This document shows positions 1 to 64,000 of a stretch of DNA of 64,000 nt, piece after piece. Positions within the stretch are counted from its first letter, which is position 1, and each line of letters opens with the position of its first letter. The notes beneath the pieces are model-generated. The model had not been told where the DNA came from and searched no databases. It worked only from the letters and a program-made list of their open reading frames with translations. Both the position numbers and the translations under genes were made by a program. Source of the stretch: a virus (taxonomy: Duplodnaviria > Caudoviricetes); the IMG/VR virus record IMGVR_UViG_3300033463_000011, positions 128,001-192,000 of that record; one strand, given 5' to 3'.

Positions 1-1464
1 CACCAATTAACTTTAACTGATTTAACTCATCTTGCGGATTGGTATGACGAATCTCATAGTTATTCTTCTAATGACTATGCAGCATACAATGGCGGATTAT
101 ATATAGCTACTGGGTCGACTACTGGAGCGTGGGATCAGAGTAAGTGGACTAGAATATTTGATGAAGATGCCAATACACTATTTGGCTTCACATCATATAG
201 AGGAACACTCAACGCAGATTATTTTGAAATTGATTTCTATGATTCTTCTGAAGCCCTTATCGGTACAGTCTATTACAAAGTAACAGGTTGCGGTCCTAGA
301 GCTTGGTCAGATTATATCTTAGTAACTGGAGGTGTTCCTCTAGCAACTACTATTCAGGCAGGTGGATTCTATAATGTGGATTCAACTGCAACAGATGGTG
401 GTTATGTAACATTAGACGAATCAGGAAGATTGAGGTTAATTGATTACGAGTTACTTCGTCAAGGAACACTTGCATACCAGTTAGGTGAAGATTTGACACT
501 TCCTAGTAATGTAACTTCGGATACAGTACAAACGAATCTTGATCAGTATGTTAATGATCGCATTGCATTTCCATTTGATAGCACACTTACTGCAAACTCT
601 CCTGTTATTAATATCTATATAACACTTCCTGCAGAAGAAGAAACAACCACAATAAACATATCTAACATTGATTCGAGATTTGGAACAGCTGTTTATTTAC
701 ACTTCTTAGGAAATGCAAATTCTAATACAGTTGTAAACATCGTTAGTTGTGAAAAGATAAGAATTGATAGTAATATTGGAGGTAATCCGATAATAAACGT
801 TATTCGTTGTGGAATATATTATGATGCAAGTGTATTTAACTATATTAGAACATGCGACATCCATAACACAAGAACCTCAGGATTTACAGGATTTAGCGAT
901 ATTACATTATGGTATAACAAATTCACTTCTGAAGATGCTGATTTATCTATAAACGGTATGGAAGTATTGCAACCTGATGCTACAATGACTTCAGAAGAAA
1001 TTGCATTCTGGAATGAAGATAATCCAAATGACAATCATTATTCTTCAGCACTTAGAAGTATATCGTTTGATAGTAATGGAGACATGATTGGTTGCAGCTT
1101 ATATGTATCTAATGGTACAACTGCTACAAACATAACCACAGGTAAATCAATAATTGGAGGTACATTTAACTTACCTCAAGGTTCTGATTTAGTATATCCT
1201 ATTAAGTGTTTGGTTAAGCCGTTAAAGGTAACAGGTACATTTACTGCAGCATATCCAGTAGAAAATCAAAATTGGGTAGTTATTGCAACAAACTTTACAG
1301 CATTAACTGGTGTATACAATCCTGAAACTGATATAACATCTAACGGAACAATTGGATTCTATTCTGATACAAATCTTCTCAGTGCAGCAAATATAACAAT
1401 GGAGTCAATGGGATGTTGGGATTCTGATGAATATCATATCTTCTACGGAGGCAGCACAATCTGA
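1..1464 (+). CDS. Tail fibre/baseplate structural protein, 5'-truncated by the window edge
   Basis: Frame 1 is open from base 1, upstream of the 376 start in the ORF track. Thr/Ser/Asn-rich beta-type sequence, with a WYDESHSYSSNDYAAYNGGLYIA..W motif resembling a CBM5/12 module. Confidence 0.55.
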   Translation, partial: HQLTLTDLTHLADWYDESHSYSSNDYAAYNGGLYIATGSTTGAWDQSKWTRIFDEDANTLFGFTSYRGTLNADYFEIDFYDSSEALIGTVYYKVTGCGPRAWSDYILVTGGVPLATTIQAGGFYNVDSTATDGGYVTLDESGRLRLIDYELLRQGTLAYQLGEDLTLPSNVTSDTVQTNLDQYVNDRIAFPFDSTLTANSPVINIYITLPAEEETTTINISNIDSRFGTAVYLHFLGNANSNTVVNIVSCEKIRIDSNIGGNPIINVIRCGIYYDASVFNYIRTCDIHNTRTSGFTGFSDITLWYNKFTSEDADLSINGMEVLQPDATMTSEEIAFWNEDNPNDNHYSSALRSISFDSNGDMIGCSLYVSNGTTATNITTGKSIIGGTFNLPQGSDLVYPIKCLVKPLKVTGTFTAAYPVENQNWVVIATNFTALTGVYNPETDITSNGTIGFYSDTNLLSAANITMESMGCWDSDEYHIFYGGSTI

Positions 1465-2048
1465 TGTCATTAATACACGACATTATAAAGATAAAGTATT
1501 CTAAGTTAGGTTATCTTCCTGGATACCCTTATCATCTTATTTCTGATAAGGAGATGTTTGAAGCATTTATCTGTTTAGATTCTACAAATGAAGATCAACA
1601 AAATCAAGAGCACTTTTTCAATGACAATTATCCTAATCCGTTCTTAGAGCAAGATATAATGTACAATAGGTTGAATCAAAAAGGTGAGATAGTTGCTTCT
1701 GTTAGTCTTAAAGCAGAATATGAAAAACTTAAAACATACATAGTGACAACTATAAATAACTATCTTGAACATCAAGGTAAGGAAGATTCAGAAAATTATA
1801 TAATTCCTGATTGGATTTATACTTATATGTTAGGTGAAGTTGTATATAACAATTCAGAATACTTAGATATCTACGATACATTAGCGCTCTTAGGCGATAG
1901 TAATTTAGATAACAAATTTACTAATATAGCCTGTGCTCATTGTTACGCAACAAGTTTGAAGTATATATCTACATTGACATCAGGTATACGTCCTCCCACA
2001 GTATTTGGTGAACCACATGTTATAAAGCAACTTAGATTGGGGGCATAA
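1464..2048 (+). CDS. Hypothetical protein (tail module)
   Basis: 194-aa ORF, translationally coupled (TGATG). Confidence 0.6.
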   Translation: MSLIHDIIKIKYSKLGYLPGYPYHLISDKEMFEAFICLDSTNEDQQNQEHFFNDNYPNPFLEQDIMYNRLNQKGEIVASVSLKAEYEKLKTYIVTTINNYLEHQGKEDSENYIIPDWIYTYMLGEVVYNNSEYLDIYDTLALLGDSNLDNKFTNIACAHCYATSLKYISTLTSGIRPPTVFGEPHVIKQLRLGA

Positions 2049-2051
2049 CAT

Positions 2052-3050
2052 ATGAAATTTTTACAAATAACTCCACAAACTACATTGTCTGATTTAGCAG
2101 ATATGGTTGGAGAGAAAAATGTAGATTATGTTCTCAACGCTAACGGATTAAAAAGAACAGTAAATATTGGTTCTCAAGTATTTGGAAGAGATACTGAAGG
2201 TTCAACTGACGGCCAAACAAAATCAAATATTCTCAACACATTAGTTGCTAATTCGGATGCATATGAAAAAGCTGCATTAGGAACAGAAGCTGATTGGGTT
2301 TCGCTTTATAAATACGGAACTTTCTCAGATTGTTTGCTCATACCTGATGGAATCACACTTCCTTTATCGGACAACGTAATCGGAAACGGTGAGCCTGTAT
2401 CGACAGAATTGTATAATAAGATTAACACTTGGTTAAAAACTAATTCCGAAGTTGATCCTACATTTTTTGCAGAATACAGCGTAGTAGCTTCTGGCGCATA
2501 TGGTTCAACAAATTCAGGAATGATTAGACCGGATCCGTATCCTTGGGAATGGTTCACTTTACCTTGGGGAAAGATAAGCTTATATTCTTCTATATCCGGT
2601 GAGATGATAGATTTCCCTGTATACCCTGAAGAGATAAGCGATGGTTATACTGCAAATTATGACGAGATGCCCCAGATGATATATCAATATGAGCCTTGGC
2701 AAGTATATAAATCATCAGGCCCCAGAACCAATTCTTATACATTTCATATGCATAGAGATATGTGGACAGGAGATCACAGGGATGGATTAGCAAATGACTT
2801 GGTTAGATTTTGTGAAGCAAATTGCTTTCCTGAATACAATGGATCTGCTGTACATGCTCCTTTAGTTACATTTTATCTAAATTCTCAGAATCTTATAACA
2901 GGAGTTATGAAAGACTGTAAAGCAGATTGGACAGGTCCATTAGGGCTTGATGGATTTCAGCTAGAATTAAAATTAACTATAACAATAACTGAAGTTTCAC
3001 CAGAGCCGCTAAATTATACAACAGTAAGAAATAAGGGGTTGATTGAATGA
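2052..3050 (+). CDS. Tail tube initiator/baseplate protein with LysM-like N-terminus
   Basis: N-terminal 'TTLSDLADMVG..VLNANGL'. C-terminal 'FPVYPEEISDGYTANY...YKSSGPRTNSYTF' resembles the CIS tube/gp48-like fold. Confidence 0.5.
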   Translation: MKFLQITPQTTLSDLADMVGEKNVDYVLNANGLKRTVNIGSQVFGRDTEGSTDGQTKSNILNTLVANSDAYEKAALGTEADWVSLYKYGTFSDCLLIPDGITLPLSDNVIGNGEPVSTELYNKINTWLKTNSEVDPTFFAEYSVVASGAYGSTNSGMIRPDPYPWEWFTLPWGKISLYSSISGEMIDFPVYPEEISDGYTANYDEMPQMIYQYEPWQVYKSSGPRTNSYTFHMHRDMWTGDHRDGLANDLVRFCEANCFPEYNGSAVHAPLVTFYLNSQNLITGVMKDCKADWTGPLGLDGFQLELKLTITITEVSPEPLNYTTVRNKGLIE

Positions 3051-3475
3051 TACAGATAAACGATTTAACACAACCTTATAAAACATTAGAACACGAAGGT
3101 ATTGTATATTCTACTTGCAAAGAATTTAATAATATATGCAGATACAGAAACCTCCGTCAAGTAGTTCATTTGCCTAATTCTTCTGATAGATATATAACTC
3201 TTGAAACATCTAATCCGTTAGTTACAAATAACTTGCCGGTAGTATATCATGAAGTAGAGTTAATTGAGGAAAATAGATTAGACCTGATTGCTAATAAGTA
3301 CCTAGGTTCTCCAGAATACAGTTGGGTTATTGCATACTTCAACAGTATCGAAGATGGATATTCTGTAACTGCAGGACAAACAATAATAATTCCTAAATCA
3401 ATTACTGATTTATTTTCAGCAGGTGAAATACTTGCACCTATTAGTGCACTAAGACTTAACTTAGGAGAAGAATAA
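3047..3475 (+). CDS. LysM-type baseplate wedge protein (T4 gp53/P2 gpX-like)
   Basis: RLDLIANKYLGSPEYSWVIAYFN...GQTIIIP motif. Confidence 0.75.
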   Translation: MIQINDLTQPYKTLEHEGIVYSTCKEFNNICRYRNLRQVVHLPNSSDRYITLETSNPLVTNNLPVVYHEVELIEENRLDLIANKYLGSPEYSWVIAYFNSIEDGYSVTAGQTIIIPKSITDLFSAGEILAPISALRLNLGEE

Positions 3476-4923
3476 TGTATAAGCAGCCCTTTGTCTCATT
3501 TTGCTTAGCGGGCGTGTCGCTAACAGACTTTGGCTTAAAAATTCCGTCACCATTTTGTTCTCTTGAGCTAAGTAATTCTCAGATAACTTCATTTACATCA
3601 TGGACACTTACTGTAATAGTTGGCGGTGATGATGTTAAGAAATCTAACATTGCTGCATTTGAAGCATTGTTATACTCCGCAGCTCAAGATGCGAATAAAT
3701 ATCCAAGTTCTAGCGGTATTCCAGTATCATTCATGTTTGGATGGTTAAATAATGATGGCGGAATAGCCGAAAATGTAGCATACCAAGGTTTCACACTTAA
3801 ATTCAATGTATCTACTGATGGATTATTTATGAGATACACAGTAACTGGATACGCTGCAGTTGGATTTAAGTGGGCTATGCCTGTTTATAACATTCCTGCA
3901 GTTTGCGGTTGGGTTCAGCCCTCAGCATTAGTTGAAGCAATATATTGGGGTCTCAAGATGGACAGATACTATGACCTCGACATAGACCATAATGATGCAC
4001 CTACTATGGTTAATCACGGTCCGCTAACAACAAGTGCTACAGGATACATAAGAGGTAGCTATAGTATTCAAGATGATTATAATTCTTGGCCAGGTGCTTT
4101 GAAATTATCTAAATGTTATAATTTCACAAGAGATGCAGCAGGGCTTATGTATGGCTGCAGGAGTTTAAGTTGCTTAACAAACAACCTTACAATAACTCCA
4201 ATAGAATTTTATCTTAAAAAGAGTTTTGTTGATTCAACACCTCAATGCTCTTCTTTTGCATTCTGGGTAGACGAACCTACAATGACACGTAGAGGAGTAT
4301 ATCATTATAAGAGTAACGCAGGATTATCAACATTACATAATTCAGAAACTCTTGAATACGGAACAGCAAATACTAACATATTATCTATAAACGGAAGCTA
4401 CAATGGCGTTGCTTACAATATGGTTAATATGTCTTTCTCTGATGTAGGTTTCGCAGTAGATGGTAGCGGTAACACTATTGTTCATGATACAAAAGTAGTT
4501 AACAGTTGGTCTGCAACTCTTGCAGATGTATTCCAAACTGCTAATATCATCAATGATGTAAACGCATTAGCATCTCAATTTTCTGGAGATTTTACTATTG
4601 TAATTCCTGGAAATGTTAAACAATACACGATAGCACAGCCTGTATCGTTATTAGTAATGTCAGGAAATACTATTTCACCTATTACAGGAATATACAATGT
4701 AGTATCTGTAACTCATAGTATTTCTAATCAATTTACTACAACATTAAAAGTGCAGAGGCTAGTTATGAGTGATGCTAATACAGTTGCATCTTCGCAAGGT
4801 ATAACCATAGGTAACAGGGCAGGATACAATTCTTATTCATACACTCAAACCAGTAATATCATATCTCCAGGATATGTATATTTTGGTAACATGTGGCCGA
4901 CATTTGAGGAAACACCAGGATGA
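3475..4923 (+). CDS. Baseplate hub protein (gp27/gpD-like)
   Basis: C-terminal 'ITGIYNVVSVTHSISNQFTTTLKVQR' is typical of hub proteins; follows the LysM wedge gene. Confidence 0.6.
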   Translation: MYKQPFVSFCLAGVSLTDFGLKIPSPFCSLELSNSQITSFTSWTLTVIVGGDDVKKSNIAAFEALLYSAAQDANKYPSSSGIPVSFMFGWLNNDGGIAENVAYQGFTLKFNVSTDGLFMRYTVTGYAAVGFKWAMPVYNIPAVCGWVQPSALVEAIYWGLKMDRYYDLDIDHNDAPTMVNHGPLTTSATGYIRGSYSIQDDYNSWPGALKLSKCYNFTRDAAGLMYGCRSLSCLTNNLTITPIEFYLKKSFVDSTPQCSSFAFWVDEPTMTRRGVYHYKSNAGLSTLHNSETLEYGTANTNILSINGSYNGVAYNMVNMSFSDVGFAVDGSGNTIVHDTKVVNSWSATLADVFQTANIINDVNALASQFSGDFTIVIPGNVKQYTIAQPVSLLVMSGNTISPITGIYNVVSVTHSISNQFTTTLKVQRLVMSDANTVASSQGITIGNRAGYNSYSYTQTSNIISPGYVYFGNMWPTFEETPG

Positions 4924-5354
4924 TATATAACGTATTAACAACATTAACAGGATTGCAGGTAACTGATACTCGCAATATAATTGACCAAGGATTTTTGGGA
5001 AATGATACAAAAACAGCTAACTGCAAGATAAATACTTTTGAAGTACATAGTATATCTAGCGGTACTGTTATATCTATAGATAGAGATGATAAGTATGCTT
5101 ATTGGCATGTAACTGTAGAAGTAAATTCTAAACGGTGGATCAGATATTGTTGTTTAGCTTCGTTCAAAGTTAAAGTAGGCGATGTAATCAACAAAGGCGA
5201 TTTTATTGGATATGGCTACAGAGGTACAATGCGATTTGAGTATTGCACAGATTCCTTATCTCAGTTTCCTGTAAGATTAGTATCTCGCACAATGTATAAA
5301 CAAGACCCTACTCCTATATTATTTGAGCAAGAGGATGTTGAGGAGGTGTTCTAA
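4920..5354 (+). CDS. Degenerate M23 peptidase-like protein
   Basis: 'VKVGDVINKGDFIG' M23 fold motif; the catalytic HxH appears absent. Confidence 0.5.
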   Translation: MIYNVLTTLTGLQVTDTRNIIDQGFLGNDTKTANCKINTFEVHSISSGTVISIDRDDKYAYWHVTVEVNSKRWIRYCCLASFKVKVGDVINKGDFIGYGYRGTMRFEYCTDSLSQFPVRLVSRTMYKQDPTPILFEQEDVEEVF

Positions 5355-6505
5355 TGCCTCAAACAAATAGTTGGCTTTGTTTATATGCTATATGTCAATT
5401 AGGTAGACCTTATTGGTTTGCTACTTCTGGACAAATTTCAACTAAATCTCTATATGCTGATACAGTTAAACCTGCACTGTTGAGTCAAGGATATCTTCCT
5501 TATAACAATTATGAATATCAATTAGGTGTAAAAGTACATGATTGTTCTGGATTGATTGGAGGAGCATTAACTTGTGAAGGAGTAGACAAACCTCCCACAT
5601 TGCGAAATCCCTTAAAGAATCAGTACTCAATGTTTAATGCTGATTGTTCTAATCATTCTAACAACATAAAAGCATTTCCGCATATTCCAGGAACTCTAGT
5701 ATTTCATAGCAACGGCAGCAGTAAAACTCATGTAGGTATTTATGTTGGCGATTTTGTTGACCTTGACGGCAAAGAGCATATTGAAGAAGTAGTAGAAGCA
5801 ATGGGACACGATTGGGGTGTAACTACTACTAAGTTATCTAACAGTAAGTGGGATTCTTGGGGTCAGTTAGATTGTTGCACAATAGATACGATTAAAGGCC
5901 AGAAATTTGACGCAAGAACAATGACATCTTCTAGAGGTCCTGTTCAAATAAACGTAGAAGCAACTAAGCCTTTTGTGGTAACTCCTTCTCCGCAATTTAA
6001 TCAAACAATTGATTATAGTAAACTTAAAGAAGCTAGAGTTAGTGCAATGATGTTTTTCGGCGGAGAGCTATTTAGTTCATCTCATGAAAAGAAAACATAT
6101 GTTAATCCTAATTTAACTAAACTCGTGCAAGATTGTAATTCTGCAGGTTTGCCTTATGCGTTATATGTAAACGTGAGAGCAAAAGGTGCAATAGACGCTG
6201 ATGCAGAATGCAAGACCTTGTATTATGTTCTTGCACAATTTCCTCCGAAATTAGGTATATGGTTATCATTACAATTTAATAATTCTATAGAATTAAATAA
6301 TCAGATTCTAGAAATATACTACAGATATTTTGAGCAATGGGGAGTTAGTGCTAAGTGTGGTCTATATGTAACTCCAGAACAGCTCAAATTAATAGATTGG
6401 CGTAATTTTGAAAGCCGATTTTATTTATGGATGATTCAAGATATGCCTGTAACTAATGTTGACGACGAATTATTAACACCTGAAATGTTTGAGGTGCCTG
6501 ATTGA
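5354..6505 (+). CDS. Cell-wall hydrolase: NlpC/P60 domain plus GH25-like domain
   Basis: DCSGLI ... HVGIYVG catalytic motifs; C-terminal GH25-like barrel (AGLPYALY, EC..L, GLY, YLW). Confidence 0.75.
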   Translation: MPQTNSWLCLYAICQLGRPYWFATSGQISTKSLYADTVKPALLSQGYLPYNNYEYQLGVKVHDCSGLIGGALTCEGVDKPPTLRNPLKNQYSMFNADCSNHSNNIKAFPHIPGTLVFHSNGSSKTHVGIYVGDFVDLDGKEHIEEVVEAMGHDWGVTTTKLSNSKWDSWGQLDCCTIDTIKGQKFDARTMTSSRGPVQINVEATKPFVVTPSPQFNQTIDYSKLKEARVSAMMFFGGELFSSSHEKKTYVNPNLTKLVQDCNSAGLPYALYVNVRAKGAIDADAECKTLYYVLAQFPPKLGIWLSLQFNNSIELNNQILEIYYRYFEQWGVSAKCGLYVTPEQLKLIDWRNFESRFYLWMIQDMPVTNVDDELLTPEMFEVPD

Positions 6506-8262
6506 TGGAATACATTAAACCTATCCAAGCATTTTTAGAAGCAGCAGAATATTTTTTAGGAATAACATCTCTTAGCAGTGAAAGAGGTAAAGAGATGTTA
6601 CGAACTGCAGGTTATCCAAATTACAACGATGCTTGGTGCGCTGTATACGTAAGTGCATGTGCTGTAAAAGCTGGTTTATCTAATAATGACGACGGCAGTA
6701 TAAATGTTATTGCAAGAGGTACTGCAGCTAACGGTCCCGCATCTAATACTGTTAGTTGGTATAACGGCAAATGGATAGATGGTCCTGCAATTAACGGTGG
6801 TTATCTAGTTACACCTCAACCGGGAGATATAATAACATTCGCTTGGACAGCAAAATATAGAGGTCATTATCATGCAAGTCACGTAGGTATCGTTGAAAAA
6901 GTTGAGGGTGGTCGAGTATACACTTTTGAAGGAAATACTGGAGGGCAAAGTAAACGAAAATCCTATGATTTATCTTATAATTGCATAAACACATATGTAA
7001 GGCCTGATTGGTCTAGAGCAAGTAAAAATGTAGGAAGTAATTTAAGCCAGTATGTATTAGGGTCACTATATCAAACTAAAAATGATAGACATGATATGAC
7101 ATTAAGACAATTTGGATATATTGGCAATAATTATCAATTATCTGATGACCCTTCCAGTTTGCATGTTTCGGCAATTAACTATACATCAATACTGGGAGAA
7201 CTATATAATACATTTGCACCTGCGTCTCTTAGTGCTACTCAAGTAGATACATCTCAACTTGATGGAAATATAAAGATAGCAATGGACTATTTACTTTCAA
7301 TGGGATATAGTGCATCAGCAGCAAGTGCGTATGTAGGGTGCATTAAAACATATTCTGGAGTTGAACCTACATATTCTAAAGAACTTGCAAATAAAAAATA
7401 TCTTAACGGCATCTGTGCTTGGGATGAAAATGAGTTGCCCAAAGTAAAAGATAAGTTAGGCTATGAATGGAATATTAATTTATCAGGGCAGTTAGAATAC
7501 TTTAATGATGATTTAGTAGCTAATTATAAAGAACTTCTTGTCCTCACTAAGAATCTATCTTTATCCGAAAAGAGTATTCAAGGTGCTTGCGATAAAATAA
7601 TGGTTACATATAATAAGCATTTTATATTGACAGATTATATGAATCAATCAAAAGAGGATGCTTTAGAAATATATAACAAGCTAGTTATAACTCAAGGAGT
7701 TATTGCAGGCAGTGTAACAAATCTTAGAAATAGTTCTGGTGAATTGTTAACGCCTCAAAAGAGTAGAAGTATACCTAGTTCTGTATCGCAGACAGGTCTG
7801 ATTGACGATTTCACAAGCTATTCTGCATACTTCCCTGGAAATGCTGCAGTTAAAAGTCACTGGGCAAAAGACACACCTCAACAAGAACTCGCATATAAGT
7901 GGAGAGATCAAGGATTTCCTTGTAATAAAGGTATAGCAATGATTGGTGGTTACTTCTGCGTAGCAGTTGTTGACACGTTTGCTCAATGTGGTGATGTAAT
8001 TGTAGTAAATGCAGAAGACAATATATCATTCTCTGCAATAGTCTGTGATACTAAGAATCAGAAAGACCAAAACTGCAATGAGTGGGGTCACATAAAATAT
8101 TCTAATAAAGTTTCAGTAATAGAATGGCAGCGAGTTAAGACTAATAATGGCAAAGTTGAAGTAGAGTGGTCTGGCTATTCTGATGTAGACTCATGCCAAC
8201 TCGGTAATTGGTATGGCAAAAAAGTTCTAAATATAATAAACTATGGTCCCTACCTTAAATGA
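6502..8262 (+). CDS. Virion-associated lysin: CHAP domain, tail lysozyme-like domain and C-terminal domain
   Basis: AWCAVYVS, PQPGDII, HVGIVE, EGNT define CHAP; GICAW...GQLEY resembles phage_lysozyme2. Confidence 0.8.
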   Translation: MMEYIKPIQAFLEAAEYFLGITSLSSERGKEMLRTAGYPNYNDAWCAVYVSACAVKAGLSNNDDGSINVIARGTAANGPASNTVSWYNGKWIDGPAINGGYLVTPQPGDIITFAWTAKYRGHYHASHVGIVEKVEGGRVYTFEGNTGGQSKRKSYDLSYNCINTYVRPDWSRASKNVGSNLSQYVLGSLYQTKNDRHDMTLRQFGYIGNNYQLSDDPSSLHVSAINYTSILGELYNTFAPASLSATQVDTSQLDGNIKIAMDYLLSMGYSASAASAYVGCIKTYSGVEPTYSKELANKKYLNGICAWDENELPKVKDKLGYEWNINLSGQLEYFNDDLVANYKELLVLTKNLSLSEKSIQGACDKIMVTYNKHFILTDYMNQSKEDALEIYNKLVITQGVIAGSVTNLRNSSGELLTPQKSRSIPSSVSQTGLIDDFTSYSAYFPGNAAVKSHWAKDTPQQELAYKWRDQGFPCNKGIAMIGGYFCVAVVDTFAQCGDVIVVNAEDNISFSAIVCDTKNQKDQNCNEWGHIKYSNKVSVIEWQRVKTNNGKVEVEWSGYSDVDSCQLGNWYGKKVLNIINYGPYLK

Positions 8263-8277
8263 TAATGAGGGCAAATT

Positions 8278-8571
8278 ATGATTGTATTCGGTTATGCAAA
8301 AGATACAAAATATGCAGGCGATGGAACATTATTAATTCAAACAAGAATTCCTAATGCCCATGGTCCTTATCGTATTACTGATTACAACGGGAAGAAGATA
8401 AGAAACTATACAGAAGACAAAGATTTACCTTGGTACCCATCTTTATTGCTTCCATATTTGCCAGGAGATGGAGATGTTGTGGCTCTGACAAGTTTAGACA
8501 ACACTTCATCTTCCTGGTTAGTATTAGGATTAACAGGCGGTTCATATAACAACGGAGTAAGAGATTTATGA
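8278..8571 (+). CDS. Small gp5/Vgr OB-fold-like baseplate protein
   Basis: 'IQTRIPNAHG...LPWY..LP.DGDVV.L.....W.VLG' resembles the gp5 N-terminal OB fold. Confidence 0.55.
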   Translation: MIVFGYAKDTKYAGDGTLLIQTRIPNAHGPYRITDYNGKKIRNYTEDKDLPWYPSLLLPYLPGDGDVVALTSLDNTSSSWLVLGLTGGSYNNGVRDL

Positions 8572-8915
8572 AAATTTACTGCACAGAAAATAAACGACCT
8601 CTTGATAAATTCATCGGAAAAGATGTATGGATTCGTGTTAAAATACATGAAAGAAACTATGCAGGTAGATGGTACAGTTATTGGGACAAGCCTTACATGA
8701 TTCGTGTACTTGAATATGACCCTGAAGCAGATTGGTATGTTATTAACAAGATAATAGATACTTTTGGGCATGATAGAGATGGGCAGTATAAAGGAAATAG
8801 AACTCAAAAGCAAAAGGCTCGTGAGAATAAACACTATATCAAAAGAGCAAGTATTAAATTGGTAGAACCTGTTGAGATATTAACAACTCCCGAAATATTT
8901 GGAGAAGATTTATGA
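8568..8915 (+). CDS. MKIY/GKDxW paralog 1
   Basis: MKIYC...LDKFIGKDVWIR...PVEILTTPEIF. Confidence 0.85.
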   Translation: MKIYCTENKRPLDKFIGKDVWIRVKIHERNYAGRWYSYWDKPYMIRVLEYDPEADWYVINKIIDTFGHDRDGQYKGNRTQKQKARENKHYIKRASIKLVEPVEILTTPEIFGEDL

Positions 8916-9289
8916 AGATATATTGTAATAAAATTCCTGATATTCCAGATATTGATCCAGAACTAATGCGAGCTATACGTCAAATATGTAACAGAGACGC
9001 ATGGTTAGCTGTTAGATCAGAGGAATGGTATAATAAGTGGATTAAAGCAGCAATTGTTAATGGAGAATTAAAATTTGATTCAATATATAATAGTGCTTGG
9101 TACCCTAAACACGAAGTTATTGCAAAGGGACAAGACATTTCTTGCTGCGATTTAACTGCTACAGATATCGGTCTTGATGATTGTAGACTAATTAAACCTA
9201 TAGAGGTGTTATCTTCAGAAGAACTTGCAATGTATATTTCATCGGAAGATAATAGATTTAGATTTGACCCAGAGATATATAACGTATGA
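8912..9289 (+). CDS. MKIY/GKDxW paralog 2
   Basis: MKIYC...CNRDAWL...PIEVLSSEEL. Confidence 0.8.
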   Translation: MKIYCNKIPDIPDIDPELMRAIRQICNRDAWLAVRSEEWYNKWIKAAIVNGELKFDSIYNSAWYPKHEVIAKGQDISCCDLTATDIGLDDCRLIKPIEVLSSEELAMYISSEDNRFRFDPEIYNV

Positions 9290-9597
9290 AGATATATTGT
9301 TCACCAGATGATTATAGAGATTTAATAAAATTCAAAGGTAAAGACCTTTGGGTCAATGCTTATGTAAGTAAAAGATTTGGCAGCAGGAGCAGGTCATACG
9401 AATTTAAGCTTTGGATAAAAATACTGGATGTATATCATGACGAAGCTTCCGATATAACTTATTGTGAATATCTCGCATACACTCCAGATAACATAGTTAC
9501 AGCGCCTCCATTGCCCGCATATAGAATACAGATTATAAAACCTTTTGAAGTAATGACATATAATGAATTAAAGGAGAATTTTGATTCAATCGTATGA
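9286..9597 (+). CDS. MKIY/GKDxW paralog 3
   Basis: MKIYCS...GKDLWV...PFEVMTYNEL. Confidence 0.85.
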   Translation: MKIYCSPDDYRDLIKFKGKDLWVNAYVSKRFGSRSRSYEFKLWIKILDVYHDEASDITYCEYLAYTPDNIVTAPPLPAYRIQIIKPFEVMTYNELKENFDSIV

Positions 9598-9992
9598 AAA
9601 TATACGCAGCTACAAGAGAATTATCTTTTTATGACTTAATCGGCAAAGATGTTTGGGTTAAGTGCTATCACAAAATTGACGAGGATTTACTTGTTATTCC
9701 TCAAAAATTTTATGTTAAGGTTTTATACTTAGATGAAAATGAAAAAGGAGTTCCAGTTTTCAAATGCAATGCTATTGACTGTGATTATGTAGCTCGGGCC
9801 AACGAATATGAACATTTATCTGCAGAGAAAATAAATTCTTTTATCAATAAAATTGAAGAATTTCCTGAAGATGAGGACAACTATTTATCTTTAGTAATAC
9901 AGAAGCCTATACAAGCACTAACTACAGAAGAAATAATTGAAGCAATGTCTTCTAACGAAGACGAAGATAATGATGAGGATGAATATTTGTAA
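9594..9992 (+). CDS. MKIY/GKDxW paralog 4
   Basis: MKIYAA...GKDVWVK...PIQALTTEEI. Confidence 0.85.
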   Translation: MKIYAATRELSFYDLIGKDVWVKCYHKIDEDLLVIPQKFYVKVLYLDENEKGVPVFKCNAIDCDYVARANEYEHLSAEKINSFINKIEEFPEDEDNYLSLVIQKPIQALTTEEIIEAMSSNEDEDNDEDEYL

Positions 9993-10336
9993 TGAAGGTA
10001 AATCCACTCAATGCAGACAGTAATTTGGAAATAGCTGATAAACTCATCGGCAAAGATTTGTGGGTTAAGATATATAACCCAGATTACAATGCAATAAATA
10101 ACACAGCATTCTTGCACGTTTTGCATAAATATAACAGAGGTTATGGATATGATAACAAAATGTGGTATAAGTGCGAAATAATTCCTGAATATGCTATTAT
10201 AGATGGCGGCTATGATTCAGAAGATTGGGAAGTTATTTCCTCAATTATATTTTACAACGAGTTTGATATGAGAACATTTATATTTCAAGACGAATATTAT
10301 ACTACAGAAGAAATTCAAGAGATGTTTGAACAATGA
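9992..10336 (+). CDS. GKDxW paralog 5 (variant leader)
   Basis: MKVNPLNA...GKDLWVK...YTTEEI. Confidence 0.8.
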   Translation: MKVNPLNADSNLEIADKLIGKDLWVKIYNPDYNAINNTAFLHVLHKYNRGYGYDNKMWYKCEIIPEYAIIDGGYDSEDWEVISSIIFYNEFDMRTFIFQDEYYTTEEIQEMFEQ

Positions 10337-10686
10337 AAATATTAGCTTCAGTACAAGATAATAGAGAATTTTTAGATAAGTTAGTGGGCACAGATAGTTG
10401 GGTCTTATGTTATATTAGCAGATCATTTTCACCTAACGGAGACAGAAGATGGTCTAAAAACAGAATGTGGCTTAATTTTGATAGAAAAGTAGATCCAGCA
10501 CATTATGTAGTTCACTTAAAAATTGCAGGAATTGATGGTGATCCATATCTTCCTCCAATGTCGCAATTAGACGATTGTTTACATGGAGAAAGAACACTCT
10601 ATTTTAGAGATATAAAAGTAGTTAAACCTGTTGAAATGTTAGCAACAGATGAATTATTTTCTGGACCTGAACTGGACGAGGAGTAA
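10333..10686 (+). CDS. MKIY/GKDxW paralog 6
   Basis: MKILAS...GTDSWV...PVEMLATDELF. Confidence 0.85.
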   Translation: MKILASVQDNREFLDKLVGTDSWVLCYISRSFSPNGDRRWSKNRMWLNFDRKVDPAHYVVHLKIAGIDGDPYLPPMSQLDDCLHGERTLYFRDIKVVKPVEMLATDELFSGPELDEE

Positions 10687-10688
10687 CA

Positions 10689-11003
10689 ATGAAGATATAC
10701 GCATCAAAAGTAGATTTAGCTGATCTTGATTACTATGTCGGTAAAGATTTATGGGTTAGAGTTACTTCCGCTTCAACTACTTGTTGGGCTAAATTACTAT
10801 CTAAAGGCGAAGATAGTAGAAGTGTATATTACAGATGTTTAGCAATATTTGATGGAATGCTAGATGTTGACGGTATGATTCATCTAAACGCTTCAGCATT
10901 AGCTGAATTTTACGACCATATATACATAATGTGGACAGACAACTCGTATGTAGTTCAGCCTATAGATATACTTGAAGAAGACGAAATAATCGAGAGGATA
11001 TGA
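10689..11003 (+). CDS. MKIY/GKDxW paralog 7
   Basis: MKIYAS...GKDLWVR...PIDILEEDEI. Confidence 0.85.
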   Translation: MKIYASKVDLADLDYYVGKDLWVRVTSASTTCWAKLLSKGEDSRSVYYRCLAIFDGMLDVDGMIHLNASALAEFYDHIYIMWTDNSYVVQPIDILEEDEIIERI

Positions 11004-11006
11004 TTT

Positions 11007-11351
11007 ATGAAGATATATGCATCATATTATCATGACCTAGACCAATTTGCTGGAGAAGATTTATGGGTTAAGATAGATTATCACATGGGTAGTAACTATG
11101 ATAATCAATCAATGTATGTTAAGGTCTTGCTTAGTTTTAGGGATACCGAATTCTTGTGGTACGAAGTTCAAGCCGTTGCTACAGATTGGGTAGAGTCCCC
11201 AGATTGCTATTTTGGATTAAGAGAATGTATGGAAAAAGCAAGATTAATAAAAGAAGGTGATTATAGTATATCACGCCCAATGGAATGTTATACTACAGAT
11301 GAAATGCTAGAGCTTCTTGGAGATTCTCTTGATAGAGGAATACTCGATTGA
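11007..11351 (+). CDS. MKIY/GKDxW paralog 8
   Basis: MKIYAS...GEDLWVK...PMECYTTDEM. Confidence 0.85.
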   Translation: MKIYASYYHDLDQFAGEDLWVKIDYHMGSNYDNQSMYVKVLLSFRDTEFLWYEVQAVATDWVESPDCYFGLRECMEKARLIKEGDYSISRPMECYTTDEMLELLGDSLDRGILD

Positions 11352-11360
11352 GGTAACCAT

Positions 11361-11723
11361 ATGAAAATATACGCGTCAACATCGGAAGATAGAAAGCATA
11401 AGATCTTGGAAAGCTTAGTAGGTAAAGATCTGTGGATTAAAGCAAAATTATATGAAGGTAACTTAGCAAAAAATGATTACTATGTGCATATCATTAAGAA
11501 ACTGCGCCCTCAAATTGGTTTTGATTACGAAGTTAACCGCATAATGGATAGCTCTGATCTTCCAGGATATGAAGATTCACAAGGAAGAATAACCTTAGAT
11601 GCTTTTCATAATGCCTATCTTGCACACAGTCATTGGATGAATGCATCTGATATACATCCAGTAATTCCAATTGAAGTGTACACATCAGAAGAACTATTTA
11701 TCGCCCCTGAGGAAGAACAATGA
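11361..11723 (+). CDS. MKIY/GKDxW paralog 9
   Basis: MKIYAS...GKDLWIK...PIEVYTSEELF. Confidence 0.85.
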   Translation: MKIYASTSEDRKHKILESLVGKDLWIKAKLYEGNLAKNDYYVHIIKKLRPQIGFDYEVNRIMDSSDLPGYEDSQGRITLDAFHNAYLAHSHWMNASDIHPVIPIEVYTSEELFIAPEEEQ

Positions 11724-12040
11724 AAATATACGCAAGCGATCAGAAAAATATTTTAGACAGATTGTGTGGCACAGATCATTGGATAAAAGTCGCTTACAAT
11801 AACCATATCTATCTGTTTAACATATTAGAACGATTTAAGAATATGGATGGCAGAATGATGTTAAGATGCAAAATGGTTATGTGGAATCAACTAGTTATGC
11901 CTAAAGATTACAGAAGATCAATAGATTTGATATACAAAATTGACAAATACTATTACGTATATGAAGATCTAGTAACGGTAAAAGAACCAATTGATGTGAT
12001 AACAGATGACGAATTAATTGATATGATACAAGGTACCTAA
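11720..12040 (+). CDS. MKIY/GKDxW paralog 10
   Basis: MKIYAS...GTDHWIK...PIDVITDDEL. Confidence 0.85.
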   Translation: MKIYASDQKNILDRLCGTDHWIKVAYNNHIYLFNILERFKNMDGRMMLRCKMVMWNQLVMPKDYRRSIDLIYKIDKYYYVYEDLVTVKEPIDVITDDELIDMIQGT

Positions 12041-12059
12041 AGGTACCTTTAATATTATT

Positions 12060-12371
12060 ATGAAGATATATTGTAGCACAGAATCAGAGTTTGACAAATT
12101 TGTAGGAACTGACCTTTGGGTTAGGGCAAATTATTATGGAGGAAAATACTTCATAAGGTTTCTGTCCAAAAATAATTATGCAGACGAGCGTGGATATGTT
12201 ACTAATATGGTTAGAACACTTTGCGCAGGTGATGATGGATTCATTCATTATAGTCATGAATATGAATTAGAGTATGTGCAAATGGAAAAAAGTTGGTGTA
12301 GTGCAGAAAATCTATTATTAATTAAGCCAATAGAATGCTATACAACAGATGAATTATTCATAGTAGATTAA
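12060..12371 (+). CDS. MKIY/GKDxW paralog 11
   Basis: MKIYCS...GTDLWVR...PIECYTTDELF. Confidence 0.85.
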   Translation: MKIYCSTESEFDKFVGTDLWVRANYYGGKYFIRFLSKNNYADERGYVTNMVRTLCAGDDGFIHYSHEYELEYVQMEKSWCSAENLLLIKPIECYTTDELFIVD

Positions 12372-12380
12372 GAGAATGTT

Positions 12381-12740
12381 ATGAAGATATATTGTAGTAG
12401 AGATCCAAGAAAATTACTAAAACAGTATGTAGGTAAGGACATATGGATTAAAGTCCACTTGCCTAAATCTGCTCATCACCCAGATGATCCAAATGTCCTC
12501 TATATGAGGATATTATCCGAATCGGATAAGTGCTACACAGTTAACTTACTTAATCCGATAGTTGTAGACTATAACTTCGGCATGAATATAACAGATTATG
12601 ATTTAAATAAATTCTTAAATAAAATTAGTACTGTTGACAAAGATGACATAATGTTAATTGAACCTCTAGAAGCATATTCTACAGACGAAATATTTACTGA
12701 AGTACCTGATGATTATAACTACGAGGAAGATGGAGAATAA
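12381..12740 (+). CDS. MKIY/GKDxW paralog 12
   Basis: MKIYCS...GKDIWIK...PLEAYSTDEIF. Confidence 0.85.
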   Translation: MKIYCSRDPRKLLKQYVGKDIWIKVHLPKSAHHPDDPNVLYMRILSESDKCYTVNLLNPIVVDYNFGMNITDYDLNKFLNKISTVDKDDIMLIEPLEAYSTDEIFTEVPDDYNYEEDGE

Positions 12741-12743
12741 CAT

Positions 12744-13208
12744 ATGGCAGAAACAACATCGTTATCATTTCCAAATATGTTCAACTTAATAAGTAATCAA
12801 GTATCTGTAGACGAGGACTTAAAGTCAGTTACTACTAGGTCAAGATTACTTATATTAACTGAGCCCACAGAATTATACAACAACCCTAACTTCGGTGTAG
12901 GATTAAAGCGTCATTTGTTTAAGTATAACACTGAAAATGAAAAAGCATTAATCAAAGATAGGATTGTTGCACAATTAAGATTACATGAACCCGATGTAGT
13001 TGCCGAAAAAACATCATTTACTGATGGATTATTATTCACAGGAGATTCCAGTTTACAACATGTTGATGATGCAAATGAATTAAATATGACTGTAGCAATG
13101 CTAACTACTTTCGGAAAAGAAATCTCACTTGATTTAAATCCTAAGCAACCTATAGAAGGCGAGTTAACTATAAATAGTTCGGGCTGGTCTATAACGGAGG
13201 TAGATTAA
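12744..13208 (+). CDS. Baseplate wedge protein, T4 gp25-like
   Basis: 'LLILTEPTELYNNPNFGVGLKRHLF...LRLHEP' gp25/GPW motif. Confidence 0.85.
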   Translation: MAETTSLSFPNMFNLISNQVSVDEDLKSVTTRSRLLILTEPTELYNNPNFGVGLKRHLFKYNTENEKALIKDRIVAQLRLHEPDVVAEKTSFTDGLLFTGDSSLQHVDDANELNMTVAMLTTFGKEISLDLNPKQPIEGELTINSSGWSITEVD

Positions 13209-13855
13209 TGAAGATATACGGTGGATATTCAATTAAACAAAAACAGAGTATCAATCTTATTAAGCAAGGAATTGATGATCACTTAAGCGAATTTTCTGAT
13301 TATGTTAGCTATGACATAAAAGCAGTAAAAAATGATGTAGATAATAGTTTTAATATATTATTACGCCCTAACTATTACGGCATTACTTGGAAGTATACTG
13401 TATCAATTGTACATAATTACATAGGTGAATCTCTTCATATTTTAGATAGCTATATTAATTCGAACGATACTGATAATTCTTTTGAAAAGATTAAACAATT
13501 TTCAGAATTCTTCGAGTACATAAATAATGTGGGCTGGAGAAGCATACTTTCAAATTATTTTACTTACTTAAATAAAGATCTAAACAATACAATAAAATAT
13601 TTGAAGAGAATTGAGGGAAAAGACTTGTGGGTTAAATGTAACTGTCTATGTTATAACGATGACTACGGCAGATATTCTTGGACTTCCGGTGGGTATGTTA
13701 AAATTTTACGTATAGAAGACGATGTAATAGAATATAATTACAAAACACTATATGGATCAGATGGCAGCGGATCATGCAATATTTATGATATACAATTATC
13801 TAGTCCTTTAGAGGTATTAAGTACAGAAGAGTTGTTAGATACAGATGCTACATAA
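13208..13855 (+). CDS. MKIY/GKDxW paralog 13 (extra N-terminal domain)
   Basis: MKIYGG; C-terminal GKDLWVK...PLEVLSTEEL. Confidence 0.8.
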   Translation: MKIYGGYSIKQKQSINLIKQGIDDHLSEFSDYVSYDIKAVKNDVDNSFNILLRPNYYGITWKYTVSIVHNYIGESLHILDSYINSNDTDNSFEKIKQFSEFFEYINNVGWRSILSNYFTYLNKDLNNTIKYLKRIEGKDLWVKCNCLCYNDDYGRYSWTSGGYVKILRIEDDVIEYNYKTLYGSDGSGSCNIYDIQLSSPLEVLSTEELLDTDAT

Positions 13856-13884
13856 GACATAAAATAATAAGCAGGAGGTCACTA

Positions 13885-14625
13885 ATGAGAATATATTCAT
13901 CAAAAACATCAGAAAAACTTGCAAAATTATCCGAGCTTAAAAGTTCTCAAAGTGAAATCAACAAAGCAAAACGCGCATTGAATAGAAAGATTAATGAAGT
14001 AAAGAAGCGAATTGACGCAGAATTTAAAGAAGAGGCCGCAATACTTCATACTGATTCTTTACTTAAAGTTAAAAATGAAAAATACGGGTTTGTTTTAAGA
14101 TTTTCTTCTACTTACGGAGTAAGGTGGTATGTAGATGTAGATGCAGATTCAATTAAGTCGCATATATTCAAAGAAGATAACATAATAGAATGCGGAGATA
14201 TATTTATTACAATTGGAAATATATTAAATAAAATATATAATAATTCGTTTGAAGATGAAATACTGGAGTTAAATACGCTAGACGACGAATATAAGCAATT
14301 GCAATCAGATGCTTTATATTTCAAATCGGGAATATCCGCTCTTGAGTTAGAAAAATTTGTTGGTAGAGATATATGGGTCGAAGCAAATATTAAACATCTC
14401 ACTAATTATTCAGTCCCACAACATGCATTCATAAAGATAAAAGATATAAAATCAGATAATAAGGTGGCGATTAGTTGGAAATTTGCTCATACTAATCGAG
14501 ACGGTACAATATATATTTCAGGATATGGTAGAGATGATGGATTAACAGATGCATATAACATATCATTAGTACAGCCTATAAATACATTAACAGATGAAGA
14601 AATGAATGAATTAATAAATTTGTAA
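13885..14625 (+). CDS. MKIY/GKDxW paralog 14 (extra coiled-coil N-terminal domain)
   Basis: MRIYSS; C-terminal GRDIWVE...PINTLTDEEM. Confidence 0.8.
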   Translation: MRIYSSKTSEKLAKLSELKSSQSEINKAKRALNRKINEVKKRIDAEFKEEAAILHTDSLLKVKNEKYGFVLRFSSTYGVRWYVDVDADSIKSHIFKEDNIIECGDIFITIGNILNKIYNNSFEDEILELNTLDDEYKQLQSDALYFKSGISALELEKFVGRDIWVEANIKHLTNYSVPQHAFIKIKDIKSDNKVAISWKFAHTNRDGTIYISGYGRDDGLTDAYNISLVQPINTLTDEEMNELINL

Positions 14626-14626
14626 T

Positions 14627-14929
14627 ATGAAGATATATGCTACAACAAATCAATATGATCTATCTCGATACTCGGGCAGAGATGTATATGTGTATGCTTG
14701 CGTGCAGGGAGTAAAGGTATCTTGGTATAAATGGACTAAAATAATAGATATTCACGGAGATGTTGCAAGTGTTATATTCTGGGACTATCCAGAATCCAAA
14801 CAGGTGTTTAATATTCCTCTAGAGTCAATTAGTATAGATACAGAGTTTCCTGTTGAGGTTATGACTTATAATGAGATACTAGATGAAAAATTAGACAATG
14901 CTAGAAGAAGATTAGCAGGAGAGAATTAA
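14627..14929 (+). CDS. MKIY/GKDxW paralog 15
   Basis: MKIYAT...GRDVYV...PVEVMTYNEI. Confidence 0.85.
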   Translation: MKIYATTNQYDLSRYSGRDVYVYACVQGVKVSWYKWTKIIDIHGDVASVIFWDYPESKQVFNIPLESISIDTEFPVEVMTYNEILDEKLDNARRRLAGEN

Positions 14930-14930
14930 G

Positions 14931-15245
14931 TTGAAGATATATTGCAAGGAACAATTACATGAATCAAATCCTTATAAATATATAGGAAGAGATGTATGGA
15001 TCCATGTTTTGTATGGCGCTGATTATGCTTGGGTCAAATTCAAAGATAGCGGTAAAGACGAAAACGGATACTACTTCATTGTTGATTATGTAGACGACCA
15101 ATGGTTAGAAAACCCAGAATGTAATATAGAAATTGAAATGGATCATGATGCTAAATGGTATACACACCACATGTGCATATCTAATCCTGTGGAAATATTA
15201 ACAACGGAAGAACTTTTAGCTAGAGATTATGATGCATACATTTGA
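14931..15245 (+). CDS. MKIY/GKDxW paralog 16 (TTG start)
   Basis: MKIYC...GRDVWI...PVEILTTEEL. Confidence 0.85.
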   Translation: MKIYCKEQLHESNPYKYIGRDVWIHVLYGADYAWVKFKDSGKDENGYYFIVDYVDDQWLENPECNIEIEMDHDAKWYTHHMCISNPVEILTTEELLARDYDAYI

Positions 15246-15269
15246 AGAAGCAACAATAGGTAATACTAT

Positions 15270-15647
15270 ATGAAGATATATTGTAGCACTAACAAAAGTA
15301 TATTTGAGAAACTTGCAGGTAAAGATATGTGGGTTAAAGGAACTGCATCTCGTGATGCTGCAGGTATAGTTAGCACATTAACTATATCCGTTTGGTTTAA
15401 GATACTTTACGCAGATAGTATTATATGCCGTTTTAATATAGTTAATCCTTTAGTTATGTCAAATTCAGCTATACTTGAATGCTATATTGACGATACATAT
15501 ACAATGCATACAACAGATAAAGATAGTTCTATGACTTATACAATAAACTATCCTTTAGACACTCTTACAGATGAAGAATTCAAAGAGATAAAGCAACAAG
15601 ACAACTGGACAGCAATTTTGTTTAAAGAGTATTCTGGAGAAGCCTGA
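15270..15647 (+). CDS. MKIY/GKDxW paralog 17
   Basis: MKIYCS...GKDMWVK...PLDTLTDEEF. Confidence 0.85.
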   Translation: MKIYCSTNKSIFEKLAGKDMWVKGTASRDAAGIVSTLTISVWFKILYADSIICRFNIVNPLVMSNSAILECYIDDTYTMHTTDKDSSMTYTINYPLDTLTDEEFKEIKQQDNWTAILFKEYSGEA

Positions 15648-15967
15648 TGAAGATATATTGTAGTAACAATTCAAACGAACTCGACAAATTTATCGGCAAA
15701 GATATCTGGGTTAAGGTATATGACAAATATGTCGAGTGTTTTAAATACATACGAATTGTATCATCAAATAGCACTTCATACAGCTATAATCAATTATTTG
15801 CATCAAGTCTAGAAAATCCTTATGGTGATGTTATGTTTACCGGAGGCGGTAATCGCCTTTTAGGATACTTTACAAATAATGTTTATCAAGACTACAAAAG
15901 TACTTTAGAAATAGTGCATCCTGTAACTTGTTATACCACTTCTGAAATATTTCCGGAGGAAGATTAA
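15647..15967 (+). CDS. MKIY/GKDxW paralog 18
   Basis: MKIYCS...GKDIWVK...PVTCYTTSEIF. Confidence 0.85.
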   Translation: MKIYCSNNSNELDKFIGKDIWVKVYDKYVECFKYIRIVSSNSTSYSYNQLFASSLENPYGDVMFTGGGNRLLGYFTNNVYQDYKSTLEIVHPVTCYTTSEIFPEED

Positions 15968-16297
15968 ATGAAAATATACGCAAGTAAAAGATATCATTAT
16001 TATGAAGATATATTAGACGATATCTGCGGAAAAGATTTATGGGTATTTATACGATATAATTCATCTACTGTTTATGCACGTGGTGGATACTACCCTCAAA
16101 ATTATTGGGTACAAGTTGTACGCAAAGACAATGATAACTATATTGTAAAAATGATAAATGACAATACTTATGGATTTGACACTTTAGATGACATAGAACC
16201 TAATAAACTCAACACATTCAGAATTTTAGACATATATGAACCGTTAGAGTTGTTATCAACAGAAGAATTGATTGAAGATAAGGAATTAGATGAATGA
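15968..16297 (+). CDS. MKIY/GKDxW paralog 19
   Basis: MKIYAS...GKDLWV...PLELLSTEEL. Confidence 0.85.
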   Translation: MKIYASKRYHYYEDILDDICGKDLWVFIRYNSSTVYARGGYYPQNYWVQVVRKDNDNYIVKMINDNTYGFDTLDDIEPNKLNTFRILDIYEPLELLSTEELIEDKELDE

Positions 16298-16635
16298 AAA
16301 TATATTGTAGTAGCCAGAAACAGCTCAACAGATATGCAGGTAGAGATTTATGGTTTCATGGTAATATAAATAATCATGTAGCTAAAAATGGAGTTACTAC
16401 TTGGGTTAGAGTTTTAGATAAAGTGCCTTCGCAATATATTGATACTTATAAAGTTCAGTGTGTTCCTGATTTTCTTATTGAAGATGAATATTATTTTGAC
16501 ACTGAAAGAATTGTTGGTTGGCTGCAGGATATACGTAATGTGTCTTATGACAAGATTTACATAAGTGATGAAGCATTAACTTCCGAAGAATTGTTTGGAG
16601 ATAACTTATGGGAAGTTGAGGAGTGGATAAAATGA
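16294..16635 (+). CDS. MKIY/GKDxW paralog 20
   Basis: MKIYCS...GRDLWF...EALTSEELF. Confidence 0.85.
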   Translation: MKIYCSSQKQLNRYAGRDLWFHGNINNHVAKNGVTTWVRVLDKVPSQYIDTYKVQCVPDFLIEDEYYFDTERIVGWLQDIRNVSYDKIYISDEALTSEELFGDNLWEVEEWIK

Positions 16636-16979
16636 AAATATATTGTTCAAAAAATAATCCTACTATAGACGATTTCATCGGCAAAGATGTTTGGGTAAAA
16701 TGTTATAGGTCTGATAGATATGATTTCAAGAGATTAGTTTATGTTAATCTCTACGATAAACTTGGCGAAGATCAGTACTACGGAAAAAATATATCGGCTA
16801 ATGTTATAGATGATATGCGCACGGTATTTGATCAATACATGGATGTTAGCGGAAGAGACGATGTGAGAGATTTTGTTGAAGGTGAACCTTGGGAGTTTCC
16901 TGCAAAGTTGGAATTATTCAAACCAGTAGAAATAATTACACATGATGAATTAATTGATATGCTAGGTGATGAGGAATGA
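16632..16979 (+). CDS. MKIY/GKDxW paralog 21
   Basis: Start placed at the ATGA overlap (16632); MKIYCS...GKDVWVK...PVEIITHDEL. Confidence 0.85.
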   Translation: MKIYCSKNNPTIDDFIGKDVWVKCYRSDRYDFKRLVYVNLYDKLGEDQYYGKNISANVIDDMRTVFDQYMDVSGRDDVRDFVEGEPWEFPAKLELFKPVEIITHDELIDMLGDEE

Positions 16980-17305
16980 AAATATACGGATTTACAATAA
17001 ATAAGAAGCTAGATAGATTTGTAGGTAGAGATGTTTGGGTTAAAGTTTATCAAGACGCCGCTCCTGTTGTTACTGCACCTATTCTCTATATAAGAATTTT
17101 ATCCAGAGAAGGAAACAAACTTACACTAAACACACTGAATCCAGATATCGTTGAAAATAGCAGACACTGTAGAGATTTACGAATTATTTTTGAAAATATA
17201 GTAACTTGGCCTCAAGAAAGAATTTTACTAATAGAACCAGTTGAAGCATTAACAACAGAAGAACTAAAAGAGATAAACGAAGGAAATACAGATATAGTCG
17301 ATTGA
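16976..17305 (+). CDS. MKIY/GKDxW paralog 22
   Basis: MKIYG...GRDVWVK...PVEALTTEEL. Confidence 0.85.
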   Translation: MKIYGFTINKKLDRFVGRDVWVKVYQDAAPVVTAPILYIRILSREGNKLTLNTLNPDIVENSRHCRDLRIIFENIVTWPQERILLIEPVEALTTEELKEINEGNTDIVD

Positions 17306-17306
17306 G

Positions 17307-17333
17307 AAGGTTTACAAAATGTAAACCTTTTTT
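17307..17333 (+). terminator. Intrinsic terminator overlapping an AACCTTT promoter-like motif
   Basis: AAGGTTTACA-aaa-TGTAAACCTT followed by a T run. Confidence 0.65.
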
Positions 17334-17370
17334 ACTATATATGATATCATAAAATACATAGGAGAATATT

Positions 17371-19263
17371 ATGGCAGATTCAAACCGTGGTCTGATTAAT
17401 TACGCTTCCCGAGATTATAATGCAATAATGGAGGAGTTTTGGGCATTAGTTCCAAAGCTCACTAATTTGTGGAAGCCAGAAGCAGACGCAGATCCTGGAG
17501 TGGTTTTAGGTAAGATATTGGCCTCAGCTGCAGATATGCTAGGAGTAAATGTTGATTACTTGGCCAACGAACTTTTTGCACCTTCAGTAGTTCAAAGGAA
17601 AGATGCAGAGAAAATATTTAGACTTATCGGATATGATTTAGGCTTTTATACTGCTGCAAGAACTGAAGTAACAATAACTAATAACACTTCAGATACAATG
17701 AATCTCGATTTTGGATTCAATGGAGCAAATTTTTGCACATTAAATGCTTATACCGACATTACTAACACTTCTCGAGTTATAACATATAACATATTGCCGA
17801 TGACAAATAGTTACGGTAACAATGAAAGCAGAAGTAGACGAAGTGTCCTTACGGATTATGTTGATGTGTTTGCAGAGTATGATACTGTTGCTTTAGAATC
17901 AGGTAAATCTGTAACTCGTGTAGCAATTGAAGGAGATTTAAGAAGCTATTCAATCGCTGTAGATGAGGTTGTTAAAAATAATTACATTATAACATTACCT
18001 TCTCAACACGTAGATACAACAGCTGTTTGGGTTAAGGGCAAAACATCTTCAGCAGCTACTTCATTCGATAAAACACAATGGATTCAGGTGTCTAATGTTG
18101 CAGAATTTAATACTGCAGAACCTAGATATTGCGTTACCTATGATAACTATTCTAATGCACAAATTACTATTTCTAATTATCTTAATCAGCTATCTAATTA
18201 CAGTGGATATGTATTAACTATTTTCTGGATTGATTGTTCTGGAGTAATTGGTTGCGTAGGTACTGATGTATTAGAAAATTTAGTTTTTGCTAAAACAACA
18301 AACAATCCTGAATATGCATCGGGAGAAATATTAGTATCTAATTTATCCAATACATTAGAGCTCCCACACACTTACACAGTAACTGGTAGGTCTCCAGAAA
18401 CAGCAAAAGAAGCCTACTATAATAGCAGAAATTATATCAACACTTGGGATAGTCTTGTAACACTTCCTGACTACACAAGATTCTTAAGAAGAGAAGCTGG
18501 AGTAGATTGTGGAGTAGTTATTGATTGTCAAAAAGCTGTTGAAATCAATTTAGCAATATATAAAGACGACAATTTAACAGATACACAGAAGAAGAAAATG
18601 TATATCACCAATAAGGACTTTGTACAAGGTTCATTAAGTGATGTTGATTGGGGCAAAGTTTTGAATTTGGATTTCAATCCTTCTGACCCAACTAAATTTG
18701 TTTTCTCAACTAATTTCAAGCCCTATACAGCAATGTGCTTTGCTATTCATAATGATTTCAAAGACGATGTGTGGGGACAAGGGCAAATTGATACCGCTCA
18801 AATTTCTAACACAACAAGTTTCGTTAGATATAGACCTCCGCAAATGTTTATTGATAATGTAATCGCAGATTATAAGCCTTTACAAGCAATGTCTGTTGAA
18901 GTGCAATTTGGTTCTTGCAGAGTATTTGACTTCTATGTAATCGGACAAATTTACACAACAAGACCCGTAACAGAAGATATTGCTAAGATAATATTAAGCA
19001 AAGCAAAAGAAGCATTGGCGCTTCATTTTGCTCCTGCTAATTCTGCATTCAACAAGAAGCCGACCGTTATGGAAGTTGTAGATGTAATTCAAGGCTGCGA
19101 TGAAAGAGTTAGATATTTTGACGCAGGTTCACCTTCAAATCCTGTAATTAAATGGCACGGTTGCGATATAGATTGCTTTAATTATATCTCGTTTGCTCGA
19201 CTGAATTTTCCTGAAAATGCTACAAATGCTTTGAGGATAGCTCCCGAATGCTTAATAAAGTGA
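17371..19263 (+). CDS. Baseplate wedge subunit, T4 gp6/P2 gpJ-like
   Basis: 'NYASRDYNAI...W...ADPGVVL...LIGY' and 'TGRSPET...SLVTLPDY' motifs. Confidence 0.85.
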   Translation: MADSNRGLINYASRDYNAIMEEFWALVPKLTNLWKPEADADPGVVLGKILASAADMLGVNVDYLANELFAPSVVQRKDAEKIFRLIGYDLGFYTAARTEVTITNNTSDTMNLDFGFNGANFCTLNAYTDITNTSRVITYNILPMTNSYGNNESRSRRSVLTDYVDVFAEYDTVALESGKSVTRVAIEGDLRSYSIAVDEVVKNNYIITLPSQHVDTTAVWVKGKTSSAATSFDKTQWIQVSNVAEFNTAEPRYCVTYDNYSNAQITISNYLNQLSNYSGYVLTIFWIDCSGVIGCVGTDVLENLVFAKTTNNPEYASGEILVSNLSNTLELPHTYTVTGRSPETAKEAYYNSRNYINTWDSLVTLPDYTRFLRREAGVDCGVVIDCQKAVEINLAIYKDDNLTDTQKKKMYITNKDFVQGSLSDVDWGKVLNLDFNPSDPTKFVFSTNFKPYTAMCFAIHNDFKDDVWGQGQIDTAQISNTTSFVRYRPPQMFIDNVIADYKPLQAMSVEVQFGSCRVFDFYVIGQIYTTRPVTEDIAKIILSKAKEALALHFAPANSAFNKKPTVMEVVDVIQGCDERVRYFDAGSPSNPVIKWHGCDIDCFNYISFARLNFPENATNALRIAPECLIK

Positions 19264-19454
19264 TACGTGAAGAAGAGATTAGGGCTAGAGAATTAGCCTC
19301 TAAAGTACTTGGAGACGAAGCAGAATCTCATGGAATTTGGAGGTTCATTCGTATCAAGATAGAAGATGACCCTAAGTATTCGAATCAATTGGAGTTATTT
19401 GCAATTTTAGATAAATATTTAACCTTAGGTTATATTAAAGGAAAGATAAAATGA
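19260..19454 (+). CDS. Small hypothetical protein
   Basis: GTGA-coupled short ORF. Confidence 0.5.
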   Translation: MIREEEIRARELASKVLGDEAESHGIWRFIRIKIEDDPKYSNQLELFAILDKYLTLGYIKGKIK

Positions 19455-19822
19455 GGAGAAATATCATTAAGGTGTTTAATCAGATGAGTAATTTAATCAG
19501 TTTTATACAATTAAAGAACTTTAGCAAATATCTAGATTCAAATTACTGGATTCTTGCACATGAAACATTATCTCAAAATACTCTGTATATAAGGCCATTG
19601 TATATGTCCAGAGGTAAGTTATATTATAATTGTATTGGGCAAGGTTGGTTGGATCCGGAGGCACATCCATCTGATAGGCCATTTTCTGATAAATACTTGT
19701 TAGAGCATGTTAAAAACACATATCTTATGGATATAAAAATATTTCAGCCGCTTGATATATTTACAACCGATGAAATATTAGATTTTCTTAAAGATGTTCC
19801 TGTTACAGAAGGCGGTGTATAA
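19451..19822 (+). CDS. GKDxW paralog 23 (divergent)
   Basis: KYLDSNYWI...LYIR...QPLDIFTTDEI. Confidence 0.7.
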   Translation: MRRNIIKVFNQMSNLISFIQLKNFSKYLDSNYWILAHETLSQNTLYIRPLYMSRGKLYYNCIGQGWLDPEAHPSDRPFSDKYLLEHVKNTYLMDIKIFQPLDIFTTDEILDFLKDVPVTEGGV

Positions 19823-20092
19823 ATGAAAATATACGCAACCGGAGTTCATAATGATATACTAAACAAAATAGTTGGTAAAGAATTATGGATAGAGGGTTCT
19901 TTAGAGCCCGATGACGAACCTGTGTATACATGGATACAGATAGCCGAAATAGATACATATGATGAGTCTTGTTATATTCATTTCGTAGATAATTGCATAA
20001 TCCGCTGTTTTTGGTGCCCAATTAATAATATTTCACTCAAATTTCCATATAATATCATAACAACTGACGAATTATCTGAATTGACATTATGA
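19823..20092 (+). CDS. MKIY/GKDxW paralog 24
   Basis: MKIYAT...GKELWIE...PYNIITTDEL. Confidence 0.85.
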   Translation: MKIYATGVHNDILNKIVGKELWIEGSLEPDDEPVYTWIQIAEIDTYDESCYIHFVDNCIIRCFWCPINNISLKFPYNIITTDELSELTL

Positions 20093-20439
20093 AAATATAC
20101 GCTAACAATTCAATCAAATCAATTTTAGACAAATTTATCGGCAAAGATTTGTGGATAAGAGTTCAGTTATGCGATCATATACCATATAGCATGTATTGGA
20201 TAATTATATTAGATAAATTTGAAAATCTTGACGGAACTTATTCTTATCATATAATGAAAGCACCTTCAACAGATAAAATTTTTGACGACTATTCATACAA
20301 CACGCTTTCTAGAAAAATACGTAGCCGAATAGCAGAAAGAGATTCTGATTTTGTTTTTGACATTAGTTGTGATAAAATTAGATTGACTAAGCCTCTTGAT
20401 GTAGCAACAACTGAAGAATTGTTTGGAGAACAAGAATGA
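20089..20439 (+). CDS. MKIY/GKDxW paralog 25
   Basis: MKIYAN...GKDLWIR...PLDVATTEELF. Confidence 0.85.
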   Translation: MKIYANNSIKSILDKFIGKDLWIRVQLCDHIPYSMYWIIILDKFENLDGTYSYHIMKAPSTDKIFDDYSYNTLSRKIRSRIAERDSDFVFDISCDKIRLTKPLDVATTEELFGEQE

Positions 20440-29477: not shown

Positions 29478-31364
29478 ATGAGTACACCCGGACCTAATGT
29501 TATTAAGATATGTAAGAAATGTGGTATAGAATATCATCCTAAATCCTGTAGGCAACAATGTTGCAACAGACCGATTAAAACACCTTGTGTTGTTTGCGGT
29601 AAATTAATGGATCAAATATGTACATTTGCTGCACAGAATGAGACTTGCAGTATTGAATGTCAAACTATTTTGATTAAGCAGAAAAGAGAGGCTTCAGCTA
29701 AGAAAATAACTAAGAAGTGCAAATGGTGCGGAAAAGAATTTAGCCCAAATTCTGTTAGAGACGTATATTGTTCTGGACCTCATTATGCTACTTGTGAAGC
29801 CTGCGGTAAGCAATTTGAAATAGATGTTAAAAAAGATATAAATAGAAAAACTTGTTCAAATGAATGCAGATACATAATAGCTCAACAAAATACAGATAGA
29901 GAAGCTGTTGTTAATCATATGAAGGAAAACCTTAAAGCTAAATACGGCGAAGGGGTTGAAAATCCTATGCAAGTTCCTGGAGTTATTGAAAAAATAAAAG
30001 AGACAAATAAAAAGAAATATGGAACTGAATGGTATACACAAACTCAATCATACCGAGATTCAGTTAAAACAACATGTTTAGAGAAGTACGGCGTTGAACA
30101 TCATTTATCCGCAGGAGAAGTAATTGCAAAGAGAGCTGATACAGTTAAGAAAAAATATGGTGTTGATAACGTGTTTAAATGCGATGCGATTAAGAAACAA
30201 TCTAAACAATCTTTGTTAGCAAAATATGGTGTTGAGTATCCGAGTCAGTCTCCAGAAATACACAAGAAGCAATATATAAATAGAAAAAATAATATTGCAT
30301 CTGATGGTAAACTATTTGACAGTAGTTATGAACGGCAGTTTTACGATTTTTTGATACAATTAGGATATCAAGATATAATCCAAACACAAGTGCCTATCTC
30401 TTTTGAATATAACGGAAAATCTCATGTATTACTTATAGACTTTAAAGTAGGTGAGCTGCTATTTGAAGTTAAAGGATCGCATTTACTAGACGGTGTATAT
30501 GATCATAAACAAGTAATCCCTATTGATATCAAGCTTGATGTGTATAGGAAGAATCATGTTATCATAATAACAGATAAAACTGATAAAGTAGATGATATAT
30601 TTGGTAGACCTGATAGTTCTAAATCTAATGGATTTCGGTATCCAGAAAAATGTCAATATCCGCTTATAGGTATAGACATTGATTTATTTTCAGAACACCC
30701 CGAATTTCCATATGCTTCTGATAAGCCTAAATGTTTCTATAATGTACAAGTAGACGGAAATACAAGTACTTATGACGCCTTCTATGACCCTAAGATTCGA
30801 TGGAAAATGATTATCAACAGAATAGAATATGTTGGCGGATTTATAGATAATAAGCAAATATTGACTGCAATGAATGTTACTCGAACAAGTAAGCAACCTT
30901 CCTGGTTTTCTACAGAATACGCAGTTAATTTAATTCAAAAATATTGTACTTCTAATATAATCGTAGACCCATTCGCAGGTTGGGGAGCAAGATGTGATGC
31001 TTCCAGATATTTAGGTAAACAATATATCGGAGTAGATTTGAATTCAGAATTAGTAGATTGGCATAAATCTCTAGGGCGACCGATTGAATTAGGTGATGCT
31101 AAAGAATTTAAATATGATAAAGAATGTTCAGTGTTTATTTGTCCTCCATATGGTGATAGAGAAATCTATTTTGAAGGGCAAGATACAGAATTATCCGAAT
31201 GTCAATGGTTAAGTATAGTAATGAAAAATGTACCTAATGCAAGCGAATATGTAATGGTATGTAAGCAAGTGGACTCAGGTTGGGAAAAATACATAGTTGA
31301 AACGAAAGAAAACAAAAGTCATCTAGGGAAGAATATTGAATATGTTTTACTTGTCCGCAAATAA
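29478..31364 (+). CDS. Homing endonuclease-like protein (Zn ribbons, KYG repeats, PD-(D/E)XK) fused to an amino-DNA methyltransferase-like domain
   Basis: CxxC repeats; KYG(V)xN repeats; FDSSYE..IDF..EVKG; DPFAGWG (motif I) and CPPY (motif IV). Confidence 0.7.
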   Translation: MSTPGPNVIKICKKCGIEYHPKSCRQQCCNRPIKTPCVVCGKLMDQICTFAAQNETCSIECQTILIKQKREASAKKITKKCKWCGKEFSPNSVRDVYCSGPHYATCEACGKQFEIDVKKDINRKTCSNECRYIIAQQNTDREAVVNHMKENLKAKYGEGVENPMQVPGVIEKIKETNKKKYGTEWYTQTQSYRDSVKTTCLEKYGVEHHLSAGEVIAKRADTVKKKYGVDNVFKCDAIKKQSKQSLLAKYGVEYPSQSPEIHKKQYINRKNNIASDGKLFDSSYERQFYDFLIQLGYQDIIQTQVPISFEYNGKSHVLLIDFKVGELLFEVKGSHLLDGVYDHKQVIPIDIKLDVYRKNHVIIITDKTDKVDDIFGRPDSSKSNGFRYPEKCQYPLIGIDIDLFSEHPEFPYASDKPKCFYNVQVDGNTSTYDAFYDPKIRWKMIINRIEYVGGFIDNKQILTAMNVTRTSKQPSWFSTEYAVNLIQKYCTSNIIVDPFAGWGARCDASRYLGKQYIGVDLNSELVDWHKSLGRPIELGDAKEFKYDKECSVFICPPYGDREIYFEGQDTELSECQWLSIVMKNVPNASEYVMVCKQVDSGWEKYIVETKENKSHLGKNIEYVLLVRK

Positions 31365-31389
31365 AATTTAGATTTCACTTCAAAAATTC

Positions 31390-31419
31390 AGGGCTTCCGG
31401 GAAATCGGGAGCCCTTTTT
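31390..31419 (+). terminator. Intrinsic terminator
   Basis: AGGGCTTCCGG-GAAA-TCGGGAGCCCT-TTTT. Confidence 0.9.
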
Positions 31420-31508
31420 ATTTTGGTATTCTATATTTAAATTTACTACGATATATACTATAATAATGATCAATATATAATCGTTATTTAATTTAGGAGG
31501 ATATTATT

Positions 31509-33317
31509 ATGTTATATCATAAGATATGTGAAAAATGTAATTTACCTTTTGATACTACTAATTATAGAAAACGATTTTGTGATAGAGAGCATTATAGTAT
31601 ATGTAAGGTATGCGGTAGCAATTATTTGCTTACTAATGATCAGTTGATTAATCCTAATCAAAAATGTACATGTTCTAAGAAATGTGCTGCACAATTACGT
31701 AAGCAGACTAATTTAGACAAATATGGTGCAGAAAATCCTATGCAAGCAGAATCTGTTAAAGCAAAAGCAATAGACACTAATATGAAGAAATATGGGGTCG
31801 CTAATCCTATGCAGTCTGAAGAGATAAGGAGACGATGGGAGGATAATAATGAAAAGCGCACAGGATACAGGCATCATTGGGCTAATCCAGAAGTAATTGC
31901 TAAAAGCGAATCTACTTGGGAACTTAATTATGGCGAGAATATTAAACGACCACTTCAATCTGATAAAGTTAAACAACGTGCGATAGCTACATGTCTAGAC
32001 AAATACAGTGCAGAAAATCCTATGCAGAATCTAGATATTAAATCTAAAGCGCAGAATACTAATCTTATTCGATATGGAAGTAAGAATGTAATGGCTAATG
32101 ACGAGATTAGGAAAAGACAACAGAATACTATGTTAATTCGATATGGTGTTCCGTTTCATTCTCAGACTGATGCACACATATTATCAGTTATGCTGAATCC
32201 ATCAAGGTTATCGTTCTATCGTGAATTTCAAAGAGATCCTAAAGCGTTTATCCACAAGTACTTCAAAGAAAAACCTAGTTTAGATGAACTATATGAAATA
32301 ACTGGTGTAGGTCATGAAGCTGTTACTAATACTTTAGCTAAGTTTGATTGCAGAGACGAAGTAGCTTTTGTATATTCTACTATGGAAAGAGAAGTTATAC
32401 ACACGCTAAGAAATATAGATTCTAGCATAGTAATAGAAACAAATACTCATAAGATTATAACTCCATATGAAATAGACATCTATTTACCTGAATATAAGAT
32501 AGGCATTGAATGTAATCCGACTTCAACTCATAATTCTTCTATAGCTCTGTTTAATATAGATGACAAAAATGAACCTACTCCTAAAGGTTATCATAAAATG
32601 AAATCAGATTTAGCTGAGCAGAACGGGATATTTTTATTTCATATTTTTGGTTATGAGTGGAAGTATAAGCAAGAGATAATTATATCTATGTTGCAAAATC
32701 TTATTGGTAAGAATGAGAATAAGATATATGCGAGAAATACTGTGATTCGAGAAGTAGATAGTGTTACTGCAGTGCAGTTTCTTAATGCTAATCATCGCCA
32801 GGGCAGAGTATTTTCTCCGATTAGATTAGGTTTATATACTAAAGATACTAACGAATTAGTTTCTTTGATGACTTTCGGCAAGTTAAGGAGGACTATGGGC
32901 ACTAATAAAGAAGTAGGCGAAAATGTTTGGGAGTTAACTAGATTCTGCAACAAGATTAATACATCAGTAGTCGGCGGAGCAAGCAAGTTATTTAAGTATT
33001 TTGTAGATAATTATCAGCCAGAAGAAATTCGCTCATTTTCTGATAGAGCTCATACTAGAGGTAATCTTTATTCTACTTTAGGATTTACTGAATTAAGACG
33101 AAGTGGAGAAAGTTATGTCTGGATAGATCTAAAAACAGACAGAGCATTTCACAGAATTCATGCACAGAAGCATAACATAAAGAGATTCTTAAATGATTAT
33201 GATATAGATTTAAATAAAACAGAATTCCAGATAATGGAAGAACATGGATTTGTTTCATTATTTGATAGCGGAACAATAACTTGGCAATGGAAGCCTGATA
33301 ACCTTTTATGTATATAG
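31509..33317 (+). CDS. Hef/Vsr-like homing endonuclease with KYG repeats and a C-terminal GNAT-like domain
   Basis: KYGAENPMQ repeats; EIDIYLPEYKIGIECN..H; ELTRFC..VVGGASKLFKYF..SFSDR. Confidence 0.75.
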   Translation: MLYHKICEKCNLPFDTTNYRKRFCDREHYSICKVCGSNYLLTNDQLINPNQKCTCSKKCAAQLRKQTNLDKYGAENPMQAESVKAKAIDTNMKKYGVANPMQSEEIRRRWEDNNEKRTGYRHHWANPEVIAKSESTWELNYGENIKRPLQSDKVKQRAIATCLDKYSAENPMQNLDIKSKAQNTNLIRYGSKNVMANDEIRKRQQNTMLIRYGVPFHSQTDAHILSVMLNPSRLSFYREFQRDPKAFIHKYFKEKPSLDELYEITGVGHEAVTNTLAKFDCRDEVAFVYSTMEREVIHTLRNIDSSIVIETNTHKIITPYEIDIYLPEYKIGIECNPTSTHNSSIALFNIDDKNEPTPKGYHKMKSDLAEQNGIFLFHIFGYEWKYKQEIIISMLQNLIGKNENKIYARNTVIREVDSVTAVQFLNANHRQGRVFSPIRLGLYTKDTNELVSLMTFGKLRRTMGTNKEVGENVWELTRFCNKINTSVVGGASKLFKYFVDNYQPEEIRSFSDRAHTRGNLYSTLGFTELRRSGESYVWIDLKTDRAFHRIHAQKHNIKRFLNDYDIDLNKTEFQIMEEHGFVSLFDSGTITWQWKPDNLLCI

Positions 33318-33350
33318 CGAAACTTATTTTTGATAGGTAAAATACAGTAT

Positions 33351-34100
33351 ATGAAGATATACATAAAGAGCACCATATCAAATACTAGGAATTATGATCG
33401 TGTAAGGGCATCAAAAGTTACACGAGATTTTGTTATTTCTTTTTTCAATAAAAATAGCGTTGTTCTTTCTAGAAGCCAAATAAATGATATTGTATCCGGA
33501 ATTCTTATGTGGAAAAATAAGAATGGCCTTTGTTATCATCATGTAGATTTAAACCCCAGACATAATGAAATCTTAAACAATATTGTATTAATAACTAGCA
33601 GTGCTCACGGATATATTCATATACCTTCAGTTGAGTTGAAATTATATAGAAGATATCATCTAGTAATTCCAGGATATATTCAAGGTCCTAAAGCAGAAGA
33701 ACTAGAATTAAAAATGTATAATAACTTATTTGATGAACTTGGTGGATCCGCTAAATACTGTGTTTTGCAATTAGTTGAACCACTATTAAACTACGTATCT
33801 AATAATCCTTCATTTGATGCTAATGATATCTTAAATTATTTATCGGGGTGTAATATCATATGGATAGATAAACATATTATTGCAGATATTGTAAACAGCG
33901 TTGATTACAATAACACTGAAAATGTGAATTACGTAGATGAAGTAACGGGAGCTGAAATTTCTAATTTAATTGTATCCAAGTATGCAAATTCCGAAGATAA
34001 GTTTACACAGACTACAATACCATGCATATTAGATTTTATAAATTCTAATATGATGACACGAGAAGAAATTCTTAAATATTGCATCGAGTTAGACAACTAA
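33351..34100 (+). CDS. HNH-motif protein with MKIYIKS leader
   Basis: HHVDLNPRHN..NNIVLI...HGYIH; start reassigned to ATG 33351. Confidence 0.6.
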   Translation: MKIYIKSTISNTRNYDRVRASKVTRDFVISFFNKNSVVLSRSQINDIVSGILMWKNKNGLCYHHVDLNPRHNEILNNIVLITSSAHGYIHIPSVELKLYRRYHLVIPGYIQGPKAEELELKMYNNLFDELGGSAKYCVLQLVEPLLNYVSNNPSFDANDILNYLSGCNIIWIDKHIIADIVNSVDYNNTENVNYVDEVTGAEISNLIVSKYANSEDKFTQTTIPCILDFINSNMMTREEILKYCIELDN

Positions 34101-34134
34101 CAATTTATTTTTTTCATTAAATGATTAACAAACG

Positions 34135-34153
34135 GCCTCATTAACTTGAGGCC
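34135..34153 (+). terminator. Hairpin, possible terminator
   Basis: GGCCTCA-ttaact-TGAGGCC; weak U tail. Confidence 0.4.
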
Positions 34154-34214
34154 ATTATTATGTCCGATAAACCTTTTTTAATAGTAACATATATTTTATT
34201 AATGGAGAATTACT

Positions 34215-35144
34215 GTGAAAATATATTGTAGGACTGCGGATATGGAAAACAGCAACGACCGCAAGCTGATTGCAGATTTTGAAGAACAAGTTGCGCATTA
34301 TTCTGATGTAGTAACGCTTAAAATAGATAATGTTTATGATGCACATTCTGATGAATGCGATTTTGTTGTACATCCTGAAATTGGCTCAATTAATGTTCCC
34401 GGATTTACATTTACATTTGATGAAGATAATATGCATTGGTTTGCAACTTATGATAAATCAGGGCTTTCATTAGAAGTTCATTGGGTTTATATTAATCATT
34501 TAGATTATAGTATTGCTAACGGATTTGAGCTTTCTAATGATTTTGTCAGATGTATTTCAAAACAAGAAGAAGACATACAAGAAGTTTGTAGTAAGTTGAG
34601 AAATTTTAATTCGTATAAGAAATATCTCAGCAGAATTAAATCCGCAGTAGAGTCTAAGATTGATAATATATCTTTAGATGTAGAAACTTGCAATGAAAAT
34701 CCTGCAAATGTACCTGCAGCAGATTTTCAATTATACATAAACGGCAATCTATATAGAGATGGTAGAGGAAGATCAATATTTCCACTCACAGAGTCAATAT
34801 ATGATACAGATATAGCTTTTATAGTTAAAACTGTATCTAGATATGTTAATAAATATAAGAAAAATCCTGTAACAATGCGGTCAATGAGGGAGATGTATTC
34901 TATAGCTCCTAATGAAATTAAGAGCATTGCTAGTAGTTATAGATGGTGGATATGCAATGAGAAATGCGGCGGAGCTAATACTTTAGACGACGCACTAGAA
35001 TACGTTCTCAAAAGAACATTCAATAATTCTCGCTGTTGGTTTCACAATGACGAAAAAACTCCACAAGATTTAAACATATTATTTAATTACGCAAAAGAAA
35101 ATAATTTGTCAGTATCTGATTTCATAAAATTCTGTAGAGGATAA
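34215..35144 (+). CDS. Probable head-internal protein (MKIYC leader)
   Basis: GTG start, GGAG RBS, leader motif. Confidence 0.6.
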   Translation: MKIYCRTADMENSNDRKLIADFEEQVAHYSDVVTLKIDNVYDAHSDECDFVVHPEIGSINVPGFTFTFDEDNMHWFATYDKSGLSLEVHWVYINHLDYSIANGFELSNDFVRCISKQEEDIQEVCSKLRNFNSYKKYLSRIKSAVESKIDNISLDVETCNENPANVPAADFQLYINGNLYRDGRGRSIFPLTESIYDTDIAFIVKTVSRYVNKYKKNPVTMRSMREMYSIAPNEIKSIASSYRWWICNEKCGGANTLDDALEYVLKRTFNNSRCWFHNDEKTPQDLNILFNYAKENNLSVSDFIKFCRG

Positions 35145-35148
35145 TATA

Positions 35149-36162
35149 ATGAAGCGATATATAAAAGCAGTTGATATAACAGATGATTTTGTTACGCAGT
35201 TAAGACAAGCAATAAATTATTTGTTTAAATACACCTGCGATAAATATGGATTTGATTTGAGTAAAATCAGGATAGAAACGATCAAATTAGCAGAAAACTC
35301 CGTTAGAGTTTATTTCAGATATGAAAATAATTTATTAGATATTAGCCTTAAGATACCATTTGATGAGTCTGTTACGCTCGAAGAAAATTTATGGGCAAAC
35401 TGGATGATTGACGGTAAAAGTGATTATTATCCTGAAATGATAAAGGAGTTAATTGAGCATTCAGCACAGTTTAGCACGTATAGAGATAACATAATTTCTG
35501 CATACAATAGTATTGTAGAAATATTAAATAATTCTGAATTACTTGAATATTCGTTACAATTATCAACTCATTATAAAAATCGTGCTATAATATCTGGATT
35601 AGATGAGTTAAACGAATTCCTTGAGAGTACTGTACTTAGGCAAGGTAGTTTCATTAATTTTAAAGTAGATCCTATAAGAATAAAATATTATCCTAACAGA
35701 TTTTCAATAACTTTCGAAGACCCCGGCAATGGCCTTAATAGCCTTATCATTAAAGATAGTAAACATAATAACACAATTCAAATAAGTAGATGGCGATTAT
35801 GCGATATTGGAACCAGCTTTGCATATGGTAACAAATTTAATGCTTCTGCATTCGAGAACAAGGTAAAAATTTACGAAGAAGATTTCAAAGAATACTTGTC
35901 AAGATTGATACATCTAAACGCATACAACAAACGTATCGCAGAATTTATAGCTAAAGCAGAAAAAGCTATCCCCGGTATTGAAATAGATTATCAATCAAAT
36001 TATAACAACATTATATCACCGGAGTTCAAATATCAAATTTCATATCCCTCATTGTTTGGTTCATTAGATAGACAAATTGATGATATATTCATTGATGACT
36101 TGGATAAGGTGATTAAAAATCTAAAGGCAACTGTAGCAAGGTATAAGAAGTCAGCAAAATAG
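35149..36162 (+). CDS. Probable head-internal protein (MKRYIKA leader)
   Basis: Leader motif; similar to 36186. Confidence 0.6.
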   Translation: MKRYIKAVDITDDFVTQLRQAINYLFKYTCDKYGFDLSKIRIETIKLAENSVRVYFRYENNLLDISLKIPFDESVTLEENLWANWMIDGKSDYYPEMIKELIEHSAQFSTYRDNIISAYNSIVEILNNSELLEYSLQLSTHYKNRAIISGLDELNEFLESTVLRQGSFINFKVDPIRIKYYPNRFSITFEDPGNGLNSLIIKDSKHNNTIQISRWRLCDIGTSFAYGNKFNASAFENKVKIYEEDFKEYLSRLIHLNAYNKRIAEFIAKAEKAIPGIEIDYQSNYNNIISPEFKYQISYPSLFGSLDRQIDDIFIDDLDKVIKNLKATVARYKKSAK

Positions 36163-36185
36163 TTCGATATAGTGAGGAAGATTAA

Positions 36186-37250
36186 ATGAAAATATACGCA
36201 GCAAAGAAATTAACAGTAGATAAAGAATCATTAAAGCGTTCTATATTCTATTTATTTAATTATGTTTCTGAACAACTTAATCTAGAACCTGGTCAACTCA
36301 AGATAAAGAAAATGGAACTCTATAGAGGAGGACATGGAAGTCGAGTATACTATGTATTAGATATATATTATAAGATAAACGATATACTAGATAAGCTATC
36401 AATAGAGGATGTTCCGATGAATCAAGAAATCCCTGAAGATTTTTGGATAGATTATAAGAGATATCCTTGGTATAAAATATCTTTTAGCCAGGAATTTATG
36501 GAAACTATTGAAGATGAAGTTACTATAGATATAAATAAACTAAACGACGCATTTGAAGAGTTTAAACAAGTTATTAATACAAATTCAAATCAGATAATGT
36601 ATTCATTTAGTCAAAGCGAAACTTATCTTAGTGAATGCCTTGACCGAGAATATAGTAATGGTATATGGGCGTTTAGAGCAAATGTATTTGGTATCAATAA
36701 TCCAAATTTCAAATGCAAGAAATGCAGTTGGTACACGTGGGAAATAACTAAAATTGATACTGGAAAATCTATAAAGGTTCAATTAAATTTTAATAATATA
36801 TTTATTCACTATAATGTTATTAGTGGCCAATTTGTTGACGACAATGGAAACACAATAAATAATATATCAGAACACTTAGAAAGTCGAATAGACGAAAATG
36901 AGAGCAAAATACAAGAGGAGTTAAACAAATTCAGATATCAAAAAATGTATTATAGAAAGGTATCTGAAATTGATGAATATATAAATAGTCAATTAATTGA
37001 CGGGGCTGTATTTGTTGTAATGTCAGATATAGAAAAAATGCCAAATTTGTTATATGACGCAACACATGATGGCGCATCATTATGTAAATCAGATTACGGT
37101 GAAATAGAAGATGTTTTAACTGTCGATAAAGAAGAGCTAGATAAAGTTGTTAAAAGAATAAATACTTGGGTCAAGGGCAGAACATCTAGAAGTAAAAATA
37201 AAACTGCACAGGATGAAGAACGCGTAATCTACGAAGATTTAGACGAATAA
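36186..37250 (+). CDS. Probable head-internal protein (MKIYAA leader)
   Basis: Leader motif; similar to 35149. Confidence 0.6.
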   Translation: MKIYAAKKLTVDKESLKRSIFYLFNYVSEQLNLEPGQLKIKKMELYRGGHGSRVYYVLDIYYKINDILDKLSIEDVPMNQEIPEDFWIDYKRYPWYKISFSQEFMETIEDEVTIDINKLNDAFEEFKQVINTNSNQIMYSFSQSETYLSECLDREYSNGIWAFRANVFGINNPNFKCKKCSWYTWEITKIDTGKSIKVQLNFNNIFIHYNVISGQFVDDNGNTINNISEHLESRIDENESKIQEELNKFRYQKMYYRKVSEIDEYINSQLIDGAVFVVMSDIEKMPNLLYDATHDGASLCKSDYGEIEDVLTVDKEELDKVVKRINTWVKGRTSRSKNKTAQDEERVIYEDLDE

Positions 37251-37288
37251 CCTTTTATCATATAAATGAAAGCACAGGAGTTTTTGAT

Positions 37289-38176
37289 ATGCCTGAATAC
37301 ATAAAAGCAGCATTTGATAATGAAATTCCGTTTTGGTTAAGAAAAGATAAAGAAGCTCTCAGAGCACTTAATCGAAACGGGATAGATTTAAAGAAAGCAG
37401 AATATAGCATAAATAAAACAGGAAAAGCTGCAGACGATTTTGCAGTTTACTGTTTACAGCCTTATGAAGGGCATAGTAAATTAATAGTATGGATTCCGGG
37501 AATATATAATGACGATGAATATCTTGATGATCCGTATGATGATAAATATAAAGCAATCAAGTACATATCAAAGAAAAATCTCCCTATTAGAGATGTAGTA
37601 TACATTAATAAGAAATCGAATGCAAAGGAATGGAGAGATAAGTATAGAGATCCTAGATATACGTATCCAGATAATCGTCATGGTAGATATGCTGGTCAGT
37701 ACTATACGCCCCCTAGAACAAACTGGCGTGGGGAAGAAACTCCCGGAGAATGGAGTGAAACTGGAGAAAGGGTAAGATATGGAGAATATCGAGATAAATC
37801 TGGATATATTATTCCTGACCCTAAAGATAAACTTCTCGAATTTTATTCTTCAGACAAGGGCTATACAAGAATCAAAAAGAGACTTGAACAGGTTTATGCG
37901 GACCTAATTCAACTCCGCAAAGATTTATTTGACGTGGATTTTATGTCATTTGGGGAATACGAAGGTAGCACAGATTATATGAACATGTTGAATAGATTTG
38001 GCGATGTTTGTAGAGATTATAGATTGTGTATTAAGCGGTTGCAGGAATTTGAAAATCTTCCTGACACTGAGAAACAATACGGGCGATATTCTATTGAAAG
38101 CGTATTTGATGACTTAAGAAGCATGCTTGATGATATCAAGAGAATACGCAAAGCAATAGAATCAGGTAGATATTAA
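37289..38176 (+). CDS. Hypothetical protein (MPEYIKAA leader)
   Basis: AGGAG RBS; TAACCTTTTAT upstream. Confidence 0.65.
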   Translation: MPEYIKAAFDNEIPFWLRKDKEALRALNRNGIDLKKAEYSINKTGKAADDFAVYCLQPYEGHSKLIVWIPGIYNDDEYLDDPYDDKYKAIKYISKKNLPIRDVVYINKKSNAKEWRDKYRDPRYTYPDNRHGRYAGQYYTPPRTNWRGEETPGEWSETGERVRYGEYRDKSGYIIPDPKDKLLEFYSSDKGYTRIKKRLEQVYADLIQLRKDLFDVDFMSFGEYEGSTDYMNMLNRFGDVCRDYRLCIKRLQEFENLPDTEKQYGRYSIESVFDDLRSMLDDIKRIRKAIESGRY

Positions 38177-38197
38177 TATAAAGAGGAGTAACTATAT

Positions 38198-38452
38198 ATG
38201 AAATTTGATTTTTCACCTTATACAGGAATTAAAGCATCTGAAAAAGAAGCATCAAAAGATCCTCAGGAGAGGGTTGAAGATCAGTGCGATGCCATCGAAG
38301 CAGATTTTGATTTTGCGTTAGCAGGTATTGAAAAGTTAGCTAGAGATGGTGAGTATGAAGCTGCAAGCGATGCTGCAAACAAAATTCACGCAGTATTAAA
38401 CGAAGTTATCGCAGATATTGGAGATAACTTTACAAATGCTCAAGGGGTATAA
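38198..38452 (+). CDS. Small helical hypothetical protein (...IKAS leader)
   Basis: GAGGAG RBS. Confidence 0.65.
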   Translation: MKFDFSPYTGIKASEKEASKDPQERVEDQCDAIEADFDFALAGIEKLARDGEYEAASDAANKIHAVLNEVIADIGDNFTNAQGV

Positions 38453-38455
38453 CAA

Positions 38456-39088
38456 ATGAAACTTTATATCTATGCTGAGAGAGATTTACATGATAGTAAG
38501 CCTCATATATTTTATAGTGAGGATTTCAGTGATAACGACATCGGCAATTGTTATGAAGTACTGAAGACATTCTTTGTAGATTGGCTTAATGAAAATGACA
38601 ATCCTTTCTTGGATGACGAAATGGATCACTTTGTACGTCGTGTAGACGGAAAACCTGCTATTGTAATTCCTAAAGGTGATATTATCACTATAACAGATAT
38701 TGATAATGGCGCTTTTGAGTTTGAAGTTCCATTTAACTACGAATCAGATACTTTTAGGTTTTGGGTAGGCGATAAATATGATACTCCGATGTATTTAAGA
38801 TGCACTGAAAGTGAATTAGTTGCTTGTGATATAACTGCTAATGAATCTTTAGATACTTGTGACAAGTATCAAGTTAGACATTTCGCTGGCGAAGGATGCG
38901 GACTCTTGGATTATTTCTCTTCAGATAATTGGAGTGATATTGAAGAAAAAGCACATGAAATGATTTCCAAAGGCGGATACATAGAATTAGCTAACACTGA
39001 AAGCGGAATCATGCTATTGATGTCTCATGATAATTACTTTGATGAGTTTGAAGGTGAATTTCCTATTAAAGAAGAGTGGATGTATTAA
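38456..39088 (+). CDS. Acidic hypothetical protein (MKLYIYA leader)
   Basis: ORF with leader motif. Confidence 0.6.
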   Translation: MKLYIYAERDLHDSKPHIFYSEDFSDNDIGNCYEVLKTFFVDWLNENDNPFLDDEMDHFVRRVDGKPAIVIPKGDIITITDIDNGAFEFEVPFNYESDTFRFWVGDKYDTPMYLRCTESELVACDITANESLDTCDKYQVRHFAGEGCGLLDYFSSDNWSDIEEKAHEMISKGGYIELANTESGIMLLMSHDNYFDEFEGEFPIKEEWMY

Positions 39089-39457
39089 ATGAAGGTCTAC
39101 GTTAAATCGGCATTAGACAACTCAAACATTCCTGATGAAAATAAGAACGGTGACTGCTTCAAAGTTGCGTTTGAAGCGTTAACACGAAATCATAACACAG
39201 GTTATTTAGTACATGGAGTTGTAACTGGTAGAGGTGCTATTGAAGGATTACAATATGCACATGCTTGGGTAGAAGATGCTGGTGAAGTATTTGATAATAC
39301 ACTTCCTGATGGATTAAAACAACTTCCAAAAGAAGTATACTATGGATTAGCTAATGTTGTATTGACACGTAAATATAATTTTAAACAAGCATTAGAAAAT
39401 GCAGTTAGTACTGAAACATATGGACCTTGGGATAATGTATTTGATAATTATTATTAA
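39089..39457 (+). CDS. Papain/transglutaminase-like Cys-His-Asp protein (MKVYVKS leader)
   Basis: GDCF ... LVHG ... HAWVE ... VFD. Confidence 0.6.
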   Translation: MKVYVKSALDNSNIPDENKNGDCFKVAFEALTRNHNTGYLVHGVVTGRGAIEGLQYAHAWVEDAGEVFDNTLPDGLKQLPKEVYYGLANVVLTRKYNFKQALENAVSTETYGPWDNVFDNYY

Positions 39458-39466
39458 GGAATTCGC

Positions 39467-39826
39467 ATGAAAATATTTCTAAACAACTCTCCAGACAACA
39501 CACTTTACGATGATATAGCTGAATCATTATATGATTTAGGTTCAGTTGAATTTAGAGATTATTATAAGATACACGTAAATTTTGTAAATGATGAATGGAT
39601 AATCAATTGCGACCCAAAATCAAGCGAACTTCCTTCGTTAAAATTAACAACTATCGTTAATGAACATAATGGTGTAGAAGTATTAAGGGTTGAACCTGAT
39701 GAAATTGCTAAGTTTCCCAAATCAATTAGTTTCAACGACTATAATTCTTGTCTCGATACTGCAAATAAATATATAAATCTTATGGACTTTTTATCCGCAT
39801 TATATGATTTTGAATACGAATTATAA
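39467..39826 (+). CDS. Hypothetical protein
   Basis: ORF with RBS. Confidence 0.6.
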   Translation: MKIFLNNSPDNTLYDDIAESLYDLGSVEFRDYYKIHVNFVNDEWIINCDPKSSELPSLKLTTIVNEHNGVEVLRVEPDEIAKFPKSISFNDYNSCLDTANKYINLMDFLSALYDFEYEL

Positions 39827-39844
39827 CAAACGGGAGGATATTTC

Positions 39845-40282
39845 ATGTTAACTCCAGAAGAATTAAGCATAATTGAAGAAAACGCAGTAGATAATTATTT
39901 AGAAGATATCAGCAATAACGACAGCGATTTTTCTGATGAAGAATTAAGAGGAGATATTCCTAATTGGTATGATGCAGATAGTTATCGCCTTGCAGCTGCA
40001 AAGTGCATACTTCCTGGAGAAGTAATTCAGCAATGGTTATACGAATCTGATTTCGTAGACATGTACCTCAAAACTAAAGATGCTAGATCTATTTCAGAAT
40101 GCATTCTTGATTCAGATAAAGAAGATCCAGATACATTTTATCAAGCTTGCATAGATGTATGCGATGATGCTAAAAACTATTGGTTCAATACGTATTATCC
40201 CGATAAATGCGATGAATATTTTGATAAAAATGCAGAGCCTATAGATGATAGCGAATACTATAGTGACAGCTATTACGATTAA
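39845..40282 (+). CDS. Highly acidic hypothetical protein
   Basis: GGAGG RBS; D/E-rich. Confidence 0.6.
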   Translation: MLTPEELSIIEENAVDNYLEDISNNDSDFSDEELRGDIPNWYDADSYRLAAAKCILPGEVIQQWLYESDFVDMYLKTKDARSISECILDSDKEDPDTFYQACIDVCDDAKNYWFNTYYPDKCDEYFDKNAEPIDDSEYYSDSYYD

Positions 40283-40393
40283 TCATATCAAAATAAAATA
40301 ACCTTATTTAATTTTAGGAAGTGAAATTTGTAAATTCTCGACTGGTCATCGAGAGAAAACAAATTTATATCTATATTAAGGAGGCAAACAGTT

Positions 40394-40735
40394 ATGGCAA
40401 CTATTACCATTACTTATGTAAAGCCTGTTGACGCCACAGCAGTTCCTGCATCTCAGATTTGTGCTACTTTCGTTCCTACGAATGCAGCAGCTGACAACAC
40501 AGTATTTGACAATACTTACTACGATACAAACGTAGCAGGTTATGGCGATGCTCTCAGCCTTGACGCATTCTTCGCAGCTCAGGTTGCACATCCTGGTCTT
40601 ATTGCTGCTCTTAGAGCTGCAATTCGTGCTGGTTCCTATGATTGGGACGCAACAGCTGAAGATGTTCAGTATGTAGGCGAGATTGCTCCGGCACTTGCTG
40701 AGCAGGGCTTCACATTTGGCGGATCTGGATCTTAA
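40394..40735 (+). CDS. Small abundant structural protein (possible head decoration)
   Basis: AAGGAGG RBS; Ala-rich; capsid-like codon bias; promoter-like motif upstream. Confidence 0.5.
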   Translation: MATITITYVKPVDATAVPASQICATFVPTNAAADNTVFDNTYYDTNVAGYGDALSLDAFFAAQVAHPGLIAALRAAIRAGSYDWDATAEDVQYVGEIAPALAEQGFTFGGSGS

Positions 40736-40766
40736 TCTTTTTCAAGAATAAGGTAGCGTTTAACTT

Positions 40767-41477
40767 ATGACAATGCAAGAGATAGTACAGCAAGTAAGCT
40801 TCATGCTCGGAATGCCTGCAGTGGATAATACCGAACAATTGCAAGTTGAACAAGCTGTTTTAATCGCATTTCGTGAATTAAAACGCTACATGAAGACACC
40901 AGTAGACATAACAATTCCTTTCGAGAAAAGAGTTGATCTCGTCAAGTTAGGAATTAAAACAAAAAAGGTATTAAACGTACAAGCTGCGTATCCTCGTGTA
41001 GGTCTCGTAATGAGTTCTATAGATAGCGGAAACGTATTTCAAGTAGCTGCAGCTGTTAATACATATTCTGCCATAGGTCAAACTTCAGCATTGAATATTG
41101 ATCCAATTATGACAGAGATGGCAATGGCTCAGGTTAGAAATACATTATCTACTGACTTCCAGTGGAAGCACGATGTAGACAACGAAGTAGTTTATATAAC
41201 TCATCGAGAACCTATACCTACTCAAGTAACAATAACTTATGTTCCTGATTATCAGGATGTAAGCGAAATAAAAAGTGATACTTGGATAGACTACCTAATA
41301 AGAATGTCTGAAGCAAATATGAAAAAGGCATTAGGGAGAACTCGTAGTAAATACACAATACAAGGATCTAATGTATCGCTAGATGGTGACACTTTATTAT
41401 CTGAAGCAAATGCTGAATTAGAGACAATAAGGACAGAACTTGAAGCGAGAAAGAACAAATTAGTAGCACTTAATTAA
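40767..41477 (+). CDS. Neck/head-completion protein, T4 gp13-like
   Basis: C-terminal 'GRTRSKY...VSLDGDTLLSEANAEL'. Confidence 0.65.
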   Translation: MTMQEIVQQVSFMLGMPAVDNTEQLQVEQAVLIAFRELKRYMKTPVDITIPFEKRVDLVKLGIKTKKVLNVQAAYPRVGLVMSSIDSGNVFQVAAAVNTYSAIGQTSALNIDPIMTEMAMAQVRNTLSTDFQWKHDVDNEVVYITHREPIPTQVTITYVPDYQDVSEIKSDTWIDYLIRMSEANMKKALGRTRSKYTIQGSNVSLDGDTLLSEANAELETIRTELEARKNKLVALN

Positions 41478-41492
41478 TTAAGGAGAAATGAT

Positions 41493-41900
41493 ATGAAATT
41501 TACAAAGACAGTTCGCGCAAGCAAGAAGGTAGAGCCTTCAACAAAGCGTCCTATCCGCGCAAATCGTAGAGTGATCCGTTCTGACGAGGAAATTGAAGAC
41601 ATCGAAGATATCGATGTACCCGTTGACGAAGAGATCATTGATGAAGAGCCTGTTCAGGAAGAGCTTCTTTTCGAGGTTGGTGACGTTGCAGAAGTTATCG
41701 CTGAAGTTACAGGTGAGCCTGTTGACTATACAGTAGACGATGAGACAGCAGAAGTTACATTCTCTTATGGTGAGGATGAAATCACTGTTACCCCTGAGGG
41801 AACAGAGGAAGTTGTTGAAGATTCTACAAGAATCAGCAAAGCTGCAAAGAAGATCGCTGCTGCTAAGAAGGTAGCTGCTCCTCGCAAGCTTCGCAGATAA
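41493..41900 (+). CDS. Acidic core/scaffold-like protein with basic termini
   Basis: VRAS, IRAN, IRSD and IAAA sites; E/D-rich centre; capsid-like codon bias. Confidence 0.5.
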   Translation: MKFTKTVRASKKVEPSTKRPIRANRRVIRSDEEIEDIEDIDVPVDEEIIDEEPVQEELLFEVGDVAEVIAEVTGEPVDYTVDDETAEVTFSYGEDEITVTPEGTEEVVEDSTRISKAAKKIAAAKKVAAPRKLRR

Positions 41901-41935
41901 TTTTTTAAAAGTTATCTAAATGCATAACAATCAGC

Positions 41936-41974
41936 CTCACAGGTAATTAGCAATAATCGCCTGTGAGGTTATTT
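41936..41974 (+). terminator. Intrinsic terminator
   Basis: CCTCACAGGT...GCCTGTGAGG followed by TTATTT. Confidence 0.6.
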
Positions 41975-41999
41975 ACTTTAAATTTAGGGAGAAAGCATA

Positions 42000-43475
42000 A
42001 TGGCTGATAACAATTTATTAAATATAGGAAAAGTAAAATCTATAATTGATAAATTATTCAAGAGTATGTATAGTATTCTTGATGGCTATTCTGTAAAAGA
42101 CGGGGAAGTAGAAGCTAAACAGGGTCAATTAACGTCTCATGTCGAGATGGAACCTAATTTAGTTATTGATTTAACTGCGACAAATATAGGATACGTTTTT
42201 AGAGATATAATAAAAGCAATCAACGAATTATCTGATTTAGACTTTTATACTAGAAATAATAAAGCAAAAGAGATAGTAGAAAAGCTTGTTGGAGTTGAAT
42301 TAAAAACAAATGATGAAAATCAATATGTCGGTAATGACATATCACTTGAAACAGCTAAGAAGAATAAATCAGGAATGCTCGGAATTGATATAGACGCATT
42401 TGACCTTAATTCAGGAAATGCAGCATTTCAAGATTGGATGGGGATAGCATTTAATGTACTTAAATACACGTTAGATTGCGAAGCAGATGGATTTGACCAC
42501 GGCAAAGTTGCAGATGTTTCATTACAAGAAGCTGCTAATTGGATTTTCAAGTATGTTGATATAATCCGTGGAAAATCAAACAATAGCAAGCAGTTGTCTC
42601 ATGAAGAAAAAGGCAAAATTTCTAAAAACGCAGATTTAGTAGGCTTTTCTTTAGTTAAGCCGATACTTATACAGATACAAAGCGAATTAAGAAAATTGTA
42701 TCAACAAAGACTGAATGAAGAATTATCATTAGATAAAAACATTCCTCAGAATGAAGAAAATGTCGAAGATACATCTGGAGAAAATACAGAAGATACATCT
42801 GGAGATGTTTTTGAAAATAAAGAACAAGAAAGCGGTGGTAATGTGACTACAAGTAAACAGATCAAAATTAAACTTAAAAAGATCGAAGGTTCTATTGATT
42901 TAATTGGTCTTGAATCTAATTACGAACCTGCAGCTACATTAGCTGATATAGACGACATCGTTAATCAAGATGAATTTATTGACGCATTAAGCGATGAAGT
43001 TGAAACATATACAATTGATGTAGACGAAGACGGATATGATATTGAACAGTGCGAAACTTGCGAAATTGATCCTTGCCAAAGCTTAAACTCAGTAATGAAC
43101 ACAGCAATAATAATGTATCGCAACCTCTATATCCTGCATTGGATGGCAAAGGGCAACGATATGATGAAGTTACATCTTTTAACAGAAGAACTTTATAGCA
43201 AACTTATTCAAGAGATTGATACATTAGGCGAACTTTTAGTAGAGAAATGCGGAACTGTTCAGAATTTAGATTTTGAATGGACACCAATCGCAGTAAGGAA
43301 TTATGAGTTCCAAGAATCGTTATTTATACTGAAGGATTTCATTCAGAATTATATTGACACAATTGATTACGCTTATCCTAACCAGGCAAGTGATGTTCAG
43401 AGTACGCTTGATGAGTGGCTTAGGTATTGGAACAAGCAAATGAATTATTTTATTAAGAATCAAGAAGAGCAATGA
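42000..43475 (+). CDS. Large protein with a C-terminal Dps/ferritin-like domain
   Basis: LHWMAKG...LHLLTEELY...IDTLGE Dps ferroxidase signature. Confidence 0.7.
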   Translation: MADNNLLNIGKVKSIIDKLFKSMYSILDGYSVKDGEVEAKQGQLTSHVEMEPNLVIDLTATNIGYVFRDIIKAINELSDLDFYTRNNKAKEIVEKLVGVELKTNDENQYVGNDISLETAKKNKSGMLGIDIDAFDLNSGNAAFQDWMGIAFNVLKYTLDCEADGFDHGKVADVSLQEAANWIFKYVDIIRGKSNNSKQLSHEEKGKISKNADLVGFSLVKPILIQIQSELRKLYQQRLNEELSLDKNIPQNEENVEDTSGENTEDTSGDVFENKEQESGGNVTTSKQIKIKLKKIEGSIDLIGLESNYEPAATLADIDDIVNQDEFIDALSDEVETYTIDVDEDGYDIEQCETCEIDPCQSLNSVMNTAIIMYRNLYILHWMAKGNDMMKLHLLTEELYSKLIQEIDTLGELLVEKCGTVQNLDFEWTPIAVRNYEFQESLFILKDFIQNYIDTIDYAYPNQASDVQSTLDEWLRYWNKQMNYFIKNQEEQ

Positions 43476-43600
43476 AACTTTACAAACGAACAAGAAATAC
43501 TAATAAGCCTGTTATGAATGCTTCTCAACAAAGGGGCTATGACAAGGCTATGCCTTACATTAAAAAGTATGCAAAGGCTATGAAGGTGCTTGGTAGATGA
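43472..43600 (+). CDS. Putative 42-aa antitoxin of a Doc toxin (not in the ORF track)
   Basis: MKLYKRTRNTNKPVMNASQQRGYDKAMPYIKKYAKAMKVLGR; ATGA-coupled to doc; amphipathic C-terminal helix. Confidence 0.55.
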   Translation: MKLYKRTRNTNKPVMNASQQRGYDKAMPYIKKYAKAMKVLGR

Positions 43601-43683
43601 TTTCTTTTGACGAGCTTGTAGGTGTAAATATTGCTGTATGTACCGTTGCTGGAGAGCAATCAGTGGTTATAAATGAGAATAAT

Positions 43684-45204
43684 AAGCCGATTTTGTAAAT
43701 AATCATATAACATTATAAATATTATTGCTTGATTTTTTTATATTTTTAAATTTCTAAATAAATTACTTTATTTTTATTTAGAATTATACTATAATCATAA
43801 TATCAAATCTACAAGAGAGGAGGTAATGTAATGGAGTTAGTTACTTGGAAATGTAAACTTAAGAATTTGACTGCTCAAGAATATCAATATCTTCGAGAGA
43901 TGTGTTATCTTAGCAAGAATGTCTACAATGAAGCCGTATATAATATTCGTCAGCATTATTTTGCTGAAGGTACATATCTTCGCTACGAAGCTAATTTTGG
44001 TCAGATGAAATTTTCTGAAAATTATATCAATCTAGGATCTAATGTATCTCAAGCTACGATGCGTAAAGCAGATCAATCTTTTAAGTCATTCTTTGGGTTG
44101 CTTAAGAAGTCGAAACAAGGAATATATGAAAACTGGAAAATTCGGCTACCCCATTATCTGAAGAAAGATCCATTTTATCCTGTTGAGTTTATTCATGCAG
44201 GAGAAGCTGATTTATCTAAAGGTAAGTTTAAGATTCCAAAATCTAAGTATCTTAGAGATAAATATCCTGGATTGAAATTGTATATAACAATTCCAGAATA
44301 CATTCGAGACAAGAAGGTACATACGATTTCTATTGTTCCTAAATACAATGGAAGATACTTCGAAACAAGAATTGTATTTGAAAAAGAAGATACATCACTT
44401 GAATTAGATTCCAAAAATGCACTTGCAGTTGATCTAGGTGTAAATAATTTTGCAACTTGTGTGACTTCTAGTGGAAATTCTTTCATAATTGATGGTAAAG
44501 AAGTAAAATCAATCAATCAATGGTATAACAAAGAAAATGCCAGACTTCAATCTGTGAAAGATAAGCAGAAGATTAAAGGCTATACAAAGAAACAATATCT
44601 GATATCAGGCAAGCGAGATCGACGGATTCAAGATTTCATTTACAGTTCCACGAAGTATATTGTGAAGTATTGTATCGACAATGATATCGGCAATCTGGTA
44701 GTTGGTTATAATGATGGATTTCAAGATAAAGTTAATCTTGGCAAGGTTAATAATCAACAGTTTGTACTGCTACCTTATGGAAAATTCAAGACTCGCCTCG
44801 AATATCTTTGCAATTTGTATGGTATTAATTATGTGGAACAAGAAGAAAGCTACACATCTAAAGCAAGTTTCTGGGATCAAGATGAAATGCCTAAATGGAA
44901 TCCTTTAAATCCGAAACAAGGAGAATTTTCAGGTAAGCGGATCAAGCGTGGGCTGTATCAAACAAAATCAGGTAAGTTGCTCAATGCTGATGTTAACGGG
45001 GCATTAAATATTCTAAGAAAAAGTAAAGTTGTGAGTCTTGAGACTCTATACCGTAGGGGCGAAGTCCTAACGCCTACAAGAATAAGGCTTGCCTAAGGAA
45101 TTAGGTGGAAACTTAAATAGCAAACTTCTCCATAAAAAGAATTATATAAAATTCGATATAGATTTTTTATATTTATATATGATTTTATATAAAACTTATA
45201 GGAT
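43684..45204 (+). mobile_element. Non-autonomous TnpB-only IS element (IS200/IS605 or IS607 type)
   Basis: tnpB with AT-rich ends; ends are defined by restoring the doc frame (about +/-3 nt); no tnpA. Confidence 0.8.
43831..45096 (+). CDS. tnpB: RNA-guided endonuclease TnpB
   Basis: AVDLGVNN (RuvC-I), QEESYTSKAS, RIKRGLY, NADVNGALNI (RuvC-III). Confidence 0.92.
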   Translation: MELVTWKCKLKNLTAQEYQYLREMCYLSKNVYNEAVYNIRQHYFAEGTYLRYEANFGQMKFSENYINLGSNVSQATMRKADQSFKSFFGLLKKSKQGIYENWKIRLPHYLKKDPFYPVEFIHAGEADLSKGKFKIPKSKYLRDKYPGLKLYITIPEYIRDKKVHTISIVPKYNGRYFETRIVFEKEDTSLELDSKNALAVDLGVNNFATCVTSSGNSFIIDGKEVKSINQWYNKENARLQSVKDKQKIKGYTKKQYLISGKRDRRIQDFIYSSTKYIVKYCIDNDIGNLVVGYNDGFQDKVNLGKVNNQQFVLLPYGKFKTRLEYLCNLYGINYVEQEESYTSKASFWDQDEMPKWNPLNPKQGEFSGKRIKRGLYQTKSGKLLNADVNGALNILRKSKVVSLETLYRRGEVLTPTRIRLA

Positions 45205-45471
45205 CTACTATCTGCATTAAGTGTTCAACAATGGTACGAAGATGATAGATTGTTAGCAAGTGCATTAATAAGGTCTATCACAATAGGTCACGGCTTTCAA
45301 GATGGTAATAAACGAACCGCAGCTATTGTAGGTGCGATTATTTGTGATTATACTTGTAGCGAAGATACTATGATTGATTGCATCTTAGATATCGCAAAAG
45401 GAAACTTGCGAGATGTAGAAGAGATTGCGAATATTTTGTATAGTTGAGATATTGAAAGTAGGAAATTAAAC

Positions 45472-45996
45472 ATGAAACGCTACATAAAATCTTCAATAAA
45501 ACCAATAGATGCCATACCCGAGAATCCAAATATAAAGTCACGGGATTTGACACCTAAGAATTATAGCCAAAAAATTTATGATGATTTAAAAGAGGCATAT
45601 GATAAACATATTGCCGTTTTTGAATTTGAGGGCGATTATAACTACAATAACTTTACAACTTATGCACATGAGCCTATTAAAAGACTTACTCAGGAACTTA
45701 TAGTGCCTGGAGTTGAGAAGGCAATAAAAGAAAAGTTTATGAAAGATATGCATAAGGATATAAGCTATTTACCTAATGACCTTATTAAGTTAAATTTGGT
45801 AGATGGTTATGGTTCTTTTATAACAATAGTTACTATTCGTGGTGAAGATAGAAAACATGTTTATGGTAAAATAAATTTCAATTATGCCGAAGAACTTAAA
45901 ACCCGTTGCATAAGGAGAATTAAATTGCATTTGCAAGAACGACAATTTGAAAGAAACGCAGAACGTAGAAGGCGTAGTAAACTAGGAGGAATATAA
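45472..45996 (+). CDS. Hypothetical protein (MKRYIKSS leader)
   Basis: ORF with leader motif. Confidence 0.6.
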   Translation: MKRYIKSSIKPIDAIPENPNIKSRDLTPKNYSQKIYDDLKEAYDKHIAVFEFEGDYNYNNFTTYAHEPIKRLTQELIVPGVEKAIKEKFMKDMHKDISYLPNDLIKLNLVDGYGSFITIVTIRGEDRKHVYGKINFNYAEELKTRCIRRIKLHLQERQFERNAERRRRSKLGGI

Positions 45997-46236
45997 ATGT
46001 ATATCTTAGCCTATGTAAAAGCATTTTCAGATGAAGCTTGTATCAATATTGTAGTAGGAAACGAAGATAAGATTATCAAGACACTTTGCAAGTTGATTGG
46101 ATTAAAAGCAAGGGATTATAGAAATTTAAAAGAACTTAGTGAGTTCTTATATGATGACGCTGATTATGAATGCGAAGGTGGAGAAATGTACACTGTAGCA
46201 GATGATAAAGGCAAAGTTATCATTGAACTAGGTTAA
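45997..46236 (+). CDS. Hypothetical protein
   Basis: AGGAGG RBS. Confidence 0.6.
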   Translation: MYILAYVKAFSDEACINIVVGNEDKIIKTLCKLIGLKARDYRNLKELSEFLYDDADYECEGGEMYTVADDKGKVIIELG

Positions 46237-46237
46237 A

Positions 46238-46627
46238 ATGTCACTGACACAAAATCCAACATATCAACAGTTAATAGAGACCCGAGGGCCTTATTTAGCT
46301 GTGTTGGATATAGCTCAAGTAACAAGAGAAATTGAAGACTCTTTAGAAAGTAGAATAACAACTTCATCTGCACTAGATTTTGCAGCAAGAGGGCTTGTAC
46401 CTGATCCTAAGGATTATCCAGACCATAGGTTAGATAGAGTTAAAGAATATTTAACATACGTCGATGACATAGAAATCAAATCCGCTGTAATATCTTCATA
46501 TGAAGAGTCATTAAAAAAGTATCACCTTATTTATCTATATAACAATGTGGATGATGAACATCGTCGTTCAAGAATAAGAATAATATTAAATATATTGTGG
46601 GATAGTAGACCTCACAAGAAAGGTTGA
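46238..46627 (+). CDS. Hypothetical protein
   Basis: Tightly packed ORF. Confidence 0.55.
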   Translation: MSLTQNPTYQQLIETRGPYLAVLDIAQVTREIEDSLESRITTSSALDFAARGLVPDPKDYPDHRLDRVKEYLTYVDDIEIKSAVISSYEESLKKYHLIYLYNNVDDEHRRSRIRIILNILWDSRPHKKG

Positions 46628-46631
46628 TAAA

Positions 46632-46958
46632 ATGACATATAAAGAACTTATAAGCAAATCTGAAGAAGGTACATTAGTATTGGCAAAACTTTCCTATAAC
46701 ATTATTCAGAATTTAGGTTTTGATTTAGGCTATGACGCAGATTTTGATTTACGTGGTTGGGATATTGACAGCTGGATGGAAAATACGTTCGATTTTTCAC
46801 TTAGTGAAGATGAATATTATGATTTATACATGTTAGATTCATATATTGATGGATTTTCTGCTGATGCATATTTTGGAGATAAAGAAGTAGTTAGCTATAC
46901 AGTAGGTCATTCCACATATGATTATGATGAAATAGCATTATTAGTTAAACTTAGTTAA
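46632..46958 (+). CDS. Acidic hypothetical protein
   Basis: Tightly packed ORF. Confidence 0.55.
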   Translation: MTYKELISKSEEGTLVLAKLSYNIIQNLGFDLGYDADFDLRGWDIDSWMENTFDFSLSEDEYYDLYMLDSYIDGFSADAYFGDKEVVSYTVGHSTYDYDEIALLVKLS

Positions 46959-46978
46959 ATTATAAAGGAGAAATTATC

Positions 46979-47446
46979 ATGGCAACAAAGAAAAAGACAG
47001 AAGTTACTGAAGCTAAAGTTCAATCCGAAGCTACAGTAGATAAGCCGAAGACAACAAAAAAGACATCAACTAAGAAAGCGTCTTCTAAGAAGGAAGAACC
47101 TGTAGTTGAAGAAACTATTGAGCCTGTAGAGGAAGTTAAAGAGCCTGTAGCTGAGCCCGTAGTTGTAGCAGAGGTTGAAGTAGTTGGTACAAAGGTAGCT
47201 GAAGTTAAGGAAGAGCCCAAGAAAGTTGAACCTAAGAAGGAAAAAGTTGAAGCTCCGCAATCATTCCTTATTCAAGTAGTTGGAAATGCTGGAGTATATA
47301 GCTTCAAAGGACCTGGATTTGAGTTCGCAAGGAACAAAGTATTCGCTAAAAATTCTAAGTTAACTGTTGTTGAAGTAAAAGGTAACTGGGGAAAAGTTTC
47401 CGAAGGTAATTGGATACTTCTTGGCGGTAGCATAGATAAAATATAA
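46979..47446 (+). CDS. Lys/Glu-rich protein with a C-terminal SH3b-like domain
   Basis: 'KGPGFEF...LTVVEVKGNWGKV...WI'. Confidence 0.65.
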   Translation: MATKKKTEVTEAKVQSEATVDKPKTTKKTSTKKASSKKEEPVVEETIEPVEEVKEPVAEPVVVAEVEVVGTKVAEVKEEPKKVEPKKEKVEAPQSFLIQVVGNAGVYSFKGPGFEFARNKVFAKNSKLTVVEVKGNWGKVSEGNWILLGGSIDKI

Positions 47447-47480
47447 ATCCATTTGAATCTTTCAAATAGATTATCTCCTT

Positions 47481-47513
47481 TAGCGATCAGGTTAATATCT
47501 GGTCGCTATTTTT
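47481..47513 (+). terminator. Intrinsic terminator ending the structural block
   Basis: TAGCGATCAG...CTGGTCGCTA-TTTTT. Confidence 0.75.
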
Positions 47514-47525
47514 AAGAATCGTTAT
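47514..47525 (+). promoter_or_regulatory. AAGAATCGTTAT motif (putative early/middle promoter), representative copy
   Basis: Copies or close variants at 43312, 47514, 48647, 50364, 51371, 51784, 58281, 59275, 62810, 63578. Confidence 0.7.
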
Positions 47526-47559
47526 AGTAATCAGCAAAACTATAAAGGAGATTACTATA

Positions 47560-48144
47560 ATGGCTACAGAAACATTTGGATCAATTTTAAGAAGACTTAT
47601 GAAGGAAAAGAAAATAACACATAAGGCTTTGAGTCAGTTAGCGGGAGTACATAGAACAACAATAACTGATTATGTTAATGAAAGGAGATTACCTCCAGAA
47701 GAAACATTTCGTAGAATTCATCAAGCTATTCCCGATAAGGAACTGTACGATGCTTATTTTGAAGCAGTAAGCCCTAAAGAAAGGGCTAACAAACCTCTTA
47801 TTCCTAATAAGGAAACAAACAATGACACATACAATTTCTACAAGGCTGCAAAAGAAAACACTAATGATGTTCAGGAGTTTATTAAAAATCTTGCATCAAA
47901 GGCAGCTAAATCTGTAAATGTTGAGGCTCCTTCTAAGAAAGAAGAAACAAAGAAGTCTCCTAAGAACACTATTAATCCAGCTATCGCTAAAGAAAGAATG
48001 TATATTGCACACGCATTGTTATATATAACTACATTCTTTGAAGAGAATGAAGAACTTACTGCACTCGCACCTACAGATTACTTAGCATATAAGCAGTTAT
48101 TTGAAAAATATTCAAGTTACTTAAATATTGACCCTTATATGTAA
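47560..48144 (+). CDS. XRE-family HTH protein
   Basis: FGSILRRLMKEKKITHKALSQLAGVHRTTITDYVNERRLP. Confidence 0.8.
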   Translation: MATETFGSILRRLMKEKKITHKALSQLAGVHRTTITDYVNERRLPPEETFRRIHQAIPDKELYDAYFEAVSPKERANKPLIPNKETNNDTYNFYKAAKENTNDVQEFIKNLASKAAKSVNVEAPSKKEETKKSPKNTINPAIAKERMYIAHALLYITTFFEENEELTALAPTDYLAYKQLFEKYSSYLNIDPYM

Positions 48145-48173
48145 GTAATCACTAAAATTAAGGAGATACTTAA

Positions 48174-48485
48174 ATGTTTTATCTTGAAACAAAAGATGGA
48201 GATAGATTTTTCACAGATAAGGATTCTAGTGATAAAGTAGAATTTGAAAAGATTGTTGAAGCTAAAATGGGCAAAGATTCTGCGGATCTTTACAACAGTA
48301 TTGTTCAAGAATTTTCAGATGATGCGGAAGCATTAATTGCTAACTACAACTATAAACTTAAAGAAATACTAGATGAATTTGATAGTGCCTTATGCAATCC
48401 GTCTATAAGTAAAGATGAGATGGAATCAATTTTATCTGATTTACAATCATTGTATACAGAATTCATGTGGGGTACAAACAAATGA
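48174..48485 (+). CDS. Hypothetical protein
   Basis: AAGGAG RBS. Confidence 0.6.
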   Translation: MFYLETKDGDRFFTDKDSSDKVEFEKIVEAKMGKDSADLYNSIVQEFSDDAEALIANYNYKLKEILDEFDSALCNPSISKDEMESILSDLQSLYTEFMWGTNK

Positions 48486-48643
48486 AAATCAAAGTTCTAA
48501 GAAGAAAAGATATATTCTTTAAATGGATCGTAGGACATACATTTAATGTACTCGAAGAAACTGAAGATGGTAACGGATATTACATTGAACTTCCCGTAGG
48601 TTCTTGTAGAGTAGAGAAAAATGAATGCGAGGTCATTGATTAA
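48482..48643 (+). CDS. 53-aa hypothetical protein (not in the ORF track)
   Basis: ATGA-coupled; MKIKVLRRKD...CEVID. Confidence 0.5.
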   Translation: MKIKVLRRKDIFFKWIVGHTFNVLEETEDGNGYYIELPVGSCRVEKNECEVID

Positions 48644-48672
48644 AATAAGAATCGTTATATAATATAACACAA

Positions 48673-48757
48673 GCAAGTATGTTGGAATTGGTATACAAAC
48701 CGCACTTAAAATGCGGCGGAGAAATCCATATCGGTTCGAATCCGATTACTTGCACCA
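48673..48757 (+). tRNA. tRNA-Leu(TAA)
   Basis: GCAAGTA/TACTTGC acceptor; CCGCA-CTTAAAA-TGCGG anticodon arm; long variable arm; TTCGAAT; encoded CCA. Confidence 0.9.
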
Positions 48758-48761
48758 ACAT

Positions 48762-48842
48762 GGGGCATTAGCTCAGCGGTAGCAGCAGCAATCTCTTTTC
48801 ACAGATTGTGTGTCCTAGGTTCAATTCCTAGATGCCCCACCA
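48762..48842 (+). tRNA. Atypical tRNA with expanded anticodon arm (anticodon ambiguous)
   Basis: GGGGCAT/ATGCCCC acceptor, T arm and CCA; 7-bp anticodon stem with 8-nt loop CTTTTCAC. Confidence 0.7.
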
Positions 48843-48910
48843 CAGGGTATAGCTTAAAGTAGAGCGTATGCGAGTGAGAAGCGTTTGTTCGATTCAAACA
48901 TCCCTGACCA
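48843..48910 (+). ncRNA. Short tRNA-like RNA lacking a proper anticodon arm
   Basis: CAGGG/CCCTG-ACCA; D arm GCTT..GAGC; T arm GTTTG-TTCGATT-CAAAC. Confidence 0.6.
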
Positions 48911-49325
48911 CATCGGGTATTAACATTAGGTTAGCTTCTTGCGTGGAGCATAAGATGGTATGTAGCGAATATCTGCTCTGACCAGCGAGGTAGGGAATCT
49001 GGTTTACTCCTAACACGTGATAGGAATAACTGGAGAAACAATAGATATCAAATACCTATAGGAAACCTCGCACCAATAAGGTATATTCTGAGTACCTTGC
49101 GTGACTGCGAAACTTCAGCGGGTGGCATCGATATTATGCTCGTGATAGACATCGTCACGTTAAAAATTGAGTATGAATAAAAGGAAATGACGGTTCCTAA
49201 ATGTCAAAAGGATTAGTCATCCGGCCGTTTAATCACTAACACCGTGCCTGTGAAGACCGCCACGGCTATCGGGAACTCTTGGTTTGGCGGATATCCAAGA
49301 CAAGGGAGGATGAGCCTCCCAGTTT
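48911..49325 (+). ncRNA. Candidate ~410-nt structured ncRNA between tRNAs
   Basis: No ORF, elevated GC, several hairpins (GCGAGGT/ACCTCGC, AAGGTA/TACCTT, TCTTGG/CCAAGA, GGGAGG/CCTCCC). Confidence 0.55.
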
Positions 49326-49327
49326 AT

Positions 49328-49401
49328 CCAGGTGTAGGTTAGCGGTAAACTTCGTGTTTTGGGAACATGAGATGTAAGTTCGACTCTTGCCACTTGGACC
49401 A
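49328..49401 (+). tRNA. tRNA-Pro(TGG)
   Basis: CCAGGTG/CACTTGG acceptor; CGTGT-TTTGGGA-ACATG; TTCGACT; CCA. Confidence 0.85.
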
Positions 49402-49428
49402 ATATAAAATTAAAGAAAGGACACTAAA

Positions 49429-49653
49429 ATGCCTACTAAATTTCAGTTTGATTCAGTAATGCAACTCTTGGCATCAGGAGTTAAAAATTATGTTACTATC
49501 AGGCAGCAAGTAGGTCTTACTTCTGAAGAACTTGATGACATTATCGAGAATGTTGATTTTTATGTAAAGTATTTTGCTGAACAAGAAAGAGCAGAAACTT
49601 TAAAGAAACTGAATGAAGAACCTAAAAAGAAGAAATGGTGGCAGAAAAAGTGA
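49429..49653 (+). CDS. Hypothetical protein
   Basis: AAGGA RBS. Confidence 0.6.
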   Translation: MPTKFQFDSVMQLLASGVKNYVTIRQQVGLTSEELDDIIENVDFYVKYFAEQERAETLKKLNEEPKKKKWWQKK

Positions 49654-50360
49654 TATACATTACTGGAGATACTCATGGGAACTTTGACCGGATATCTAGA
49701 TTTGCTGAAAAGATGCAGACCACTATTGATGATGTAATGATCATACTTGGTGATGCCGGTTTAAACTATTATGTCAATGATGGTAAAGATAACAAAAGAG
49801 CTATTCAGCTCAAAGAGAGCGTTGCAGCTATTCCGCTTACATTATTCTGTATTCATGGTAATCATGAAGAAAGACCATTTAATGTATCCGGGTATGAAGA
49901 ACAAGAACATTTTGGATCAATTACATACGTGAATCCGAATTATCCGAATCAGATTTTTGCAAAAGATGGGGAAATATATACTTTATCTAATTATAAAGCA
50001 CTTGTAATCGGTGGGGCATATTCAGTAGATAAGCATTATAGATTACTGAAAGGTGCTAATTGGTTTGAAAGTGAGCAGCCTACTTCTGATATTAAAGCTT
50101 ATGTAGAACAGACCTGCGAAGCTAATAATTGGCAAGTAGATGTCGTTTTATCTCATACTTGCCCAGTAGATGCAGAACCTAGGCACTTATTTTTACCATT
50201 CATTGATCAGGATAGCGTAGATAAATCTACGGAAGTGTGGTTACAAACTATTGCAGATAAATTAATTTTTAAGAAATGGTACTTTGGGCATTTTCATGAT
50301 GATTGGGTAAATGGTAAATACGAAATGCTATTTCAAAGTATAGAAGAATTTACAATCTAA
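49650..50360 (+). CDS. Calcineurin-like metallophosphoesterase
   Basis: GDTHG, LGDAG, HGNHE, SHT, GHFH motifs. Confidence 0.9.
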   Translation: MIYITGDTHGNFDRISRFAEKMQTTIDDVMIILGDAGLNYYVNDGKDNKRAIQLKESVAAIPLTLFCIHGNHEERPFNVSGYEEQEHFGSITYVNPNYPNQIFAKDGEIYTLSNYKALVIGGAYSVDKHYRLLKGANWFESEQPTSDIKAYVEQTCEANNWQVDVVLSHTCPVDAEPRHLFLPFIDQDSVDKSTEVWLQTIADKLIFKKWYFGHFHDDWVNGKYEMLFQSIEEFTI

Positions 50361-50412
50361 TTCAGAATCGTTATAGCAAATATCAAAATTTACAGAGGTA
50401 AAGGAGATTCAT

Positions 50413-51372
50413 ATGTATAAGCCCGATAACAAACTTGGTTACTTATCTCAGAACCTAAAATTATTTTGCGAAAACAACAAGTTAACGCAAACAGATGCAG
50501 CTGCATTATTTGGAGTATCAGAGGCTGCTTTCCGTAACTGGTTAAACGGAGAAACTGAACCTGATCTGAAGAGTCAAAAAGCTTTAGAAAAGATACTTAA
50601 TGCAAAATTTGATAAAATATGCTCTCATATATTGGCAGTTCGATTATCATTGGATCATATAACTACAATTGAAGATATTTATCCGTATAATTGTATTATA
50701 TCTGCGTCTAATTATTACTCCAGCTCATTTTCTGCAATGCTTCATTACGAATCAGCTGATGATGCAGAGTTAAATATGATATATCGTAATATAACTCCTG
50801 CAGAGTTTGATAATATTTTGATTAAAGAACTTACTTATAGAGAACAAGCAATAATTCACTTAAGATATAGAGATAGCAATTCTCTAGAGGAAGCTAGTAA
50901 GAAAATCGGAGTAACTAGAGAAAGAATTCGTCAGATTGAGCATAAAGCGCTTCGTAAGATAAATAGGTCGTGTATTCGACTAGTTGAAAGAAAAGAAAAC
51001 TTTAATAAAATAGAAGAAGAGAATGCAAAGTTAAAAGAATGCATTACAAAATTGCAAGGAGCTGCAGATCCTACTAGAGTAGAGCTTCCAAAAGAGCTCA
51101 ATTTATTCAGTTGGGATACTCCAATAGAGGATTATGATTTTTCCGTTAGGACATATAATTGTCTGAAACGAGCTCAACTAAACACTATAAGAGATATTGT
51201 AACTCGGAAAGAATCTTTTTACAAGTTAAGAAATATGGGCAGAAGATCCGTAGAAGAGCTAGTATCTTTAGTAGAAAAGTTACCGATTCCATACGAGTTC
51301 GATTATGATTCAGCTCGATTCATTGTAACTGATCCTAGCGGGCTACCTCCTTACACAGTTAAGATAAATTAA
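50413..51372 (+). CDS. Transcription factor: XRE HTH, sigma70 region 4 and RNA polymerase alpha-CTD
   Basis: LTQTDAAALFGVS; LTYREQAIIHLRY..SLEE..GVTRERIRQIEHKALRK; FSVRTYNCLKRA..LRNMGRRSVEEL. Confidence 0.85.
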   Translation: MYKPDNKLGYLSQNLKLFCENNKLTQTDAAALFGVSEAAFRNWLNGETEPDLKSQKALEKILNAKFDKICSHILAVRLSLDHITTIEDIYPYNCIISASNYYSSSFSAMLHYESADDAELNMIYRNITPAEFDNILIKELTYREQAIIHLRYRDSNSLEEASKKIGVTRERIRQIEHKALRKINRSCIRLVERKENFNKIEEENAKLKECITKLQGAADPTRVELPKELNLFSWDTPIEDYDFSVRTYNCLKRAQLNTIRDIVTRKESFYKLRNMGRRSVEELVSLVEKLPIPYEFDYDSARFIVTDPSGLPPYTVKIN

Positions 51373-51912
51373 GAATCGTTATTAACAATGTAGGCATTTC
51401 GGTTAGCTGAAAATCCTTATACTCATTCGCAACCGAGTAATAAATATTTTAACCGATAATTTTTGCAAACCTAGTTACCGAAATGCCTATTGAACCTTGA
51501 CAATTGATTGCCCTCCGAAACTTCTCTTTTCTATTCGTTTTTCAAGAAGTTGGCGGTTAAAGTCTGATAACTAACAGACATACAAATTATTTTCAAGATC
51601 CCAGATTTTATAAATTGGCGTGTTTCACACTTGATGTTCCTTATCAGACAAAAGGCAATCCTAATATAGTTTAAGATATGGCAATGCGACTTTCAGGTGA
51701 AGTGCAAATAACCTGATAGAGAGTCTTGGTAGGTAGAGGCTACCCCCGAAAGCGACAGGATAAAAGAGCACCCACAGCTAGCTAAAATCGTTATCAATAA
51801 AACAGAAACGTGGGAGATAAACAAATAGGACAAAGCCATATTTTAATATTTAAACCGCTTGCAACAGTAAGGACTTCATTTATCCGAAGTATCCTGAATT
51901 TGCAAGCAAACA

Positions 51913-52023
51913 TCTCTCGTGGTGAAAGGTGAGACACGACGCCCGAGTTGCATCTTATTTAAGATGACATAGGGGTTGAAAATCGAGGGTTTTCATACAA
52001 GGTTCAAGTCCTTGTCGAGAGAA
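51913..52023 (+). ncRNA. tRNA-like RNA (class II-like) with a replaced anticodon arm
   Basis: TCTCTCG/CGAGAGA acceptor; D arm GTG..CAC; T arm CAAGG-TTCAAGT-CCTTG. Confidence 0.65.
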
Positions 52024-52480
52024 TGAATTTAAAGGCACTCACAGCAATCTTTATAATCATTTATAGGAAATGCAGACATAGTGCCTTGTTAAGCCTCAAC
52101 AGGGTAGCTACCTGCGAGGTTATGTCACAGCGACGGCTATGAATATTTTCATTGCCTAAGGAGTTTGGTGGGTTCTCCTTAAAAATCCATCACCAGCGGG
52201 TACAGGCATCCCGCAGAGTTCTCACAGCAGTTTGGTAGGTTCTGCTGATGTATATGAATCTTTTTTTGTTGCGTATTATCTCTTTCATATACATAATCAA
52301 AAACCTATCACCAACCTCTCCATTGAGTTAGCCACTAGGAGATGGAGATGTTCGGGCAAAGGCTAATGCCACGGAACAGTGACCTATATCTATCCGCTGG
52401 TCAGGTGAGTGTCTGATATATGCACAATAGAAGAGTGGATTATATACTTTCGAGTGTACCCATAATATATCATCAAATAT

Positions 52481-52630
52481 GAAGTAGCGGCAGAATGGCG
52501 ATTGCTAAATGAACGGTAGTAATGAGTTAATGTGAATCGGGGTTCGAGTCCCCCTACGTCCTAGTTCGACTCTTGGGCGTGCAGGTGCAATATCTTTAAC
52601 ATAAAGGTTCAAATCCTTTCTACTTCACCA
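52481..52630 (+). ncRNA. 150-nt tRNA-like RNA with extra internal T-loop hairpins
   Basis: GAAGTAG/CTACTTC-ACCA; T arm AAAGG-TTCAAAT-CCTTT. Confidence 0.7.
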
Positions 52631-52790
52631 AAGAGGTTAATTCCAAGTACCTCTCTAGGAAAACCTTGGCGTGGAGATACGGTATAGCACACGAAATAAC
52701 GGCAGTACCTAGGAGATGCAGAACTTCTAACAGTATTCATACGGGTGAACGTGACCTAAGAGGTTTACAATAAACAAATCTGCATTATAT

Positions 52791-52927
52791 GAAGGGTTGC
52801 CGCAAAGTAGACGGGTTATCCTGTACTGATAACTACTCAACAGCGAATTGGAAAGGCACTTCCAGGGGGTTGAGTCAGGCTAGGAATGTTATCAACTGAT
52901 AGGTGCGACTCCTATCACCCTTCACCA
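52791..52927 (+). ncRNA. 137-nt tRNA-like RNA
   Basis: GAAGGGT/ACCCTTC-ACCA; T arm ATAGG-TGCGACT-CCTAT. Confidence 0.7.
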
Positions 52928-52932
52928 AATAT

Positions 52933-53086
52933 GAAGTAGTGGCGGAAAGTAGACGCAAGGCTGGAATGTGTATGCTCATTAAGAGTGCAAGTTCAAGTGA
53001 AAGGCTTGATGAGGTTGGCAGAGTTACCGACACACGACATTTGGCTAACTGCCTCTGTTAGGTGCAAATCCTAACCTACTTCACCA
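52933..53086 (+). ncRNA. 154-nt tRNA-like RNA
   Basis: GAAGTAG/CTACTTC-ACCA; Leu-like D loop GGCGGAAAGTAGACGC; T arm TTAGG-TGCAAAT-CCTAA. Confidence 0.7.
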
Positions 53087-53595
53087 AGAGGTCGCTCGCC
53101 TCTGCCAAAACGAGCCGTGGCTGATACACGACATTTATCAGCGTTTATACTATCTTGGAACGGTGAGCAAGATACAGAGTATGGCTACGAATACAAGAGA
53201 CAGAGACTATGGCACGTCTCATCGTAACAACCGCACTGGGCTGTTGCAACAGTCCACCCACCTCATACTTGCGGTATATAAATCAGACAGAGGGAACTTG
53301 GGGATGTACCTCAACAAGAGAGGTTGAGCCTTTCTGAGGAAAGTAGGCTCCTGACATGAGCATTGACCTAGGTAGTAACAGTCTTAGGTGAACTGGCAAG
53401 CCGATATGTGCCCAATGCTTTTACAAAGAACCAAACGCCTTACGGTTGTTGGGTACATATGAGCCGTACTTGTAAGCTCGCTCGGTAATATTCTAGATCC
53501 TGTTCAGTCTGGGATACCTCATAAGCGTAACTTTCGGGTACAGTCTTTGAATATTTCTTCTGTACTCTTGATCGAAGAAATATTCAATTTGATAT

Positions 53596-53669
53596 TGAGG
53601 TATTGTGTAATGGTAGCACAGATGTTTTTGACACATCTAGTTTGGGTTCAAATCCCGATACCTCAACCA
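53596..53669 (+). tRNA. tRNA-Gln(TTG)
   Basis: TGAGGTA/TACCTCA acceptor; GATGT-TTTTGAC-ACATC; TTCAAAT; CCA. Confidence 0.9.
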
Positions 53670-53850
53670 ATTGTAATATTTAAGCTCATAGTGACATAGC
53701 AGTTCTTGTAGGCTTGCTCTGTTTGAATCATCATTTTAAAGAGTTCGCGATGATTCACCTTCTTTACAAGCGAACCTTCGGGTACAGTATTTACCTACTT
53801 CTTCTGTACCCCTTGTCGAAGAAATAGATATAATTTTAAGGAGGAATAAT

Positions 53851-54144
53851 TTGATGGAAGTTCAAGAAATAAACGGTGAAGTATTGAAGAAAATAATAAA
53901 ATGTCAACCGGGCGAGTTCATATTTGCAACATACGATTCTACAAAAGATCCAGAAATAACTTCTGATGAGATACAAGAATTGATTAAGTATTGCCAAGAT
54001 AACAACTGCCCGTGTTTATTTTTACCTGAAAAGGATGAACAGGTATCTGTAGCAATCCAGGATTATGATGCAGAATCGTTAAGAAGATTGGAGGGGCTTG
54101 TACATCAAGCGTTACAGAAGAAATCTAAAATCATACTGTCTTAA
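53851..54144 (+). CDS. Hypothetical protein
   Basis: AAGGAGG RBS. Confidence 0.6.
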   Translation: MMEVQEINGEVLKKIIKCQPGEFIFATYDSTKDPEITSDEIQELIKYCQDNNCPCLFLPEKDEQVSVAIQDYDAESLRRLEGLVHQALQKKSKIILS

Positions 54145-54155
54145 GGAATTATGTT

Positions 54156-54809
54156 ATGAATGTACTAATAACGGGAACATCTCAAGGAATGGGAAGAGAA
54201 ATAGCTATTAAGTTCTTAGCCGAAGGCCATCATGTCTTCGGCATTGACATTTCTGAATCCACTATAACTGATAACAGATATAATCACTGTAAATGTGATA
54301 TCTCAAAAGACGAACTTCCGAATCTACCTTATAACATTCACATACTTATAAATAATGCAGGAATTCAAGGAACAGACGATGATATAAATGTAAACTTGAA
54401 TGGAGTTATAAGATGTACTGAAAAATACGCATTAAATAATCCTTCCATTAAATCCGTCATCAATCAAGCAGCAGCGTCAGGAAGCACTGGTGCAGATTTT
54501 GGAAAATATGTAGCAAGCAAGGGCGGAGTTATTGCATATACAAAGTATACTGCAAAAGAAATTGCTAAATACGGAGCTACATGTAACAGTATCAGTTTTG
54601 GAGGAGTTTTATCTCCTGTTAACTGGGGAGTAATGAATGACATTAAAAAGTGGAATAAGATAATGTCTATGACCCCACTTAAGAAATGGGCAACTGCTTC
54701 TGAAGCAGCAGATTGGATCTACTTCCTCGCTGTAGTAAACAAAAGCTGCACTGCTCAAGATATCATAGTAGATAATGGAGAAACATATAATCATAATTTT
54801 GTATGGTAA
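54156..54809 (+). CDS. Short-chain dehydrogenase/reductase (SDR)
   Basis: TGTSQGMG, NNAG, YVASK motifs. Confidence 0.9.
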   Translation: MNVLITGTSQGMGREIAIKFLAEGHHVFGIDISESTITDNRYNHCKCDISKDELPNLPYNIHILINNAGIQGTDDDINVNLNGVIRCTEKYALNNPSIKSVINQAAASGSTGADFGKYVASKGGVIAYTKYTAKEIAKYGATCNSISFGGVLSPVNWGVMNDIKKWNKIMSMTPLKKWATASEAADWIYFLAVVNKSCTAQDIIVDNGETYNHNFVW

Positions 54810-54917
54810 TGATATACCACGAGATTTAGTCGATCTTTAATTCTCGCTAATTTTACTATAGAATATATCTATCTATAAAATTAACATTAAATCTCAAGGT
54901 TATGCGAAGGTGACATT

Positions 54918-55067
54918 ATGGAAAACGACAAAACAACTTTTACAAAGTTAGAAATTTGCAAAGCATTAAGCGATAGATTTTGTAAGAACTGCAGCTCTCC
55001 TTGCAGTATTTGTAAGATAAAAGAAGCAATAGTAACTATAGCAAAAATGACTAAAGATGAAACATGA
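54918..55067 (+). CDS. 49-aa Cys-rich protein (not in the ORF track)
   Basis: MENDK...FCKNCSSPCSICKIK; ATGA-coupled to the helicase. Confidence 0.45.
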   Translation: MENDKTTFTKLEICKALSDRFCKNCSSPCSICKIKEAIVTIAKMTKDET

Positions 55068-57775
55068 TAACTGCAGTACAACAAGGTGAAGTTTATGTTG
55101 TAAAGTTTCCATATGACAGGAACTTAATATACATTGTAAAAACAATTCCAGGTCGCAGATGGGACCCGGATAATAAATATTGGACAATTCCTGTTGATAG
55201 GTTAGGATTTCTTATAGCACAACTTCGTGGATCTCAATATGAAGAAATGCTGCAGATTTATTCCGCAGAACATATTAATCAAAATGCAAAAATAGATACT
55301 AATCCTGCTTCAAGTATTCCTGATATTGATATTTCCAAAGTACCTTTATATGTTGAGAAAGGCAAAGAGTTATTTTCACATCAAAAGGACTTTATGAAAT
55401 TTGCAATAGATAGACAACAAAGAGGGCTAACTAGTGGGTTCATTGTTGCGGACGAGATGGGCTGCATATCTGGTTCAGCTTCGATTAGAATTCATGAAAA
55501 TGGAAAAAGCTATCGAGATTGCACTTTACATAATGCATATAGATTATATTCATCTGGAGTTACATTCAAGATAAAATCTATGTGCAATGATAGATTTATG
55601 TATATGCCTATTTCTAATATAATTGATAAAGGAATTAAACAAGTTATAAAGATACATGCAGGCGGGCATGAACTTATATGTACTCCAGATCATGAACTAT
55701 ATACTCCAAATGGATGGGTTAGAGCAGATTCTCTTAGAATTGGTGATGATGTATTTGCTAATGGAGATCTATATAAATGCCCTATATGTGGAAGTTCAGA
55801 AGATATAGTGACTTCTAAAGGAGCTAAATTTGAAGGTTTCTGCAGATCCTGTATGTATAAATCTAGGGAAGGCACTAGATATAAAGGAGACCAAATATAT
55901 AAATCTATTAATAAAGATGGATATGTTATGCTCAAAGGGAAACCTATACGCAAAAGTCCCGTATATCAAAGATGCCATGTACTAACCGAATATGGAGTAT
56001 ATGAACATCATCAGGTGTGGTATGAGCATACAGGCCATATAGTTGATCCATCAGTAGAAGCGATACATCATAAGAATCATATTAAAACTGATAATCGATT
56101 TGAAAATTTAGAATTGGTTACATTATCTGAACATGGTAAGATTCATGCAGATGCTTCAACTAAACATCTTCCCCAGAATTCTGCAGCAGAATTCTACATG
56201 TGTCATGGAGTTAAAACATGGGTCATTCCCCATATCGTTACAATAGATAGTATAGAAGATGCAGGTAGTGATCATGTATATGACGTAACAATAGATGACC
56301 CATATATTCATAATTTTATTGCTAATAATTTCATAGTCCACAATTGCGGTAAGACACTAGAAGCTATGAATCTTGCATTGTATAATAAAAAGTATAACAA
56401 GGTTAAACATTGTTTAATAATTGCATGTGTAAATTCCGCAAAATATAACTGGATAGAAGATATAAGGAAACATACTAATTGCGAATATGTTCCCTACCTT
56501 CTTGGATCTAAATTAAAGCGAGATGGAACTTTATCGCAAGAAAACGGTAGCGAAGACAAATTAAAAGATCTAATGTATGGACACATGTATGGAAAAAAGG
56601 ATGCTCCAGAACTTCCATTTTTCTTAATAATGAATATTGAAGCATTACGAATGCGCAGGGACAGACACTACCTTATTCGAGAGAGATTAGCTGCGCTTAT
56701 TAATAAGGGATACATTGGAATGGTTATCCTAGACGAAATTCATCGCGGAGCTTCTCCTAGTTCCATGCAAGGAAAGCAACTACTTAAACTTAAGAAAGAT
56801 ACAGAAAAAGCAAAAGTAGAGTGGTTGCCCATGACAGGTACCCCTATTGTTAATAAACCTACAGACGTATTTACTCCCCTTAAGTTGATAGGCGGTCATG
56901 ATTTCACAAGTTATCATTTATGGTGTCAGCATTTCTGCGTATACGGCGGATTTGGAGGGCATGACATAATTGGGTACAAGAATATTCCTGAATTGAAAAA
57001 CATGCTTCAAGGTAATATGATAAGACGACTAAAATCTGAGATATTAGATTTACCTCCTAAGCTACACACAATTGAATATGTTGAAAATACATCGTACCAA
57101 GATAAATTATACAAAGAAATTCTTAAGGATACGGTAGCACATAGAGAGGAAATTCTTTCTGCGTTAAATCCTATGGTGCGATTGCTTAAACTTCGACAAG
57201 TTAACGGTAGCCCAGAATTAGTAGATCCTAATCTTGTAGTAGACAAATCATACCTTTCTAAAAATTCTAAGATGCAAAGATTAGTTGATCTAGTTGACGT
57301 AATTGTATCTAGTGGGCAAAAAGTAGTAATATTTTCCAATTGGGTAGAATCTTTAAGAACTGTATATAAATTCTTAGCTCTGCATTACAAGGTATGCTGT
57401 TTTACAGGAACAATGAAGCCTGAGGAAGCAGAGAAAAATAAGAAGATGTTTATAGAAGATCCTGAATGTATGATAATGATTGGTACTGTAGCTAAGTTAG
57501 GAGTATCTCATACTCTCACAGTCGCTAATAATGTAATCTTCTATGACTTGCCCTGGAATCCAGCTACTATGGAACAAGCAGAAGATAGATGTCATCGTGC
57601 TGGAACAACAAGCACTGTTAACATATATAGCATTATAACTAAGGATACTGTAGATGAGAAAGTTTATAAATTGATTCAAGATAAGGATGGGGTTGCTAAG
57701 TATATTGTAGATAATCAGCTATCTTTTCACAATAATCCCGAATTATTTGAAATTTTATTTGGAAAAAATAAATAA
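55064..57775 (+). CDS. SNF2-family helicase with a HARP-like N-terminus, containing an intein
   Basis: DEMG|CGKT, DEIH, MTGTP, WNP...QAEDRCHRAG. Confidence 0.92.
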   Translation: MITAVQQGEVYVVKFPYDRNLIYIVKTIPGRRWDPDNKYWTIPVDRLGFLIAQLRGSQYEEMLQIYSAEHINQNAKIDTNPASSIPDIDISKVPLYVEKGKELFSHQKDFMKFAIDRQQRGLTSGFIVADEMGCISGSASIRIHENGKSYRDCTLHNAYRLYSSGVTFKIKSMCNDRFMYMPISNIIDKGIKQVIKIHAGGHELICTPDHELYTPNGWVRADSLRIGDDVFANGDLYKCPICGSSEDIVTSKGAKFEGFCRSCMYKSREGTRYKGDQIYKSINKDGYVMLKGKPIRKSPVYQRCHVLTEYGVYEHHQVWYEHTGHIVDPSVEAIHHKNHIKTDNRFENLELVTLSEHGKIHADASTKHLPQNSAAEFYMCHGVKTWVIPHIVTIDSIEDAGSDHVYDVTIDDPYIHNFIANNFIVHNCGKTLEAMNLALYNKKYNKVKHCLIIACVNSAKYNWIEDIRKHTNCEYVPYLLGSKLKRDGTLSQENGSEDKLKDLMYGHMYGKKDAPELPFFLIMNIEALRMRRDRHYLIRERLAALINKGYIGMVILDEIHRGASPSSMQGKQLLKLKKDTEKAKVEWLPMTGTPIVNKPTDVFTPLKLIGGHDFTSYHLWCQHFCVYGGFGGHDIIGYKNIPELKNMLQGNMIRRLKSEILDLPPKLHTIEYVENTSYQDKLYKEILKDTVAHREEILSALNPMVRLLKLRQVNGSPELVDPNLVVDKSYLSKNSKMQRLVDLVDVIVSSGQKVVIFSNWVESLRTVYKFLALHYKVCCFTGTMKPEEAEKNKKMFIEDPECMIMIGTVAKLGVSHTLTVANNVIFYDLPWNPATMEQAEDRCHRAGTTSTVNIYSIITKDTVDEKVYKLIQDKDGVAKYIVDNQLSFHNNPELFEILFGKNK
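55463..56344 (+). mobile_element. Intein (294 aa) with an HNH homing endonuclease
   Basis: Starts CISG; block B CTPDHE; ends VYDVTI..HNFIANNFIVHN/C; internal HHKNHIKTDNRFENL. Confidence 0.92.
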
Positions 57776-57801
57776 TATTTAATAAATAGGAGGACATCTA
57801 A

Positions 57802-58218
57802 ATGAAATTGTACTACGACATGTTAGTTCCTTATATGCCGGATTCTGTAAAGGACGCTGAAGGTAACTTAGTTAAGAGTGATAAGAGGGCATCTGGTAGA
57901 GATGCAATGATTGATCTGTCTAATTTTCAACAATCAGGAGATGTTAACTCACTATATCATTCAGTACTTTCTGCATGTATTTATACAGATAAAGACTTAG
58001 TAGACGTTATCGTAAACATTCCTGAAGATGTTGAAGTACCTAATGGAACTTCCATAGATAAAGTACTGGATGATTCTGCTAAGATGCTGTTTAGTTCTAT
58101 TAAAGATATGAATAATTTTGATATTAATGTATATGTATGTAATTTGCTCACTGCAGCACATGCAATTTTAGTCAATAGGTCTGCTGAAAATGCTAAACTT
58201 GATGACAAGAAATCATAA
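57802..58218 (+). CDS. Hypothetical protein
   Basis: AGGAGG RBS. Confidence 0.6.
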   Translation: MKLYYDMLVPYMPDSVKDAEGNLVKSDKRASGRDAMIDLSNFQQSGDVNSLYHSVLSACIYTDKDLVDVIVNIPEDVEVPNGTSIDKVLDDSAKMLFSSIKDMNNFDINVYVCNLLTAAHAILVNRSAENAKLDDKKS

Positions 58219-58249
58219 GAAGTAAGCTGAAGTAAACTATAATCAGAAC

Positions 58250-58276
58250 AACAGATGTCTCAGGACATCTGTTTTT
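58250..58276 (+). terminator. Intrinsic terminator
   Basis: AACAGATGTC-TCAG-GACATCTGTT-TTT. Confidence 0.85.
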
Positions 58277-58344
58277 AATTAAGAATCGTTATAGTAAATG
58301 TGAAGCAAAAACACATTCATTTAAAATTGAAATGGAGGAAGTAT

Positions 58345-59271
58345 ATGAGAACATCAACATTTGCATATATTGGTACAGATACGTCAAAATGCAAGACGTC
58401 AGAAGAAGTGCTTAATGCTGCAGGTCTTAATTATAACGTAGTTAAGAAGGGAATAAAGTATCTTGGAGATGATGGAGAAACTTACTATGATTATCCAGAT
58501 AAAGTTCTAACCGTCAACGAATCTAATGGAAACATCTTCGGCGTAGTATCTAGTAAGTATGAGATCTGTCAGAACAGAGATGCTTTTAATTTTATTGATT
58601 ACATCGGTGCCGATAATGAAGGATTTGAATATGTTAAAGCAGGAGAGATATCTAACGGAGGAAGTTCAGGCCTAGTTTACATCATTTCAAAGATACCTGA
58701 TATAACACTTCTTGGAGATACTATAACTCCATACATAATTTTTCAGAATTCTCATGATGGTATGAATTCAGTCAAAGCAACTATTTCGCCGCTTAGAATT
58801 GTTTGTCAGAATCAATTCAATCTTGCTTTTAGAGAAGCATCTAATACAGTAAGAATTGTTCACTCATCTAAGATGGATTCTAGATTACTTACTGCAAGAA
58901 ACATGATGCATGATGTAGCGAATTATATGTCTACTTTTGAAGATACAGCTGAAGAGCTTGCAACTAAACGTATTTCTTTTGATAAAGTTGTTAACATTTT
59001 TAATGATGTATTCAAATATGATCCAGAAAAGATGTCTAATAAACAAGTCACTAATTTTGAGATGAATCGAGCAGAATTCCTGAGTTGTTATAAGAACGAA
59101 GATAATCAGAATTTCCAAGGTACTGCTTGGGGAGTTATCAACGGAGCTGCAGATTATCTTACGCATCACACAGGATCTCGCAAACCTACAGCAGATGCGA
59201 TGTTTGTTAATACAACATTCTTATCTGTTGCACTCAATCAGATATTTAACAGAGTTAACGCTGCTGTTTAA
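58345..59271 (+). CDS. DUF932-family protein
   Basis: GLNYNV, GVVSSKY..QNRDAF, NSHDG, RIVCQN, GTAWGVING..DY. Confidence 0.85.
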   Translation: MRTSTFAYIGTDTSKCKTSEEVLNAAGLNYNVVKKGIKYLGDDGETYYDYPDKVLTVNESNGNIFGVVSSKYEICQNRDAFNFIDYIGADNEGFEYVKAGEISNGGSSGLVYIISKIPDITLLGDTITPYIIFQNSHDGMNSVKATISPLRIVCQNQFNLAFREASNTVRIVHSSKMDSRLLTARNMMHDVANYMSTFEDTAEELATKRISFDKVVNIFNDVFKYDPEKMSNKQVTNFEMNRAEFLSCYKNEDNQNFQGTAWGVINGAADYLTHHTGSRKPTADAMFVNTTFLSVALNQIFNRVNAAV

Positions 59272-59332
59272 AATAAGAATCGTTAATATCAATACATAAT
59301 ATTTTAGTGCAATGCACAGAAAGGATCAAGTT

Positions 59333-60286
59333 ATGTCAAAAGATGGAAAGTCAAGAAAGTCCTATGCTTATTCCTTTAATTCAGATTTCTGGAGCGAGCA
59401 GAGAGTAAAGAAGGGGCTTACACTTAAGCAGATTGCTAGAACACTTGGAGTATCTAGAAGTGCGGTAGGCAACTACTTTTCAGGTAAAACAATACCACAT
59501 GATACTTTTATCGTGCGCGTATGCGATCTGTTAGGTGTAGACCACGATAAGGGAATGCTTGAATTTCAGCGAGCTAATCGTGCATACAATTCAGGAGCTA
59601 AGAAATCTTCTCGCTCTGGATCTAGCGTAGCATTCTCAACTAAGCGACCTTATGTTAAGAAGGGACAGAGACCTCAACAGCCTAAGCGGTTAGACAATTT
59701 CTGGATAAACAAGAAAAATGAGTTTAAGCTCACTAATAAAGAGATTGGCGAAATGCTTAAACTCAATGCTAACACTGTATGGGCTTATCTCAGCGGCTAC
59801 CTTATACCTCCGCAGAAAGCAATGGAAGACATCTGTGATCTCTTTGGAGTAAGTATTACTAGAGGTAAGCAGGAGTTCGAATTAGCACATAAGCAGTATG
59901 AGGAAGACCATTCTGGTAAGTACTACGCACCAGCTACTAAGCCGGAGCCTGCTGCAGAACCTAAAGTTGAACCCGCTGCAGAACCTAAAGTTGAACCTGC
60001 TGCAGAACCTGATGTTATTATTTATGAACACAGTAAGCCTGCTAAGCCCACTAACTACGCAAGAGAATATGCTATTGCTTCATGTCTCTACAAGTCAATA
60101 CCTTCTTATGAGAAGTTTATAACACTTCTTACAATTATTGAGAATAACTCAAGTAACATACTTGAAGCTGCATATAAGAAGGTTGATTTTGATACCTATC
60201 TTGAATTAGTATCAGCGGTTAGAGAAGTTGATACTGAAGATGACGATATGATGAAAGACGCTATTTTTAATCTTTTGAAGAGGTAA
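59333..60286 (+). CDS. Protein with two XRE HTH domains
   Basis: GLTLKQIARTLGVSRSAVGNYFSGKTIP and LTNKEIGEMLKLNANTVWAYLSG..P. Confidence 0.8.
   Translation: MSKDGKSRKSYAYSFNSDFWSEQRVKKGLTLKQIARTLGVSRSAVGNYFSGKTIPHDTFIVRVCDLLGVDHDKGMLEFQRANRAYNSGAKKSSRSGSSVAFSTKRPYVKKGQRPQQPKRLDNFWINKKNEFKLTNKEIGEMLKLNANTVWAYLSGYLIPPQKAMEDICDLFGVSITRGKQEFELAHKQYEEDHSGKYYAPATKPEPAAEPKVEPAAEPKVEPAAEPDVIIYEHSKPAKPTNYAREYAIASCLYKSIPSYEKFITLLTIIENNSSNILEAAYKKVDFDTYLELVSAVREVDTEDDDMMKDAIFNLLKR
59945..60010 (+). repeat. 24-bp coding tandem repeat (EPAAEPKV)
   Basis: About 2.7 copies of GAACCTGCTGCAGAACCTAAAGTT-like units. Confidence 0.8.
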
Positions 60287-60287
60287 C

Positions 60288-60482
60288 ATGCCCCGAAAGC
60301 TAAACTACAAACCTAAAGGGATTCTTTGTTCGGAATGTTATTTTGCTATGAAAATTGATAATAGTAAAGAAATTTACTATTGTACAAAATTCATAGCAAA
60401 TAACCGAAATCAAGTATTCAAAGGTGTCCATTCTTGTGAATTTGGAACAAAAGAAAAACCTGCGGAACTGCAGGAAGTATAA
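60288..60482 (+). CDS. Small Cys-containing protein
   Basis: CSEC...C...C. Confidence 0.5.
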   Translation: MPRKLNYKPKGILCSECYFAMKIDNSKEIYYCTKFIANNRNQVFKGVHSCEFGTKEKPAELQEV

Positions 60483-60522
60483 CCTTTTATAGATATATGT
60501 TTAATTAGGAGGTTATCTGAAG

Positions 60523-60864
60523 ATGAATCTTAAACATACAAAGATAATGGCAGCTGATGATTTATTTGACGAAAATATGAATTCTGACGAAGAGGCCTTA
60601 GGCAATCAGTTAGATGATATTCAAGACAACATTGAGGATATTCAAGATACCGTAGACGATATTCAAGAAGATGATATCGCTATTGATGTTGATAACAACA
60701 TTGTTAATCACCTCATTGCAGAATGCGAAAATTGCAAAGGTATATTTATTTCAGCAATGATTGCATCTGACCAAGATGTTGATAGCATAAACGGTGTATG
60801 TCCTCTTTGTAATAAAGACACTACACAAAATCTTAAATGGATTATCAAAGAGTATCCGGAGTAA
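60523..60864 (+). CDS. Acidic Zn-ribbon protein (...IMAA leader)
   Basis: CENC...CPLC; TAACCTTTTAT motif upstream. Confidence 0.6.
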   Translation: MNLKHTKIMAADDLFDENMNSDEEALGNQLDDIQDNIEDIQDTVDDIQEDDIAIDVDNNIVNHLIAECENCKGIFISAMIASDQDVDSINGVCPLCNKDTTQNLKWIIKEYPE

Positions 60865-61008
60865 TATTTTGATCTGATTAATTAAACAAAATTATTTACT
60901 CTGGAGAATCTCATATGTCAGAAGAAGAATTAGAGTTCTGGCTTAACATCGTGTTGCCAGAAAAAGAGCAAACATCAGAAACAGAAAAGGAAGCATAATA
61001 TTACTTTG

Positions 61009-61038
61009 AAACTCAGAGAAAATCTCTGAGTTTCTTTT
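61009..61038 (+). terminator. Intrinsic terminator-like hairpin
   Basis: AAACTCAGAGA-aaa-TCTCTGAGTTT-CTTTT. Confidence 0.65.
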
Positions 61039-61046
61039 TATACCAC

Positions 61047-61949
61047 ATGAATAATTCTATTGATGCAGTCATCTCATACGTAAATCCTAGTGATAGATTA
61101 TGGGCTAAAGACTATTCCACAGCCACAGGAAATTTCAATGTAAATGGTCCAAGATTTAGATCTTGGGGAACATTAAAATATCTTTTTAGATCTATATCAG
61201 AAAATATGCCTTTTGTGGATAGAATAGTTTTAATTGTAGCACGTGAGAGCCAAGTACCTATATGGGCTAACAGAGACAATGTAAAAATAATTTATCACGA
61301 GGATTTTATACCTAAACAATTCTTACCTACGTTTAATAGCTGTACTATTGAATCATTTTTATGGAATATATCAGATTTATCAGACAAGATAATTTATTTT
61401 AATGATGATATGTTTGTAATAAATCAATTAACTGCAGATAATTTTTTCACTAAAGATATTCCTCATCTATATTTTGAGGGCCCTATAGGTTATTCTAAGA
61501 AAAACATTTTTCGCTCTCAATGTAGAACAGGTATGGATATGATTGCTAACGCACTTAACATTCCGTTAATTGATTCTGATAATATTATCAAGCCCCTACA
61601 TATTGCATTACCAATCACTAAAGATAGTTTATTTAAGGTTTCTGAATTGTGCGAAGATAAAATCAACAAATCTATATCTATGCTGCGAAAATCGTCAAAT
61701 GTAAACCAATATATTTATTCTTATTATCAATATTTTACTAATAACTATATATGCAGTTCCCCTACATATCAATATTTTGAAATTACAGAAAAAACTATTT
61801 TAGAAATTACAGACACTATTTTGACAAAAGATATCCAATTGATTTGTATTAATGATTCCGACAATTTATACAATTATACAAATCTTCGCGATCAAATTCA
61901 GAAATGTTTTGAATCAAAGTTTCCAAATAAATGTAGATATGAATTGTGA
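61047..61949 (+). CDS. Stealth-family hexose-phosphotransferase
   Basis: IDAVISYVN.SD..W, RFR..G.LKY..RSI..NMPF, LPTFNS..IE, IYFNDD, ICIND. Confidence 0.9.
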   Translation: MNNSIDAVISYVNPSDRLWAKDYSTATGNFNVNGPRFRSWGTLKYLFRSISENMPFVDRIVLIVARESQVPIWANRDNVKIIYHEDFIPKQFLPTFNSCTIESFLWNISDLSDKIIYFNDDMFVINQLTADNFFTKDIPHLYFEGPIGYSKKNIFRSQCRTGMDMIANALNIPLIDSDNIIKPLHIALPITKDSLFKVSELCEDKINKSISMLRKSSNVNQYIYSYYQYFTNNYICSSPTYQYFEITEKTILEITDTILTKDIQLICINDSDNLYNYTNLRDQIQKCFESKFPNKCRYEL

Positions 61950-62781
61950 AATATTATTTTCTTTAATAATACCAATATATAATGTTCCGCGAGAATTATT
62001 AATTGGTTGTCTAGATAGCGTAGTAACTCAACTTGCTAAGCATTCTGATTGTGAGTGCTTGCTTATTGATGATGGAAGCACTGACGGGTCAGGAACTATT
62101 TGTGATACATATGCAAGTAAATATAGCATATTTAAAGTATTCCATCGAAGTAATCAAGGAAATAGCTTTGCACGAAATTATGGCATTTCTCAGTCGAGTG
62201 GAGAGTGGGTACTATTTTTAGATGATGATGATTATCTGTTGGACCGATACTATAATAATATACTTAATGCAGTAGCTACTTACGGTTCCCATTTCAAAAA
62301 TATATGCTTCAATCATAAACGGCTTAATCACAGCGCCAATGATGCGGAATATATTGCAGTCAAAAAGAATGCTGCAATTAGGGAACCTAAAATCTATACT
62401 GTAGATAATTCTAGTTTTAACGCTCATTGTGTTATATGGACCCACATATATAATCGAAAGTGGTTGATTGAGAATAATATAAAGTTCCCAGAAACTTATA
62501 CTTGCCCAGAATTACATCAATATAGAGATGAGGATAGCTATTTTAATTATCTTTGTTTTAACTATGAAGAACTTGTTTTGGAACTGCCCTTTTATGGTAT
62601 TGCTCATCGTATTCGTAAAGGATCTACCAACCAGAATCAATTGCGTATGATGAATCTACCTAAAGGACATTATCTTGCTGATCTTTATACTGATATATTA
62701 TGTCGAAATATTCAGAACGGTCGATTGCTTAGTTACCTATTTCAAAAAGCTAAAGAGTTGCAAATATCGCTTAAACCTTAA
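61939..62781 (+). CDS. Glycosyltransferase family 2
   Basis: SLIIPIYN, IDDGSTDGS, ARNYG, LFLDDDD. Confidence 0.9.
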   Translation: MNCEILFSLIIPIYNVPRELLIGCLDSVVTQLAKHSDCECLLIDDGSTDGSGTICDTYASKYSIFKVFHRSNQGNSFARNYGISQSSGEWVLFLDDDDYLLDRYYNNILNAVATYGSHFKNICFNHKRLNHSANDAEYIAVKKNAAIREPKIYTVDNSSFNAHCVIWTHIYNRKWLIENNIKFPETYTCPELHQYRDEDSYFNYLCFNYEELVLELPFYGIAHRIRKGSTNQNQLRMMNLPKGHYLADLYTDILCRNIQNGRLLSYLFQKAKELQISLKP

Positions 62782-62856
62782 ATAATTATACCTCACAGTT
62801 AATACCTCCGAATCGTTAATTACATCACACCACACAATACGATTCGGAGGTTTATT

Positions 62857-63576
62857 ATGATTGATTTAAATGAAATAGAATTCAATTTAAATGATTATAT
62901 TGAAATGGTAGGTAAAGAGCAGGATATAGTAAATAATCATCATGAAGCTAGAATAACTATATATGAGAGTTTGATAGCAGGTTCATTAGCAATTCGCTCT
63001 CTTACACGAGTATCAGAAGCAAATGACAATGATTTTAGCAAAGTAATTCCTTCTATTAAAGCAATGATTGAATGGTTGAGAACCACTGATTTTTATAAGG
63101 CTCCAGCATCGACAAAATATCATGAGCCTTTTCATGGTGGCTTATTACTCCATTCACTTAAAGTGTATAATAGCATGATTGAGTTAAGCAAATTAAAATG
63201 TTTCAGCAAGGTTAACATTGCTTCAGCTACTTTAGTTGCATTAACACATGATTGGTGCAAGATAGGTAAGTATGAACCTTACTTCAAAAATGAAAAGAAT
63301 CCAACAACGCATCTATGGGAAGAGAAATTAGCATATAAATATAGCGACAAATATCTAGGATTAGGTCATGGACCTCAGTCATTAATGATGGTATCTAGAT
63401 TCTGCACAACTCCTGCAACTGTTCTTTCGTTTGATGAGATGTCTGCTATTAGATGGCACATGTTTACTTATGATGTAACTAGTTACGACATAAATGATTT
63501 AAATAAATGTAGTAATAAGATACCGCTAGTATTGTTAACTCAGTTTGCGGATCAATTAGCTGCAGGAGATTACTGA
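62857..63576 (+). CDS. HD-domain phosphohydrolase (YhaM-like)
   Basis: APASTKYH...GGLLLHS, HDWCK, GHG, AIRWHM, AD. Confidence 0.85.
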   Translation: MIDLNEIEFNLNDYIEMVGKEQDIVNNHHEARITIYESLIAGSLAIRSLTRVSEANDNDFSKVIPSIKAMIEWLRTTDFYKAPASTKYHEPFHGGLLLHSLKVYNSMIELSKLKCFSKVNIASATLVALTHDWCKIGKYEPYFKNEKNPTTHLWEEKLAYKYSDKYLGLGHGPQSLMMVSRFCTTPATVLSFDEMSAIRWHMFTYDVTSYDINDLNKCSNKIPLVLLTQFADQLAAGDY

Positions 63577-63611
63577 TAAGAATCGTTATATCTAGTAAGG
63601 AGGTATATAAT

Positions 63612-63959
63612 ATGAGGAAAATAATTACATGTATATTATACGGGATAGCTTTAACATCATTAATATTAGCAACAGGTGTGAAAGAAGTAGCAAATTGGTG
63701 GGAAATTGCTAAACCATTGTTACTAGTATTTGTTATTTCAGCATTCCTTGCGTTAACTATTAGTAATATTGATAATATACGAAGAGTAACATATCCATCA
63801 TTTGTTTGCTTATGTGCTTATTTGTATAAGAACAAAATCATCATGACTAGATTCACTCGTAATTCTTATAGATTATATAAATTCAAAAATAGGTCATATT
63901 GTGATTTATATGACTATGTTCAAGATTTGTTTGACTTGTTTTGCAAAATAAGCATTTGA
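63612..63959 (+). CDS. Membrane protein (two predicted TM helices)
   Basis: Two hydrophobic segments; AAGGAGG RBS. Confidence 0.6.
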   Translation: MRKIITCILYGIALTSLILATGVKEVANWWEIAKPLLLVFVISAFLALTISNIDNIRRVTYPSFVCLCAYLYKNKIIMTRFTRNSYRLYKFKNRSYCDLYDYVQDLFDLFCKISI

Positions 63960-64000
63960 AAGGCGTAGCAAATTATGCATGAAGTTACAGTGACTACTAA

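Follow-up and report, generated by a model that had tools for sequence, protein, structure and literature searches.

A short N-terminal tag, apparently ending in a head-protease motif, on dozens of proteins of an uncultured phage

Why do so many different proteins of one phage begin with the same few residues? The question is raised by a 64,000-nucleotide stretch of DNA, hereafter the window, from the 200,233-bp genome of an uncultured phage with 277 plus-strand proteins. According to the original prediction, about 39 proteins here carry a leader that targets them to the capsid and ends in a cleavage motif, [I/V/L]-x-[A/C/S]. All of the leader starts it listed are present where predicted in the window sequence and the leaders are real, but they also extend beyond the window: genome-wide about 59 proteins (21% of the proteome) are tagged, and about 10 more are looser members. 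Between 8568 and 20439 of the window, where 23 array members of the form M[K/R]I[Y/L]x had been counted, 22 ORFs begin with M[KR]IY and a small residue, and two more array-family members have degenerate leaders, MKVNP at 9992 and MKILA at 10333. Leaders of the MK.Y type are also found on the window genes 33351, 34215, 35149, 36186, 37289, 38456, 39089 and 45472, and [IV]-x-A-[AS] lies no more than 25 residues from the start of 24119, 23361, 38198, 41493, 60523 and the capsid protein at 27836 (Table 1).

A whole-genome test of motif enrichment, with gene starts called by an in-house heuristic, bore out the tag: M[KR]xY opens 58 of the 277 plus-strand proteins, compared with 4 of 996 internal methionines. 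The full leader pattern, MKIY[ACGS] or MKxY[IV][KR][AST], is found in 55 of these 58 starts (binomial P = 4e-30), and tyrosine occupies position 4 in 23% of protein starts genome-wide, against 5.6% overall. The loose [I/V/L]-x-[A/C/S] motif alone, in contrast, is barely enriched in the genome (ratio 1.2), and loose members such as 60523 and 38198 are individually without significance; the informative motifs are M[KR]xY plus [IV]-x-[A/S]↓[S/A/N/T], the arrow marking the presumed bond. Nor is the tag equally frequent in non-late genes, since the early or replication-like regions have no tagged gene among 102, compared with 59 among the 175 others (Fisher P = 2e-14), and these 59 sit in and around the structural modules. 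The gene at 60523, which the prediction had also set apart, is a weak member outside the structural module and possibly a chance match.

Table 1. Tagged and loosely tagged genes, head protease, scaffold and capsid propeptide in the window (window coordinates)
Coordinates	Strand	Feature	Leader or site	Remark
8568..8915	+	GKDxW-family paralog	MKIYC, short leader	
8912..9289	+	small protein	MKIYC, short leader	BLAST singleton once trimmed
9286..9597	+	GKDxW paralog	MKIYC	
9594..9992	+	GKDxW paralog	MKIYA	
9992..10336	+	GKDxW paralog	MKVNP	degenerate
10333..10686	+	GKDxW paralog	MKILA	degenerate (Leu for Tyr)
10689..11003	+	GKDxW paralog	MKIYA	folded member; domain begins about residue 13
11007..11351	+	GKDxW paralog	MKIYA	
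11361..11723	+	GKDxW paralog	MKIYA	
11720..12040	+	GKDxW paralog	MKIYA	
12060..12371	+	GKDxW paralog	MKIYC	
12381..12740	+	GKDxW paralog	MKIYC	
13208..13855	+	215-aa protein	MKIYG	non-GKDxW
13885..14625	+	246-aa protein	MRIYS	non-GKDxW
14627..14929	+	GKDxW paralog	MKIYA	
14931..15245	+	GKDxW paralog	(M)KIYC	TTG start
15270..15647	+	GKDxW paralog	MKIYC	
15647..15967	+	GKDxW paralog	MKIYC	
15968..16297	+	GKDxW paralog	MKIYA	
16294..16635	+	GKDxW paralog	MKIYC	
16632..16979	+	GKDxW paralog	MKIYC	ATG at 16632 within GTG ORF from 16623
16976..17305	+	GKDxW paralog	MKIYG	
19823..20092	+	GKDxW paralog	MKIYA	
20089..20439	+	GKDxW paralog	MKIYA	
23361..23696	+	small head-module protein	NITA-S	N-terminal site
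24119..25237	+	372-aa protein	..FTKYPSNYVGA-A	long leader
25412..26209	+	265-aa protein	MKRYVRN then KVYA-G	C-terminal PRTase domain
26308..26802	+	prohead protease domain, residues 1-165		gp21/assemblin fold
26803..27801	+	coiled-coil scaffold half fused to protease	8 [IVL]xAS sites	
27836..28114	+	major capsid protein propeptide, residues 1-93		Gp23 domain follows
33351..34100	+	249-aa tagged protein	MKIYIKS-T	
34215..35144	+	309-aa tagged protein	(M)KIYC-R	GTG start
35149..36162	+	337-aa tagged protein	MKRYIKA-V	
36186..37250	+	354-aa tagged protein	MKIYA-A	
37289..38176	+	295-aa tagged protein	MPEYIKA-A	variant leader
38198..38452	+	84-aa loose member	GIKA-S	residues 10-14
38456..39088	+	210-aa tagged protein	MKLYIYA-E	
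39089..39457	+	122-aa tagged protein	MKVYVKS-A	
41493..41900	+	135-aa basic/acidic protein	TVRA-S	residues 6-10
45472..45996	+	174-aa tagged protein	MKRYIKS-S	
60523..60864	+	113-aa weak member	KIMA-A	residues 7-11

Paralogy, base composition and protein fold do not account for the tag. With their leaders trimmed, the tagged proteins of the genome comprise one 29-member family and about 20 proteins without detectable mutual similarity, and BLAST groups 233 tagged proteins from the whole clade into 150 clusters, so the leader is indeed borne by unrelated proteins (at least 150 clusters). In an alignment of 120 representatives only M1, K2 and Y4 were near-invariant, at a mean column identity of 4%. 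Within the GKDxW array family one member bears MKVYVRSS in place of its paralogs' MKIYAS. An AF2 model of the GKDxW paralog at 10689 (pLDDT 88) has residues 1-12 as coil (pLDDT 66), and the tag is thereby modeled as an unstructured N-terminal overhang outside the folded domain.

The motif also persists where its surroundings change. In the long leader of 24119, a form frequent in relatives, the tag is displaced yet intact; the paralogs of this protein, two BspA-type LRR proteins (genome 104406 and 106107), have the short form, MKVYI.AA. Positional counterparts of 23361 in relatives retain KITAS, KVTAS or PVKASS, a homolog of 37289 in one relative has MKMYIKAA, and homologs of 41493 in relatives have two TVRA-S-like sites.

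The tag might nonetheless be read by something other than a protease, namely a modifying enzyme, a chaperone, a localization system or, through the 5' coding region of the mRNA, the translation machinery, with the resemblance to a protease site being coincidental. An AAA or AAG second codon and an AT-rich start region favor initiation, and Ile3 is encoded by ATA in 30 of 34 cases, which hints at nucleotide-level constraint or at recent common descent inside the paralog array. The Lys and Tyr codons of the tag, however, vary synonymously (AAA 28, AAG 24; TAT 32, TAC 22), so that G/C-ending codons are commoner there than in gene bodies. The AT-rich start bias against which the prediction had cautioned is therefore not the cause, and the tag is selected at the peptide level, not the codon level. 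Tyr4 and the small residue are kept as amino acids over the 150 clusters, the motif moves away from the start in 24119 and is repeated inside the scaffold and the capsid propeptide, and all tag-rich genomes found have the protease type described below. A secretion or lipoprotein signal was ruled out, because the tag lacks a hydrophobic core. We consider a reader of this kind quite improbable.

A separate line of evidence comes from the gene at 26308, which, as predicted, encodes a prohead protease with the T4 gp21 fold. It matches the PHROG head maturation protease (E = 8e-19), and its top Foldseek match is T4 gp21 (5JBL, E = 4e-5), with herpesvirus proteases next. The invariant residues H70 and S125 lie 55 residues apart, as do H85 and S140 in T4; a second invariant His for a Ser-His-His triad was not found in the protease. 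In the fused scaffold half, [IVL]xAS occurs at residues 166, 284, 299, 338, 377, 401, 439 and 446, eight sites against 0.23 expected (P = 2e-10; 0 of 20000 shuffles), and the first of these is conserved and lies at the protease/scaffold domain boundary. The scaffolds of relatives have 2-7 such sites each, and the 120 best database homologs 3-8 each (mean 5.7 against 0.39 expected), with no [ILV]xE enrichment in these 120. In the site logo AS follows [IV]x 60 times where 5.4 would be expected; of 82 Ala-Ser dipeptides, 58 show I or V in the P3 position. The capsid propeptide has conserved candidate sites at ITA-A (15-18), INA-G (35-38), VMA-A (82-85) and IMA-K (90-93), and its [IV]-x-A sites are retained in all relatives. 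[IV]-x-A-S is strongly over-represented in exactly those proteins that a prohead protease must cut.

The nearest cultured relatives, HSE3 and LIS04, served as a control, since they have the same fused protease-scaffold layout. There [IVL]xAS occurs only 0-1 times, whereas [IVL]xE is found 25 times in HSE3 (13.8 expected) and 17 times in LIS04 (8.1 expected). The protease-fused scaffold and the capsid propeptide are packed with [IV]-x-A-S sites, whereas the cultured relatives are enriched for [ILV]-x-E instead; the cut site thereby gains independent support. The two sets of sites differ at P1, which is often Ser (also Cys or Gly) in leaders and mostly Ala in scaffolds, with Cys present only in leaders and in none of the scaffold sites; the leader may thus be a suboptimal site, or the cut bond may be off by one residue.

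The tag and this protease type also occur together elsewhere. The DNA pattern of the tag alone retrieved four near-complete contigs, all four of which encode this type of protease (41-46% identity) with 4-5 sites each. Furthermore, 22 of the 200 genes in an independent, complete 163-kb genome are tagged and form 15 clusters. In the 20 kb that surround the capsid gene, MK.Y tags are few or absent in several relatives whose protease is of this type, and the specificity of the protease can therefore be separated from the expansion of the tag. No cultured member of the clade was found. The tag exists, is portable and co-occurs with this protease type.

These data also bear on the idea that the shared start is mainly a linker for recombination and cassette shuffling, or a relic of common descent, so that the protein itself would make no use of it; a conserved 5' gene end would allow cassettes to be exchanged. 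In T-even phages the internal-protein loci may swap genes via their conserved capsid targeting sequence (CTS), and the arrays here are tandem and hypervariable. The conserved stretch, however, is merely 15-21 nt long with frequent synonymous differences, the tag is retained on dispersed single genes and in those genomes with so distant a protease, and it is the best-conserved part of the GKDxW array family (family mean column identity 22%). As the main explanation we find this highly improbable; a linker role and a targeting role can coexist.

The reading that we favor, with moderate confidence, is that the tag is a compressed T4-like CTS, cleaved off by a gp21-family protease whose Ala↓Ser specificity resembles that of herpesviruses. 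Since about one fifth of the proteins share a tag ending in an apparent protease motif, dozens of unrelated proteins are probably packaged in the capsid of the phage, and its own T4-type head protease appears to cut the tag-end motif, after Ala/Ser rather than Glu. The Met-Lys-x-Tyr part would dock a protein onto a prohead core of coiled-coil scaffold fused to protease, and the tag end, [IV]-x-[A/S/C] then S/A/T/N, would be the recognition site of this gp21-family serine protease. Once the prohead is assembled, the enzyme would free itself at the conserved [IV]-A-A-S that ends its catalytic domain, cut up the scaffold at [IV]-x-A↓S sites, and trim both the tags and the propeptide of the capsid protein; mature cargo would remain in the head to be ejected together with the DNA. 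From sequence and models we infer that tagged proteins are physically encapsidated, that the tag is cut and at which bond, that the cargo is ejected into the host, and the function that it has there; no computational test refuted the predicted packaging tag, and the protease gene added independent support.

A protease-removable propeptide could also mark assembly factors, that is, extra parts of the scaffold or internal body that are degraded or expelled as the head matures and not delivered to the host. This would agree with the putative protease site at the tag end, with the interleaving of baseplate and head genes with tagged genes, and with the similar processing of the T4 core proteins gp67 and gp68 and of phiKZ internal-body proteins (PMC9026906). 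Most tagged proteins, however, have just one site, right at the N-terminus, as T4 internal proteins do and a multi-site scaffold does not; the 150 unrelated clusters turn over quickly between relatives; and effector-like domains (ART-PolyVal, SAM lyase, PRTase, BspA-type LRR) occur among the tagged proteins. Accessory cargo fits these three features better than conserved assembly parts do, and we regard the assembly-factor explanation as unlikely.

The CTS of T4 internal proteins, MKTYQEFIAE, has 10 residues and ends in a gp21 site, and its targeting is driven by residues 4 and 7 (PMC9026906; doi 10.1101/2021.01.19.427310). The tag described here is likewise a short N-terminal sequence with a Met-Lys-x-Tyr start, common to otherwise unrelated proteins, has Tyr at the position 4 that is critical in T4, and ends in the motif at which the phage's own protease, of the gp21 family, presumably cuts; a Gp23-type capsid protein and hypervariable cargo genes are also shared with T4. 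Unlike in T4, the tag has 5-7 residues, P1 is, judging by sequence, Ala/Ser (Cys) followed by Ser/Ala instead of Glu, about 59 genes rather than a handful are tagged, and the scaffold is fused to the protease where T4 has a separate gp22. A 5-residue propeptide (MKIYA) would be shorter than every targeting signal known to us.

The herpesvirus assemblin consensus is (V/L/I)-x-A↓S, with a release site Y-V/L-K/Q-A↓S. The phage protease resembles assemblin in its putative [IV]-x-A↓S specificity, in lying upstream of a fused scaffold with a conserved boundary site, and in a common fold (Foldseek matches to KSHV, PrV and HCMV proteases), a similarity that is only remote and structural (E = 0.04-0.3, TM about 0.4); unlike the herpesvirus Ser-His-His triad, it has no second invariant His. 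Class B leaders end in Y-I-K-A-S, which is similar to the consensus of the release site. To our knowledge, herpesviruses do not use the Ala↓Ser site to label cargo in general. Herpesvirus assemblin (peptidase S21) is a protease-scaffold fusion cut at Ala↓Ser in its release and maturational sites. These R and M sites have been described (PMC4498786), and an HCMV protease substrate contains ..Asn-Ala-Ser-Ser.. (doi 10.1101/2025.10.17.683123).

Like the giant phages phiKZ (gp175), 201phi2-1 and SPN3US (gp245), this jumbo phage has a diverged gp21 homolog (PMC9026906, PMC10052503), many head proteins with putative N-terminal propeptides, internal-protein paralog families, and redundant multiple sites in long propeptides. 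The head proteases of those phages all cut after Glu (S/A-x-E, A-x-E), their propeptides are mostly long, at 111-254 residues (PMC9026906, PMC10052503), and a universal short tag like the one here has not been described in them. Some 60 different packaged proteins would be a great many, though more than 50 are present in the SPN3US head (PMC10052503).

The shared N-terminal leader predicted for this phage is confirmed by the sequence. Using our own heuristic gene calls on the whole genome, with heuristically assigned starts and restricted to plus-strand proteins of at least 50 aa (n = 277), we found M[KR]xY at 58 of the 277 protein starts, while [KR]xY followed only 4 of 996 internal methionines; tyrosine occupies position 4 in 23% of the proteins vs 5.6% overall. 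All but three of these M[KR]xY proteins (55/58; binomial P = 4e-30) continue as one of two leader classes: class A, MKIY followed by A, C, G or S, and class B, MKxY-[IV]-[KR]-[A/S/T], usually followed by S, A or T. The two classes are carried by ~59 proteins, or 21% of the proteome. A third, longer leader, ..FTKYPSxY[IV]xA-S (also written ..FTKYPSNYVGAAS-), occurs once in this genome, on the protein starting at window position 24119, and is frequent in relatives. Every start listed in the original prediction is present in the sequence, and its count of ~39 leader-bearing proteins in the window is exceeded by the genome-wide total, but the motif it proposed, [I/V/L]-x-[A/C/S], is by itself barely enriched (ratio 1.2) and is uninformative as a test statistic. 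The informative signal is MK.Y plus [IV]-x-small-small. Tags are absent from part of the genome: of 102 genes in the replication-like block, the small-gene arrays of the early region and the stretch beyond 174.9 kb, none is tagged, whereas outside these regions 59 of 175 are (Fisher P = 2e-14). No relevant paper emerged when the literature was searched for the leader peptides.

The tag is not a product of paralogy, composition or fold. All-against-all BLAST after trimming of 12 residues left one 29-member family, the tandem small GKDxW paralogs, along with 30 singletons among the tagged proteins; ~20 of these lie outside that family. The GKDxW member at genome position 100981 has a class B leader, whereas its paralogs have class A, and the 24119 protein has the long leader, whereas its two BspA-type LRR paralogs have MKVYI.AA; because of these two swaps, the leader forms are considered interchangeable, with a Y-[IV]-x-A core that works off the extreme N-terminus. 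In an alignment of 34 GKDxW paralogs with a mean column identity of 22%, M1, K2, I3 and Y4 are among the few near-invariant columns. An AT-rich start-region bias as the cause of the tag was rejected on codon evidence, since the leader Lys (AAA 28, AAG 24) and Tyr (TAT 32, TAC 22) codons lean to G/C endings, more so than those of the gene bodies. These codons vary freely; Ile3 is ATA in 30 of 34 cases genome-wide vs 38% ATA in gene bodies, a nucleotide-level bias. In the AF2 model of one GKDxW paralog (pLDDT 88), residues 1-12 are predicted as coil (pLDDT 66) and the domain begins at about residue 13. A Sec or lipoprotein signal, suggested by the lipobox-like end of MKIYC-S, was also rejected, because the leaders, of 5-7 residues, have no hydrophobic stretch, vs the core of 7 or more that is needed. 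The leader is not the only conserved end of the GKDxW paralogs (window 8568-20439): their C-termini share the acidic motif P-[IV]-E-x-x-T-T-x-E-E, possibly a further terminal signal or a site of interaction.

The window (bases 128001-192000) is part of a single 200,233-bp contig from an uncultured jumbo phage. The contig has a GC content of 31-38% and Shine-Dalgarno-type ribosome sites, and nearly every gene lies on the plus strand. When 20 kb of the window were compared with cultured phages by megablast, no match was obtained, and the closest named capsid proteins, from Bacillus phage HSE3, Listeria phage LIS04 of Thornevirus and Streptococcus phage GXN1, are <30% identical. The portal (genome 88144), tail tube and sheath genes lie upstream of the window, which itself covers the features listed below.

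Features of the window and their genome paralogs
Feature	Position	Match
Baseplate genes	within window	phrog_219, phrog_261
585-aa baseplate-region protein	window 6505-8262	phrog_21357, E = 3e-13
Head-module protease, 497 aa	window 26308-27801	PHROG/Pfam
Gp23-family capsid protein	window 27836-29275	Pfam E = 1.5e-17
HNH/homing-endonuclease-like ORFs	window 29478-31364, 31509-33317	phrog_3339, phrog_12131, phrog_559
Further HNH/homing-endonuclease-like paralogs	genome 62495, 94403	
Head-tail adaptor	window 40767	
491-aa head/neck-module protein	window 42000-43475	phrog_3636, E = 5e-10
Paralogous pair, ~420-434 aa	window 43831-45096; genome 50131-51435	
tRNA cluster Leu-taa, Pro-tgg, Gln-ttg	window 48673-48907, 49328-49401, 53596-53669	
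tRNA with four-base anticodon (tttc)	window 48762-48842	ARAGORN
Marginal fifth tRNA match	window 48843-48907	
ORF-poor stretch, ~2.4 kb	window ~51400-53800	

Two large HNH/homing-endonuclease-like ORFs separate the capsid gene from the tagged cargo genes, and in relatives, too, one such ORF directly follows the capsid gene. The 585-aa protein has an endolysin-like N-terminal domain and is probably a tail-associated lysin. The 491-aa protein has no leader, and its C-terminal 130 residues match a DNA-binding family. The paralogous pair, with near-identical N-termini in otherwise unrelated neighbourhoods, is possibly a mobile-element gene. Except for a tRNA-Gln at one edge, the ~2.4-kb stretch has no Rfam match at the gathering threshold, and neither of its strands has a convincing ORF.

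The protease ORF encodes a fusion, in which a ~165-residue catalytic domain is followed by a coiled-coil half. This scaffold half contains eight [IVL]-x-A-S sites, whereas their frequency in all other protein bodies (35 in 50,486 residues) predicts 0.23 (Poisson P = 2e-10); 0 of 20,000 composition-preserving shuffles attained eight. The scaffolds of 13 relatives with capsid identities of 56-85% have 2-7 such sites each, and the best 120 of >1,205 database protease homologs have 3-8, with a mean of 5.7 vs 0.39 expected. [ILV]-x-E is unenriched both in the scaffold (7 vs 8.1 expected) and in the best 120 homologs (mean 6.1 vs 7.0), in keeping with the original prediction of cleavage after a small residue instead of Glu. 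A logo built from the scaffolds only has I/V at P3, A (minor Ser) at P1 and S > N, A, M at P1'; AS follows [IV]-x 60 times vs 5.4 expected, and I/V stands at P3 in 58 of 82 Ala-Ser dipeptides. Furthermore, nearly all homologs have an [IV]-A-A-[S/A/T] site (residues 166-169) precisely where the catalytic domain ends. The capsid propeptides of all relatives have [IV]-T-A-S near residue 15, [IV]-N/M-A-G/S near residue 38 and two further sites at 82-93, directly before the Gp23 domain, and equivalent sites are kept in the relatives' counterparts of two small proteins, 23361 and 41493. In silico, the leader end, [IV]-x-[A/S]|[S/A], thus matches a motif that shows 15-25-fold enrichment in the scaffold and that the capsid propeptide conserves. 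Leaders often have Ser or Cys at P1, whereas scaffold sites rarely do.

As a control, the same long protease ORF was found upstream of the capsid gene in HSE3 and LIS04, where the C-terminal halves are enriched in [IVL]-x-E (25 vs 13.8 and 17 vs 8.1) and have 0-1 [IVL]xAS, the T4-type signature. Because the scaffolds of the present clade are instead rich in [IV]xAS, cleavage specificity appears, from these sequence patterns, to have been switched in this clade. HSE3 and LIS04, too, have a fused gp21-like protease, whose long scaffold is an acidic coiled coil with many [ILV]-x-E sites; the protease-scaffold fusion would thus predate the switch.

By its sequence and predicted fold, the enzyme is assigned to the gp21 group. 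It matches the PHROG head maturation protease (PHROG 207, E = 8e-19); Pfam Peptidase_S77 (PF03420) is below cut-off on the window protease (22.7 vs 27 bits, E = 7.5e-5) and is precomputed on most of its database homologs. A PDB sequence search gave coiled-coil noise only, and the gp21 relationship emerged only after folding: the model of the protease domain (pLDDT 69) had T4 gp21 (5JBL) as its best Foldseek match (E = 4e-5, TM ~0.6, 24% identity), followed by the KSHV, pseudorabies and HCMV proteases (E = 0.04-0.3). In the protease domain alignment H70 and S125 are invariant and 55 residues apart, the same spacing as H85 and S140 of T4 gp21 (PMC12991175), so that sequence match, fold match and catalytic His and Ser all agree with peptidase S77 (gp21) membership. 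A complex prediction for the protease domain with a tagged paralog scored 0.01, a value that speaks neither for nor against an interaction.

A search of IMG/VR with a MKRYIK[AS] DNA pattern returned 84 matches on 63 stretches, with up to 13 per contig; an in-frame stop lies within 15 codons upstream in 75 of the 84, and an SD-like site in 69. Class B leaders were found on 146 of 858 genes in these loci, a proportion that partly reflects ascertainment because the loci were found through the pattern itself; similarly, position 3 of the clade logo is skewed to Arg because the third codon is fixed in the pattern. Pooling this genome with the capsid-relative loci and the pattern loci gives 233 distinct tagged proteins, which BLAST sorts into 150 clusters; among 120 representatives only M1, K2 and Y4 are conserved. 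This protease type is encoded on each of the four near-complete contigs rich in tags, at only 41-46% identity and with 4-5 [IV]xAS sites each; a fifth contig, a 26%-complete fragment, has no protease match. The tag system is independent of the GKDxW array, since a complete 163-kb genome bounded by terminal repeats lacks the GKDxW family and yet has tags on 22 of its 200 genes, which form 15 clusters. In more distant relatives the protease sites persist, but tags near the capsid gene are few. In total, >1,200 protease homologs are present in metagenomes, many on ~200 kb contigs. Two less likely readings are that some other partner recognises the tag, or that it acts in the mRNA, and that it is a recombination linker; both are disfavoured by the codon usage, by the occurrence of the motif in displaced and internal positions, and by the co-occurrence of tag and protease.

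Nearly all tagged proteins are without Pfam, PHROG or PADLOC-style annotation. The annotated ones are BspA-type LRR proteins (genome 104406 and 106107) and a protein with a PRTase domain (25412, with one homolog); single matches among the 120 representatives were to ART-PolyVal, an S-adenosylmethionine lyase family, DUF5662 and DUF3293. The ten longest of the 120 representatives were scanned, and neither the ART-PolyVal nor the SAM-lyase carrier was among them. T4 Alt offers a parallel for an ADP-ribosyltransferase that has a head-protease propeptide, and anti-restriction activity is known for SAM lyases. The GKDxW domain is predicted to be a small beta-barrel; in a fold search all its matches, of the SH3/Sm/chromo-like type, were weak (E > 0.1).

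Taken as a whole, we tentatively propose, with appreciable doubt, that in a large uncultured clade of ~200-kb phages a gp21-family head protease has been retuned from Glu to a herpesvirus-like Ala|Ser specificity, and that a 5-7-residue tag of MK.Y plus cut site serves as a universal address loading >50 diversifying proteins per genome, here including ~40 hypervariable small beta-barrel paralogs, into the capsid, to be injected with the DNA as an anti-host or anti-defence arsenal. The tag would bind the scaffold core, possibly in the substrate groove of the still-inactive protease, and would be clipped upon protease activation, leaving the cargo inside the head. The tagged proteins may alternatively be processed assembly factors that are not delivered to the host. 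Some host sensors are tuned to I/L-x-E cleavage, e.g. CBASS activation loops (PMC12991175), and the proposed specificity switch could hide the protease from them.

If true, an Ala|Ser-cutting enzyme of gp21 fold would link the phage side of the protease lineage to its herpesvirus side and provide a natural series for mapping the determinants of the S1 pocket. Likewise, no known packaging signal would be as short as a 5-7-residue tag able to route any protein into the capsid, and such a tag would be a practical handle for protein loading of phage particles. If about one fifth of jumbo phage genes encode co-injected proteins, much genome "dark matter" could be read as delivered effectors, an implication that is weightier because the clade is abundant in metagenomes.

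One of the closest known systems is the capsid targeting sequence (CTS) of T4, MKTYQEFIAE (doi 10.1101/2021.01.19.427310). Its targeting depends on residues 4 and 7 and its processing on residues 8 and 10, with gp21 cutting after L/I-x-E (PMC9026906). The characterised gp21 relatives of the giant phages phiKZ, 201phi2-1 and SPN3US all cut after Glu (PMC9026906, PMC10052503). Like the CTS, the tag is one short N-terminal peptide common to otherwise unrelated proteins (150 clusters, 233 proteins) and ends, in silico, in the cleavage motif predicted for the phage's own prohead protease; unlike the CTS, neither the tag end nor the motif enriched in the scaffold has the Glu of L/I-x-E, and the same Met-Lys-x-Tyr head is here directly joined to a different, shorter P3-P2-P1 cut site. 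Herpesvirus assemblin cleaves at the consensus (V/L/I)-x-A|S. It has release and maturational sites (PMC4498786), and the HCMV substrate contains ..Asn-Ala-Ser-Ser.. (doi 10.1101/2025.10.17.683123). The phage enzyme resembles assemblin in its predicted Ala|Ser specificity, its protease-scaffold fusion (497 aa, with 3-8 sites downstream across the clade) and its domain-boundary site, but has only one invariant His in the domain alignment rather than the Ser-His-His triad and belongs to another sequence family, the herpesvirus proteases being only remote fold matches. The resemblance to assemblin is functional and not one of family membership. What is new here is the switched specificity, the minimal length of the tag and the scale.
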